Made by a program: the position numbers and the translations under genes
In this document: piece after piece, positions 1-64,000 of the stretch
Layout of the letters: every line of letters begins with the position of its first letter
Numbering within the stretch: the first letter of the stretch is position 1
Assembly: GCF_021869535.1 (NCBI RefSeq)
Contig: NW_026262593.1
Coordinates: forward strand, 47,616,001-47,680,000
Reading direction: 5' to 3'
DNA length: 64,000 bases
Origin: Mytilus californianus
Taxonomy: Eukaryota
The notes under the pieces: model-generated
What the model was told of the DNA's origin: nothing
Databases searched by the model: none
The model's input: only the letters and a program-made list of their open reading frames with translations

Positions 1-69
1 TACACTTAACAAATTGTCAAAGGCATCTGGTAGTAGTCCACTGCATTTTTCACAAAGACGCACAAAAGC

Positions 70-633
70 ATAAAAAGATTTAATAATAGCTCCAGTTATG
101 CTGCTGATACCATTCCGAAATAAGTTTTGTGTCAAAACTCTACTGCTAAGCTTGTTAAACGCTTTTCGACAGTCAACAAATGTGAAGTGCAGTTTTGTTT
201 TATCTTTAGTTGGCGAATATGCACAATTATGCCATAAGAACAAAAATAGCACCAACAGTTGTGTTTCCAGGCCGGAAACGAAATAGATTGTCCCTAAATA
301 TATCTTCGATTTTGGACCACAAGTAATCGAGTTGTCAGGACGGACATGAACAGTCCGTATAAGGCAATTACTAAAATGATGGGACGATAGTTATCAAGGT
401 CGGTTAAATCTTCATTTTAGGAACAGCAAAATCATTATTCCAGATGTCGGGAAAAGTTCATTTGCAAAAATATAATTGTATAATTTTTTCAAAATCGGAC
501 CAAAAATTTTCAGTTTACTCCTTATAAGAGTAAGTGTCCTAATTGATCCCTTTAAAATCACATTTTCATTTTGGCTAGTATCTTCAAATTTTAATAGATA
601 GTGGAAATTGTAAGCAACAATTTTGATCAGCAA
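70..633 (-). mobile_element. Decayed non-LTR retrotransposon reverse transcriptase fragment
   Basis: Minus-strand translation gives RT motifs in the expected order, with stops and frameshifts: PILKKLYNYIFANELFP (ORF 412-633), DNYRPI (~381-395) and TFVDCRKAF (~159-185; cf. FVDFxKAFD). Confidence 0.7.
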
Positions 634-1654
634 TATACACTCTACAAATACATAAACATGACCGAAATGGACAGTTGACCTCTTGAAGTAGTAGTTACCC
701 TAGGATGACAGTTTTTACTCTGTTTTCTTTTTTACCTTAAAAGAACTATAATAAACAGAGAGAAAAACTAAAAATATGAGCCACTTTAATCTTTTGCGAT
801 AAAGGTCAAAAGAAATATTAGAGTGGCATGTTTTTGCCAGATGGTGTAATAAGGCTCTCACCAGCCTCTTGTTCCTCATTGTTGGAAAGATTTTACTGTG
901 TGAAGCAATCTCGGAATAATTGTAAACCAATCAATATAATAGTTGCTTTAAGAATTTAAAATGCATATGTGATACAGCGATTAAACAGAATTTCTCAACA
1001 AAGTATATATTTAGTATTATAAATGAGAGATGGAGCCATATCAGCTATTGTGTATCACAAGTTACGACAATTAAAATTAATCTTTGTCAAAATGCAGTAT
1101 CTAGTTTAAAATGTAGGTAATGACTGCTTATCGTTCTTTTTCCTATTTTTGTGATTTTTGGCATAAACTATAGTAGATAAAGAAAAAAAGTATATAAATA
1201 TTTTAATAAATAAAAAACGAACTACAGATACGTCGACTCCTCATAGCAGTTTTTTTTATCCTTCGAATGACAATTTTTACCCACTTTAGTGGTGATGTTG
1301 AAATTATAAATAATAAGTATATAAAGCTAAAATGGAAATAAAAGAAATGATCGGCAGGACAAGATCTAACAAATATTTGCTGATTTTCTTAAAACAATCT
1401 TGAACTTAATAAAAATTAAAAACCGAACCACGCTTGTATATATATATATACATAATTGCGAGAGATCAAATGATTAAAATTATATCCAAAAACAAAAATT
1501 TCTTCATTATATTAATGTCTTTTTGAATAATAATACGAAAACGTTAAGACACTAAGTGTTAGCGCTTTCAGTATTGTTGCAGAAATTTTCGGAAATATGA
1601 AATGTAAGTAATGGATACTAAATCAGTTTTTGCCTTTTATGTGTTTAATTTTAG

Positions 1655-1954
1655 GTATACCATATGACATCAAAAAAGAAAGGAAAATTTCTAAGTATTT
1701 CGAATGTTCAGTGTACACAACAGACCACAGAAGAAAAATCACCAGATGATTCCAAGTCCAAAAAGTGCACAGAAGAAAAATCACCAGATGACTCCAATTT
1801 CAAAAAGTGCACAGAAGAAAAATCACCAGATGATTCCAAGTCCAAAAAATGCACATCATGTGTAGACTTTGATAAAACTGCTATATTTCAACTATTCAAG
1901 CATGTACAGTATGAATCACAAAGTACTGATGCACGGAGAGACGTTTCAGGAGAT
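1655..1954 (+). CDS. Paralogue 1 exon A (start of large subunit, beta1 and expanded loop)
   Basis: TTTTAG acceptor ends at 1654 and GTATGT donor starts at 1955; phase 0-0. Encodes VYHMTSKKKGKFLSISNVQC...DFDKTAIFQLFKHVQYE...SGD. Confidence 0.85.
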
Positions 1955-4900
1955 GTATGTTAATGTTAAATATATAGGATCAAAGTTTTTACAACGTAAA
2001 GAACTTAAAGGGTGTCATAAAAATCAGTTCAGTTACATACAAAATAAAAAAAGCCAAGGATTAACACATAAATTGCCTTTCTTTGACTAATTATCTCAGT
2101 GCGGCCTTCAACACAAAACAGGTGGTCCCAACTTTCTGCAAGTTTCCGATGGAATTTGGCACAATTTCAAGCCCAAGATAATAAACGAATAATAAGATAA
2201 CTATAGTTGGTTTCAGGGATCAACACAAGGTCTACATGTCTGTTGGACAGGGTTCACCAGACCTTGGTCTCATTTCATGGAGAAATGATCAATGTTATGT
2301 TTCGGTGGTTAAGCCCGTATATGAAAACCTTTAAGCAGTAGGTCATATTCATCATGTATATTTGGTGTAAGGAATGATTGAAAGATATATATGTCTGTTT
2401 GGCAATGTTCATCTGACCTTTACCTCATTGTCATGATTCATTGGTCAATGTAAAAAATGATTTATGATACTGTTACCAAAGTTGAACTAATTTTGTGAAT
2501 GAATTTATTATAGGGGGTGCACATCTATTTTACATAGTTCATATTACCTCGATCTTATTTTCATGGATTATTTGTAGTAAAACCTTTATTTATAAACATA
2601 AATTCAATCATGACACGATCAGTCAAATATTCAAAACATCTCGTCTCGTGCATCTTGTTTTAATAAAGGACTTCTACTTGCCATGTAACCACTACAATAA
2701 CTAGGAATTAAGTAAAAACGCAATTTCGGGATCAACGTGCTATCTGCATATGAATAGTGAAATGTGAGGTGTGTGTTTGAAGAACAATAAAACAATATGT
2801 AATTGGTTTACTGTGAAACAATGTCAGCACCTGTCTTTTGGTGAATACTGTGTTTCTCTGACTATTAATGAAGCCTTTATACTGAATCCATTTGATGTTG
2901 GACGTGTACTGATTGATATTTTAGGCTTAGATACACCAATTGTGTCAGATAACCAACTATGATAATTCGACTGAGTATGCCATTGGATTTGGTTGGCAGG
3001 TAATGCATACGTATCAGTGGAATTTTACCCTATCAACAACCCGGTTCGCACCTTCGGATTTCATTAGATTCCATCATGTTTTACTTTGATTTGTATATTT
3101 CTTATTGATTACTGAATTTTGAAACATCGGTAAACTACTGTTGCCATTAGTTAAGTCAAGTTCTATTAGCGATAATCATCAGCCATACTCCTGCAGTGGC
3201 TTTTAATGTTTGTCTTGTCGAGAACAAAACCACTCAAAGGAGACTATACATATTTATCAACAGGTTAGCTCCTAACTATCCTACTGCCTGTCGATACGTT
3301 TATTTTGGCATTGCACAAGTCACGTCTTCTTAGACTGTCCATGACGTTAAAACACTAAATCCCTGGGATGTGTTTTAGTTGATTTTAGTCTCTGATGCAT
3401 GATTTTTTTAATTATTAATTGTTTTTGGGTTTTAACTAGCTTTCATTAACTGCGAGTACTCTCAAATCGTACTTTCGTGTTAATTTGATCTGTTGATACA
3501 ATTTATAATGTATTTTTGTTATTCAATGTTTACTTATTCAGTGTTATATCTAGTCTCACTATTTTTAATATATACCACCTTTGATAAGTGTTTAGTATGA
3601 CGATAAATTTTCACTTTTGTTCTCGTACTAGGTACAACAAAATTATTTATTTTGTAAAAATTATTTCCGTACTCCATGTTTACCTTACAAAAAAAATATT
3701 TTTATTTACCTGTGTACGTTATTTTAACATCCAATCCCCTTGTTTTATTAATTCTGTATTTACATTGTGTCATAGATCAAATTTATTCGTTCAGTGTATG
3801 TTCACTTGTTTTTGTTAATATGTCTTTTGATTGAGTTAAGCCATTTCAATTGATATTTAATAGTGTGTCTTTCTATGTTGTGATGTTACACTATTGTTTC
3901 AGGTAGGTTGAATGTTGGCGCCTATTAAAACGTTTAAACCCGCTGCATTTGTTTGCACCTGTCCTAAGTCAGGAATCTGATGTTCAGTAGTTGTCGTTTG
4001 TTGATGTGGTTCATAAATGTTTCTCGTTTCTCGTTTTTTATATGGATTAGACCGTTGGTTTTCCTGTTTGAATGGTTTTACACTAGTCATTTTTGGGGCC
4101 CTTTATAGCTTGCTGTTCGGTGTGAGCCAAGGCTCCGTGTTGAAGGCCGTACTTTTCCTATAATGGTTTACTTTTACAAATTGTGACTTGGATGGAGAGT
4201 TGTCTCATTAGAACTCATACCACATCTTCTTATATATATATATTAAACATGCTGCTTCCTCCTTCTATGGCGTCAACAATTGTTAACGTGTTTTATTAGT
4301 TAGTAAAGGCAAGACACATCTCTGTGTAAACAGTTTATTTGTTATGACCAATCTTTCGTAGAACTCGGTTTGAGTTATCCTTGTGTGATCACGTATTAAC
4401 GTTGTGTTTTTGTTGTCACCTTCGTACGAACAACCGAAAGAAAAAATGCAATTAATTGTCCAATATTTAAAAAAACAACAGAAAAAGGAGAGAAAATCTT
4501 ATTAACAAAAATGCAAGGAATGTGAAATTTAGCTATTTACCGTGTAAACTAAAGCTATTGTTTCTAGATATTCTTTCTTTTCATAACTTGTTTAGATGTA
4601 TGTTTTTCATAATCACGAAACTGAATCTATGAAGACATTTAGTGGTCAATTGTAAAACGTTCTTATATGGTCTTTTTTCTCCCAATATTATTAAACGAGA
4701 TGGCTTCTATTGTACATTAATATCGTAGTGAAAATACATTTTGCTACATTCTTATCTACAAAAAAAACTTCGAAAAAAATATACCTAAATAATTTTCCAA
4801 ATGTTAGACTATGTGTTGATGCAACTTTACATTCAGCAACTCAACCAATATGTCACTTAACCATATTAAACAAAGGGGTTCATGTATATAGTTTTATAAA

Positions 4901-7900
4901 ACAATCGTAGTTTTGGACAAACCAAATATGTAGAAAAATTCATTAAATGTATATTGTAAATCCATCAACAGTGTCAGATATTTGCTTATTTTAGTTATTG
5001 CCTTTTAATGAAAATTTAAAATGAACTTTTAACGGTTTTGGTTATTATCTTAATTATAGAATAACTAATCGAAGAATTCAAATAGAGAAAAATATTCAAC
5101 GAGTGACCGAACAACGCATTAATTCCCGAATGCGCGTAGCGCATGAGTTAATTATCAGTGTTGTTCGGTGACGAGTTGAATATTTTTCGATATTTGAATT
5201 CTTTGATTAGTTATTCTTTTTATTACATTGGCAAATGGCTTTTTTTAATAAAATTAATGTAGAAAATGTAAGGAACTATATCTTTTTTCTACGCATTCAC
5301 AATTTGTTTTGATCCGACGTTATCGACGTCTTGACAACGCCTATTGTTGTGTGACGTCAGAGAGTGAAATAACCACGTTTATTTCACATGTGAAATTATC
5401 GGTTTTTATTTGACTGGGAAATCAATGTAATGCATTGCTACCAATGTAATAAATATCAATAATGGAAATACAATGACTGTTCTTTGCAAAAGTAATAAAC
5501 ATAGCGTCAGTTGTTGTACTTCAAAGGTGATTTTTCACATATTTTTAACAGGATATGAAGAAGTTCCTTGACGAACATTTAAACAACACAGAAAATTCAA
5601 CTTTTGATAGCTTAGTTGTGGTAATCCTCTCTGGAGGCGTTGCATATAAACCAGGTGAAATATATGATAAAGATGGCAAAAAAATCCAAATGGAAGAAAT
5701 ACTTGAAATCTTTCGAAAATCAAAAGCTTTTAAAAACAAACCAAAAATCGTCATCATTAGGACATACAGTTTTGAAGGTATATAAACTAAGCATTTAATT
5801 ATATGGTTTGTAAATGTTATTATTATGTTATTTTATTTATTTTAGTTAAATGCTCAAAGATTTTGTTTCTGAAATTATCTGGAAATCATATCCATGTCAG
5901 TTTTTCACTGCGTTAATTGGCTGATATCAAAGGCGTCAGTTTTCTTGAAATTAGACTAATAATATTATGCTATCATTTATCATTTTAAACTTGACATATT
6001 TGTGATAATTGAACACTTAATAATTCTTAAAATAAATTCTGGATTCGATATTACGCATTTTTAGAAATAGTTTATCTGTTTAGATTTTCGAACCACTAAG
6101 TGTTTGAAGAAATATATTTTTAAGCTAGAAAACGTTGAATCATTTCAGCCGTTGAAAAAACAGGAAGTCCTGATACATTTTTGAACAATTGTATATCATG
6201 TGAATTATATACGTACAAGATTGTTGTAAATTATTTCATATCATTCCATTGTAGGTCAGTTCTACATAATATAATATTTAAAAAGGGATGGAATTAAAGG
6301 ACAATATTTATTATTTTAGATAAACTGTGTGTTTTTTTCATTTTTGTAGAAGAAACAGAAACATCTGATGTCCTAGACGCTGAAAAGGCTGATCTTCCTT
6401 TCTACAAAACAGAACCAAATAAGGATGATCTATTTGTGGTGTCATCTCAACCAAGGACAAGTACGGATTATTTTTGTTATTATATGACTGTAATAGACAG
6501 GATGAATTATCCTGATTTATGGGCTGCAATATTCCCTTTGTACATCCATCTACAGATAGTACAACAAAAATTCTTACAAGCAAATTTGATAAAATTTGAT
6601 AAAATTTGTTAGAATATTTTAATTGGGTGAGAAATTCTCCTCTTCTATTTTTATAATTTATTTCCATTTGCTTTATTCGCGAGATAACGGACTTTTATAT
6701 TTTCTTAGTATAATATATCTTCGATCTTCGATCTTTTGACTTGAAACTTTATATATTTTTGGAATGGTGAATGAAGGCATGAATTTGATTTTTCAAAATG
6801 TTCTAGCTGTCATTGCTGAGCTATACAAATTTAATGGTCAGATTGACGTCAATTTTCCACATGTCGTCCACTAACTCGATTATGCTGAAATCAATTTTCC
6901 TGAAAATGTACACTTTTGTTTAGGATTAGCGGAAGCAACTTATCCATATTATTCCTTGATATTGTACTAAAGCCTATTATATCAGGCATTTGTTTCACAT
7001 GTTAAGCACTCACTGCAGCAAGTATGCTTGGGTCAATGTCCTTTAAACATACCATTATTGTTAAAATTGCTTAAAGTAAGCGTCCTTTGAATTTTAAAAA
7101 TAATTAAGATTTTTGATACTTTTGTTGTTTTGGAAATAATTTAGTTATTTTTATTTCAGAGAAATAAACATTATCATCAAGTTAAAGGCAATTTTTGTAC
7201 GTTTAAGTATAACCTCGTGATTTCTTTTATGCAGGACTGTTTTTCTTACTTTTGATTTTAATGCCTTCTACAAAATTCCATTTTATTAGCGCATTAATTT
7301 TAATATGCATATTTATTATTGTAAAAATATTTCTTTTCTCCTTTTAAACTGTATACCTAACAACAAAATTATTTTCATTTACCTGTGTATAATATTGTGA
7401 ATGGCGGATTTTTGTTCAAGATAATTGTTGTTTTTCTGAAATTGTTTAACATTTCACAGCGGTATAATACTGTTACTTTAATTATTAATCCCTTATTTTA
7501 TTGATTTTGTATTTACATTGTATCATAGATCAAATTTATTCGTTCAGTGTATGTTCACTTGTATTAATATATCTTTTGATTGAGTTAAGCCATTTCAATT
7601 GATATTTTATAGTGTGTCTTTCTATGTTGTGATGTTACACTTTTGTTTCAAATAAGGGTGAAGGTTTGGTACCACTAAAACGTTTAAACCCGCTGCTATT
7701 GTTTGCACCTGTCCTAAGTCAGGAATCTGATGTTCAGTAGTTGTCGTTTGTTGATGTGGTGTATAAGTGTTTCTCGTTTTTCATTTTTTATATAGATTAA
7801 ACCGTTGGTTTCCCCGTTTGAATGGTTTTACACTAGTAATTTTTGGGGCCCTTTATAGCTTGCTGTGCGATGTGAGCCAAGGCTCCGTGTTGAAGACCGT

Positions 7901-10900
7901 ACTTTGACCTATAATGGTTTACTTTTATAAATTGTGACTTCATTGGAGAGTTGTCTCATTGGCACTCATACCACATCTTCTTATATCTATTATCTTTATA
8001 ATTATTACCATTTCACACGTCATGATATGGAAGCAAGCAAAGAAGAGTAAGCGACCTGTTTATCTGTCAAAGAACTTAATTTATTTTGTTACAGATTAAT
8101 GCACCTGATACATAATTGACCATGATTGCCCATCGTAAAAACTTGAATGTAGCTACGTATAATAAAACAGTTAAGCTAGAGGCATTATGTTTACCTATGT
8201 AAGATAACCTGATACCCACCTTTTTTGTATTAAAATCCTTTGACATACGCTAGTGAGTAAGCGTAGGATGTAAAGTACTACTGAGCATAACGACTTCACA
8301 TGTGTGCAGCTGCTTGCCAGTGATTAGTTGTAATGTGTGAAAACTTTTCAGATCTCTCAGACACCTATTCCATTTCTTTCCGTATTATGAATTACGATTG
8401 GAGTATACTCAGCACGACTGTTTGAATCAGCATGAATAGTTTATCTATAAAGTCCAAATACTATTTCTATTATTTAAAATTAAAGTGAATTTAAAATGCT
8501 GTAATCTAGTATCAATTTAGAATAACAACATCAATGTCTATCAAATATAAAATACTGATACATTTGGACTTTATTATTTTTCATTTCAGAAAAAGGACCA
8601 TGGATCATAGGAGACCACATGAATGGATCTTACTTTATACAAGCTTTTATTCATGTCTTCAAGAATATGGCACATGAACAATCATTCATGGACATGATGA
8701 TACAGGTAATGATGCAAACAGTGTTTTGATATACTTAAAAGATTGCACCTCCCCTTTCGGAATTTACATTGGAGTTCGGTATTTTTGTTATACTTTTTCA
8801 TAGTTGTGTACTCAAACCTGACAGTGTATCTTTTTCTGTAGGAAAACTTTGAAGTGCCTAAAATATTTCACATATGAGTTCAACATCTAGCGCATTTTTA
8901 TAACAGTTTGCAGGTCAATACGCTTGGTGATTCTACCCGAAATTGGATCAAACCAAAAATTGTAAATTAATATATCCTGCGTTTCGACTATATATGCAGA
9001 ATTAAGAAGGAATAGCAAAAAATGGTTAAAATAATGTGTCCGGATAAAGGGGCATATTTTCCTGAGCTATTTGCTTCATTGGGAGTTAGCAGGTTGATCA
9101 TGCAGGTTATGGTTTTGGACTAGTGCGTGCAAAACATTCCTACCCTATATCAACACGATATAAACATGATAAACGAAATATTTGCCACTAAGGTTACAAA
9201 CAAAGCTATTAATCCTTCTAACCATGATTGGCGACAAAAGTTGTCTTAAAGGAGCTTTGTGATATTTTAAAGTCGCAGGTAAATTTAAATTTTACTAATT
9301 AAACATTAGACATTTTGTGTGTGACATGTTGCATAGAAACTTGTCTATATTAAATACCTTATTTTGATCTCTTAATGACTAGTTTGTGTGTTGTTAGGTT
9401 GCTTTCACATAAGCATATACCTCATTCTTTTTTATTCATATAAATAAAAAGAAATTATAACAAGAAATGATTGTAACAGGATGCTGTTACGAAGCCTCCC
9501 AAACGAAGCTCCCATAATTCGTCATTCCTATGGTCGCCTGACATTGGGTAAAGTCCAGTACATATTGGTTTGGGCCAGTAAAGTGATATGCATTAGTGAC
9601 GCCTAGGAACTGACCCTGCATGTCATTCAAATCTATGTGAAATGACGAACAGGAATATATATAGTTTAGGGGTGGGCATCTCGACCATTTACAAGATATA
9701 AGAACATTTGGATTGGAGTGACCCCTGGGGACTGACCCTATATATCATTCAAATCTTTGTGACATGACGATCAGGAATATATATGGTTTACGGGTGGGGA
9801 TCTCGACCATTTACAAGATATTAGAACATTTGGGGTTGGGAGAACCCCTGGGGACTGACCCTATATATTATTCAAATCTTCGGAACATGACATACAGAAA
9901 TATATATGGTTTAGGGGTGGGGATCTCAACCATTGTCCAAGATATTATAACATTCTGGGTGGGGGGAAACCCTTGGGGACCTTTCCTATATATCATTCAA
10001 ATCTTCATGACATGACAAACAAGTATATATATGGTTTAGGGGTGGGGATCTCGACCATTAACAAGATATTTGAACATATTCACAGACTGGGGGTGGGGAT
10101 GACCCCTTGGGTCTTACCATGTTTATCATTTAAATCATCTTGGCATGACAAACCAGCATATATAAAGTTTAGGGGTAGGGATCCTGACCACTTACAAGAT
10201 ATTAGAACTTTTTTAAATGGCAGGGGGTCGGGACGACCCCTGGGGACTAACCCTGTTTATCATTCAAATCTTCTCGGCCTGACAAACCAGAATATATATG
10301 GTTTAGGGGTGGGGATCTTGACCACTTACAAAATATGAGAATTTTCTCAAATGCAGGGGTTGGGGATAACCCCTGGGGATTAACCCTGTATTTCATTTGA
10401 TGTGCTTATTATGACAAACCAAAATATATATGGTTTAGGGGTGGGGATCTTGACCACTTCCAAGATATTAAAACTTTCTCTAATGGCAGGGGGTCGGGTA
10501 GACCCCTGGGGACTAACCCTGTTTATCATTCAAATCTTCTCGGCATGACAAACCAGAATATATATGGTTTAGGGGTGGGGATCTTGACCACTTACAAGAT
10601 ATTAGAACTTTCTCAAATGTCAGGGGGTTGGGACGACCCCTGGGGACTAACCCTGTCTATCATTCAAATCATCTCGACATGACACACCAGAATATATGTG
10701 GTTTAGGGGTGGGGATCTTGACCACTTCCAAGATATTAGAACTTTCTCAAATGGCAGGGGGTGGGGATGACCCCTGGGGACTAACCCTGTTTATCATTCA
10801 AATCATCTCGGCATGACAAACCAGAATATATATGGTTTAGGGGTGGGGATCTTGACCACTTCCAAGATATTAGAACTTTCTCAAATGGCAGGGGGTTGGG

Positions 10901-13240
10901 ATGACCCCTGGGGACTAACCCTGTATTTCATTTGATGTGCTTTATCATGACAAACCAAAATATATATGGTTTAGGGATGGGGGTCTTGACTACTTCCAAG
11001 ATATTAAAACTTTTTCAAATGGCAGGAGGTGGGGGTAACCCCTGGGGACTAAGCTTTTATTTCATTTCATGTGCTTTATCATTTAGAACATTTTCAATTA
11101 TAAATAGTGTCTATCACTAACTGTTTTCAACTTATAATCATTTGAAAATAAAAAAAAAGATAAAATTCCATAGTGTTCTATAGTAAACCCCTCCTTCCTT
11201 TATGCCCCTCAAAGTACCCCTTTATAAACCCCAATGCACAAACAAAACCCTGATTGCACCACTAGACATGTTAGTCTAACATATTGTGAAACCTTAAGTT
11301 AATCTGACCAGTATTTTTGGAGAACGGGTGCGTACAAGATCGGCGGAAGAAGAAGAAGAAGAAGAAGAAGAAGAAGAAGAAGAAGAATAAAAACTAGATT
11401 TGTAATTGCTAGTAATAACGGATGGCACCCTTCCCCCATTGCCAGGGTAACGGCAGCCATTTTGAAAATTCCAAAGTCAAAGAGAACATCTACACATGCC
11501 AATCAACATTTCTGTAAAGTTTCATTAAGTTTGGAGCACTTTGAAATTTTGGACATTTTTGCTGTTTCCATGGTAACGGCGGTCATTTTGAAAATTCCAT
11601 ACCCCGATTGCAAATCTGCACATGCTGGTTAACATTATTGTATAGTTCAATTAACATTGGTTCATACAATTCTGAGATATAAGCTGCACAAAAAAAGTGG
11701 AAGAAAAATAAAAATAATAAGAAAAAAAGAAATGTAGAATAACAATATGTCACCCCAACTCCGTTGAGGGTGCCATAATAATAAGAACTGAGCAAAAACA
11801 ATAAGTCTTCTGGAGACTTAATAAGCTAATATCGTCACGGGAATTCGTTAATTGATTTTATTTATGGTGTTATTCTTTCAATAATTTCTGGTTTTCATCA
11901 GGCGCAGTCAGACAGTTCATTAGACGTTAATGTTCTAAACACTTCTCCTTCTTTGCCTTTCTTATGAAAAGCAGTCAACAGCGGGATTAGATAGTGCAAT
12001 AACTAACAACCCGTCCACTTAAAGCACTCTTCTAAAAATATTAAAGTTATCCCAATCGAAGATAAAAGAAAAGATTACCATTCATTTTACAATGCTTTCA
12101 GATCAACTTTTCCTGAGGTAACAATATCAGTAAACCGAAATGCAAAAGCAAACTACTTAGCTATTGAACCCCGATGCATGTTTTGGTTAATATAATAAGT
12201 TATACAATGCTTTCAGATCAACATTTCCTGAGGTAACAATATCAGTAAATTGAAATGCAAAAATAAGTTAGTGTGACAGACACTATTTCAATATATTGTT
12301 ACAAGAATCCAACAACAACAAATTACATGAATCCTTGTTAATTGTGCGCTTTAATACAACATTATATGAATTGATTGCAACTCGATTGATGTACCAATGG
12401 TTATTTTGTTACTTCTTTTTTATGTTTTTTAACTTTTCATAAATTATGATGTATTACATTTTTACGAAATCCTATTAACTCATCTTGTGAGTACTTTTGG
12501 ATTTCTGATTGTAAATACCATCCAATATGACTCTATTGTGTGATCTTCAGTGTAAAACAATAGAGGAAAGACGAAGCAGGTTAAAACGATACCATTTTAT
12601 GTCTTCCAATTATACATTACAATAAATTTAGGCGACACGTACTATATTCTTTGAAATCTGTGGGGTTCATGCTCTATCTGTATTTACCAATAACAAAAAG
12701 TAAAATATTTAATTTTGTTAAACATTACACCGGAATTGTAGTTCTCTTTCCGGTAAATTATTTTATCCATATTGATAGAACTTTCACCTGCGGAAAAAAT
12801 ATCTTCACCGCACGAAACGTCGCGTGCTTTTGCGTGTATATTTATGGTAAATACTTTTGATGTACAATTGGTTTTGGTAAGTAATTGTCTTTTGAAAAAC
12901 TAATATTCACTTTGGCCGCTGTCCTTAGTGAATATCAGTTTTTAAAGGTCAATAAACCACACATATACCTCATCAAAAGACAATAATGGTATAATATTGC
13001 AAGATATATTATTATTCAAAGTCTGTGTTTCGCGAATTTTTAGTTGAAGAGAATTTTTTTCAGGTAAATAAATGTCTTTCCAGTGCTATGATGCCTGTTG
13101 GGGGAAAGCAAGCTGTTGCAGAAGTTATGATTTTTGAACATAGTAAAGAGAAAGATTTGTTCTTTTTTCCGGGATTAACAGATGATATGATAGGTAATAA
13201 AAGTAACAGTGATTTTAAGGTAAAACACATTGTTATATAA
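1655..13240 (+). CDS. Caspase-2-like pseudo-caspase, paralogue 1: join(1655..1954,5552..5777,6350..6460,8590..8705,13064..13240); upstream exon(s) not identified
   Basis: Five exons with GT-AG sites and compatible phases (0,1,1,0) give one open frame. It carries caspase landmarks in order: VYHMTSKKKGKFLSISNV, DSLVVVILSGG, KNKPKIVIIRTYSF, DDLFVVSSQP, GSYFIQAF and DLFFFPG. Catalytic His and Cys are absent. Confidence 0.85.
1727..1855 (+). repeat. Coding minisatellite: 3 x 42 bp (TEEKSPDDSKSKKC)
   Basis: Units start at 1727, 1769 and 1811 and are in frame; unit 2 has NF in place of KS. Confidence 0.95.
2190..2460 (-). mobile_element. HINE/pearl-like element remnant
   Basis: Contains reverse-complement copies of the CATGAAATGAGGTCAAGGTCAGATGAAC-type unit also seen at ~18880-18915. 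Confidence 0.45.
3630..4240 (+). repeat. Dispersed repeat family A, long copy
   Basis: Nearly colinear with 7350-7990 and with the reverse complement of 63365-64000; conserved end GGAGAGTTGTCTCATT..ACTCATACCACATCTTCTT. Confidence 0.85.
5058..5453. mobile_element. Palindromic MITE-like element
   Basis: Imperfect ~70-bp inverted arms span 5058-5217 around a GCGCGTAGCGC loop; a second inverted pair TTTATTACATTGG / CCAATGTAATAAA lies at ~5218-5453. Confidence 0.65.
5552..5777 (+). CDS. Paralogue 1 exon B (degenerate catalytic region)
   Basis: AACAG acceptor and GTATAT donor; phase 0-1. Encodes DMKKFLDEH...DSLVVVILSGGV...GEIYDKDG...NKPKIVIIRTYSFE. Confidence 0.9.
6350..6460 (+). CDS. Paralogue 1 exon C (intersubunit linker and start of small subunit)
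   Basis: TTTTTGTAG acceptor and GTACGG donor; phase 1-1. Encodes EETETSDVLDAEKADLPFYKTEPNKDDLFVVSSQPRT, homologous to 25555-25659. Confidence 0.8.
7350..7990 (+). repeat. Dispersed repeat family A, long copy
   Basis: Colinear with 3630-4240, with the same 3' end. Confidence 0.85.
8590..8705 (+). CDS. Paralogue 1 exon D (small subunit, GSYFIQ helix)
   Basis: TTTCAG acceptor and GTAATG donor; 116 nt, phase 1-0. Encodes KKGPWIIGDHMNGSYFIQAFIHVFKNMAHEQSFMDMMIQ. Confidence 0.9.
9590..11085 (+). repeat. G-rich satellite array, ~11 units of 122-134 bp
   Basis: GGTTTAGGGG anchors at ~9663, 9785, 9908, 10033, ~10166, 10300, 10432, 10566, 10700, 10834 and 10968. Confidence 0.95.
11346..11387 (+). 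repeat. (GAA)14 microsatellite
   Basis: Read directly from the sequence. Confidence 0.95.
11393..11779 (+). mobile_element. Second HINE-like element nested in the first
   Basis: Starts with ACTAGA, has two ~120-bp internal repeats (GGTAACGGC..CCATTTTGAAAATTCC) and ends in a CACCC...GGGTG hairpin plus ATAAT. Confidence 0.55.
12088..12262 (+). repeat. 60-bp local direct duplication (period 115)
   Basis: TACAATGCTTTCAGATCAAC(T/A)TTTCCTGAGGTAACAATATCAGTAAA..GAAATGCAAAA occurs at 12088-12147 and 12203-12262. Confidence 0.9.
13064..13240 (+). CDS. Paralogue 1 exon E (C-terminal strand, FFFPG, stop)
   Basis: TTTTTTTCAG acceptor, phase 0. Encodes VNKCLSSAMMPVGGKQAVAEVMIFEHSKEKDLFFFPG..., with TAA at 13238-13240 and AATAAA at 13338-13343. 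Confidence 0.85.
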   Translation, partial: VNKCLSSAMMPVGGKQAVAEVMIFEHSKEKDLFFFPGLTDDMIGNKSNSDFKVKHIVI

Positions 13241-15045
13241 GCCTATATTTTGGCACGGAGGCGAGATACTGTCATCCTATATTTTCGTGGTCGACGTTGA
13301 TTTGGTTCGGCTTTTGGTTTAAAAATTGTTAGATATCAATAAATTGGTCAATTATTTAACAAACTTTGAAAGAAGCTTTTATATGATAAAAACAAAACAG
13401 TATGCAGAAACAAAATATTGATAATTTCTTTTTCATTTTTCCGTATTGTACTGATAAATGGTCTTATTTCTTCAGCAGTTTACAATTAGAAACTGTCTGA
13501 TTATTTTGTTCATTCATCAATTACTTTTGCAAACCTTCATGAAGTTTAATCAAGCTTGGACAGTTGGTTCTTCATTATAAAAAGACGGTTTCCAGAGCAA
13601 AATTTCTGTAATATTAGTATAATTGTTTCCGTATTTTTTTATGAATGGACTTTGTAGTGAATTTTAGATACAGATTGGGTTTTAACATCTTTTACTCGTC
13701 TAACGTAACAAAAAATATGTCTAGTATCTTTGATGATTTTTGTAAGACATCAATATCTTTACAAAACAATCATAGAATGCATGCAAGGAAGCAACATTTA
13801 GATTTGTTTTAAATTTTTTAATATTTAACTAATAGACAGCATAGGTTTATTCCAGTTAACATTTACATAAATCTTGTGTTTAATCTCCATTAAATGTTAC
13901 GACAGAAGCTTCTGTTTGATCAAGAAATAAGACCAAATTAAGAAAGATACACATAAAAAATAAACACATATAGGCGCTCAATTCGAAATAGACAGTTTAG
14001 AATGCAAATATATACTAGAATATTTTACTCAGACATGTTTATGTTTAATTACTTTCGTTTTTTATTTTATTTTGAGGGAAAAAATGATAATCATGAATCA
14101 ATAAACTAAATGTATTGCATTTTTGCCTTAAAGTCATATGAAACTTCAAATTCGAAAAGCTGAATATGTTTTATATACTTGAATGGCTAAGTTGCATTAT
14201 AAAACAAGTGTACATAGACTTTCTAGTAAAAGAAAATCCATTATCTTATCAAAATCTTCAGAAATGTACTGCTATTGAATCATTGTCCTCCCAAACACTA
14301 ATTCGCTGATATTTTTCCGTATGCAGTGACCTTAACTACAAGACCTCTCTTAAGAACTTCGGCCACCGCACAGCGCAAGTGCGAGGAAAAACCGTGATGA
14401 CAGAATGTAAACAGACGTACACTTGACGGTAAATAGTAATAATTGATTCTTAAAAAACAAGTTGAATACACAAAATCATTTAACAACAGTTATTGAAAAG
14501 TTTATTAAACACATGGGAACGCATAGAAAAATTAAAAAAAAATTAACATCGCTCTTTCAATTCACTTATTTTTACATGCTCCACGTGCTTCTGTGTTTAT
14601 TGTTTATCAATGTCACGATCCGGTAGACTTTGGAAACCAACTCGAAAGTTAATGAGCTTGCGATCAATAATCACCGAATGAATGTTATGTGTCGATTATA
14701 CGTTATACATTCGTAGAAAATGAATATAGGACTTAGTTTAGTATATATGCATGCATTGGTTCAATAATTTCCTGAACATTACAATTGTTTGAAACTCGTT
14801 TCGTATGACTTTAAATCAATAAGTTTTATAAGAATAAAATATCACTCTGTAAATAAAGACCGATTATGCATTTTTTTATCATCTTGGTTTTGTATCTAAT
14901 TTCATTTCATATTTGTATACCAAGTCAATTAACATGATAAATACTTAAGGTAAACATATTTGATCAATAAAATAACAGAATCGATTGAAACAATGTTTAA
15001 ACATGATCTCAATATTGCCTACTGTTATGCCTACTATTCTTAAAG

Positions 15046-15149
15046 TTCCTCCTTGGCCAGACTTGGTAACCGTTAGAAATACAGTGCGGAAGCAAGATAT
15101 CAAACTGAGCTCATTGGATTTCTATAACAAAATATCAAAAGAAAGAAAG
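15046..15149 (+). CDS. Paralogue 2 upstream exon (segment preceding large subunit)
   Basis: AAG|GTATTT phase-0 donor at 15150 joins in frame to 16143. VPPWPDLVTVRNTVRKQDIKLSSLDFYNKISKERK resembles the caspase-2 pre-p20 segment (VKPCTPEFYQTH). The 5' boundary is uncertain: acceptor at 15045 or ATG at 15027. Confidence 0.6.
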
Positions 15150-18100
15150 GTATTTATTACCAGAATATTTAGTTATAAGCTTACTATACTCAACTAATCA
15201 ATACAAGGAATTTCCATCAGTGTTATCTGTCCATTATTTGTAAATTTCTGTTTATCATGAACAACGGAACAAAAGTGAACATAGTATGCCTATATCGTTT
15301 TTTTTTTCTTTTGAATCCAGTGCTTCTTCATATCAACCAATACCACTAATTGTTTGAAAAGATCGTACGAGGAATTATTTTATTTTAAATGTTGATTTAT
15401 TTTATGAACCTTCTGTACTAATAAATGGTCAACTGTTAAGGACAGACATTGTCAAGATTTTAAACTCACATGGCCTATGCCATCGAATGGTGTTTGTTGG
15501 TCATTATTGTCCTTTCTTTAAGTAGCATTTACATTTTGTTCTCTACTTAAGCCCTTCTTTACTGAATGAAATCAAACTTGATACAAATGCGTCTTGCCGG
15601 GTGTTTTTCGAGGGTTGCTGCATTGCTGTCTTGGCATGTAACAGCTTCTGATTATTTGGAAATTTAAACTTCAACTGGAGAAACAACTAGATTCAAAATT
15701 GTCAGAAATGTTCAATTAAACGTTTTTGGAATGACTACTGATGCTAGATGGGGGTTAATTTTTATCGTATTAGGAAATCATATTGGATCTCACTTGGAAG
15801 AACAAATTAAACTGAAACCAAAATAAGCAATAATAATCTTTACAAAAACATTAATCAAATAAAGAAAACCAATGACCACATCATACTCATCATTGGACTG
15901 GTTTTAAATACAATAACAAAATTGTAACAAATAAGCTTTCAGCAGATATAACTGTTTTTACTCTAAGCATAAAGAAGTCATGAAATCAAATAATACAGGA
16001 ATGTTTTGTAGAAGGTACTTAATATTATATGTTGCTTTAGTTCTGATAAACTGCTTCTTGCCAAATTGAGGAGTCATTTCAGCCACGATTTGTAGAAAAA
16101 AGTATATTAAAAATATCTTTATATTTTTAATTTTCTTTTAAGATTTACCCATTGACAAACGGCTACAAAAGAGGGAAGTGTATTTTGATATCGAATGTTC
16201 ATTGCCAGAACAAAGACGACGGGAAGAAAACACAAAGGCATTCGGAGTGTTCGAGTAAATTGGACTTTGATTTAACCAACATAGGTCAGCTATTGAAATT
16301 CATTGGTTATGATTTCGACCAGATTAAGAATTTCACAAATGAGGTATTGTATCAATTACATGTATTTTCGTCGACCTAAAAACTAAATCTTTGATACGAT
16401 TAATTTTTTTAAAGTATTGTTAACAATCAAAATATAGTTATAATACCCCTGCTTTTTGAGGGTGCCGTATAGTAGGGTGCCCAATGTCCAAAAAGTCCTC
16501 TAGTTAACGAGTTTAAGTTAACGGATAACATACGGCTAATTTTTTTTTGCAAATTATAGGAAAATCAGTATATTTTACAATTATGATTGTCGTCGTAAGT
16601 TCCCATGGTCACAATTTTCTAATTTTCGTGTTTTTACAGGGTAACCCCAGATACAGTATTGTACGTGGAATCTTTAACATGAAAAATAAAATTATTACGC
16701 TCCTTGTTGGCGGTTTAAATAGTACTTATAATATAGTTTATATCTTAAATATATCATATAACCAAAAGCGGAAAGTATTTAAGTGATTTTAGTATAATTA
16801 TTTCAGCATTTTAGTAAGACTAACATTTTACCCGAAATTTACCACATTTTCATCGAAAGCAAAATTATAACGTGTATCATCACGATATTTTTTACTCTGA
16901 TTAAAGCAATAAGACACGGTGCATGTGTGTGCCAAATTTCATGTGTGAAATGAAAGTAGTTTTGAAGAAATTAGCAATTAAAAACACAAATTAAGTCAAC
17001 ATTTTGACATTGATTGAACATGGATTATCCCGTGACATTCATCATTTTGTTGCTTACACTATTAGGTCATTAACAAGGACAGTGGTCACTCAATACATTT
17101 CTCATTTTGCTTGTTGTGTGTTGTTTTGAATAGCCAGCTAACTTTGTAAATTGTTATTTTCTTCTGAGGAATATGTTTTGTGTCTGTTTTTCAATACTTT
17201 AAACTTTTTATTGAATAGATATTTTTGTTATAATTGTAGTATAAGCATCAAATCGGTCAGTTTCGTTTCACACCCGGAATATGGCACATCAAGCCTATTT
17301 ATGGTCTTGCATGATGTTTTCAACCTAAATCCCCCTCAGTGTGAACGACAACAAAAATGTATCACCGTTCGTGCTTTAAATTATACACCAGCAAACACAA
17401 CTGAAATAATTTCAAAGCTGAATTGGCAATAGGTTTGTCCCAGCAAACCACTGAGCATGCTGAAGCCAATGACCTATATGTGCGAAGCTGACAGCAGGAA
17501 ATTTTTTTTCCGGTTTGACCTTTTTTTTTCATTTGTTGCTACGCATGCTTATTTTTTTCCGCGGCTTTGCTGCGCGAAAATTTATTTTCACTTTTGTACA
17601 CATTTATATCCTCAACTTTCCTGTATTTCATGTTGCAGAGTATTCATTTTCATCCGGTCTTGTGCAAAGTTATTTATTTTCAGTTCATACCAGGCCAAAT
17701 TATTGATTTTCAAAATCCTCCTCCCTTCCCTCCTTTCGAAATCAAATGGTTGTCCCCTTACTGAAAGCTAATGAAAGGACGTCATCAATTAATAGTCTGA
17801 GAAGAGTATGATCATAAACATAATTACCGTAAAAACTAGGATTCTACTGGTACAGCATGTTTTACTAACTGACTGAATTATGTCGAAATTCTTAGAGAAA
17901 AGGATTATACATTCTTTATATGCCTGTCCCATGTCACGATCGAGCCGGTATTTGAGTGGTTTTCGTTGGTTCATGTCTGATTTCTTTGGGTAAATTGTTT
18001 CGTTATTAATTAGGCCGTTGGTTTTCTCAAATGAATTGTTTCAATTTTTTATACCCGGGCCTTTTATAGCCGACCATACGGTATGTGTTTTTTCTCATTG

Positions 18101-21100
18101 TTGAAGGCCGTACGGTTGCCTATAACTGCTTACTTCCACATCTCCTTATTTTTATATTATACAAGTATTACATCAATTTAACATTTATTTATCAATGTAC
18201 CATGTAAATGAGGTCAGATGAACTCTGCCACAAAGACATAGATATAAGAAGATATGGTATGAGTGCCAATGAGACAACTCTCCATCCAAGTCAAAATTTA
18301 TAAAAGTAAACCATTATAGGTCACAGTACGGTCTTTGTACACTTTGCTACTATTCCAAACACCATATGCCTGTCCCATGTCACGATCGAGCCGGTATTTG
18401 AGTGGTTTTCGTTGGTTCATGTCTGATTTCTTTGGGTAAATTGTTTCGTTATAAATTAGGCCGTTGGTTTTCTCAAATGAATTGTTTCAATTTTTTATAC
18501 CCGGGCCTTTTATAGCCGACCATACGGTATGTGTTTTTTCTCATTGTTGAAGGCCGTACGGTTGCCTATAACTGCTTACTTCCACATCTCCTTATTTTTA
18601 TATTATACAAGTATTACATCAATTTAACATTTATTTATCAATGTACCATGTAAATGAGGTCAGATGAACTCTGCCACAAAGACATAGATATAAGAAGATA
18701 TGGTATGAGTGCCAATGAGACAACTCTCCATCCAAGTCAAAATTTATAAAAGTAAACCATTATAGGTCACAGTACGGTCTTTGTACACTTTGCTACTATT
18801 CCAAACACCAAATATATTTGACCCACTACTTATAGTATCTGAGATAAGGACTTAACCACTGAAACTTAACCTTGTTCACTGATCCATGAAATGAGGTCGA
18901 GGTCAGATGAACCATGTATGACCGACATGTAGACCTTACAAGGATACCATATATTAGTAACCAAATATAGTTATCCTAGATGCGACGGATACGAAAGGGA
19001 CATTCAAACTCACAAGTGAGACATTCACATGACGAAAAAAGGCTATACAGTTTTTTAGCAGTCACTTAACCATGAAAATGAGGTCAAGGACAATGATTAT
19101 ATGACAGACGGGAACTTTGTAACACAATGGATCTATATACAAAGTATGAATCATCCGATTCATCTACCCTCTGAAATATAAAGATGTACAAATAGTTTAC
19201 GGTGTTGCCGCCGCCACCATCAGATTGTATGCTGTATGCCTCGCATTCTGCGACTTGCTTCGAATGCGATTTAAAAAGGAACAACTGAAATTAGCTCTCT
19301 TACCTAAACCTGGTCGGTGGGCTTTCAACTAAACAGTAGATAATGAAACGTAATAGCTACTGCTAGCTTCGGCAATTTTTCTATGTCGTTTCCTTCTGAT
19401 TAAAATTCTGATCTATGTTATCTCGTGTGCTCGTATATATAAGCTCATATGAGGATATCGAAATCAGAGATCTATATTTTAATTAGATTGATGTTGTTTA
19501 CAACCCTCTTTTTGTAGATAATCTTTAACTCCATGTCAATTATATGCCAATTTATGCTCAATAAGGCATATAAGTGTGTAAGATGTAGTGATTTACCTGT
19601 TTCTAATTGTCATTTTGTTTTCATATATACTTTAACAGAAACCCTCCCCCTTTTTCACCGTTTGCAGTTTTTTTTTATTTCTATAAAGCAAAGATATACT
19701 CAGACCTGCTAATTCAATCCATTCTGCGTTAATACTACACCAGTTTTGGAACTAAGTACAATTTTATGTGCTTCCAAAATCACCAAAATAAAATTGGATA
19801 TTTACCGAGAAAATCATTACGAACACCTCCTATCAACAGACGGAAAAATAACATTTTGGGAGGGCAACTTTAAAATGTTAATATCTAAAAAAAACATCTC
19901 TAGAGATCACTTGTATCGAATCTTATGTAAAAATTTCGAATTTGGAAATTTTAATAGGTCAAGGTCACTGTTATTTAACAGCTGAATGAGAATTGTAAAT
20001 GTGCACCCTATAAGTACAAATATCAATCTCGAACCATATTTGGCAACATAAATATCAAATTAGTCCTAAATATAGAAACTATAGTTATAATCCTTTGAAT
20101 TATTCTAATTTATTTTTCTATAAACGCATATATGTAGGGGCAGCCAGCTGTCTAAACTTGACTCTGCGTTTTCCCTGAAATTTTAGTTTTGACCTTTGAC
20201 CCAAATTTAGGAAAATCCTGACCACTGTAGACAACGACGACATCATTATTTCGATGAGGCTTGTTCTCCTCTTTTTAATGATATCAAATACAGCCGTGTG
20301 TTATTCCGTTAACCCAAATATCGATCAAATTCGTTGACTGGGCACCCTACTAGTATTAAGTGATAGATGTGACTGTCCGTTAGTCTTTCTTTCCCTTGTA
20401 TAAACCTGAATCTGCTACACAGTTGCTTACCAGTTTTGACAACAAAAAAACTCACATGATGTGTATGAGATCTTCTTATTTGATTGATGTTTTTTGTAAA
20501 TCACTTAGGAAAAGATCATATACGCGCATTGCAGAAAGTCAAACGCCCTTAATCAGAACGTAATAGAACTTCCTCTGAAACTTCACACTATTTTGACATT
20601 GTGCATCTTCTTTTTCAAAACGAATTGTCTAAGGGTTTCCCGTGGCAAGTCGTGGATTTACCATGATTGCTGTATCATTGGGTACCATTTTTGTACTATA
20701 ATCTATCCTCATCTCCTAAAAAAACATATCAAAATATGTAATCCTTTTTCATTATCTAACCACAATGTATTTTGCATCGGTACAGAAGACATATTGTCTG
20801 ACGTTTCTGTCCGGCATATGTCAAATGTCAATAATCTATTTTTCATGGACTGCAAACAACATTTTTCGTATTCCACTACTTTTACCTATAGGTAAAATAT
20901 ATATATCGTGTATATTGAATATATCAAAATAGCAAGTTTTTTTTTAATAATAATAGACATAGATCAACTATTTTCTGTGTGTAGAATGATTGTCAGTGTT
21001 CGTCTGAACTTGAACTCATTAGCATGATTTTTTGGTCAAGTTCATTTTTTTTTAATAGAACAGTTTAGTCAGACACCAAATTTATGAGTGAAGTATAGTT

Positions 21101-24100
21101 TGTGTACAAATTGATTGTAAGAGGTTCGCCTGATAGTGTTTATCTTACTTTGATGTGTTTTGATCGATATTATTTTTTTGTTTTATTAAATCAGTTTTGA
21201 TGATCCCCTAATTAATATGTCATCTATATTCCGTGTATACAAGGAATATGAAGTGTTCATGTTCATATGATAAGGTTATTCAGTGATTATTTTTTTTATT
21301 TTTATTATATTATTCATGTCAGTTTCTCAGAGATGGAATTTAACCTAGCTATTACAAGACATTCAAATTCGAACAGCTTCCAAATTCCATCCTGCAAAAC
21401 ACAGTACAGAAAAGAATCCTATTTTCCAAGAACTATTACCGACTGGAACAAACTACCGGACAACATTGTAAATTGCACTTCAGTAGATTCTTTCAAATCA
21501 TCAATTTCAAAGCATCAATATTAACTCAACTATTACATTATACTTAATTATACAAAGCATTTTTTTTATTTTTTCGTATTTATTAAAGATTGTATATATA
21601 TCAATCTATGTCTTGTTGTAAGTTTCCTCCTGTGACATGATCTTCAATTTGTTGAAGGCGGTCACTATATGGTAGAAGTAGAAGTAGAAGTATATAGGCT
21701 GAAATAATGGTTGAAAATGGAACGTATTTGTCTGATTGGGTTTATCTTATGTTGACCTCAATGTTACAGTTAATTGTTTTATTGATTAGCTAAAAGTTTC
21801 ATGTTAAAGTCAGTATAATAAGAAATAGGATCATCAAATTTGGTTTATCGAATGTAAGTAGTACAATTTTGCCTGACGAAGTTTATCTTAACTAATTTCA
21901 CTTTGAATTTCATGGTTCATTTGATAATTGTAATTATTTTGTGATAATTTATTTCCTTAATCGTTGTGAAAAGTAGTTTAACTGTTTTTTGTTAAAACAT
22001 GCTGTGAGCGGTTTATTTCCCATTTTGACCTATAAGATTTGACCTTTAAATGCTCAATTTGTCGAGATAAAGTTTCATGGTAAGGTACGTTTCTAGGATA
22101 CCACAACAAATAGATCATACAATTTTGAAATATTTTATAAGCCATAGAATGTATTTCTTGCATATAATAAGCGTAAGGTGTACATGTTCAACATACTTTC
22201 AACACAATAGTAAAGCAGGGAAGACACTTCAACATGTCCACTCTTGATTAGAATGTTTTCGGATATAAAATAGAATAACCCATTATCCTCTATATTCTGT
22301 AAAGACGACATTTCATATCATGGATGTGTTGTTGATCTATGTTCCAGTATATAGAGATTGACGGATTATGATTTTACATCCAGCATGAATGTCAGTGTCA
22401 TGATTGCCGTAGATAATGTACTGTACATTTCGATTTTTTAGCGTGTATTTATTATTGTCGTTTTTGAAGAATGAATATATATACATATTTAAATATTGTT
22501 TGTTTTCAGTAAATGTAATATGCTCTTCAACTTCGTACTTTATTTGGCCTTTTTAACGTTTTTGTTCGAGCGTCCCCTGGTGAGTCTTTTGTAGACCAAA
22601 CCGCGCGTCTGGCGTACAAAATTTCAATCCTGGTATCTATGATGAGTTTATTTGAATATAAATAATGAAATATATAAGAATGACACATATATAACATTTT
22701 GGTTGCTGACAATACAAAGTAATAAAATCATGCAGAACATTTTATGAAGAACTATGTTATCCAAATGTTTGGCACTGCTAAAATAAAACATTATGCGAGT
22801 AACTTTTTAAAGTTTTGTTGATGATATCAGTCATCATATTACACTTGTAGATTCCACTGTTATCCACAATAGAGAAACTAGCATAAATGCATGCAAAACG
22901 CAGGTGTAAGCCGTGATGTATCATATATGATGTGTTATCAGATTTCTGAATTGACTGGCTATTGGAAAATGAATCCTATGACTAGAGAAATTGGCCTTAA
23001 CGTTTTTCTGATCGTGTCAATGTTGAAATGTCTGAAACTTTCGAGGATTTTACTTATATTGCAAATATCGCCTTTGCGTTTATTTCAGTAATGTTTACAC
23101 ATATCACATGTAATCAATCCATTAATATTATGGCACTCATCAGGCAAATCGATATTTAGTAGATGTACACTTAAAGTTTTAATATTGCTTATGGAAATTC
23201 AGTTTATAGCCGCGACAAACATAAACTGACATCTTGCAAAATGACGAACCTAACTGAATGTGCAGCTGTGGGTATGATTTAAATATCGCCTTTAGTTATG
23301 CTCACATATTTCATATGAAATCAATCTACTACTGTTTATTCATTTTGGAAACAAATCATTGGTTATTAGTTGCACACTATAAAATAACAATCACTAAATG
23401 AAATTTAAAATTAGAATTCATTATTATTTTTGGAGTACTTGTATTAATAAATCTTCTGGGTATAAATAAACAGCAAATATGAACGTTCCACGAAAACACA
23501 TTTCATGTTAATCTCAATATAGAAGGGTTTAACTTTGTTCATCAAGTATCCACAAAAATTACTTGTTTCCCCTTTATATTGGATATTTGGTTACCCTGAA
23601 GAGGAAAAAATGAATTCATACTCGTATGTTCTCCACTATTCATGTTGTTTTTCGTAAATATTATCTATTGCTATTTTGATCGTAGAGAACATATTTATTA
23701 TGAATGCTGTAGTGTGCTATTTGAACAATACCATGTGTGCAACAATGTAGCATTTTAGGTTTACATATATGTTTGTAAGGAAACATTTCATTCAAATAAA
23801 ACAAATCAATAATAATAACAATTTTTAAGATATTTTTGTTGCAGAAGATTAAAGAGTTCTTGAAAGGAAAATTAGATGAGATAGACAAAAATCAGTCTTC
23901 CAAGTATGACAGTCTATGTATAATGGTTTTATCTGGGAAATTTGACTGTGAAGCTGGAGTAATTTATGATTGCAATGGGAAAGCTGTTCAAAGAAATGCA
24001 ATTTTAGAAATCATTAGAGGCTGTCATCATTTTGAAGGGAAACCGAAAATAGTTTTTGTCCAAACCTACAATTTTCAAGGTATTTATTTTTTGAAATTGT

Positions 24101-27100
24101 TGTACTTGACAACTTAAGGAATGAATAACGACTTAGAAACAAACTAAAGAATATTGGAAATAGCTAATGTTCAATTTTTCTTTTCGATAACCATTTGATA
24201 TTTTGAGGAGTAAAAATGTTATTATACCGGTAAATGGTTTATGTCTCGAAACTGTTTAAATGTATGTGATAGACATCCAAACTGACAATTAACTGAATTA
24301 ATTGATAAATGAAAACAACTTCAATTTTAAATGATAAGCAGTCAATCCAATTGTTTTTGTAGATGAAAAAAACCAAGGCAACAAGGATTTCTCTAAATGA
24401 AAAGTTCAAAATATGAACATTATTTGATGTATTAAATACACCAACAATCTTGCCAACAAAGCTTAGTTCACTGTTTAAACTCAAAGTTGTCAGAGCTTAA
24501 GCTGTATCTATGGAATCCCTAACCCTATTCAGTGACTAAAGGAGTTTTGAAAGGAATAGACATGTTTGACCTATATTGGTTTACTTTTATAAATTTTGAC
24601 TTGGATGGAGAGTTGTCTCATTGGCACTCATACCACATCTTCATATAACTATGTGTTGAAGTGTAAAGTATGTTTTTGTTATGGTATAGCTACTATAGTT
24701 ACAAGTGTTTTCCCTGACCGAAACTATCACACAAATCCTTATAATGGTTATACCCTTGAATGACAATGTTTGACTAATTTATCATTTCTATTATTTTAGC
24801 GTGCAAACTATAAAGGAAAAAAGAAATAAAAAACTGGTCAACAATACAAAATATAGAAATATTATATTACTGAAGCCAGCAATTGACTCTTAATATGAGT
24901 CTTTGAATGACTCAAACCCTCAATCGACCGCATAGGAATTATTTGCCAAAACTTATTTTTTTCTGCATTCTGCAATTTTAAGTAATTGCACTACATAATA
25001 TACCAAGAGTTAGATTATGACTGAAGCCATGAATTTACTCCTTATAGGACTAATTGACCAAAAAGACTCTTTTTTCCAATAGTGGCGCTTCAACCAATCA
25101 AAAATAAATAATTCCATAAAAAAACTATTACTTGATTGAAAGGAGAGAGTTCGACCTACACAGTTTCCATTCCATACAAATATATTATTGCATCGTTTCA
25201 ATTTTATGCAAAAGGCCTGAAATTTTGTTTAGTGGGTTGTTAAAAGTAATATGTATCTTGTAATATGTAAGGGCTTTTCAAACTACCGTACACTATCGCC
25301 CATCGTCTTTCAGATATTTCAAATTAGTGGTTAACACGACAACCATGGAATTTATTGTTTTGTTGTTTAAAAGCTGTCTCATTGAAATATACTCAAAAAT
25401 ATTTTTCTTGAAATAAACATGACAAATTATATACACTATACATGAATGTTTTAGTTATATATTAAATTGAAATAGAAAGGGTTTATATGGTATCCTGATT
25501 TAAAAGTCTGTATATCGTATGCATGTATTCATAAGCGATTATATTTGATTTCAGAGAAAAGCAAAGGTTTTGATTCGTCGGATTCTAAATATGACATAAT
25601 AAAGAATGGTAAATCTAACACAGATGATGTATTTGTCGTGTCAAATTATCCAAGAATAGGTAATTCTGTTTTTTATTTTTTTTTTTGCTTGCATTCCATT
25701 TAGGACAAAACGTTATAGATTATTCTTTTTGGACAGAACGTTATAGCAATCATTTCATCACTGATTAGAACATGTAGAAATTAAGTCAAATGAAGAAATC
25801 AGATGTCTATTTTAACTGGTTTATGTTTTGATTCACCGTTAGATCACAACTGCGCAAACATATAATATTATTCGAGTGAGTTTCAAATAAATATATGCAA
25901 ACCCCAATATCACATAGTGATAAAAAAAATCCGGCTTTTTTTAGTACATATTTGTTATTCGATATTTTGTAATAATTAGTACGGATGTTTCAATTGTCGT
26001 AACCACAATCCCGTCGTTTTTTCCTCGAATGTGACCTACCAAATTACACTTATCATCAGGTTTGTACTTGTATGAGCAACACTACGGGTGACATATGTGG
26101 AGTAGGATCTGTTTACCCTTGTGGAGCACCTGAGATCATTCCCGGTGTTTGATGGGGTTTGTGTTGTTCAGTCTTTATTTTTATCTTGTGTTTTTGTTGA
26201 CTGTTTTGTTTTGTTTTTCCATGGCATTGTCAGTTCGTTTTCGACTTGTGACTTTTTCTATCCCTTCTTATCGTCCACCTTTCTTTGATATTCCATATCT
26301 TGTATTCTAGTCATTTTCTGTAAATTTTCTGTTGATAAATTTTTAATTATCGAAAATACTAAGGGTTTTTCTACCTCCAGGCATGTATGGCCTATTCCGT
26401 ATTTGGCAAAACTTTTCTGAATTTTTGGTTTACAACTTTGTATTGATTATGGCCTTCCAACCGTTTTGATTCGAGACACTGATAAGCTTTACTTAGACGA
26501 AAAGCACGTCTGGATTTTGGATGAGTTTTTAGTATCACTCAATTTGATGCCAATGTTGATGGAAGTTTCGGCTCCGAGGGTATCACCAATATAGTAGTCA
26601 GAATCTCTGTGTTGACATGAAATATCAATGATTAGGTCATGTTCTGTAAATTCTCTGTTGATAATTTTCAGTTATCGACAATCCTCACGTTTTCTACACC
26701 CAGACATGGATGGTCTTACCCGTTATTGTCACAACTTTTCGGAATAATTGGTACAACATGCTCTTCAAATTCATATATGTTTGGGCCTTTCTAATGATTT
26801 GAGCGCCCCTGATAAGACGAAATGTGCGTCTGACGTTATAAGTTTTTTGGTCTTTTTTTCTTTTTGAGCCTTGGTGTTGTCAGTTTATTTTCGACTTATG
26901 ATTTTGAATGTCCCTTTCGTATCTTTCACCTCTCTTGTATAAGCCTGTTTTGTTTTTTGTATACCTAATTTTCATAGTGCATTGATTTATAGTACTCTTT
27001 GCGATTATGGTATGCCCTTTTAAAATAAACTATACAAATAGTCGATTATTTTGGGTGCTGAATTCATCTAATATAATTGCTTAATACTAAGTCTGAGTTC

Positions 27101-30100
27101 TAATAAAAAATGGGATGTCACATCCTATTTTTTACGGCGATGTTGTTATAAAGCCCGTAAATTTGGATACGATCCATGTTAACTGAACAAACTCATTCAT
27201 AAAAGTTATAAATTTAACACAGTAGTAAAATTTTTAGATATTGTTTTCATTTGTACTAATTTTGATTTTTTTTTTTTTTTTTAATTAAAACATAACTATA
27301 TATATATTGCTATATACATGTATGTACAAAGTTGAGAACTCATTATCCTACATCATGTCGATATTGTTTGCTCATAATTTGGAATTGCACTAGGTCAATG
27401 ACGTCTTTATACTAAATCCGTTGGATGTGTACTGAATGATTTAGTCTGGGAGAACATGATTTATTTCTTAGTTGTTATTGTCTTTAAACTAGCTTTCAGT
27501 AACTGCGAGTACTCTTACTTTACTGTATGAGTATTTCTCATTTTACGGTTGCCTATGTTTGCTTATGTCCACATTTTTGGAACACTCGTGGATAGTTGTC
27601 TCATTGGCAATCATACCACATCTGTTTATTTTTATACACATGTTCCGGACCATATGAGTATTTGGTCTTATGGTCGGGGTAATTAACACGTTTACTTTTA
27701 ATACTTGACCCTTCTAGTTGTCACGTCATTAAAAAGAAGCTATCAAAGGCCATTTTATTTTACGTGTAATTATTATAATTATTACAAGATTAATTAAATA
27801 AAAAGAATCAGTTTAACCCAGTTAATTTTACTCACTAGTCAAAACTATAGTAAACACATTTCATACCTATGGTCATTACCGATTTGTCATTACGAATGAA
27901 TGGCAATATGTCGACTTGGGAAGATAACTTTCAAAAATATCTTTATGAACTGTTAAACAAGAAGTCAACTATTTTACTAACTGATGAAACAGTCTACAGG
28001 ATAAAGAGTCTATTAATTGACACTAGAGAAGGACAGAAAACAGATACACCCAGATTAGGATGTGCAAATGCAGAAAAGCTATGGTACCGTGTGGAAGTGA
28101 ATGTCACCCTAAGCATGCATGCAAACATAAAATTAGTGATGGAAACTAACTGTGGCATTAATATTTAACGTTTATGTAGCCCTTGGATGATAAAATAATA
28201 CATGTTCATGTTACCATCATTGTTTTGCTTTTTTAAAGTAAAGTTTATTGTATTATCGAAACGTTTCTAATGAATATTTGAAAAATATTTATATAGTCCA
28301 AATACTCATATGGTCCGGCCATTTAATAACCAAACGAGTACATACTCATATGGTCCGGAACATACACAATACAAATTAAAAAAATACTAGTATGCATTTA
28401 GCGTTATGTGAAAGAAAATAAACCCATCATCTTAATATCTCATCCCGGCACTACGACACTAGAAAAAGTGTCATTCCTTCATCATAAGGGATTCTGAGAA
28501 AAAATTGTTTACTTGATTTATCAATGACCACAGTTAGGTGTTCACTACAATGTATGTCACAAATTTGATATTTTAATATCTCTCAAATCTGGTGGCATCG
28601 CCGACTTCAAAACGAGAAATATTGAATCAAAGTTTAATCTCGTACTCTTACCTGATGGTTTATCATGTAGGGGATAGTTAACTTCGTTTACTGTACGGAT
28701 CCAAAAATAAGACATAAGTTTTGTTTATGGTATGACACATCAGATTTGCAAAGATTTAAGCCTCATGAAAATAAAACCTTAAGTTTTCCTAATTCTGTTT
28801 GAGTAATTTTCTTTAACTAATGCGAATGCCTCAAACCTAACCGATTAAACGTGTTTACCTTTTACGATCAATAACAACGGTTTCATAATATGACATATTA
28901 CTTTGCAAAAAAAATTAAAAAAAAAAGATAATGTTTTCAGAACAAGGTCCATGGATACTTGGCGAAAACATGAGTGGATCATACTTCATTCAGGCACTTA
29001 TCCATGTCTTCAAGAACTTTGCATGTGAAAAGTCATTTATGGAATTATTAAAAGAGGTAAAGTATTAAATAAATACATGCTACGAATATGTAAAAAGAAT
29101 TAAGACATATTAGGTTTGTGATTATATTAGCTTTAATAATTGTTTTGCCATGCCAGTATGAGGGTTTCATGGAGTTGCCTGCGAAGTGTTTCATATCAAT
29201 TACCTGTATTGTTGGAGCAAGCATGCTTGAATTGTTAAAAAAAAGATGTAAAAGACACACAAAAAAGACAAAAGTTTTAAAATAAGCGATATCATTTTGT
29301 AATGATGGTAGGTTGTCTTCATTTGAAATAACACCTACCTCTCTTTGATGGTAACAAGAACAAGGTCAAACTGTGTCTTTTTCCCTTAATGTGGGACATT
29401 ATACCAAACTCTCATTCTAAGAACTATTTAATACATATAAGAGATGATCTGCATTATTACGTATCAAAACCACTTGTTGAGGTAGAGTTCAAGTTACTCC
29501 TAATGAATAATGATAAATATGTAATGCCAATGTTATTGTTAACTACATAAACAAGTATCTTGTTTCTGCTTTTGAATAGTATATTTTTTTCTCATTATAC
29601 TCAGTCCTTGAAATGTTACTCATCACCAGTCACAGCTGTTAGATATATTTTGTGTAATCCTAATTGAGATAAATACTTAAGTGTTTAACAACAATGTGTC
29701 TCAAATAAGTAATATCAGTTTTGTTATAGTATCTATAACAGGAAATATTTACAGATATCAATTTATACATACATTTTAAAATAAAGATACAAGACAAATC
29801 TTCAACAAAAGTGTTGGACAAAATTAAAGTTAATGATTGATTGATGTTTGCTTACCGTCAAGTGGCCAATATTTCATGCATATTCAGGACGAGAACAAAT
29901 AAACAATACAAACAATACTAGTGAATAGGTCCTGTCATAGAGCTGTCAGGGTTGAAGGTCGAGGAAATTTGGATTGCCAACTGGAAATTGAGGTAAATTG
30001 GATAGGGACAGAAATGTAGGCCTGTAACAGGTCACATCCGAACTCCACCTCATCTCCCTCAAGAGTTGTTGCAAGAATTTTAAAAGTGCAGAGAGCGTGG

Positions 30101-31023
30101 CACTGTCTCTACAGGATGCATCGAATTGAACGTCCGCATTTTGACTGGGCATGGCTGCGTACTTTTCATCATACACAGCCAAACATTTGCCCCACTTTAG
30201 CAAGGGTTTTATTGCCGGTCGGAAGATGACCAAAGTGGCTATATTTCTACTCAACGGTCACCCTTAGGAACTCAAGTTAATTAATTGATTCACGAAATTC
30301 AATATGGTAAAAGTAAGTGTAAGTTAAATTACATTTAGGATAAGATAACACATATATTTCTCTCGGTACATCAGATAACTGAATAAGTCTAATATACTAA
30401 TTTTCATACGGATGATTGACTGTAAACCAAATTTTTTGCGATCGCTTTATTTTCGCGGGTATATAATAACGCGAATTTAAATCGTGGCGAATATGTAAAA
30501 CTAGGATCGTCCCTTATCTAAATACATCAAGTAAATTTGAAAATCGCGAAATTAAATCGCCGTGAAGTGGTATAGAAAGGGCTAAACGCGAAATAAAGTT
30601 TGTTTAATGTATATAGATATCAGATTTATCAAGCATGATTTCCTGTACATAAAACATTTGCTGATGAAAAATCTAAGATCAAAGATGCACTTGATACTCT
30701 TAGGGCTGAAGCTGAGACAGATGTATGAATTTATGAGTTTAGATGTTCCTTTTTTCATTCGAAGGTATTAACTTTACAATTGACCTTTACAGGCAAACAT
30801 GTGTCTGGCCCATGCTGTAGTACCAAAGCAGACAACAGAGGGGAATAAAAAAGTGACAATAGAGAGGAAAACTGTTGCACAAATTGTCCTTTTGGAATAT
30901 TGTGAGGGAGCACAGCTTTACTTTTTCCCAGGACTTGATGTAACACCTATTCAAAAAGGCTTGGAAAATAAAGATGTATCTGAATCAGGAAAACCAGTGC
31001 GTGCAGAATCAAACCCTCAGTAG
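15046..31023 (+). CDS. Caspase-2-like pseudo-caspase, paralogue 2: join(15046..15149,16143..16343,23845..24079,25555..25659,28941..29056,30793..31023); start codon uncertain
   Basis: Six GT-AG exons form one open frame with the same intron phases as paralogue 1. Landmarks: LDFYNK..IYPLTNGYKRGKCILISNVH, DSLCIMVLSGK, GKPKIVFVQTYNF, DDVFVVS, GSYFIQAL and LYFFPG. Catalytic His and Cys are absent. Confidence 0.85.
16143..16343 (+). CDS. Paralogue 2 exon A
   Basis: TTTTCTTTTAAG acceptor and GAG|GTATTG donor; phase 0-0. Encodes IYPLTNGYKRGKCILISNVHC...DFDLTNIGQLLKFIGYDFDQIKNFTNE. Confidence 0.88.
17918..18809 (+). repeat. Near-perfect 446-bp tandem duplication built from two opposed repeat fragments
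   Basis: Units 17918-18363 and 18364-18809; I found one substitution (GTTATTAAT vs GTTATAAAT). Confidence 0.93.
18815..19275 (+). mobile_element. HINE/pearl-like element remnant
   Basis: Two CATGAAA(A)TGAGGTC units, a GCCGCCGCC short repeat and a terminal TCGCA...TGCGA stem. Confidence 0.5.
21345..21692 (+). mobile_element. 5'-truncated CR1/L2-group LINE 3' end
   Basis: ORF 21267-21524 ends ...RKESYFPRTITDWNKLPDNIV, the typical SFFPRTIxxWNxLP C-terminus of these RTs; the 3' tail is a (GTAGAA)n repeat at ~21672-21691. Confidence 0.8.
22500..22655 (+). repeat. Dispersed repeat family C
   Basis: GCTCTTCAACTTCGTACTTT...GAGCGTC..(C/G)GTGAGTCTTTTGTAGAC motif; decayed copies at ~26300-26840, ~36160-36365, ~36620-36835 and ~43960-44045. 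Confidence 0.7.
23845..24079 (+). CDS. Paralogue 2 exon B (degenerate catalytic region)
   Basis: TTTTTGTTGCAG acceptor and GTATTT donor; phase 0-1. Encodes ...YDSLCIMVLSGKFDCEAGVIYDCNG...GKPKIVFVQTYNFQ. Confidence 0.9.
25555..25659 (+). CDS. Paralogue 2 exon C (linker and start of small subunit)
   Basis: TTTCAG acceptor and GTAATT donor; phase 1-1. Encodes EKSKGFDSSDSKYDIIKNGKSNTDDVFVVSNYPRI. Confidence 0.82.
25985..26290 (+). repeat. Dispersed SINE-like repeat family D
   Basis: Core AAC(A)C..CGGGTG...GGA(G/A)CACCTGAG is shared with ~60045-60290. Confidence 0.6.
27641..28362 (+). mobile_element. 722-bp TIR element with TG...CA termini and an internal transposase-like ORF remnant
   Basis: Perfect 20-bp TIR TGTTCCGGACCATATGAGTA (27641-27660 / 28343-28362), with TACACA on both flanks (27635-27640, 28363-28368). 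Contains ORF 27869-28168. Confidence 0.8.
28941..29056 (+). CDS. Paralogue 2 exon D
   Basis: TTTTCAG acceptor and GAG|GTAAAG donor; 116 nt like its paralogue. Encodes EQGPWILGENMSGSYFIQALIHVFKNFACEKSFMELLKE. Confidence 0.9.
29835..30268 (-). mobile_element. SINE-like dispersed repeat family E
   Basis: (CAAT)n-type tail on the minus strand; a colinear decayed copy lies at 38265-38660. Confidence 0.6.
30793..31023 (+). CDS. Paralogue 2 exon E (LYFFPG, stop)
   Basis: CCTTTACAG acceptor, phase 0. Encodes ANMCLAHAVV...RKTVAQIVLLEYCEGAQLYFFPG...NPQ, with TAG at 31021-31023. Confidence 0.85.
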   Translation, partial: ANMCLAHAVVPKQTTEGNKKVTIERKTVAQIVLLEYCEGAQLYFFPGLDVTPIQKGLENKDVSESGKPVRAESNPQ

Positions 31024-31296
31024 CTATAACCACCAGTTCGTGATTAGAAAATTTGTAGAACATACTTTCTGTAACTAAATGGAGCTAACCTTTAACTCAC
31101 TGGGATTGCCAAAAATAGTAAAATTATGAAATCCTTTCAAAATTTGTTAAAAATGCTGAAAGTGGCGTAAAAACACAAACAATCAATCAATCAATACATT
31201 TTGTCTCGATTTTCATATACATGGTTGTTGCAAATATGTGCACATATCGTCGTCATTATACATACATGTTACAAATTGAAGCATAATATTTTAAGT

Positions 31297-34200
31297 ATTT
31301 AAAATGAAACTAAATAAAGCCCCAGGAATTGATGGCTTAAGTGTAGAATTTTATAGAACTTTTTGGGAACATCTTAAAGAGTTTGCAGTCAAAACTTTTA
31401 ATTTCTCATTTGATAAAGGGGAGTTAACAAATTCACAAAAATGAGGAGTTATTTCCCTTTTACATCACAAAAATGATCCTCTCAGTTTAGACAATTATAG
31501 ACCAATAACATTATTGAATGTTGACGCAAAATTAGTTGCTTATTCACTTGCTCAAAGAATCATCAAAATATTACCCCAAATTATTCATGGAGATCAAAAT
31601 GGGAATGTTAAAAACAGATATATAGGATATAATATTAGACAAATTCAAGATGTCATAGATTATGCAGACAAATTTGATATAGAGGGCGCTTTATTATTCT
31701 TAGATTTTTCAAAGGCATTCGATTCATTAGAGTGGGATTTTATGTTCTTTGCTTTACAAAAATTTGGATTTAAAAATTCTATGATGAGATGGATAAAACT
31801 TTTATATTCTGACATAAAAAGTTCAGTTTTAAATAATGGGTGGATTTCAAAACCCATGAGTATATATCGTGGAATACGTCAAGGCTGTCCATGTAGTGCT
31901 TTAATTTTTGTTATTGCTGTGGAGATTCTAGCTTGTAAAATTAGGCAAGACCATAACCTTAAAGGATTTGAAATCAAGATAGATGGAAAAACCCATACTT
32001 TAAAAATAAGTCAGCTAGCAGATGACACCACTCTTTTTCTCAAATCAAAACAAGATATTTCAAAAGCTCTTAACATGATTGAAACATTTGGTTCACTGTC
32101 AGGATTAAAACTTAACAGATCTAAAACGGAGGGTATTTGGCTAGGGAAACAAAAACATTGTAAAAAAATATGAAAATATTAACTTTACAGATAAACCAGT
32201 TAAAAGTCTGGGGATATATTTTGGGCATAACAAAGAAGAGTGTCATAAACTAAGTTTTGAAAAACAGCTAAAAAAGTTTGTAAAAATAATATCTCATTGG
32301 AAAAAAAGAAACCTAACCATGATAGGAAGAATAACAGTTATTAAATCTTTAGTTATTCCTATAATTACTTATTTAGCTACAGTCTCAACCTTGGGCAAAG
32401 AGTATTTAGATAAATTTAAAAAAATTATATATGAATTTCTATGGAACAATAAGACAGAAAAGTTAAACGCACTGTATTAAGCTACAACCAACTACATGGC
32501 GAATTAAAAATGGTAAATATAGATAAATATATAGAATCTATTCAGATAGGTTAGATAAAAAGATTAACTGCTGATAAATTTCTTAATTGGATGGTTATAC
32601 CAAAATTTTATCTAAATAAATTTGGTAGCAATCTACTTATCTTAAGAATGAATACTTATAATATATACTCGCTACCAGGTACGAAAGAGCTACCAGAATT
32701 TTATCTTGATATGATTAAAGTATGGTTAAAAAATAAAAATAATAAAACTAAACATCCAAATAATTACAGACTTATCCGCCAAGAAGTCATTTGGGGAAAT
32801 CAATTGATCAAATTTCAAAAGAAACCACTACTTTTCCAAAACTGGATAGATGGCAATATCATTCATATAAATGATATTATTGATGAAAATGGAGTCTTTT
32901 CAGAAAAAATTATAAGTTTAAAATTAAAGAATAAATCGAATTGGATAACTGAATTCTCAAAATTAAGAACAGCAATCCCAAAAGAATGGTTAAAAATATT
33001 GAATGAAGAAAGTTCAATAAAAACTAGTGTTTTAACAAATAACTCACTATATATAAGTGAAAAAAATATTTGCAAACATAAACTAGAAAAATTAGATTCG
33101 AAGAAAATTTATACAATTTTAATAGAATATGATAAAGAAATTCCAATAGGGTATCATAAGTGGAACAGAATATTAAAATGTGAAAATATACAAAGTGAAG
33201 CTCAATATATGCAAAAATTTATTCATAACTATTTAAAAGATAATAAACTGAAAATGTGCTGATGGAAACTATTACACTTTATTCTTCCAAACAAAGTTTT
33301 GTTAAAACAATGGAAAATAAGACATAACTCTACCTGTAATTTTTGTAACCTTACAGAAGACTATGATCATTTTTTTGTAACGTGCCACTTTTAGATGAGT
33401 TTTAGGAGGAAATATATAAGTTATTTGAAATAGCTAAGATTGGTAGACACATTTTCACTGAAAAAAAATTAATCTGGGGATATAAAATTAATGATGAACA
33501 TTATTATGAAATAAACTTTTTACTTACAGTTATTGTGTTCACTAAACACAAAATACACTATTTGTCAGAATATAGGACAAACAATATCAATCTATATAAT
33601 GTTTTTAGGTCAGAATTTAAAAAAGGATTATTATTACAAAAAAAATATATTAATATTGAAGGAAAAGGGATACTAGAAAAGATATATTCTTATATTTGAC
33701 AACATTGTTATATTATAGGCAATATTGTTATTATATATGTATTTTACATAACGGTTTGATAGATGATTATTTCATTTTACAATTTCAATGAGTTTTGAAA
33801 GTGAAAGTACCTCTTATTTCTTCCACAAATTTATATACTGTAATTTTAGATTATACGGAAGATATACAAATTATGCTTACTATATGAGACCAAAATTTTT
33901 TTTGTGTACATACCTTCCGTGCCTAATACAATTATATTTGGGAGACACGTGGTGAAAGCAATTAATCCACACAAAAATACAACAACTGAAAAACCGTTAT
34001 ACCGGACAACAGAGAAATATATTAAACCACAAACCAAATTCCGAACACGCTAAGATAACCCGTTATTCTGTTTTATTCTCAACATCTATCAGATAGTAAC
34101 AATTGATTGTATATTAAAGAAAACTGTTTTTTTTTACTATATATATAAAGTTCATATTCAGAGATATAATAGTAAAATAATAGAGAAATAATGTATTAAT

Positions 34201-34371
34201 GATAAACAATGTATTAAAGACATATAATATACATACTAACAAAATTATAAATATATACCTGAAGATACCCTGGTCTTAAGGTACTAATATACAGGGATCT
34301 CCACTGAAATAACTGTACCAGTGAAGAAATCTGTTAACAGCATGTGCAATATTGTTGTTGAATAAAAAAAA
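31297..34371 (+). mobile_element. 5'-truncated L1/Tx1-clade LINE (RT plus C-terminal zinc knuckle), disabled
   Basis: Motifs KAPGIDG, DNYRPITLLN, DFSKAFD, GIRQGCP, LADD (32015-32026) and CNFC...HFFVTC (33335-33385). In-frame stop at 31442 plus further stops and frameshifts. A-tail at ~34361-34371 and 12-bp TSD AATATTTTAAGT (31285-31296 / 34372-34383). Confidence 0.92.
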
Positions 34372-37300
34372 AATATTTTAAGTTTCATTGCTGATATCTG
34401 ATAGATATTTTTGATATATTTATAAAATTACTACAAAACTCCATTTTTAAGTAGCCATTGCAGTGGAATTGTTTCCGTTGGCGGTATAATTAAAAGTAAT
34501 TTTTGAAAAACTTCAAAACCTATGTTAAGAATATTATTTATATTTAAAGTATATCTACCACAACAATTATACGAGATGTATCCTGTCTTTCTATCTTTGT
34601 TGTCACAATCAGAACAGATGTACACAATGTATATTAAAGAAAATATAGTGAATAATTTGTCATGTATCAATTTATAAAATTTGTAGATATATGTGTTACC
34701 TCATTTTATAGGCCAAACCAGGCCCTTAAACGTTTGTTAAAGCATCTACTACAGTAACTTTGATATTTTTAAAACTGTACATACACGATGAAAGTAATAT
34801 GGAATAGCGTTGTCCCTTTTGCTACGCTATGGTATTAACTTCGACACATTATAAAAGGAGATGATTGGCCAAAATTATGAACATTTACAACTTCACAAAC
34901 TAAATATTCGAGCTCCAACGATGAGTTCTGTGTTGTTGAACGATTGTCTAGCATACCTAATTACAAGTCTGGTACCTTTGGTGCATATTTACAATAATTT
35001 GGTCGATGCCACTGGTTGTGGATTTTTTTGTTTTGTTTGTTTAGCAGGAAGACTTTTTTTATATATAGGAAGGATGATATTAAAGTCAAATTATCTTCTA
35101 CTACGATGCCTTAATCCAAATATTTGAATATCAAAAGGGAAAACATCATTAAATAGCAATTAAAATAAAATATCATTAGAATGGTGCAGAAATAGATAGG
35201 GAACAGTTGTTGGACAACAATTTTTACATCCTATTACAAACTATAAATTTTAAATGTATGGCATCATTCAGAATTTTCACATTCGTTCATACATACTTTT
35301 AAATGTCAAATTCTTTTCACCAACTTTCAAGCCTGTAATAAATGACCAAAGGACCAAAAATATAACGTACTTAGGAATTAAATCTTAGAGCATACATTAC
35401 TAAATTAAAACGATTACACGTAGTAAGGTTTAGTATACACAGCAAGAGTAGATACCATCTTGTACTAGTGTCTCGTCAAATCTTTACGTGTAAGACATTT
35501 TACAAATAATTGGATATATGAAGACTTGTCTCTAGACCCTTGACAATACAGCGCCAGTTACTAATGATTTGGCTACCAACCCATTTGACCATAAATTTAC
35601 CACTAGAAGACTTTTTCTTATGGTTGCTTTGGTGAGTCTTGCTGATGTTTTTAGAAATATCCTTTTTTATTCCATAAGGGATTATCATAAAATGGTTTCC
35701 TACTCGGCAGTTGATAATGTAAGCCTACATCTGTCTCCTCCAATACAATTATAACTATTTTGTAAGAGTGCTAATCTCTTAATCTCACAATAATTTTCGT
35801 GTTGTTCGAATAAAAGTTGGACATCGGAAGAAAATACTCAAATTCACTCTTTAGTTTGTTAATAATTGTCGGTCCATTCGCCCTGTCCCAAATATTACAG
35901 CTTTAATGAATGTTTTTTCTTATAGACATTAAGTATTAAAGATAGTCACAAGACAAACATTTGTACCTGTAAAGACGTAAATAACATAATATATTCAATT
36001 CTACACAAAGGGATTCTAAAAAATATAACTTTAAAAGATTTATTGAATGATGGTTGTTTTACAATTCTCGTGTAATACAACAAGCGCATTAAGCATATCT
36101 GTGTTAAAATGAATTTTCATTGAGATGATTATAATTATAAATCTTGAACTGTTTAAAAAATTCATAATTTTTAGGATTTTCTACTCCAGGAATAGATTAT
36201 TATATCCGTATTTGGCAAACACGTTCAGACTTTGGGATCCTCAATGCTCTTCAAATTCGTAATTTTTTGCCTTTTCAACTTATTTTTTTCGAGCGTCACT
36301 GATGAGTCTTTTTTAGACGAAAAGCGCGTATAGCCTAAAAAAATTTAAGCCTGTTATTTATGGGGCTTTTTTTAAGGATGATAGTTAATTAAAGTTAACT
36401 CTTTGCACTCAACAGTCATAACTGTCAGATTCTTAAAGCATTAATTATATGGTAACAGTCCACAAAACTCATTATTATAATTCCAAAGTAGAGCCAGTCG
36501 GTGTTTGAGCATACAGTATTGTTTATAGCCTTTGGTTTGGCCTTACAGGAGAATCAATCCATGATATCATGTCAGCACACTACTACAAGAATGCTATGAT
36601 CAGTTTTCTGTTATGAATTTTTACAACCACTTGGTTGATGCCACTGTTGATAGACGTTTCGCCTGAGAGGTTTTCACCAGCCAATTAGTCAGTACTACAT
36701 TTAGGGTGTTTACATGAATTTGCGTTGATAGTAATTTTCTGTAAATTTACTGATACATTTTAAACTATTCGAAACACTAAGATCCTTTCTACTCCCAGGC
36801 ATAGACGACCTTAGCTATATTTGGCATAGAGGTTTTGTAATGCTACAAGACATATGAATGGTTTACGTTAAGGATATTTGGACCATAATATTGGTTACTT
36901 TATCACAATCAAGTTTGATAAACAGATCCAAAGTCTACATCGAAAGTAATGACATTAACTTATACTTGTATAGATCTGTTTGATGTTAAGAATGAGTATT
37001 TATTGTAAACATCCCTAAAAATGAGACAATGTTCTGTAATCTTCAAGTTCATAAAATATGTTTTATTCATAGAAGAAAACTTATACATTGTGTTTTTTTC
37101 TTAATAATTGTTGTCAACTATCTGGCAAATGGATAACTTTATGAAAATTGATGTAAAGCTCTTTAATAATCTTAGTTGAAGTCCATGGGTTTAAGCGAAA
37201 AACCTTGATAAAGGGAGTACCCAAAACGTTGAATAAATTAGATTTAGCTCGTTTATATTTCAAAAACTTTTTGTCAAAATGTTTACTTCGACTTGTTGAA

Positions 37301-38264
37301 ACAAAATATATAAATTTCAAGAAATTTGTATCACACTATTTACATGAATCATTTCATTGGATATATAGCAGTTTGACAAACACTGATTTTGATCATTGAG
37401 AAGCTTGATTTCTCTTTACTAATAGTATGTGATTGAACCGTTCAGCTGATTTTTAAAAGTTAACTCTCTTAGGTGTTTTGTGTCCCTTTAAGCTAAGTTC
37501 AACCTGTGTTAGTTTTAGTTTTACAGCTATTTATTGTTATATTTTTTATTTGATCAAATATCTGAAAGACAATTTGGTAAATGATGAATGGCATACACAT
37601 TCATCCTTAAACATTTCCATGACAATTAAAATATTAACAAGAAGGAAATATTACTTAATTTTAATGTTTACTTCTCATTTCATAAAACCTACTCTTAAAA
37701 TGTGATGAGCACGCACAGTAAAAAAGAGAGATTGCAGACTATGGCGATAACAAATCTGATTACATCTGATAACTTAAAATTTACTTAAAGCAACTATGTT
37801 TAATATATGGATACCTTTATCAAGAAAAGGAATAGCTGGAAAACGTTATATCCTTATTAATGATTGGTTCAATAAAGGCAATAACACTCATATAACATGT
37901 ATAAACAGTAGAAATACAGTTGCTTAAAACGATAATTTGAAAAAGTGGTAACCCCAAACAAACCTTTTATTCGATTCATATTTTTTTTTAAAGCATATGA
38001 ACTTCATTAATTTAAACAGTTCAATAAACCACACAAAACAAAATTCAATCCTGTTAAATCAAAAATCTTCTAGATGTAATATTATTGGAAAAATTGGTCC
38101 CAGATAGTTTTTGTAAAAATAAATACTTCCATTTAAAATTTGAACAGTATTATGTGCATGCAGCATTTCCTGAATTCATAATAATTATTCTTTCATGTTT
38201 ATCCTTGTTCAACAACCGCAATAATAAATGCAGGCAGAAATTTCTGAATTTCAGTAGTCCGTAT

Positions 38265-38660
38265 AATTGATTGTTGCTTGCTTAACGTCCAGTGGTAAAT
38301 ATTTCAGTTATGTTCGAACAGGAACAAATTAACAATTAATACAATAGGTAGGTCCTACAAAATAAGGATCGACTGGGATAAAAGGCGAAAAATTGGACTG
38401 CCAAAGAAAAATGAAGGTATGTTGCAAACAGGAGACCTACTGAACCTTGGGAGAATTGTTCCATATGTTCTTTAACGTGCAGAGTACTTGACACATTCGG
38501 TATGTATGACCTCGGATTAAACGTCTATCTGGCGACCTGCCGTGGCGGCATTTTTTTTTACATCCTACGCAGCCAAACGGACGTCCCACTTTGGCATGGG
38601 TTTTACTGCTAATCGGAAGAAGATAAAGTGACCATATTACTATACCTCAGTCACCTTTAG
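38265..38660 (-). mobile_element. SINE-like dispersed repeat family E, second copy
   Basis: Colinear with 29835-30268. Confidence 0.55.
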
Positions 38661-38941
38661 TGTTAGTGCTACCAAAGAACAAATGAATAATACAATTAAA
38701 AAGATATAGGAGATATCATTTATTAAAACATGCACATTCTGAAAAGACTCATTTTATTACATGTATACTATTTTCAATGCTATTGTCATAGATTTTTATT
38801 TTATGATGTTAAATACACTCAAATGCCAAATAGGATCTTGTCATTATTAAAAATAAGTTGTTTTCAAGAAGTTGATTTTAACATTTAGCAATAAACATAC
38901 TTTGCCTAAGGCTCGTTTTTCAACTTGTTTTTTTTTTTTAT

Positions 38942-38965
38942 GGGGGGGGGGGGGGGGGGGGGGGG
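38942..38965 (+). repeat. G24 homopolymer
   Basis: Read directly; preceded by a T-run. Confidence 0.9.
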
Positions 38966-41807
38966 TAAACAAGCAAATTCTACATTTTCTAATAACTGAA
39001 CTTAACTGTGCATTAGAGAAAGGTAAACCATTCTAAGATATATAAAGATATATTTATTTAATATAAACATGTGACAATTCTTGTCAAACAACATATGCAC
39101 CAAATAACCATAGAAAAATATATAAAAAAAACATGTCACACTCATTTTAGGTAGCACAATACAAAGGAACAACATGTGCTAAAATCGGGCATATAGGGGC
39201 ACCCATGTAGGAGCTAATTTCATTTAAAACTACATGTTCTTGACAAAAATGTATGTGTCACAATTGAATAAATAAGGATTTTCCTATTGGAACCTCATTA
39301 ATTTCAATATAATTCACACATGTACCATGGGGATACTTCAGGATTGGCCTTTAATAATTTATCAATTAGGTTTTGACCAGTAAGAAAGCATTCCATTTCA
39401 GCAATTCTAAATATATATAAAGAAAATGCACACCCTATGCAACAAAAATCAGATCTGGCGGGAGAATTTATATCATTATTGACCTTGCTGCAAGTCAGTT
39501 GCTACTGATATGGTCAAAACTCCGCCCACCTGGATACACATCAACTATGAATGATCTCAGAAGTTTAATTAAACATTGCATTTGCTTTTTTTTAATTTGG
39601 TTTTATTCATTTAGTACATAAAACAATATTTTTTGTTTTTAACATTTTCACAAAAAGTTAGTTCTGCATGTGTACATAAAATTATCAGTTGGTAAATCTA
39701 GGATTCTTATGGGGGATTTCTAGAATTATAATTGTATACAATGACAATATGGTGTTTTACACAAATTAGAATTTTCTTCTCTATGTAGTTTGAAAATAAA
39801 ATATTTAATTTGTGTTTTCTTTTAAAAAGATTTCATATTTAAACATACTCCTCAAGAAAATCTGATATAACCACCAGCATTAACATCATCAACATTAATT
39901 GTTGTACAATTATATGTGTTTAATATCCATACATTTATATTTTGATTCCCTCTATTGCTCCAACTAGTTGGTTTTTTTTTGGTTTTTTTTCTCCTGGTAG
40001 CTCAAATATAGAAAAGTATTTTTATTTGGAATTCATTATCTTCTTTTTCTATAAATCCCTAATCCAGTACCTCTTTTTCATAACTGTTATTTTCATAGCT
40101 GGTCAGTGGTCATAAAGCTATCAAATGATTCTATTGATTAACCACAAATTACTGCCCCCATTTTCTTATCTTGTATCAGTCAGACACATGCATTTGTTTA
40201 TAAAACTAATTATCATCAAAACTCATTAACAGTGCAAGATATGGAAACATATTTTTCTTCTGTGGTTTTGGAATATTAATAAGTAACAAACACAGCTGAA
40301 AATGAAATTTTGATAAAATTTAGTTGCCTTTGTATTGTGCTATCTTAAGTCTTACTTGAAAAAGTCTAAAGGTAACATGGTCTTTTGCTAGCTATTAAAC
40401 ACTAACTTTACCAACAGGAATCATACTGTATCATTTACAATGTTGAAATACACCCAAATTATTTCTCATCCTCATTCCTATTTTATATTAAGCAATAATG
40501 ATTAATAAAACCACATACATGTATTTATTTTGAAAAAGGGCCAATGATAAATGGCTTGGTGATTGAATTAGATGATCAACATCTACTATTCAGCCTACTA
40601 TATTAAGTGCAGGTTTTTTAATTTTAGAGTAGAGGTTTAGTTTAAACATTCTAAATCTTGTTAAATTGAAATTTGCAATTAAAAATTTAAATAATGTATC
40701 TCCCTCAATCATAGCCCTAGGTTTAGCAAAATATATTGGTCCTTTTTGTTTTTTTATACGCTATATATATTCAACATTTGATTTATATTTTGCATTTTTT
40801 AAATATTTTGGCTTGGAGCATAACTGAAAAGATATTAGTTGGTAAAATATGCAACTGGTTTAAATGTCATGCTAGTACCCAAGTAATGGTTCAATTGCAG
40901 AAAAAGTAGTGTAACCTCTATTAAACAACGAAACAAAAGTAAAATTTATTAAGAAATTTTAATGTTAAAATAATATTGTAATGCAGTTCAGTGCAAAAAT
41001 AATAACATTCAGCTCCTGGCATAAGAAATACAATACAAAGCACAATGCTGAAATAAAATATTTTGATTTCCATAAAGACAGGGCAAGGATAAACAAGTTA
41101 CATTAATGTCAGTTACATATATATGACTACACTTAATTGAAATAATCAAGTATTGACAAAAAATCAGTGGTTTTTAACAATAAAAATATTGTTACATTAC
41201 AAATATCAAAGCAAAACCGTTTCATTTGTTGAAGCAAACCAATTATAATAACAAGTTAAAAAAATTAATATCTTTTTTTTCCTTATTTTTCAACTGCATT
41301 TCGATGTTATTCATCAGGCAAATGTTATTGGCACATCAAAACATGTGTAAAATTCTAAAAATGCTATACATAACTTTAATCAGCAGTTTAAATTTCGGTT
41401 ACCTAATACTTATGTTAAAATCTAATACTCCAAACCATAATAAAAATATTTCTTCATTCTTTCTAACATCTTATCTATTTACAACCTGTTTCGATGTTTA
41501 TACTTTATTTGTTTGCCACTTGAAAAAAACGAAAAGAAAAAAAATCCTAGAAGAAAATGTACAATTTTATATTTTTGTTAGGTCAAAGATATAGAATAAG
41601 TCAACATTTCTTCAAACAACTCAAAACAATCATTTAAATTGTCCTTATTTATCATTTTTATTTCAATGTTCAAAACATTATAGTAAACTTTTGTGGTTTT
41701 ATATACATGATATTATATTCTACACTTATATAGCACAGTTTTTACTAATTATATTTATCAAATTTGTATGATACATTACATAAGACTTTATAAGCAGTAT
41801 AATATTA

Positions 41808-42241
41808 GATTGATTGTTGGTGTTAAAAGCCACTTCCAGTCCTATTGGCTATATTATCCCAGTCAGTTTTAGGGCTATTCCATTAAAATGTATGTGGGAG
41901 GGTAGGAAGGGAAGTTTAATTATTGAATGTGGGTCATGGGTCTTTTTTCAGTATGCATCTATTACCATTATGCAAAATTATCTAAAAAATGGTTCTTGGT
42001 TGTAGGGATATTTTGAAAGTCCCTTCCTACCCTCCCACATACATTTTAATGGAATAGCCCTTATTGGTGGAGAAAGCTAGAGTGCCTGGATAAAACCTTC
42101 AGTAGGAAAACTGCCAATCCTAGTCAATAAGATTGGAGTCTAACACACCTGCCACTTGCTGGGTTCTAACTCACAACCTCACTGTTGACAGGCTAGTGAT
42201 ACAGTAGTTGAACTACTTAGACCCCTCTGCTTCTAAAGCCC
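41808..42241 (-). mobile_element. tRNA-derived SINE interrupted by a MITE
   Basis: Minus-strand head with a B-box-like GTTGTGAGTTAGAACCC and a (CAAT)n tail at 41808. Removing the MITE restores GTCAGTTTTATTGGTGGAG. Confidence 0.65.
41872..42060. mobile_element. PIF/Harbinger-type (Tourist-like) MITE
   Basis: Perfect 41-bp TIR GGGCTATTCCATTAAAATGTATGTGGGAGGGTAGGAAGGGA, with TTA duplicated at 41869-41871 and 42061-42063. Confidence 0.88.
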
Positions 42242-44635
42242 AATATAATATTAGAGATACTATACATATAAGTTGGACACAACTGTTATGCTTACTTTAT
42301 TTTATATTTTAAAAATATTCTTCAATATTTTATATTATCAAACAAGTAAAATAGAATCAGGTGAAATTAAATTACATTAACAACAGGAAAATAAATAAAA
42401 ACAATATAGCTTGCATGCTAATAGAAACATTGTTAGCAAATATTGCTGAACAAATTTCAAAGATTTTCAAATATTCATTATCCATCATTGTCATAAAATT
42501 GAAGAATAAAGATAAATCTTTTAGACTCATTTGATTCTAACAGTAGTAAATGGGACATTTTTCTCTTGAAAAAAAAACCCATTCCTATTGTCATATATTA
42601 CTGTGCATTCACTATTATATACTCATGGACTACTCTTTTCCATGGACTTCATGGACTTTGTTATCAACTAATTTCAAAGAAGTACAAATATCACACAGGC
42701 TTGTATGTAAGTTTTGTCAAAAGCACATAAACAAGTATCCTAATACATACAACTGTTTCTCAATCTGACAATGAAAACTGGTACCCGGGGAAATAATCAA
42801 TTGAGAAAGAATCCAATAACAAGGACCAATGGCAATGATGCAAACTACTGAAAAAAAATGATTAAAATCAATCAAAATTATACATAACAATATGAACCCA
42901 AAATAATATGATAATAATGGGTTCTTCTATTTGCAATATACTAAATTAAAATATTCCACAGATCTGATTAGCATATAACCTTCCCATCAATGACAAAATA
43001 ACCAATCAAGGAGGTAGAAAATATATCTCCCAAACCAGGATATTGCTGTAAAATCAGAAACTTTTGTCATGTTTTTATTATTGCAAAGGAATCAAAATAA
43101 AAATTTGCAATTTAAGATTTGTGACCCCTTCTGTAGTCCTGTGAATTACAACACTTTTAAAGTGCTAAAATACAAAATAAAAATGACCTGCCATTTTGTA
43201 CATATACCAATGGGAAAAGTCTTTCAAAGAAACATTATTTACTGTTTCATTACATTTAAATGTAAATGGAGATTTTGTGGAAAATAAAGCCAAGATCTTT
43301 GCAGAAAATCCACAGACTTTATTAGAGATTTTCAAAACAAAATTTTAAACATAGAATACTCACTTGTTTTATCATGATGTGCTAGCATTTATTGTTTACA
43401 AAAAGTGATAAACAACCTTTTTAATAAAAAAACCTTATGCTGAGCCACTAAAGTGGAGAGCACCCTAGAAGGTGTACTTCAATAGGTCTGTATTTTTACT
43501 TGTTTTAACCAATATCTTTATTTATAAAATTTATTTTAGGGAAATCATTATTAGCACTGCATGCAATAATCCTCTATCTATTAAGCACCAAACTGTCAAA
43601 TATAAGAGTATAGGTAGAAATACTGTGGATGTTCTATAAAATTTCAATATGCTTAGCATTGAAATAACAAAAGGGTACATAGCACTTAAATTTTAAAAGC
43701 ATAATTTCAGCAACATTTTCTGAAGTTGCAATAATTAATTTTGGCTTGATCAGCTCCAACGTTTGTATAAGTTTTGGTTTTTCAAATATATTGGCCTCAT
43801 ACATCACTGAACTTCTGAAGAAACATTTATTGTCTAAATGCATATCTGATGCAGTAAAATTGGTACCATTAATGTTATTAACACCCTTAACTTCGCACTT
43901 AAATGTTGCCTACTTATTTTATCATTACAGTAGTTAAGACTCATGGCTAAATAATTGGTTTCCAGTGCTCCACTTTGTAATTGATTTGATTATTTTCCAA
44001 CAGTTTTGATTCGAGCAACGCTGATGAGTTTTATGTAGACAAATATCTGTTAGCCAGATTTTGCCCAAATCTGGGGAATTTTTTCTTTTCTATGATCTTC
44101 AACTTTGACTGTGGCAGCAAGATGTTTATTCAAATGAAACTAATCTGTTGTACAGTATGGGGTTAAGTGACTGAAAATATAGAAAACAATACCTGGTAAA
44201 ATTCAAACTGAGGACAAGTATACTAAGTAAACATATATCTAACAATAAACATATTTTTTGTCCCGTTTATAGACATAACATACTGTGAGTTTATTCACTC
44301 AAGCCAAACAAGTATATATGTGAATCCTGCCTCATCATGCTTAAGGAAAATTTGGGTAGGTAGGTAAATTAGTTTTATCCTTTTTTTTTAAATATTTTTA
44401 AAAGAAAATTTAGGGAAATACTCTTTTGTTAAACAGTGCTCAACAAAAATTGTCTGAATTTAAACTTTGCTTAACCATAAATGTTCATCAAATGTGTTAG
44501 GGTAGCCATGAAAATTTGGAGTAAGTAGGGAGACAGGAAGCAGAAATATATATTCTTTGACCTTATCAACAACTAATTCATCCTTTCACATCTTCCTCGA
44601 CATGACATTATGATACAATCTTAGGAAAACTTAAT

Positions 44636-44820
44636 TTATGGAGATGGCATGCATTTCAACCTCTCAAACGCTGCCTTTTCTAACTGTTCTCTGTAGTTTG
44701 GATGTGCTAGTTTGATCAGTTCATAAGCTCTTTGTCGTAAATTTTTACCGAACAGGTTGCATATTCCGTATTCTGTCACGATGTAATGAACATGTGCTCT
44801 AGTGGTCACCACACCAGCCC
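44636..44820 (-). CDS. CoA-transferase terminal exon
   Basis: Encodes GAGVVTTRAHVHYIVTEYG...ERLKCMPSP, with TAA at 44636-44638; acceptor AG at 44821-44822. Confidence 0.92.
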
Positions 44821-47800
44821 CTGTGAATAACAAAAAAAAATAACTGCAAATTCTCAAATTAAAGGGTAAATAAAAAGCAATACAATTAGTTCAACTACAA
44901 TTATGGACAAAGGAAGATACGATTATTTTAAATATTACTTTAACAACTGAACAAATGACTTTATTGATATATTTAGAACAAATTCTTGATTCAAGCAGTA
45001 TGTAAAATTAAGTTAAAGTACTGTTGATTCATTATTATTTGTTGAATACCAATTTTAGTGGAAACCATGAATTGAAATAGTCAGCGAATTGCAAATTTGC
45101 TTTATGAATATATGCAGACTTTTAGAAAACCACGAAATCATATATCCACGAACGTGCAAGTTTTCCTCAATCCACGAAAATTGGTACCCACGAAAAGAAA
45201 TGAATCTACAGTCATCTTCTTGACAAAGTATGGTTATACACATATGCACCATTTGGTAACTTGAATATCTTAGTATATATTTCAGTGATAAATTTCTCGA
45301 CATGTTGATGGATAGGATGTATAGAATGTTGTGCTTAATGCACTATATTTTTTTTTATCTCAAAAGTCATGAAAATTGATAACTATCAGCCTCATTAGGG
45401 GATTGATTGCATCAATGCAATCAATCTTCACCACAAAAACAACAAGTAAAACTCTGAGCTACTGCTCACTGATGATACCTCCACCGAAATATTTCGATAA
45501 ACAGGAAGTTGTTGAGTGATGAATCTGAAAACGCATCATACGGTACAGCTGACTTAAATAAACCCTGATACCAAATTTCAGAAATCCTTGTCATGTAGTT
45601 CCTGAGAAAAATATGACGAAAACTTTTCAACTTGGCTATCATGTGTAAAATAATACAAGTGTTTGGTAAACAGGAAGTTGTTGAGTGATGAATCTGATAA
45701 CGCATGTAACTTACTTATATAAACCCTGAAACCAAATTTCAGAAATCCTTGTCAAGTAGTTCCTGAGAAAAATGCGACGAAAATATTCATGGGACGGACG
45801 GATGGATTGATGGACTGACGGACTGACAGACAGAGGTAAAACAGTATAACACCCCTTTTTTAAAGTGGGGGTATAAAAACTCAAACTTATTGCTGAAATA
45901 TGAAAACTAGATATGCCATACATCAGATGAAAACAAATCCCTTTAAAAAACAAATTGACATCAAAATGTTGATTAATTTCATGTGTACATTTAGTTCCTG
46001 ATGCTGAAAAAATAAACTTTACTGCTTCAGCTTAAAATGAAGCCTGAGGTCTCATAACATCAACAACTGATATGGTCTCATAAATCAAAGCACAAGAGCG
46101 CGGCAAAGTTAATTGCCACCAAGTCAATGTCTCTGTAACTACTTGTTTTCATCCTTATGTAAAAGTATTACACCAGACAGGAGACTATATTAATGAAATT
46201 CAGAAAAGATTATTGACAATTTACTTTACCGTTCTTCAGAATCATAGAGAGAAGTGACTTCTCTTTTTGAACCTGATATGGAGAAGTGGTGATACATAAA
46301 ACAGAAGTACTTGTTCGCTTGTAGCACTATAATATTTTATGTTTCAATTTGTATCCTATTTATTTAATTCTTGTTTGTATTGTTTAAATTCACTTTTTGT
46401 ATAGTTCAAATTTTATTCCATGTCTGAGAATACCATTGTACATTCTCCTGGTATAAACCACCCATCAATGTAGACATAAAATCAAAACTTGTACCAAATA
46501 TCCAAGTATATATAAACACTCTGAATATACACGCCATAAAAGGCTATAATAAATACCAAAGACTTTGTAAAGTGGATAGTCGCACGACAACGTCGATGCT
46601 CTATATTTAATATGAAATAAACATTATTCATACATATATATATCTACACATATAATTCAAACATCAGTATCAAACAAAAAACTCTTCAAATATAAAGCTG
46701 AATAAACTTTAACCAGAAGTAAAATTAACCAAGAAAATTCGACTGTTCAGATTGACGGTGTCGTGCTGAATGATTACATAGGCAATAAAATACCGCGAAA
46801 ATAATTTTGAAGCGGGAAAACATAACGCCCTCTATGCTACATATGATGAAAACACCCAGGAGAAATTAATTTCATTCTAATGCACTGCCCGTTTAAACGA
46901 ATGAAATTACAATTTATCTCAGTTTATGTCATAAGTCATCATTTATAGTTCCACAAATATATTTTACCAGTTGACAGGAACTACCAACTAAATATCTAGC
47001 ACTGCATATCTAAAGTAACAAAATTTAATAGGAAAACAAATAATCATTAACCAATTAAAGTTAAATAAACTATTTTGTTTATAATTTTTTTTTTTTACAA
47101 AATTTATAAATTTAACAAATTTAAGCAACTTAAAGCAATAAATTGAAACAATACAATTGCATTAAAATCTATTCTTGTAACTAAGGGGATCAAACCAAAT
47201 GTCTATTAATTTTCACTGTATAAATGCATATTTTTCATTTTTGGGCTCATTATTCTGCAGCCATGCATTTGTCTAACTTTTCTTGTAAGAACATAGGTTT
47301 CAGTCATAGTAGGTTCGCCTCCAATGCGTGGTTCGTTTCAATCTTAAATGGCAGACGAGAGAAAGTTCACAAAAATAAACATCAGCCAGTTGGAAAGGAA
47401 TATGATGTTTAAATGTAATAAATGAATCAAGTGTTAACTCAAGACCATTACAATCATGGTTTTGACTTCCAATAACAGGGTAGGAAAAATTTACTTGTAC
47501 TTTGTAAGTAGTTTTAGAGAAGTATAAGGGAAGATTATATCAAAACCTTCAAGAGGAAATTTTAATATGACAAATTTACTTATACAGAAAATATAACATC
47601 TTCAAGTTTATAAAAAATACTTCTTTAAGTATTACTTCTGACTGTCTGTAAGCAAACTACCTTCTCTAAACTCCTTACACACACTGAATCAGTTAATATC
47701 ATATTATTTTTTAGTCCTTACCAGGTTTAAGTGATGGAACAATTCTTGAAGTAATATTATCTCCTGTGACAGCTGTAGAAGGACATGCTACAACAGGTAC

Positions 47801-50800
47801 ACCTTCCCCATCCAAACTCAAGGCAGCTCCTCTAATAAAGTCTACTTGACCGCCAAATCCTGTAGGTTACAAAATAATCAAAAACCATGTTAGTACCTCA
47901 AACAAAGTCTATCAAAAGTATTAAATTTCTATAAAATATAGTCCACAAAAAGATTTGTGACATGACTCAATACACAATTTCAACAGACTTTTGCGCCTTT
48001 ATACCGAAAAAAAGTCAATATCTGTACCAAAGAAGAAGTAGTGATTATGCAATATGTAGTGTTTACACTTGACCAGTAGTTCATTTTTCAAAATATTCTA
48101 GATAATTTATCTCTAAATAACAGAGTCAAAGAATATGCATACACACAGTTAAACTATCAGGCAATTTCAAAAGCTCTTTCCAACAGATTTTATATTTTAC
48201 TTTTCTAATGCCACATTGTTACACTATTATCCAAGAATGGGAAAGGGTTGAGCCCAGCTCCAAAACATGTTCAACCTCACCATATTCTTGGTTTAGTAGT
48301 CCAATGCCAGGAGCCAGTGATTCAACAACTGTCTGGTAGTTTTCTGCCATATGCATTATTGATTTTGCTTACTGTAAATTCAGAAATTATTGCGTGCATT
48401 TATTATTGCGATTTTGTCATTTTGGACTAAAATGCGGTTTTATTTTTTGCGATATTGAGAAAAATCCTGTTTAATTCATATAAAAAATTTCAAAATGCAA
48501 GTTTAAATTATTGCGATTATAACCTGTCAGACCAATTTCTAAACACCTTACCTACTCCCTCAATACAAAATGAGCAAATGAGCAAGTCAAACTATTTCTA
48601 AACACTTTACCAATGCAGTCAATACAAAATGAGCATATGAGCCAGTCAGACATATTTCTAGACACCCTTACCTGTAACATGGTATACTCAGCAAACACTG
48701 AGCAAGTCAAAAGAACTTCTGGACAGTTCATATTCATTTTATACTGTGATGATGGAAGTTTTTAACGACCTTGACTGGCTATACAGCCCTTGCACGGTCG
48801 GTTTTATACTGTCAATTGTTTTTGCCACTTATATAGGTTTTTATATCAACTGTTCTATGCTCTTTCTTAATTGATACCTTTTGATTAAGTTCCCCATATT
48901 TTGTTTGCTAAGTATTCTTAATAAGAGAACCAAGTCCTCAATACAGTAACAGTGAGAAAATCAATAAAAATTAAAAGAATACACTTTTATAAAAGTCAAT
49001 AAATATACTAGTGAATCCAATATCGTTAACTTTTATTTACAACATTCCCACTTGAGCATTACCCTGTAGAGGGAGACTGTTAAGTTGTACAGCAAATGAA
49101 TTCCTGCAAATCATTATGTCTCATTACCATAAAGTTCATAAAATGATGCAGAACTGATTTCCATGCAAAAGTCTGTCCTATTTCACAAGTATCACCTGAC
49201 TCATATTAGAAAATTTACCTGTATATATCATAGAACCAATGGAATCTGCACACACTTGACCAGTAAGGTCTATTTCCAGACATGTATTGATGGCTGTAAC
49301 TCTGGGATTCTGACAGATTAGTGATATATTGTTTGTAAAACTACAATCACACAGAGCTGGAACAGAAAAAAAATTTATCAGAACTAATTATCCAAATTTA
49401 TTTAGTTTGAAGATCTCTGGAAATTTGCATCATTTTTTTATATATTCCCATCATACATATCTATTTTCTTTGAAAATCTGTATTCTTTTCTTCTCTTTTG
49501 CTCATGGGTATATTTCAGAGAGGCAGGATTAACTTTCATCATGGTATGATTTACAGTACAAAAAGACAGCTTGCAGTACAAATAAAAATTGTTTTCCTCT
49601 ACATTCATTGCAATAATTGTTAATGATTTTTTTCATTTTTTTCATAAAAAAAACCATGCAAATGAGTTTTAAAAAATCACATCAGTTTTTCTAGTTTCTT
49701 TTTCAAAGAACCAGGGACCCTTTTGAAAATACTGTAAACATAAAAATGGCAGACAATGAGAAAATATTTCTTAGCATTATATCGTGGTGTAATCTATGTA
49801 TAAAATCTTTCTTGGAATATTGCAATACCTTCTAAAAATATTTCTATTAATTGTACACCTCTACTTTATATAGAATTCATATTATTGCCAACCCAATGAT
49901 ACATTTCCACAGATTCACCTGCAAGTTACCTGTCGATTTAAACTTTTGTAAGTTCTTTTGTCCCATCTAATAAATACAATAGCTATTGCTCTCTGTGTAG
50001 TTTATTTGATGGGACCTTTAAATTTCTTCCAAGAGAAATCTATCACTCACTGATTAATTTACCTGAACAAAAAATTGAACTGTCAATAATGAAAATACAT
50101 GTACAAATACTAAATAAGGACTCAAAAAACTGCATGTGGTGTTGTATTTATTCAATATCAATAATTCTTTTTTAATAGTTTCAATATAAACAATTGATTC
50201 AAAAATTAAAGGTTGATTTCTGAACAAATTTTTTATATTTTCCCTATTAAAATTTGCTTTTTTTTGTGTGTTTGACAAATAAAAACTTGAAAATTATTGT
50301 GTTTAAATTAAGGTCTTGATCAATGTTTTCTATAACTGAACAACAACAAAAACATGCAAATTCATTGGAACAATACTAAAAATTTGTCAGAAATAAACTT
50401 TTTATAATTAAATCAGTGTTTATATTGAACAGATTGAAAATATATTATTGATATTGATTAAATACAATATTGCATGCAGTTTATGCGAGTTTATACAACT
50501 ATTTCCCCCCAAAAAGAAGATAATTTTTTGGTCAGGTAAATTAATCAATGAGTGATAGATTTCTCCTAGAAGAAATTTAAAGGTCCCAGTGAAAAAACTA
50601 CACCGAGAACAATAGCTATTGTATTTATTCAATAGGACAAGAGAATAGACAAAAGGTCAAGAGCAGACGACTCTGTGGAAAACTTTCATTTGGTTCGCAA
50701 TAGTTTATAATCTCTTCCAAATATCACATCTGTTATACAAGTATACATCATAAATGTATGCATATTCAAACAACCCAATCACAATTTTGCAAAAAAGTCC

Positions 50801-53800
50801 AGTTTCTGAAACTTTATATCATTAGTTTTACCACAGAAAAACTTACCTACAAAAGAATTATCATCTAGGAAATCATATAATCTTTTTGTTCCTAGTGCAA
50901 AAGCACTGACAATTTTTCCTGTTTGTATAGTTTTCTGAGCGTTGGTTATTGCACCTTTCTCCACCAGATCAATTACGCCATCACTAAACATTTCCGTATG
51001 TATACCTAAATTTTTGTGATGACTTAATTTATCAAATACAGCATTTGGTAGGGATCCAATACCTGAAATAAAAAAACACATTTATAAACACTTAACTATC
51101 AGGTCTTTTTGAATTATGTTTCATTTTTTAGGTTGCTGCCTAAATTTAATTTTTAGCCCACAACATCTTTTATTCATTGTTTAATGAAGTCCTTAAATTT
51201 TACTTTGATTTGTTTACTCAGTCTGGAGTGTTCAATGAATAGTGTGAAATATTGTCTAAACCAATGATACAAAAAGCATTTGTCTACTTTTTCAGGACAT
51301 CCATTCAGCATTGGAAAAATGGCCTAGAGTTGAAATCACTAATTGAACCTTATCTACTAGTATATCTAAAGAATTGAATGTTTTTTTGTTTTTTTTTTTT
51401 TTATTTATAAGAAATGAAAGCAATCTTGTGAAGGAAGCAGGAGACAGACAGATGGTATAAAATTCTTTTAATTGGCGAATGAGTTGATAAGCTTTATTAC
51501 ATACCTTCAGGAAATGAAAAGAAAACGTGGGGTCAACACAGTTGTTTTCTTGTACTAAACAAAGTTGACAATTTTTTTTCAAATTATTTGAGTTATCTCC
51601 CCTGGTAAAAAATAAATAGTTTTTCCATATTTATGGCAAAAATAAGAGAAGTAATATTTAAATGTCTTCACCTAAGATCAGCTCTTGGTTAAAAAATGAC
51701 ATTTCTATATCAAAATTTCGAATTTCAGCAAAAATCTATACTGATTCATATTTGTAATACAAGATGGATGATTATAACTGTTACTGTTATAATTCATCAC
51801 CCTAAAGCAGCTAACTTAATAATGGCATTAACCATGTAAAAATACCTGTCTGGATAGTTGCACCATCTTGAACTAGATCATCAGCAATTAATCTGGCTAT
51901 TTCATGAATTTCTGGTGTAAGTTTCATCCCTGTAAACTCTGGTAAAAGTTCATCATTTTTTACCATAACATCAACATGTGAGCTGTGGATTATACCATCA
52001 CCAAATGTTCTTGGCATATTCTCATTTACCAATCCTGTTATGAAACAGACGTAAGAATGACACAAATTGTCAAATAGCATCAGTTATTGGTATGATGTTT
52101 GGCCAGGGTTTTATAATTTGCTGGTTTAGGGATTTTTTATATGAAAAAGTGTAGTCGGTCAGTTGGGAAAAAAAAAGAAAAAAAATATCTTTAATACAAG
52201 ACATAACATGTATAAAATAAATATATCAAAGCTTACTAGCAATATTTTTGGTATGCTTTTTTGTAATAAGTTCTTAGATTTTAGTTCCAAATATTATTGC
52301 TCAGCTGTTTTAAACATACAATGCATGCATCCTCATTCAATTTTGTAAAAAGGGGGTTAAGTTATGTCCATGGACAAACAGGAAAATAAATGGTCATTTC
52401 CCTAACGAGAAAAAAAAGCTACAATTGCATTTTAATAACTTTCAGGAAACATTGTGAATAATGAGCTTCAAGCACGAAAATACATGAAACAAAAATTGCA
52501 AACATGTCGCACGAAAATAACACTTTCCCATCCATGTCAAAAATGAAGTAGACTCGTCCACCAGAAAGACAATGATATCGGTTTCGTCCATGGTCAGGCA
52601 ATCCAGTTTTGATATCCAAATGGACAAACATTTATTTCAATCTATGAAAAAAGAAAATTCCAAGTTGTTTGTGGATATCTTTCATTTTTAACTTGACATC
52701 TTTCACTTTTGGAAGAGTCCATTTCATCCATGAGATGAAAAATCTTCTGCAATTGCAAAAACCAAACTCATTGTAACGGGATTTTAACATAGGTTTTGTT
52801 CTGCAAAATTATTTGCGCAAACATCTTTTCTAGGTCATTTATGACTGTCTATTTTTAGAAACAGAAACTACGGATTATTTTTAGATTGTAATTTTTTTAG
52901 AACACAATGTGTAACCATTTCTGTCAATGTTTAACATGCTAAAATAATGCATTTAGTTTTATGAAAATGCTGCTTAGCAAATATTTTTAATTATATTTCA
53001 GGGATAATGTATTTGTAAGGGTCGACGGGAATAAAAAAGCATGAACTATCAATTTAATTTTTTTTCTGAAAATTGGAAAAATAGGGTAAACAAATTAAAA
53101 AAAAACCTGGCCTTACAGGAATATTTATGCAGACATAATTTGTTGAAAATGACTTAAAAGCTACAAAAATGTTACAGGAAATATTTATCCTGCCATAATT
53201 TCTTGAAAATGACTTTAAAAATTACTAAAATTTACCAAGTTAAAATTCTAGATATTATAGGCAAACATTATCTGAAGTAAAGATTATTTCATCTAATCTT
53301 ATAAACTTAGCTCATCAACTTTTAATTAACAACACTATCAATGTATTTATTGTTTACTGTATTCACATGTGCAGTTATTCAATCCTGATTAGTGCAGAAA
53401 ACTGGTTATGAGAATGGCCCAGATGATGTGAAGCAGAGAATAGACTTGGATCCTACATTTGTGTCCTGGGTTATGTTCAATATTGAAATCTTCCTTTAAC
53501 ATTACAAAATCAGACCATTGCATTAATATTGTATTCAAAATATACCACTAAAATATTATCCAGTATGATCATATCTTTTTTTTTGGTTTCAAGGGTCAAT
53601 ACAAAGTTCTAATGCTGCATTTTGGGGTCGACATAATTTTTAAGATCTGTTTGCACATAAAAAAAATTCACTTGTGTTTTCAAATGTGGTGTGCAATTTG
53701 ACATTTGTACTACATGAATACAAATCTGTTTGAAAACCCTGTTAGGCCTAAATTAATATATTGTTTGTTTCCCCAATCCCGACCCTGCCAAGCCAGGTGT

Positions 53801-56096
53801 GGGTAGGTAGGTAGGGAAATAATATTATTTTTCCAAAAAGCTTGAACATTATCGGACGATCTGGCAAGCCTGAAAATCCAAATGATTAAAATAATATTTG
53901 ACTTAGTTTTGACAATAAAATTTTACAAGTAGCACCATTTTTGCAGGGTCGGTCAGGATTGGGGAAACAAACAATATTTTATTTTAGGCCTTATTGTTCA
54001 ATGAGATCAGAACTTTTCAACAATGTTCACTTACCTATAATGTATTTAGCATTCTGAACAGCAGATCTGGTGCAGTCAACATTTGTTCCTAGGGAACAGA
54101 AACCATGTTTATCAGGTGGGCTAAGGGAAATTAAGGCAACATCAAGATTAAATAGCCCTCGACGGAATAACAATGGAATCTCGCTCAAAAATATCGGAAC
54201 AAAATCCCCTCTTCCTTCATGTACTGCTTGTCGAACTTTTGGATCGGAAATGTAAAATGAATTGGTCCTGAATATTCCTGAAAAGGACAATATTTTTAAT
54301 GAGTACACTGATTACAATGAAACACCGGGATTCTCCAGTCACATAAAACCGATCATTTCACATGTGACAAATATGCTGTTATTTCACTTCTCTGACTTCA
54401 TACAACATTAGGTGTCAATAGAAATGAGAAGATGTGGTATGATTGCCAATGAGACAACTCTCCATCCAAGTCACAATGTGTTAAAAGTAAACAATTATAG
54501 GTCAAAGTAGGGCCTTCAACACCAAACCTTGGCTCACACAGAACAGCAAGCTATAAAGGGCTCCAAAATGACTGGTGTAAAACAATTCAAACAGGAAAAA
54601 CAACGGTCTAATCTATGTAAAAAAACGAGAAGCGAGAAACACTTAAGAACCACATCAACAAATGACAACCACTGAAACAGGTTCCTGACTTAGGATAGGT
54701 TCAACCAAATGCATCAGACCTTAACAATCATGATGCATTAAAACAAAGAATGGATGCATAGAAAAAGATTTAATTCATTGAATATTCTAATTTACTAACA
54801 TTAAAAGTAAATAAAGAACTGCAGAACCAACACCTCCTTAATTTTGTGCTGGTAGAGTTCACTTAATTGGATACCAGATGGTATGCAGGGTTGCCACGTA
54901 AAAAAAATTAAATACCGCTAAATTGACAGCAACACTTGATTAAACTGCAACTTTTATTGGTCGACATGTTTCGCAGATTAGATCAGTGTCTTCAGGACAA
55001 AGTATACAAAATTAGAATCCCTGAAGTACAGAAAAATGGTATCAGGTATATGACGTCATAATCATGTATTGTCTGTTGTTGACATTACTATAGGATACTA
55101 TATGTCATTATGTAATGTTGAACAGAAAATGAATGAAATATAATACAATGAAAATAAAATTATTAAAATTCCGAGTTAATCTATAATTATTGTTATAACA
55201 TTCTTTATCTTGAAAAAAAATTTTGTAAACTATTCTTATGGTAAATGTATAAATAAAATGTGTTGTAAAATAAATCAATATGTAATATGAATGTAAGTAT
55301 ATTATAATGTCAGTGCATATAAATCTTGATTTATTGGCGGTCCTATTGTCATGATTGTAGGTATGCTATCCTCTGTTTGTTTTTCATACATTTTGATTTG
55401 ATAGTTTTAAGGCAGTAATTGATGGTAGCAGTTGATTGTTGGCTTCATGTTATTCTTCATTCTTGCTCGGTGTAGAATTGGCCATGGGGTCGGTGCTATA
55501 GGGTATCGGTGGATCTGGGGATGCAGGGGTTCAGAATATAAAAAAAAGTCAATATCTTCATGCATGACGAAAAAAAATGTGGAAAATTGATTATTTGAGT
55601 GAATTTTCTAAGTCCAAGGAACATAACTCTGCACAAAATCATCAGTCTGGAAAAAATTCGAACTTGATCTGTAACTTGTCATGATAAAACTATATACTAA
55701 TTATCATTTCAATATCTTCAAGCATGACAAAAAAAAATTGAGGAAAACTGATTATTTGAGTGAATTTTCTAAGTCCAAGGACCATAACTCTGCACAAAAT
55801 CATTAGACCCAAACAAAATTCAAACTTAATCTGTAACTTGTCATGATAAAACTATATACCAATCATCAAATCAATATCTTCAAGCATGACAAAAAAAAGT
55901 GCAGAAAAATGATTATTTGAGTGAATTTTCTAAGTTCAAGGACCAGAACTCTGCACAAAATCGTCAGACCCGAACAAAATTCAAACTTGATCTGTAACTT
56001 GTCATGAAAAAACAATACACCAAATATCAAATCAATATTTTCAAGCATGACGAAAAAAAGTGTGGAAAACTGATTTGACGGACTGACTGACTGACT

Positions 56097-56162
<66 letters not shown>

Positions 56163-58051
56163 AGGAGTGTAAACCTAAAGTCCCCTTGGACTTAGTCAGT
56201 ATGGGACTAATAAATAAAGAACTGCAGAACCAACACGATTTTTAGTTAAACCAACATTGCCACAAAATTTTATGACAGTGAACTACTTTAAAATAGAAAT
56301 AATCCTATAAAATTAACCATATCAAATGTAAAACCTAGAATTTTTAAGAGTATGGACAACATTTTTATGAATTTAAATAAACTGTTAACATAGAGACATG
56401 TCTGACCTATTTGTTATTATGATAATGCAAATGTTGAAATTAACATAGCAATACTCTAACATGTAAGTTATGCAAATATTCAAAGTCAATGAACCATGAC
56501 TGAAGGTACAGGACTAAACAATCTCCATGGAAATGAGATGTGCCAATGCTTATACAACTGCATACCAAATACCATTGTCTTTTCGTAAGTCATTCCCTTT
56601 AAACAAACCTCAACACAAACATTAACTTGTAAACTTTGTAAAAGTTTCAAAGTCAATGAACCATAATGAGGAAGTGGTGTTATATAATCTCCATGGAAAT
56701 GAAACTTTGCATACCAAATATCATTGACTTAACATTAGTGGTTCATCTTAAAGTGACCTAATCACAAACTAATACATGTAAACTAAGCAAAAGTTTCAGT
56801 CAATAAACTGTGACTGAGTGGTAAGGACCATTTATTCTCCATGGAAAGGAGATCTGCTAATGCTTATCCAACTGCATACCAATTATCATTGACCTACCAC
56901 TAGTGGTTCCCCTTAAACTGACCTAATCACAAACAAATACATGAACACTAAGCAAAAGTTTCAAATTCAATAGACCCTGACTGAGGGGGCAGGGCCAAAT
57001 AATCTCCATGGAAATGAGATATGCCAAAACTTATACAACTGCATACCAAATACCATTGACCTACCACTAGTGGTTCCCCCATAAACTGACCTTATCAAAA
57101 ACTAATACATGTAAATTAAGCAAAGTTTCAAAGTCAATAGACCATGACTGAGGGGGCCGGGCCAAATAATCTCCATGGTGATGAGATGTGCCAATGTTAA
57201 TACAATTGCATACCAAATACCATTGACCTATCACAAGTGGTTCACCATAAACTAGACCTAATCAAAAACTAAAACATTGACCCCGCGGACACCATTTTAC
57301 TACGGAAACAGCATACCTATGTCTCGTTGTTTGACTCCGTCAAGGCGAAACAAAAAACAGAAGCAAAGGAGCTAATAAAAACAAAGAAAAAACATAGAGT
57401 CCTGCTTCAACATGTTCAAGAACACCTGAAAAATCAGTATGATCAAATACATCGTTTTTTGTTTTTGCAAAATATCTATGGAATAGACATTTCAAAATTG
57501 AAATCTTTTCTTTAAAAGATTATTATAAAATTACATTTATAGCCTCAAAAGCCACTTCTAACAAGTTGACATTCTTTACGCGTTTGTCCCAAGTCATACA
57601 CCTGTAGTTCATTGGTTGTCGTTGGTTCATGTCTGTCATATTTGTTTTTCATAAATTGTTTTGTTATAAATTAGATTATTAGTTTTCTAAAATGAATTGT
57701 TTCACATTTTTCATGTCAGGGCCTTTTATATCTGACTATATGGTATGGGTTTTTCTCATTGTTGAAGGCTGTACGTTTGCCTATAATTGCTTACATCCAC
57801 TTCATTTGAACTTTGGTAGATTATAGTTGCCTCATTGTCAATCATACCATCTACTTATTTTAATTTCAAACACAAAAACAAAGTACCCAGCTTATTACCT
57901 TCATATTTTTTGTCACTGAATACACAATCTAACTGTGTTGGTGCATGTATCACCTCTATATCTCGAAGTCTGTCTTTCATTCCAAAATCTGCTAAACTTT
58001 GTATCAGTTTCAATGGTGAAGCAGCACCTCCTTGTACATAAACTCTCTGTT
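44636..58051 (-). CDS. Family I CoA-transferase (acetyl-CoA hydrolase / 4-hydroxybutyrate or acetate:succinate CoA-transferase type): complement(join(44636..44820,47722..47859,49219..49356,50847..51062,51846..52034,54035..54277,57899..58051)); 5' exon(s) missing
   Basis: Seven GT-AG exons give ~420 aa in frame with family motifs RVYVQGGAASP, DFVPIFLSEIP, DGATIQTGIG, LGIHTEMF (catalytic Glu), INTCLEIDLTGQV, GFGGQVDFIRGA and GAGVVTTRAHVHYIVTEYG. Confidence 0.93.
45021..45211. mobile_element. TA-flanked MITE (CTGT...ACAG termini)
   Basis: Imperfect ~35-bp TIRs; same family as 58357-58564, with partial relatives at ~30419-30600 and ~48369-48530. Confidence 0.7.
45441..45876 (+). mobile_element. 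HINE/pearl-like element
   Basis: AACAAG start, two internal repeats (AAACAGGAAGTTGTTGAGTGATGAATCTGA...), GACG/GACA microsatellite and a terminal CCCC...GGGG hairpin. Confidence 0.75.
47722..47859 (-). CDS. CoA-transferase exon (GxGGQxDFxRGA motif)
   Basis: 138 nt, phase 1-1; encodes GFGGQVDFIRGAALSLDGEGVPVVACPSTAVTGDNITSRIVPSLKP. Not in the supplied ORF track. Confidence 0.92.
49219..49356 (-). CDS. CoA-transferase exon
   Basis: 138 nt, phase 1-1; encodes ALCDCSFTNNISLICQNPRVTAINTCLEIDLTGQVCADSIGSMIYT. Confidence 0.92.
50847..51062 (-). CDS. CoA-transferase exon (catalytic Glu, HTEM)
   Basis: 216 nt, phase 1-1; encodes GIGSLPNAV...LGIHTEMFSDG...LYDFLDDNSFV. Confidence 0.93.
51846..52034 (-). 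CDS. CoA-transferase exon
   Basis: 189 nt, phase 1-1; encodes GLVNENMPRTFGDG...LVQDGATIQT. Confidence 0.92.
53745..53990. mobile_element. PIF/Harbinger-type MITE (GGCC termini)
   Basis: Imperfect ~45-bp TIRs, with TTA duplicated at 53742-53744 and 53991-53993. Confidence 0.8.
54035..54277 (-). CDS. CoA-transferase exon
   Basis: 243 nt, phase 1-1; encodes GIFRTNSFYISDPKVRQAVHEGRGDFVPIFLSEIP...AKYII. Confidence 0.93.
54425..54713 (-). repeat. Dispersed repeat family A
   Basis: Reverse complement of the 3' ~290 bp of 3630-4240. Confidence 0.8.
55540..56210 (+). mobile_element. HINE-like element: ~3.2 x 161-bp repeats, (GACT)4(GACA)16 and terminal hairpin
   Basis: AATAT(C/T)TT anchors at 55551, 55711, 55873 and 56034; microsatellite at 56077-56160; AGTCCC...GGGACT stem at ~56179-56208. 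Confidence 0.75.
56390..57355 (+). mobile_element. HINE-like element with ~5 x 167-bp repeats
   Basis: (A/T)TCTCCATGG anchors at 56521, 56687, 56835, 57002 and 57169; 3' end CCTATGTCTCG...CGAAACA. Confidence 0.7.
57578..57860 (+). repeat. Dispersed repeat, family A-related subfamily
   Basis: Shares GTTGGTTCATGTCTG, TTTTCTCATTGTTGAAGGC and a CTCATTG.CAATCATACCA end with 17918-18160. Confidence 0.7.
57899..58051 (-). CDS. CoA-transferase most 5' visible exon
   Basis: 153 nt, phase 1-1; encodes QRVYVQGGAASPLKLIQSLADFGMKDRLRDIEVIHAPTQLDCVFSDKKYE. Confidence 0.88.
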
Positions 58052-58356
58052 CTAAAAAAAAAAAAATCAAAATATTGTTAATCAATATAAGAAATTATTA
58101 CAATTTTTTTTTTAATGCGAAAAATGTGACAGTATCAGATTTGCAATAATAATTTGCATTCATAACTTCAGTAGTCATGGTAGTGATTTACCTTCATAAA
58201 ATTTTTGCGAACTACATTAAGTAGATTTCACATTTTTGCCATGGTCAAGATTCCCAATAATATACGCTCACATGAATTTCTAAATTGACAGTAACAAATT
58301 TTGCTTATTTTTCTTATAAGTACAAAGATGCTTTTAAAATATAATCAATTCTACTA

Positions 58357-58564
58357 CTGTGGATACATTTATTTTCGTGGATACCAATTTTCTTGGCTTG
58401 AGGAAAATTTGCATTTTCGTGGATATTTAATTTTGTGATTTTGGCACAGTCTGTATACATAACTTTAGAAAAATTGTAATTCGTTGAACATTTAAATTTG
58501 TGGTTCTCCTGTATCAAAGAAATCCACGAAAATTGGTATCTAACAAATATTAATGAATCTACAG
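58357..58564. mobile_element. TA-flanked MITE (CTGT...ACAG termini)
   Basis: Imperfect ~36-bp TIRs, with TA at 58355-58356 and 58565-58566. Confidence 0.78.
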
Positions 58565-60294
58565 TATGTGTACTGAATTCTGTTGATAGAGACAACTCTT
58601 CAGTCTAGATATCTGAATTTAAAGAGATCAAAAAACTATCAAATGCATCAGCTATTTTGAATTATGTGGAAATAAGCACTTGGTAATATTTTAAACAGTG
58701 GTCTAGGTGGTTGGACACAGTACATACTTGATTGCTCATAAGTCACAGAAGCATGGGTTGAAATCAATTTTTAACACAATTTCTGTCATTTTGTGATGAT
58801 TTGAAAGTTACGGTCCTTTTTAACAAACTGTCAATTTATACTAGATACATGGCATCAATAAAGTTATATTAAAGGTTTCATAGCTTTTACTTTATGAAAT
58901 TTCTTACCATTCTTTTTCTTAATTTTCAAGAATGATTTATGGAATGCATTGGTTTAAAATTGAAATGATTTAATGACTTAAAACTGTAAATGTCTCAGGA
59001 ATCAACCACACTTCTCTCGATTTTGAGAAACGAAATAAAAACCAGAGGTTTCAGGTAAATCATCGATCATAACAAATGCATAAATTACAAGTGATTCCTC
59101 TGCAGTTTGGTCTGTTTATCAAACAAAAAATCATCATATTTTTTTTATTTATTACATGTAAAAGTGTTTGAATATATCTGATAACAGCTTCACTTGTTTA
59201 ATTTGGCATGAAATCATTTTGCACCTGACGCTGAAGTGTCGAATCTGGTTAAGATACTATTTAAGCATGCATGCGTATTATATAATAAATAAAGCACATC
59301 ATTGACTCATGAAAAATATGTTTTTTAAGTGATTTCACAAATGTTGTAATTTTTAACATCAGAATTGGTGATTGTCTTTTCTGAAAAGTTATTTGATAGT
59401 GAAGTAACTTGTCATGAAACAGAATTTCTTTATAATATTAGTTCTGAGCTTGATCACTGCTGTCTGGTAATATATGAGAACATAGCAATTTTGAACAGAT
59501 AAAAATTGATAAGCTACCATTAGCAAATATCTAATGGAGGCATTAATAGGGTAATTTCTGAGAGGGCCTCTGGATTATTATATTATACCTGCATGGCAGT
59601 TTTATTAATGGAAAAGAATAATAACGCTACACCAATTTAATTTCTTGTTCTACAGATTTTTCCACTCCAGAAATTGTGGCGAGCGAGCGATTTGAAAATT
59701 TTAATGAACAAAATTTAATTTGCAAATTTTTGAGGCAAAGCTTAAAAAGTAAAGGCGACCGATATATTTTTTTTTTTGTTAACATAAAATCATAGGTTCT
59801 GACAATATTGATCAAAACAAGATAGTATGATTCTTGATTTACCACTTGTACTTTGACATTTCTTTAATTTATCAACTGCTGAAGTGTTTTTTTTTCCTGT
59901 TCACCTAGACATGAAATGCCCACTTTTAACTGCAGCATATTTATGACTTCTTGTATTACTGTTACTTTCTGAGGACATCAGATCTTGAACTGAACAATCA
60001 GTAATTATTTCAACTGCCTTAAATGATCTCCATTGAATTGTCATAGATGTCTTTCCTCCTTCACCGGACATGACTTATAACTACTTATACATTTTTTTGT
60101 AACACGGCGGGTGTCTTGCAAGAAGCACGACCTGCTCATCCTTCCGGAACACCTGAGTTCGCCCCCAGTTTTTAGGGGTTTGTGCTGTTCGTTGATGTGT
60201 GTACTTTTTAGTTTTTTGTGTTATATGTTGGTTGTCTATGTCTCCGTCATTTTGGTGTTCTCATTTTTGTTCTGTCTTTTTGGCACTTTGTATA

Positions 60295-60583
60295 TAAATA
60301 AGATGTGGTATAAGTGCCAATGAAACAACTCTCCATCCAAGTCACAATGTATTTAAAGTTAACAATTATAGGTTAAAGTATGGCCTTCAACACGGAGCCT
60401 TGGCTCACACCGAACAGCAAACTATAAAGTGCCCCAATTTACTAGTGTAAAACAATTCAAACAGGAAAACCAAAGGTCTAATCTATACACAAAATGAGAA
60501 ACACCTATGAACCACAGCAACAAACGACAACCACTGAACAACAGGCTCCTGACTTAGGACAGGTGCATAAAAATGCAGCAGGT
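60295..60583 (-). repeat. Dispersed repeat family A
   Basis: Reverse complement of the family A 3' part; abuts a family D copy at ~60045-60290. Confidence 0.8.
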
Positions 60584-61536
60584 ATGAATAGTTTTGCTTA
60601 AAGGTGTCTGTATTAGCACATACACCTTTATTCTAACAACGAAAATTGGCATGATTTTGTGAAGAATTGTCCTTGACTTTGATAAGAAATCTGTGTTAAT
60701 GCTCGAAATAGTTTGAAGGGTCGCGATTTGACGTTGATTAAACAATCTGACGATTGCTTTTTATTTTTTTAATGATTACAAAAAAACGGGCGCAGGAAAT
60801 AGACACAATTACTTTTTCGGATGTCATGGATGTGGGAAGCGAGAATATTTAATTTTTTTTTTTTAGAAAAAATATGTGTGGGCGGGTCCGTCAAACCAGA
60901 AATTAAATGGGTGTGGCCTAAAACAAAATTTAGTGAAAAATGGCGATTAAAAAACTCTGATCTCAATGAAATAACCCAAATTATTTCTGTAAAAAAAAAA
61001 TTGGTGACCTAAATCTCTATCTGCCATTACAGTCAAACAGGTTTCAGTTTAGGACATGTCCAACAAATATGGCCGTATCTGGACCCTTGGTTGAAATGTT
61101 GCTGAGGGAAAAACAACAAACTATTGCACTGCAAATTTATAATTATATAATTGTTGGGCTAAATTTGAAACAAAGTGTATATGTTATTTGTAGTGCTAGA
61201 CCTGTATAACACTTGGTTCTCCCATCGAGAATGTCTGTTCTCAGTAGAAAATGGCCAGTGTTTGGAAGAGGTTGTTTCCAGGACATGTAGCAGGTAAGCT
61301 TTATTTAAAGAACCCTGTGCAAATAGAAAGCAGTTCCTTTTGTATCTATCAAAACATTTTGGAAATGGAGTTGATTGTGATGTGAATATTAGAAAATGAT
61401 GGGGAGCTGAATAATGCATTGTGCACCACTCATATATTTACATTAAGGTACATGTAGATCAGGTGTCTTTTTCTGAGCATCCCTTCTGGGCATGTTGCAA
61501 AATCACTTTTTTGGTTTAAAAATATTTTACCAATTA

Positions 61537-61900
61537 GACCAAAAAAATATATATGTCTGTTTACTGTTAACCGACCAACCCTAATATGAGTGCCGACCCT
61601 AAGTCATTTTATTTCTGTTATAAAAAAAAATTACCTGATTTCGTGTCAAAAGCATTGCCATAAAATTTAATCAATTGCCTGATACATCTCAAGGTTCACA
61701 ATCGTGAATATGACAGCTGTTTTAAGGAAACTCACGGCTCGTGTGATGAAATAAACACTTTGCCACCATTTTTTTCCAACCAATAACCAAGAGAAATAAT
61801 CCAATCATTATTGATTGAAAAAAAAAATTGAAATACCAACCTACCTACCCTATATTTTTTTGTGATGTAACCTTAAACAGACATATATTTTTTCTTGGCC
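61537..61900. mobile_element. PIF/Harbinger-type MITE
   Basis: G(A)CCAAAAAAATATATATGTCTGTTTA / TAAACAGACATATATTTTTTCTTGGCC termini, with TTA at 61534-61536 and 61901-61903. Confidence 0.72.
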
Positions 61901-63364
61901 TTATCATTCATTGAATATACAACAGACACATCTAAAACTTGAAATATAATGATTAAACTACCACAAAATTAAGTGCAATTAATATGCATTTGAAATTTAC
62001 ATAGAAATCCTTTTAAAATCAAGGGCAGATAATTATATTGAATTTGATGACACTTTATGTTTTGGGGATTTTTCAAAAAAATAAGGACTGTGATCATGGT
62101 GATCCCCTACTTTATTTGATATTTCAGAAGAGTTTATGAAAAGCAATACTCTCATTGAATTTGAACCACTTCTATTGTTCCTCTAGAAGGAAAAATTAAG
62201 TTTCCCCTACAGTGTTCCCGCCTGCCCTAAATAGAAGGGCGCCCCGCCCTTGGTGCCCTTACCACCGCCTTTCTGTCCTCCAAAGCAAAAGAATGCACCC
62301 CTCTGTCTTTTAAAAAAATAAAATTTCCAAATTTCATGCCTGTCGGCGTTTCTGGTAAAATTGTTACCTGATTGTGTAAAAGTTACCTTAATTCGGTCAG
62401 GGGTAATACTTTTATGAGTGTATTTTATTTACTGGTACAGTAAATTATTTTAATAGTATAGTTATATCCCTTAGACATTCAGATATTTTTTACATATACA
62501 AGTAAAAAAGTCATATTTTCCTCTTTTCTTGAATTTCTCTAATAGAGTGTTTATTTTTTTGTACTTTGCAGATGTCTTTTCTTATCATATAAGTATAATT
62601 TCATGGACAATGAAAATCTCATTTGTCTGTTATCTTCAAAATATTGCTCATTTACAAGCCTCCAGGAGGCTATTTTAAAGGCCTTGTGCAGTAAAAACAT
62701 CTTTGCACATTTGATTTCTTTGTTGAAATAGTGAGATGCAGGGTTTCTGCTGGTGGTCGGCATTTTGAATTTTGCATTTTGCAAAAAAAAATGTGCAATT
62801 AAATTTATTATTGGTGAAAGACTTTGGCGAAATAATATATCATCTTGTTTATATTTTTTCCGGTTTCTCAGACTTTTCCCTGATCAGCCAATACTGGGAT
62901 TCCACCATGAACATCCTCAAGGTTATGATTTTGACAGAAAATCAATAATCAGCTGATTAGATTTAAAATAGATATAGGCTACAATGGAATAATATATAAA
63001 GGTGTTGATTGTATTGTTTAATGAAACTGTGTGGTTAAATGGCTTCACATGTCACCTAAAGGATTTTTTACATATATATGTGATAGAAATAATTGTTTTA
63101 ACAACGCACGTGTTCGGAGCATAATTTTATGTTTCAAACTTTTTTTAACGAAAAAAAAAATGTTGTTATATGAAGAAAAATGTTCAAAAGTAAGAAAAAT
63201 ATCCAACTGTAGCCTTTATCATTAAACTAGACAGGAAGTATCTGATAATCTTATTGAAGATGAATCCAGTGTTCCCAAAAGTCAAATATGATGACTTCAT
63301 GATTCATATTGCAATTTTACAGTATCTTTTAAAAAAAAGTAACTGTTTATAATTAGTGTTTAGA

Positions 63365-64000
63365 TATAGGAAGATGTGGTATGAGTGCCAATGAGACAAC
63401 TCTCCATCCAAGTCAAAATTTATAAAAGTAAACCATTATAGGTCACAGTACAGTCTTCAACACGGAGCCTTGGCTCACACCGAACAGTAAGCTATAAAGG
63501 GCCCCAAAAAATTACTAGTGTAAAACCATTCAAACGGGAAAACCAACAGTCTAATCTATATAAAAAACGAGAAACGAGAAACACTTATGAACCACATCAA
63601 CAAACGACAACTACTGAACATCAGATTCCTGACTTAGGACAGGTGCAAACAAATGCAGCGGGTTTAAACGTTTTAATGGTACCAAACCTTCACCCTTTTT
63701 CTGAAACAATAGTGTAACATCACAACATAGAAAGACACACTATAAAATATCAACTGAAATAGCTTAACTCAATCAAAGGACATATTAACACCATTGAACA
63801 TACACTGAACAAATAAATTTGACCTATGACACAATGTAAATACAAAATAAATAAACTAAGGGAAGAATAATAAAAGTAACATATTATATCGGTAAGAAAT
63901 GTTAAACAATTAAAGAAAAACAATATGCTCGAACAAAAATACCATCCATTTGCAATAACTTTAAACACAGGTAAATGAAAATAATTTTGTTGTTAGGTAT
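63365..64000 (-). repeat. Dispersed repeat family A, long copy running off the window end
   Basis: Reverse complement of 7350-7990. Confidence 0.85.

Follow-up and report, generated by a model that had tools for sequence, protein, structure and literature searches.

The window analysed here is a stretch of 64,000 nucleotides from Mytilus californianus. It carries two caspase-domain units on the + strand, each made from five exons (A to E) and 36% identical to the other. AG/GT borders are present at all ten unit exons, the intron phases run 0, 1, 1, 0 in unit 1 and again in unit 2, and both reading frames are open, as an earlier note on this DNA had described. The units are also as well diverged as was then thought, with 24 of 38 residues identical in exon D by count from the translations (earlier given as 24 of 39). 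However, they are not the tandem pair of genes that the note took them for. The eleven exons at 1655-31023 are the final ones of a single gene, and the units are its two halves:

1655..1954, + strand: exon A1 of unit 1 (AG/GT borders, phase 0/0; tblastn to homologues), with the Y-x-M motif, beta-1 ("LSISNVQC"), the L1-loop region and alpha-1
1726..1855, + strand: minisatellite in exon A1 (TRF: 42-nt unit, in frame, 3.1 copies)
5552..5777, + strand: exon B1, p20-like core (Pfam PF00656, E=2.9e-7; alignments)
6350..6460, + strand: exon C1, intersubunit linker, containing D-V-L-D/A (6367-6381)
8590..8705, + strand: exon D1, p10-like start (Pfam; G-P-W-I-I-G...G-S-Y-F-I-Q)
13064..13193, + strand: exon E1 in its long-transcript form, ending at an internal phase-1 donor (GT at 13194-13195)
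13194..13240, + strand: E1 read-through tail with TAA at 13238-13240 (ORF), predicted end of a unit-1-only short product
15046..15149, + strand: linker exon of 104 nt (V-P-P-W-P-D-L..., phase 1/0)
16143..16343, + strand: exon A2 of unit 2, reached by a spliced contig
23845..24079, + strand: exon B2 (Pfam PF00656; alignments)
25555..25659, + strand: exon C2, intersubunit linker, containing F-D-S-S-D/S
28941..29056, + strand: exon D2 (Pfam; G-P-W-I-L-G...G-S-Y-F-I-Q)
30793..31023, + strand: exon E2 with the stop at 31021-31023, which closes the 624-codon frame

In the long isoform, the frame is open over all 624 codons and 20 of 20 splice sites are canonical. In paralogues, the exon ahead of unit 1 is homologous to the linker exon. 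Neither the linker exon nor exon A2 contains an ATG, there is no Met from the E1 junction to the middle of exon B2, and unit 2 lacks its own start codon. Comparison with homologues revealed neither a CARD exon nor any other first exon in the interval separating the units, and no CARD exon was found within the window. The minisatellite in exon A1 codes for a charged 14-residue repeat at the place of the caspase L1 loop, and the M. coruscus orthologue has one repeat unit fewer.

Splicing joins the two units, and expression of the gene is low. Direct read placement covered the junction between the units, and the in-frame joint 13193>15046 (GT..AG) is found in raw RNA reads of run X10 and in contigs of runs X2 and X3, in total two raw reads and two low-depth contigs. 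This supplies the spliced expression that had been proposed as a check. The X2 contig (417 nt) covers E1, the linker exon, A2 and further, and the X3 contig (522 nt) begins in exon A2 and extends past it. Among the words of 23500-29400, 5-8% occur in the suspected RNA runs, close to the exonic fraction of that stretch, and collinear mRNA homologues agree with the exon order. This word share, the 522-nt contig and the homologues indirectly support the B-C-D splice joints in both units.

Neither unit retains the catalytic residues of a caspase. In unit 1, the His site is GGA (Gly, 5633-5635, in L-S-G-G) and the Cys site is TAC (Tyr, 5765-5767, in R-T-Y-S-F), while unit 2 has GGG (Gly, 23935-23937, in L-S-G-K) and TAC (Tyr, 24067-24069, in Q-T-Y-N-F), exactly as first read. 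In a profile alignment to caspase-3, the Gly is paired with the His in its SHG motif, and the Tyr with the Cys in QACRG. The SHG...QACxG dyad of active caspases is thus absent from the window units (SGG/RTYSF and SGK/QTYNF), and the same holds throughout the family, where units 1 and 2 have SG.. and ..TY.. with few exceptions (Ala/Ser, one H-T-C). The pocket for the P1 Asp (Arg179, Gln283 and Arg341 in caspase-1 numbering) is not preserved either. The Arg179-equivalent position in exon A1 has no Arg, and the Arg341 equivalent is gone, S-W-R having become P-W-I in unit 1 and P-W-I-L in unit 2 (in the alignments, P-W-I or P-W-L). The pocket Gln is present only in unit 2 (Q-T-Y), with Arg at that position in unit 1. 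Without the His, the Cys and the two Arg residues that bind P1, neither unit can be an aspartate-directed cysteine protease. The loss of the two Arg equivalents and the joined transcript are two points absent from the earlier note.

The caspase fold is nevertheless retained in both units. The Peptidase_C14 search that had been suggested matches exons B1, D1, B2 and D2 (PF00656), and two such stretches are found in each of the relatives P0074, P0076 and P0101. An AF2 model, made for the paralogue P0076 rather than for the window protein, has a pLDDT of 70-90 in both domain cores, and Foldseek places CED-3 (TM 0.75), caspase-3, -8, -9 and -1 at the top, with CED-3 first and TM values of ~0.65-0.79. 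For the two-domain region, the pTM is 0.48 and the arrangement of the domains is without confidence. The original label "caspase-2-like" holds only loosely: among caspases, the best solved match of exon B is caspase-2 (E=7e-5, PDB search), but the best match of the family CARD is the CARD of caspase-9 (E=0.0016) and that of the fold is CED-3. Caspase-3 comes first in the PDB profile search because the subunits of caspase-2 have entries of their own, and this ranking therefore leaves the subfamily undecided. Pentatricopeptide-repeat entries that ranked above caspase-2 with exon B alone were discarded as spurious. In a published tree, most bivalve CARD-caspases form a branch of their own. The family prodomain is a CARD (PF00619) and no DED match was found, so the protein does not belong to the cFLIP family.

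Annotated relatives and unlabelled mRNA contigs encode the same series of CARD, unit 1, linker and unit 2. Proteins with a CARD and two Peptidase_C14 stretches are found in M. coruscus, M. californianus, M. galloprovincialis, M. edulis and M. trossulus, and the family has so far been found only in Mytilus and in the unlabelled transcript contigs. The relatives include transcripts from Logan or ENA (L001, encoding P0076, and P0014, P0101, P0103 and P0104); the intron-less mRNA contigs L001 and L007 each hold the whole protein in a single ORF. All full-length paralogues have the CARD, and at the orthologous locus of M. coruscus, the gene model lying upstream contains a CARD and stops ~9 nt beyond exon A1. 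In M. californianus, P0074 comes from a locus that has no overlap with the window. Genome annotations break up or mis-frame the family genes (P0011, P0002 and a 266-aa CARD model), which affects counts of mussel caspase genes.

In a tree with the seven His-bearing caspases of the same search, five of which have an intact Q-A-C-x-G motif, the family is monophyletic (100/100), with separate clades for unit 1 (100/100) and unit 2 (99/100). The domain duplication and the dyad loss are older than at least five paralogue lineages. The radiation of the family was preceded by the duplication of a six-exon block, consisting of the linker and exons A-E, within a CARD-caspase that was already dead. The replacements are common to units 1 and 2 of the family, which bears out the original proposal that both are pseudo-caspases whose dyad was lost before an old duplication. 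The family is conserved across Mytilus species and transcribed, with a rapid turnover of genes.

The best explanation overall, with a probability of roughly 0.6, is a single CARD-type gene with two dead caspase domains that acts as a non-catalytic regulator. The CARD and tandem-unit architecture and the dead status of the domains can be held with high confidence. From the N-terminus, the protein would consist of a CARD prodomain, a WPD linker, pseudo-caspase unit 1, a second WPD linker and pseudo-caspase unit 2, and the CARD exons of the window gene would lie upstream of the window. The function as a regulator or decoy is put forward tentatively, by analogy, at somewhat less than even odds; a FLIP-like regulator recruited through its CARD would be plausible. 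The CARD would bring the protein to the platform that activates live CARD-caspases, where the dead domains would pair with, or replace, live caspase domains, and activation would be blocked or tuned. The D-x-L-D/A motif in the unit 1 linker (exon C1) is invariant across 14 two-domain homologues, which suggests that live caspases may still cleave there.

Alternatively, the window paralogue might be drifting towards a pseudogene, intact by luck in a birth-and-death family and with no function of its own. The reference orthologue of M. coruscus has a stop in exon A2 (TCG>TAA, 16243-16244), a 1-nt deletion (frameshift) and a GT>GC change in exon D1 and a lost B1 acceptor (AG>AA). Compared with this orthologue, the window paralogue has an omega of 0.51, not significantly different from 1 (p=0.057), and its low expression would also fit. 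However, the TAA of the M. coruscus assembly is TCA (Ser) in a transcript of another sample, and the window itself does not look like a decayed pseudogene, with frame and splice sites intact and correctly spliced RNA present. Divergence from M. coruscus is 4.4% in non-exonic DNA and 0.031 in dS, similar to the dS of 0.05 between M. coruscus and M. californianus, and in this comparison, the exons are strongly depleted in indels (2 observed against 13.9 expected from non-exonic DNA, p=1e-4) and in substitutions (about half the non-exonic level, p=2e-7). Drift of this paralogue is an unlikely explanation.

The family as a whole is under purifying selection, with an omega of 0.34 for unit 1 and 0.29 for unit 2 at dS 0.23 (p=2e-7) and of 0.375 against a paralogue. 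The earlier claim that the frames have been kept since the duplication thus holds at the family level. The dN/dS check gave ~0.3 for the family and 0.51 for the window paralogue, which evolves faster and whose M. coruscus orthologue has the lesions described above.

It has also to be considered that the dead domains might serve as fast-evolving bait for pathogen inhibitors or proteases that target caspases, and not as a brake on host caspases; the CARD would then signal the hit. There are many paralogues, the number of units varies (P0095 is a three-unit isoform), and the loop at the L1 position is hypervariable and prone to repeats. In the sister-species pair P0001/P0074, the CARD has an omega of 0.09 and the dead domains have one of 0.84 (Fisher p=0.007), and the caspase-like part is therefore weakly constrained, or diversifying, over short times; however, the raised omega comes from 44 substitutions that may be polymorphism, and at dS 0.23 it falls to ~0.3. 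There is also no known pathogen partner, and this explanation is distinctly improbable.

That the locus holds two separate tandem genes, each encoding one single-domain pseudo-caspase, is less probable still. If E1 is read through its internal donor, it meets the stop at 13238-13240, so that a unit-1-only product is possible. There is some RNA depth just beyond 13240, and relatives with a CARD and a single unit are known (P0008, P0014 and P0104, the last with unit 1 only and from another species). However, the spliced joint from E1 through the linker exon to A2 in three runs, the lack of an ATG or first exon for unit 2 and the single ORF in all close two-unit homologues, mRNA contigs included, argue for one gene. 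A live protease with other catalytic residues is hardly credible: one P0095 domain has a Cys at the old Cys position (H-T-C) and several near-invariant Cys residues occur at other positions in the family alignment, but no invariant His is found anywhere across 26 aligned units. The old His position is Gly, apart from two sequences with Ala or Ser, and the two Arg residues for P1 binding are gone.

For the non-catalytic regulator, the tandem arrangement allows a further, improbable elaboration. The two dead domains of one chain might pack as the halves of a caspase dimer, so that a single chain would make up a pre-assembled pseudo-dimer tethered by a CARD; this could cap or seed CARD-caspase filaments or act as pathogen bait. 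The bait version would be fast-evolving and aimed at factors that target caspase dimers. We know of no description of caspase regulation by a single-chain pseudo-dimer.

The family represents an independently evolved, CARD-based group of pseudo-caspases with two dead domains per chain. If it truly regulates CARD-caspase activation, it would contribute to an understanding of how the very large caspase repertoires of bivalves are kept in check and would be a natural test of what the caspase fold does without catalysis.

To our knowledge, pseudo-caspases are rare, and cFLIP-L alone is well understood. In cFLIP-L, a Tyr stands in place of the catalytic Cys and the His is lost. The mussel protein likewise keeps the caspase fold with Cys changed to Tyr and the His lost, retains a death-fold prodomain for recruitment and an Asp-containing motif in the intersubunit linker, and may be made in short and long forms. 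The long form of CFLAR, cFLIP-L is a vertebrate pseudo-caspase (reviewed in PMC7586951). Its origin is caspase-8/10 and it combines two DEDs with a single dead domain, whereas the mussel protein has a CARD and two tandem dead domains and derives independently from bivalve CARD-caspases.

The earlier note knew of no description of such genes. However, a 2024 survey of M. coruscus lists caspase-2/9 genes with a dead dyad (His>Gly and a mutated Cys), some with two CASc domains (PMC10967218). Three of these, LG13.t1414, t1415 and t1418, are clustered on one linkage group, and the first two were scored with two CASc domains. They have a CARD, His>Gly and a mutated Cys like the window family, and very probably belong to it. 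The survey gives the change as Cys to Thr, whereas the present alignment gives Tyr, one position on. Most domains in the survey were scored as "p10 only", and the conclusion stops at "unusual functions". Expression of family members is documented for M. coruscus, where copper raises LG13.t1414 from 13.6 to 76.8 FPKM (Table S4 of the survey). The family has been listed there, and no functional study of it is known.

Other decoys resemble the mussel protein in part. CARD-only decoys and caspase-12 regulate caspase-1 in mammals. There, too, a CARD from a caspase duplicate is a proposed competitor at the activation platform, but the caspase domain is absent or weakly active, whereas the mussel protein conserves two full dead domains. 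Among invertebrates, C. elegans CSP-2 and CSP-3, the latter without a large subunit, and Aedes CASPS18 are decoy caspases; we know of none with a CARD and two tandem dead domains. Lepidopteran caspase-like decoys belong to the same group (PMC3141678). Like these proteins, which modulate live paralogues, the mussel family consists of lineage-specific paralogues without catalytic residues. Its proposed role would resemble that of cFLIP-L on caspase-8 and of CARD-only proteins and caspase-12 on caspase-1.

The two caspase-like units of the window belong to one gene, which has lost its catalytic residues, is transcribed across both units and is part of a family held under long-term constraint. The earlier note had described a tandem pair of genes, a view overturned by spliced RNA that runs from exon E1 through a linker exon into exon A2, by a single open frame and by homologues that carry both units in one chain. 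The exons of the two units, all with AG/GT borders, are as follows:

1655-1954, + strand, exon A1 (unit 1)
5552-5777, + strand, exon B1 (unit 1), Peptidase_C14
6350-6460, + strand, exon C1 (unit 1)
8590-8705, + strand, exon D1 (unit 1), Peptidase_C14
13064-13240, + strand, exon E1 (unit 1), including read-through past an internal donor
16143-16343, + strand, exon A2 (unit 2)
23845-24079, + strand, exon B2 (unit 2), Peptidase_C14
25555-25659, + strand, exon C2 (unit 2)
28941-29056, + strand, exon D2 (unit 2), Peptidase_C14
30793-31023, + strand, exon E2 (unit 2)

The internal donor of exon E1 (13193|GT) is in phase 1, and the frame that leaves it passes through the linker exon into A2 and on to a stop codon at 31021-31023, making 624 open codons counted from A1. 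The linker exon and exon A2 lack Met, and neither a CARD nor any other first exon was found between the units. When RNA data were compared over 12500-17000, the joint 13193>15046 (GT..AG) was seen, at low RNA depth, in two raw read pairs of RNA-seq run X10, oriented as expected for plus-strand RNA, and in one contig each from runs X2 and X3. The X2 contig (417 nt) leads from E1 through the linker into A2 and beyond 16343; an X3 contig of 522 nt, which matches the window exactly, begins in A2 and extends about 400 nt beyond that exon. A profile built from both B exons retrieved homologues that include proteins of 631-844 aa, P0070 (631 aa) being a partial record, in which an N-terminal CARD is followed by units of both kinds in a single chain. 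In these proteins, the units are joined by a short exon starting V-P-x-x-x-x-W-P-D, of which 15046-15149 is the window counterpart, and the intron-less mRNA contigs L001 (3346 nt) and L007 (2812 nt), from other samples, each carry the complete series CARD, unit 1, linker, unit 2 as a single ORF. Skipping of the internal donor would bring a stop at 13238-13240, so that a short form with unit 1 only is possible; one relative, P0104, consists of a CARD and unit 1 only. An AATAAA hexamer immediately 3' of the donor (13196-13201) could support such a transcript. Weak plus-strand RNA depth goes on to about 13700.

Both units have open frames and the same intron phases (0,1,1,0), as the earlier note had read them, and in each, exons B and D have Pfam matches to Peptidase_C14; the units are 36% identical to each other. 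The substitutions proposed there also hold: the catalytic His of S-H-G is Gly (GGA, 5633-5635; GGG, 23935-23937), and the Cys of Q-A-C-x-G is Tyr (TAC, 5765-5767 and 24067-24069). A profile alignment to caspase-3 placed no Arg at the Arg179-equivalent position of either unit and put Ile or Leu at the Arg of S-W-R, so that the loss goes beyond the dyad to everything needed for catalysis and P1 binding.

No CARD exon was found in the window, where only 1654 nt precede exon A1. In the collinear M. coruscus locus (L002; GCA_011752425.2, CACVKT020007413.1:258734-295402), the next gene model upstream encodes a CARD protein of 266 aa; its last exon is exon A1, and it terminates about 9 nt beyond that exon at a stop within the intron. 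Given this model, a CARD is most likely part of the window gene, sited just outside the window. The L002 annotation divides the gene between this CARD protein and a mis-framed “p10” protein of 265 aa (P0011). Another family member, P0001, lies on the same strand about 28 kb farther upstream in M. coruscus.

Named members come from M. coruscus, M. californianus, M. galloprovincialis, M. edulis and M. trossulus and are annotated as “caspase-2-like”, “CASP2” or “uncharacterized”. The family is narrow, since among 1.84 billion representative proteins searched, only 16 clusters reached E<1e-11, followed by ordinary caspases; the six longest of the 16 were inspected and all belong to the family, the other ten being short fragments. 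In a maximum-likelihood tree that combined 34 units with seven caspases of the same search that retain His (five of them also with an intact Q-A-C-x-G), the family is monophyletic (support 100/100). All unit 1 domains of Mytilus fall in one clade (100/100), which the unit 1 of a divergent transcript, P0101, joins at 96/89, and all its unit 2 domains fall in a second (99/100). The same paralogue lineages, with orthologues in several species, recur in both clades, so duplication of the six-exon block predates both the separation of at least five paralogue lineages and that of the Mytilus species. Both clades have Gly and Tyr in the dyad positions, and the dyad was therefore lost prior to the duplication, as had been suspected; across 26 units, S94, G95 and T138 are nearly invariant and Y139 is invariant. 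P0008, P0066 and P0067, which have only one unit behind the CARD, have probably lost unit 1 secondarily, since they nest within the unit 2 clade. P0095 (M. galloprovincialis, isoform X3) has three units behind one CARD, the first with Cys back at its old position (H-T-C) and Gly still in place of His. The window paralogue is distinct, with at most 65% identity to other unit 1s and 63% to other unit 2s, except for the mis-framed P0011, which is 95% identical to it.

The dead domains have been kept by purifying selection over the long term, which refutes drifting pseudogenes for the family and agrees with the earlier claim that the frames were kept after duplication. Between the orthologues P0068 (M. 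coruscus) and P0096 (M. trossulus), at dS 0.23, dN/dS (omega) comes to 0.15 for the CARD, 0.34 for unit 1 and 0.29 for unit 2, with an excess of synonymous changes in the units (p=2e-7); between the window gene and its paralogue L001, omega is 0.375 (dS 0.72, dN 0.27). Short times are looser. For P0001 and P0074 (M. coruscus/M. californianus, dS 0.05), the units have omega 0.84, against 0.09 for the CARD (Fisher p=0.007), as would be expected if fast-evolving dead domains acted as bait rather than as a brake, which is a main risk to the mechanism proposed below.

The other main risk is that the window paralogue is losing function. The M. coruscus reference copy is damaged, with TCG>TAA in exon A2 (window-equivalent 16243-16244), a 1-nt deletion in exon D1 together with GT>GC at its donor (8676-8707) and AG>AA at the B1 acceptor (5551), which lowers confidence that this paralogue is indispensable. 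Compared with this orthologue, the window gene has an omega of 0.51 (dS 0.031, dN 0.016; p=0.057). Against decay, the same comparison shows exons depleted in both substitutions and indels: exon substitution density is half that of flanking non-exonic DNA (p=2e-7), and two exon indels are observed where 13.9 are expected (p=1e-4). Since a transcript contig from a different sample has TCA (Ser) at the TAA site, the lesions may represent an allele or a recent event, and the damage fits a birth-and-death family.

An AlphaFold2 model of paralogue P0076, covering its two units and built from a 14-sequence alignment, has two caspase-like alpha/beta cores at pLDDT 70-90 with poorly defined loops and, at pTM 0.48, no fixed placement of the domains relative to each other. 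Foldseek ranked CED-3 first (TM 0.75-0.79), followed by caspase-3, -8, -9 and -1. The label “caspase-2-like” fits only loosely: exon B1 is nearest by sequence to caspase-2 among solved caspases, and the CARD to that of caspase-9; the class is assignable no further than a CARD-caspase of the 2/9/CED-3 type. High conservation within the family marks the beta-6 strand, the dimer interface of caspases, and the L3 segment G-P-W-..-G-S-Y-F-I-Q. The unit 1 intersubunit linker has D-x-L-D-A without variation in 14 two-unit proteins, unit 2 usually has D-x-x-D-S, and W-P-D-[LV] stands ahead of every unit. As W-P-D-[LVF], the last opens the exon preceding each unit (15052-15060 in the window; also before unit 1 in paralogues), and may be a processing site between modules, since the third residue before its Asp is Asp or Glu in many paralogues, resembling a caspase site. 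At the L1 position the family has a hypervariable, repeat-prone loop. Exon A1 has a 42-nt in-frame minisatellite there (1726-1855, 3.1 copies, one more than M. coruscus), which encodes a charged repeat of 14 residues flanked by two conserved Cys; the paralogues P0097 and P0098 have much longer, unrelated repeats in this position.

Elsewhere in the window, the D1-E1 intron holds a satellite array (9602-11066, about nine copies, a 134-nt unit nested in a ~400-nt period) and a (GAA)14 run (11346-11387), and the A2-B2 intron a 446-nt segment in tandem duplicate (17918-18810, 99% identity). Just downstream of the gene is a non-LTR retrotransposon remnant (31295-33700, +) with a reverse-transcriptase ORF (RVT_1, E=4e-33), and a multi-exon acetyl-CoA hydrolase/transferase gene occupies ~44600-58000 (-), with Pfam matches to its N-terminal (54030-54311) and C-terminal (44639-44890) domains.

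The earlier note knew of no description of such a regulator in an invertebrate; the two-unit family is very probably already listed in the literature, though not interpreted. A survey of M. coruscus caspases gives three caspase-2/9 genes with His replaced by Gly and a mutated Cys, and four caspases with two CASc domains (PMC10967218). It reports the Cys change as Thr, whereas our alignment puts Tyr there. Its Table S1 records dyad mutations in the caspase-2/9 genes LG13.t1414-1/-2, LG13.t1415-1/-2 and LG13.t1418, and in Table S4, LG13.t1414 is expressed at all stages and rises from 13.6 to 76.8 FPKM in copper-treated gill, while LG13.t1415 and LG13.t1418 are low (PMC10967218). Bivalve caspases without His or Cys were also noted by Vogeler et al. 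(PMC7836458). Neither paper treats the dead-dyad genes as a conserved family or tests their function, and our literature search found no paper using “pseudo-caspase” terms for this mussel CARD/two-unit family and none in which proteins carrying two dead caspase domains in tandem are described as a family.

In the mechanism that we propose, the strongly constrained CARD would bring the protein to a CARD platform, where the dead domains would pair with the domains of live CARD-caspases or take their place. The invariant Asp motifs would be cleavage sites at which live caspases process the protein. In this, the mussel protein would resemble cFLIP-L, which is processed by caspase-8.
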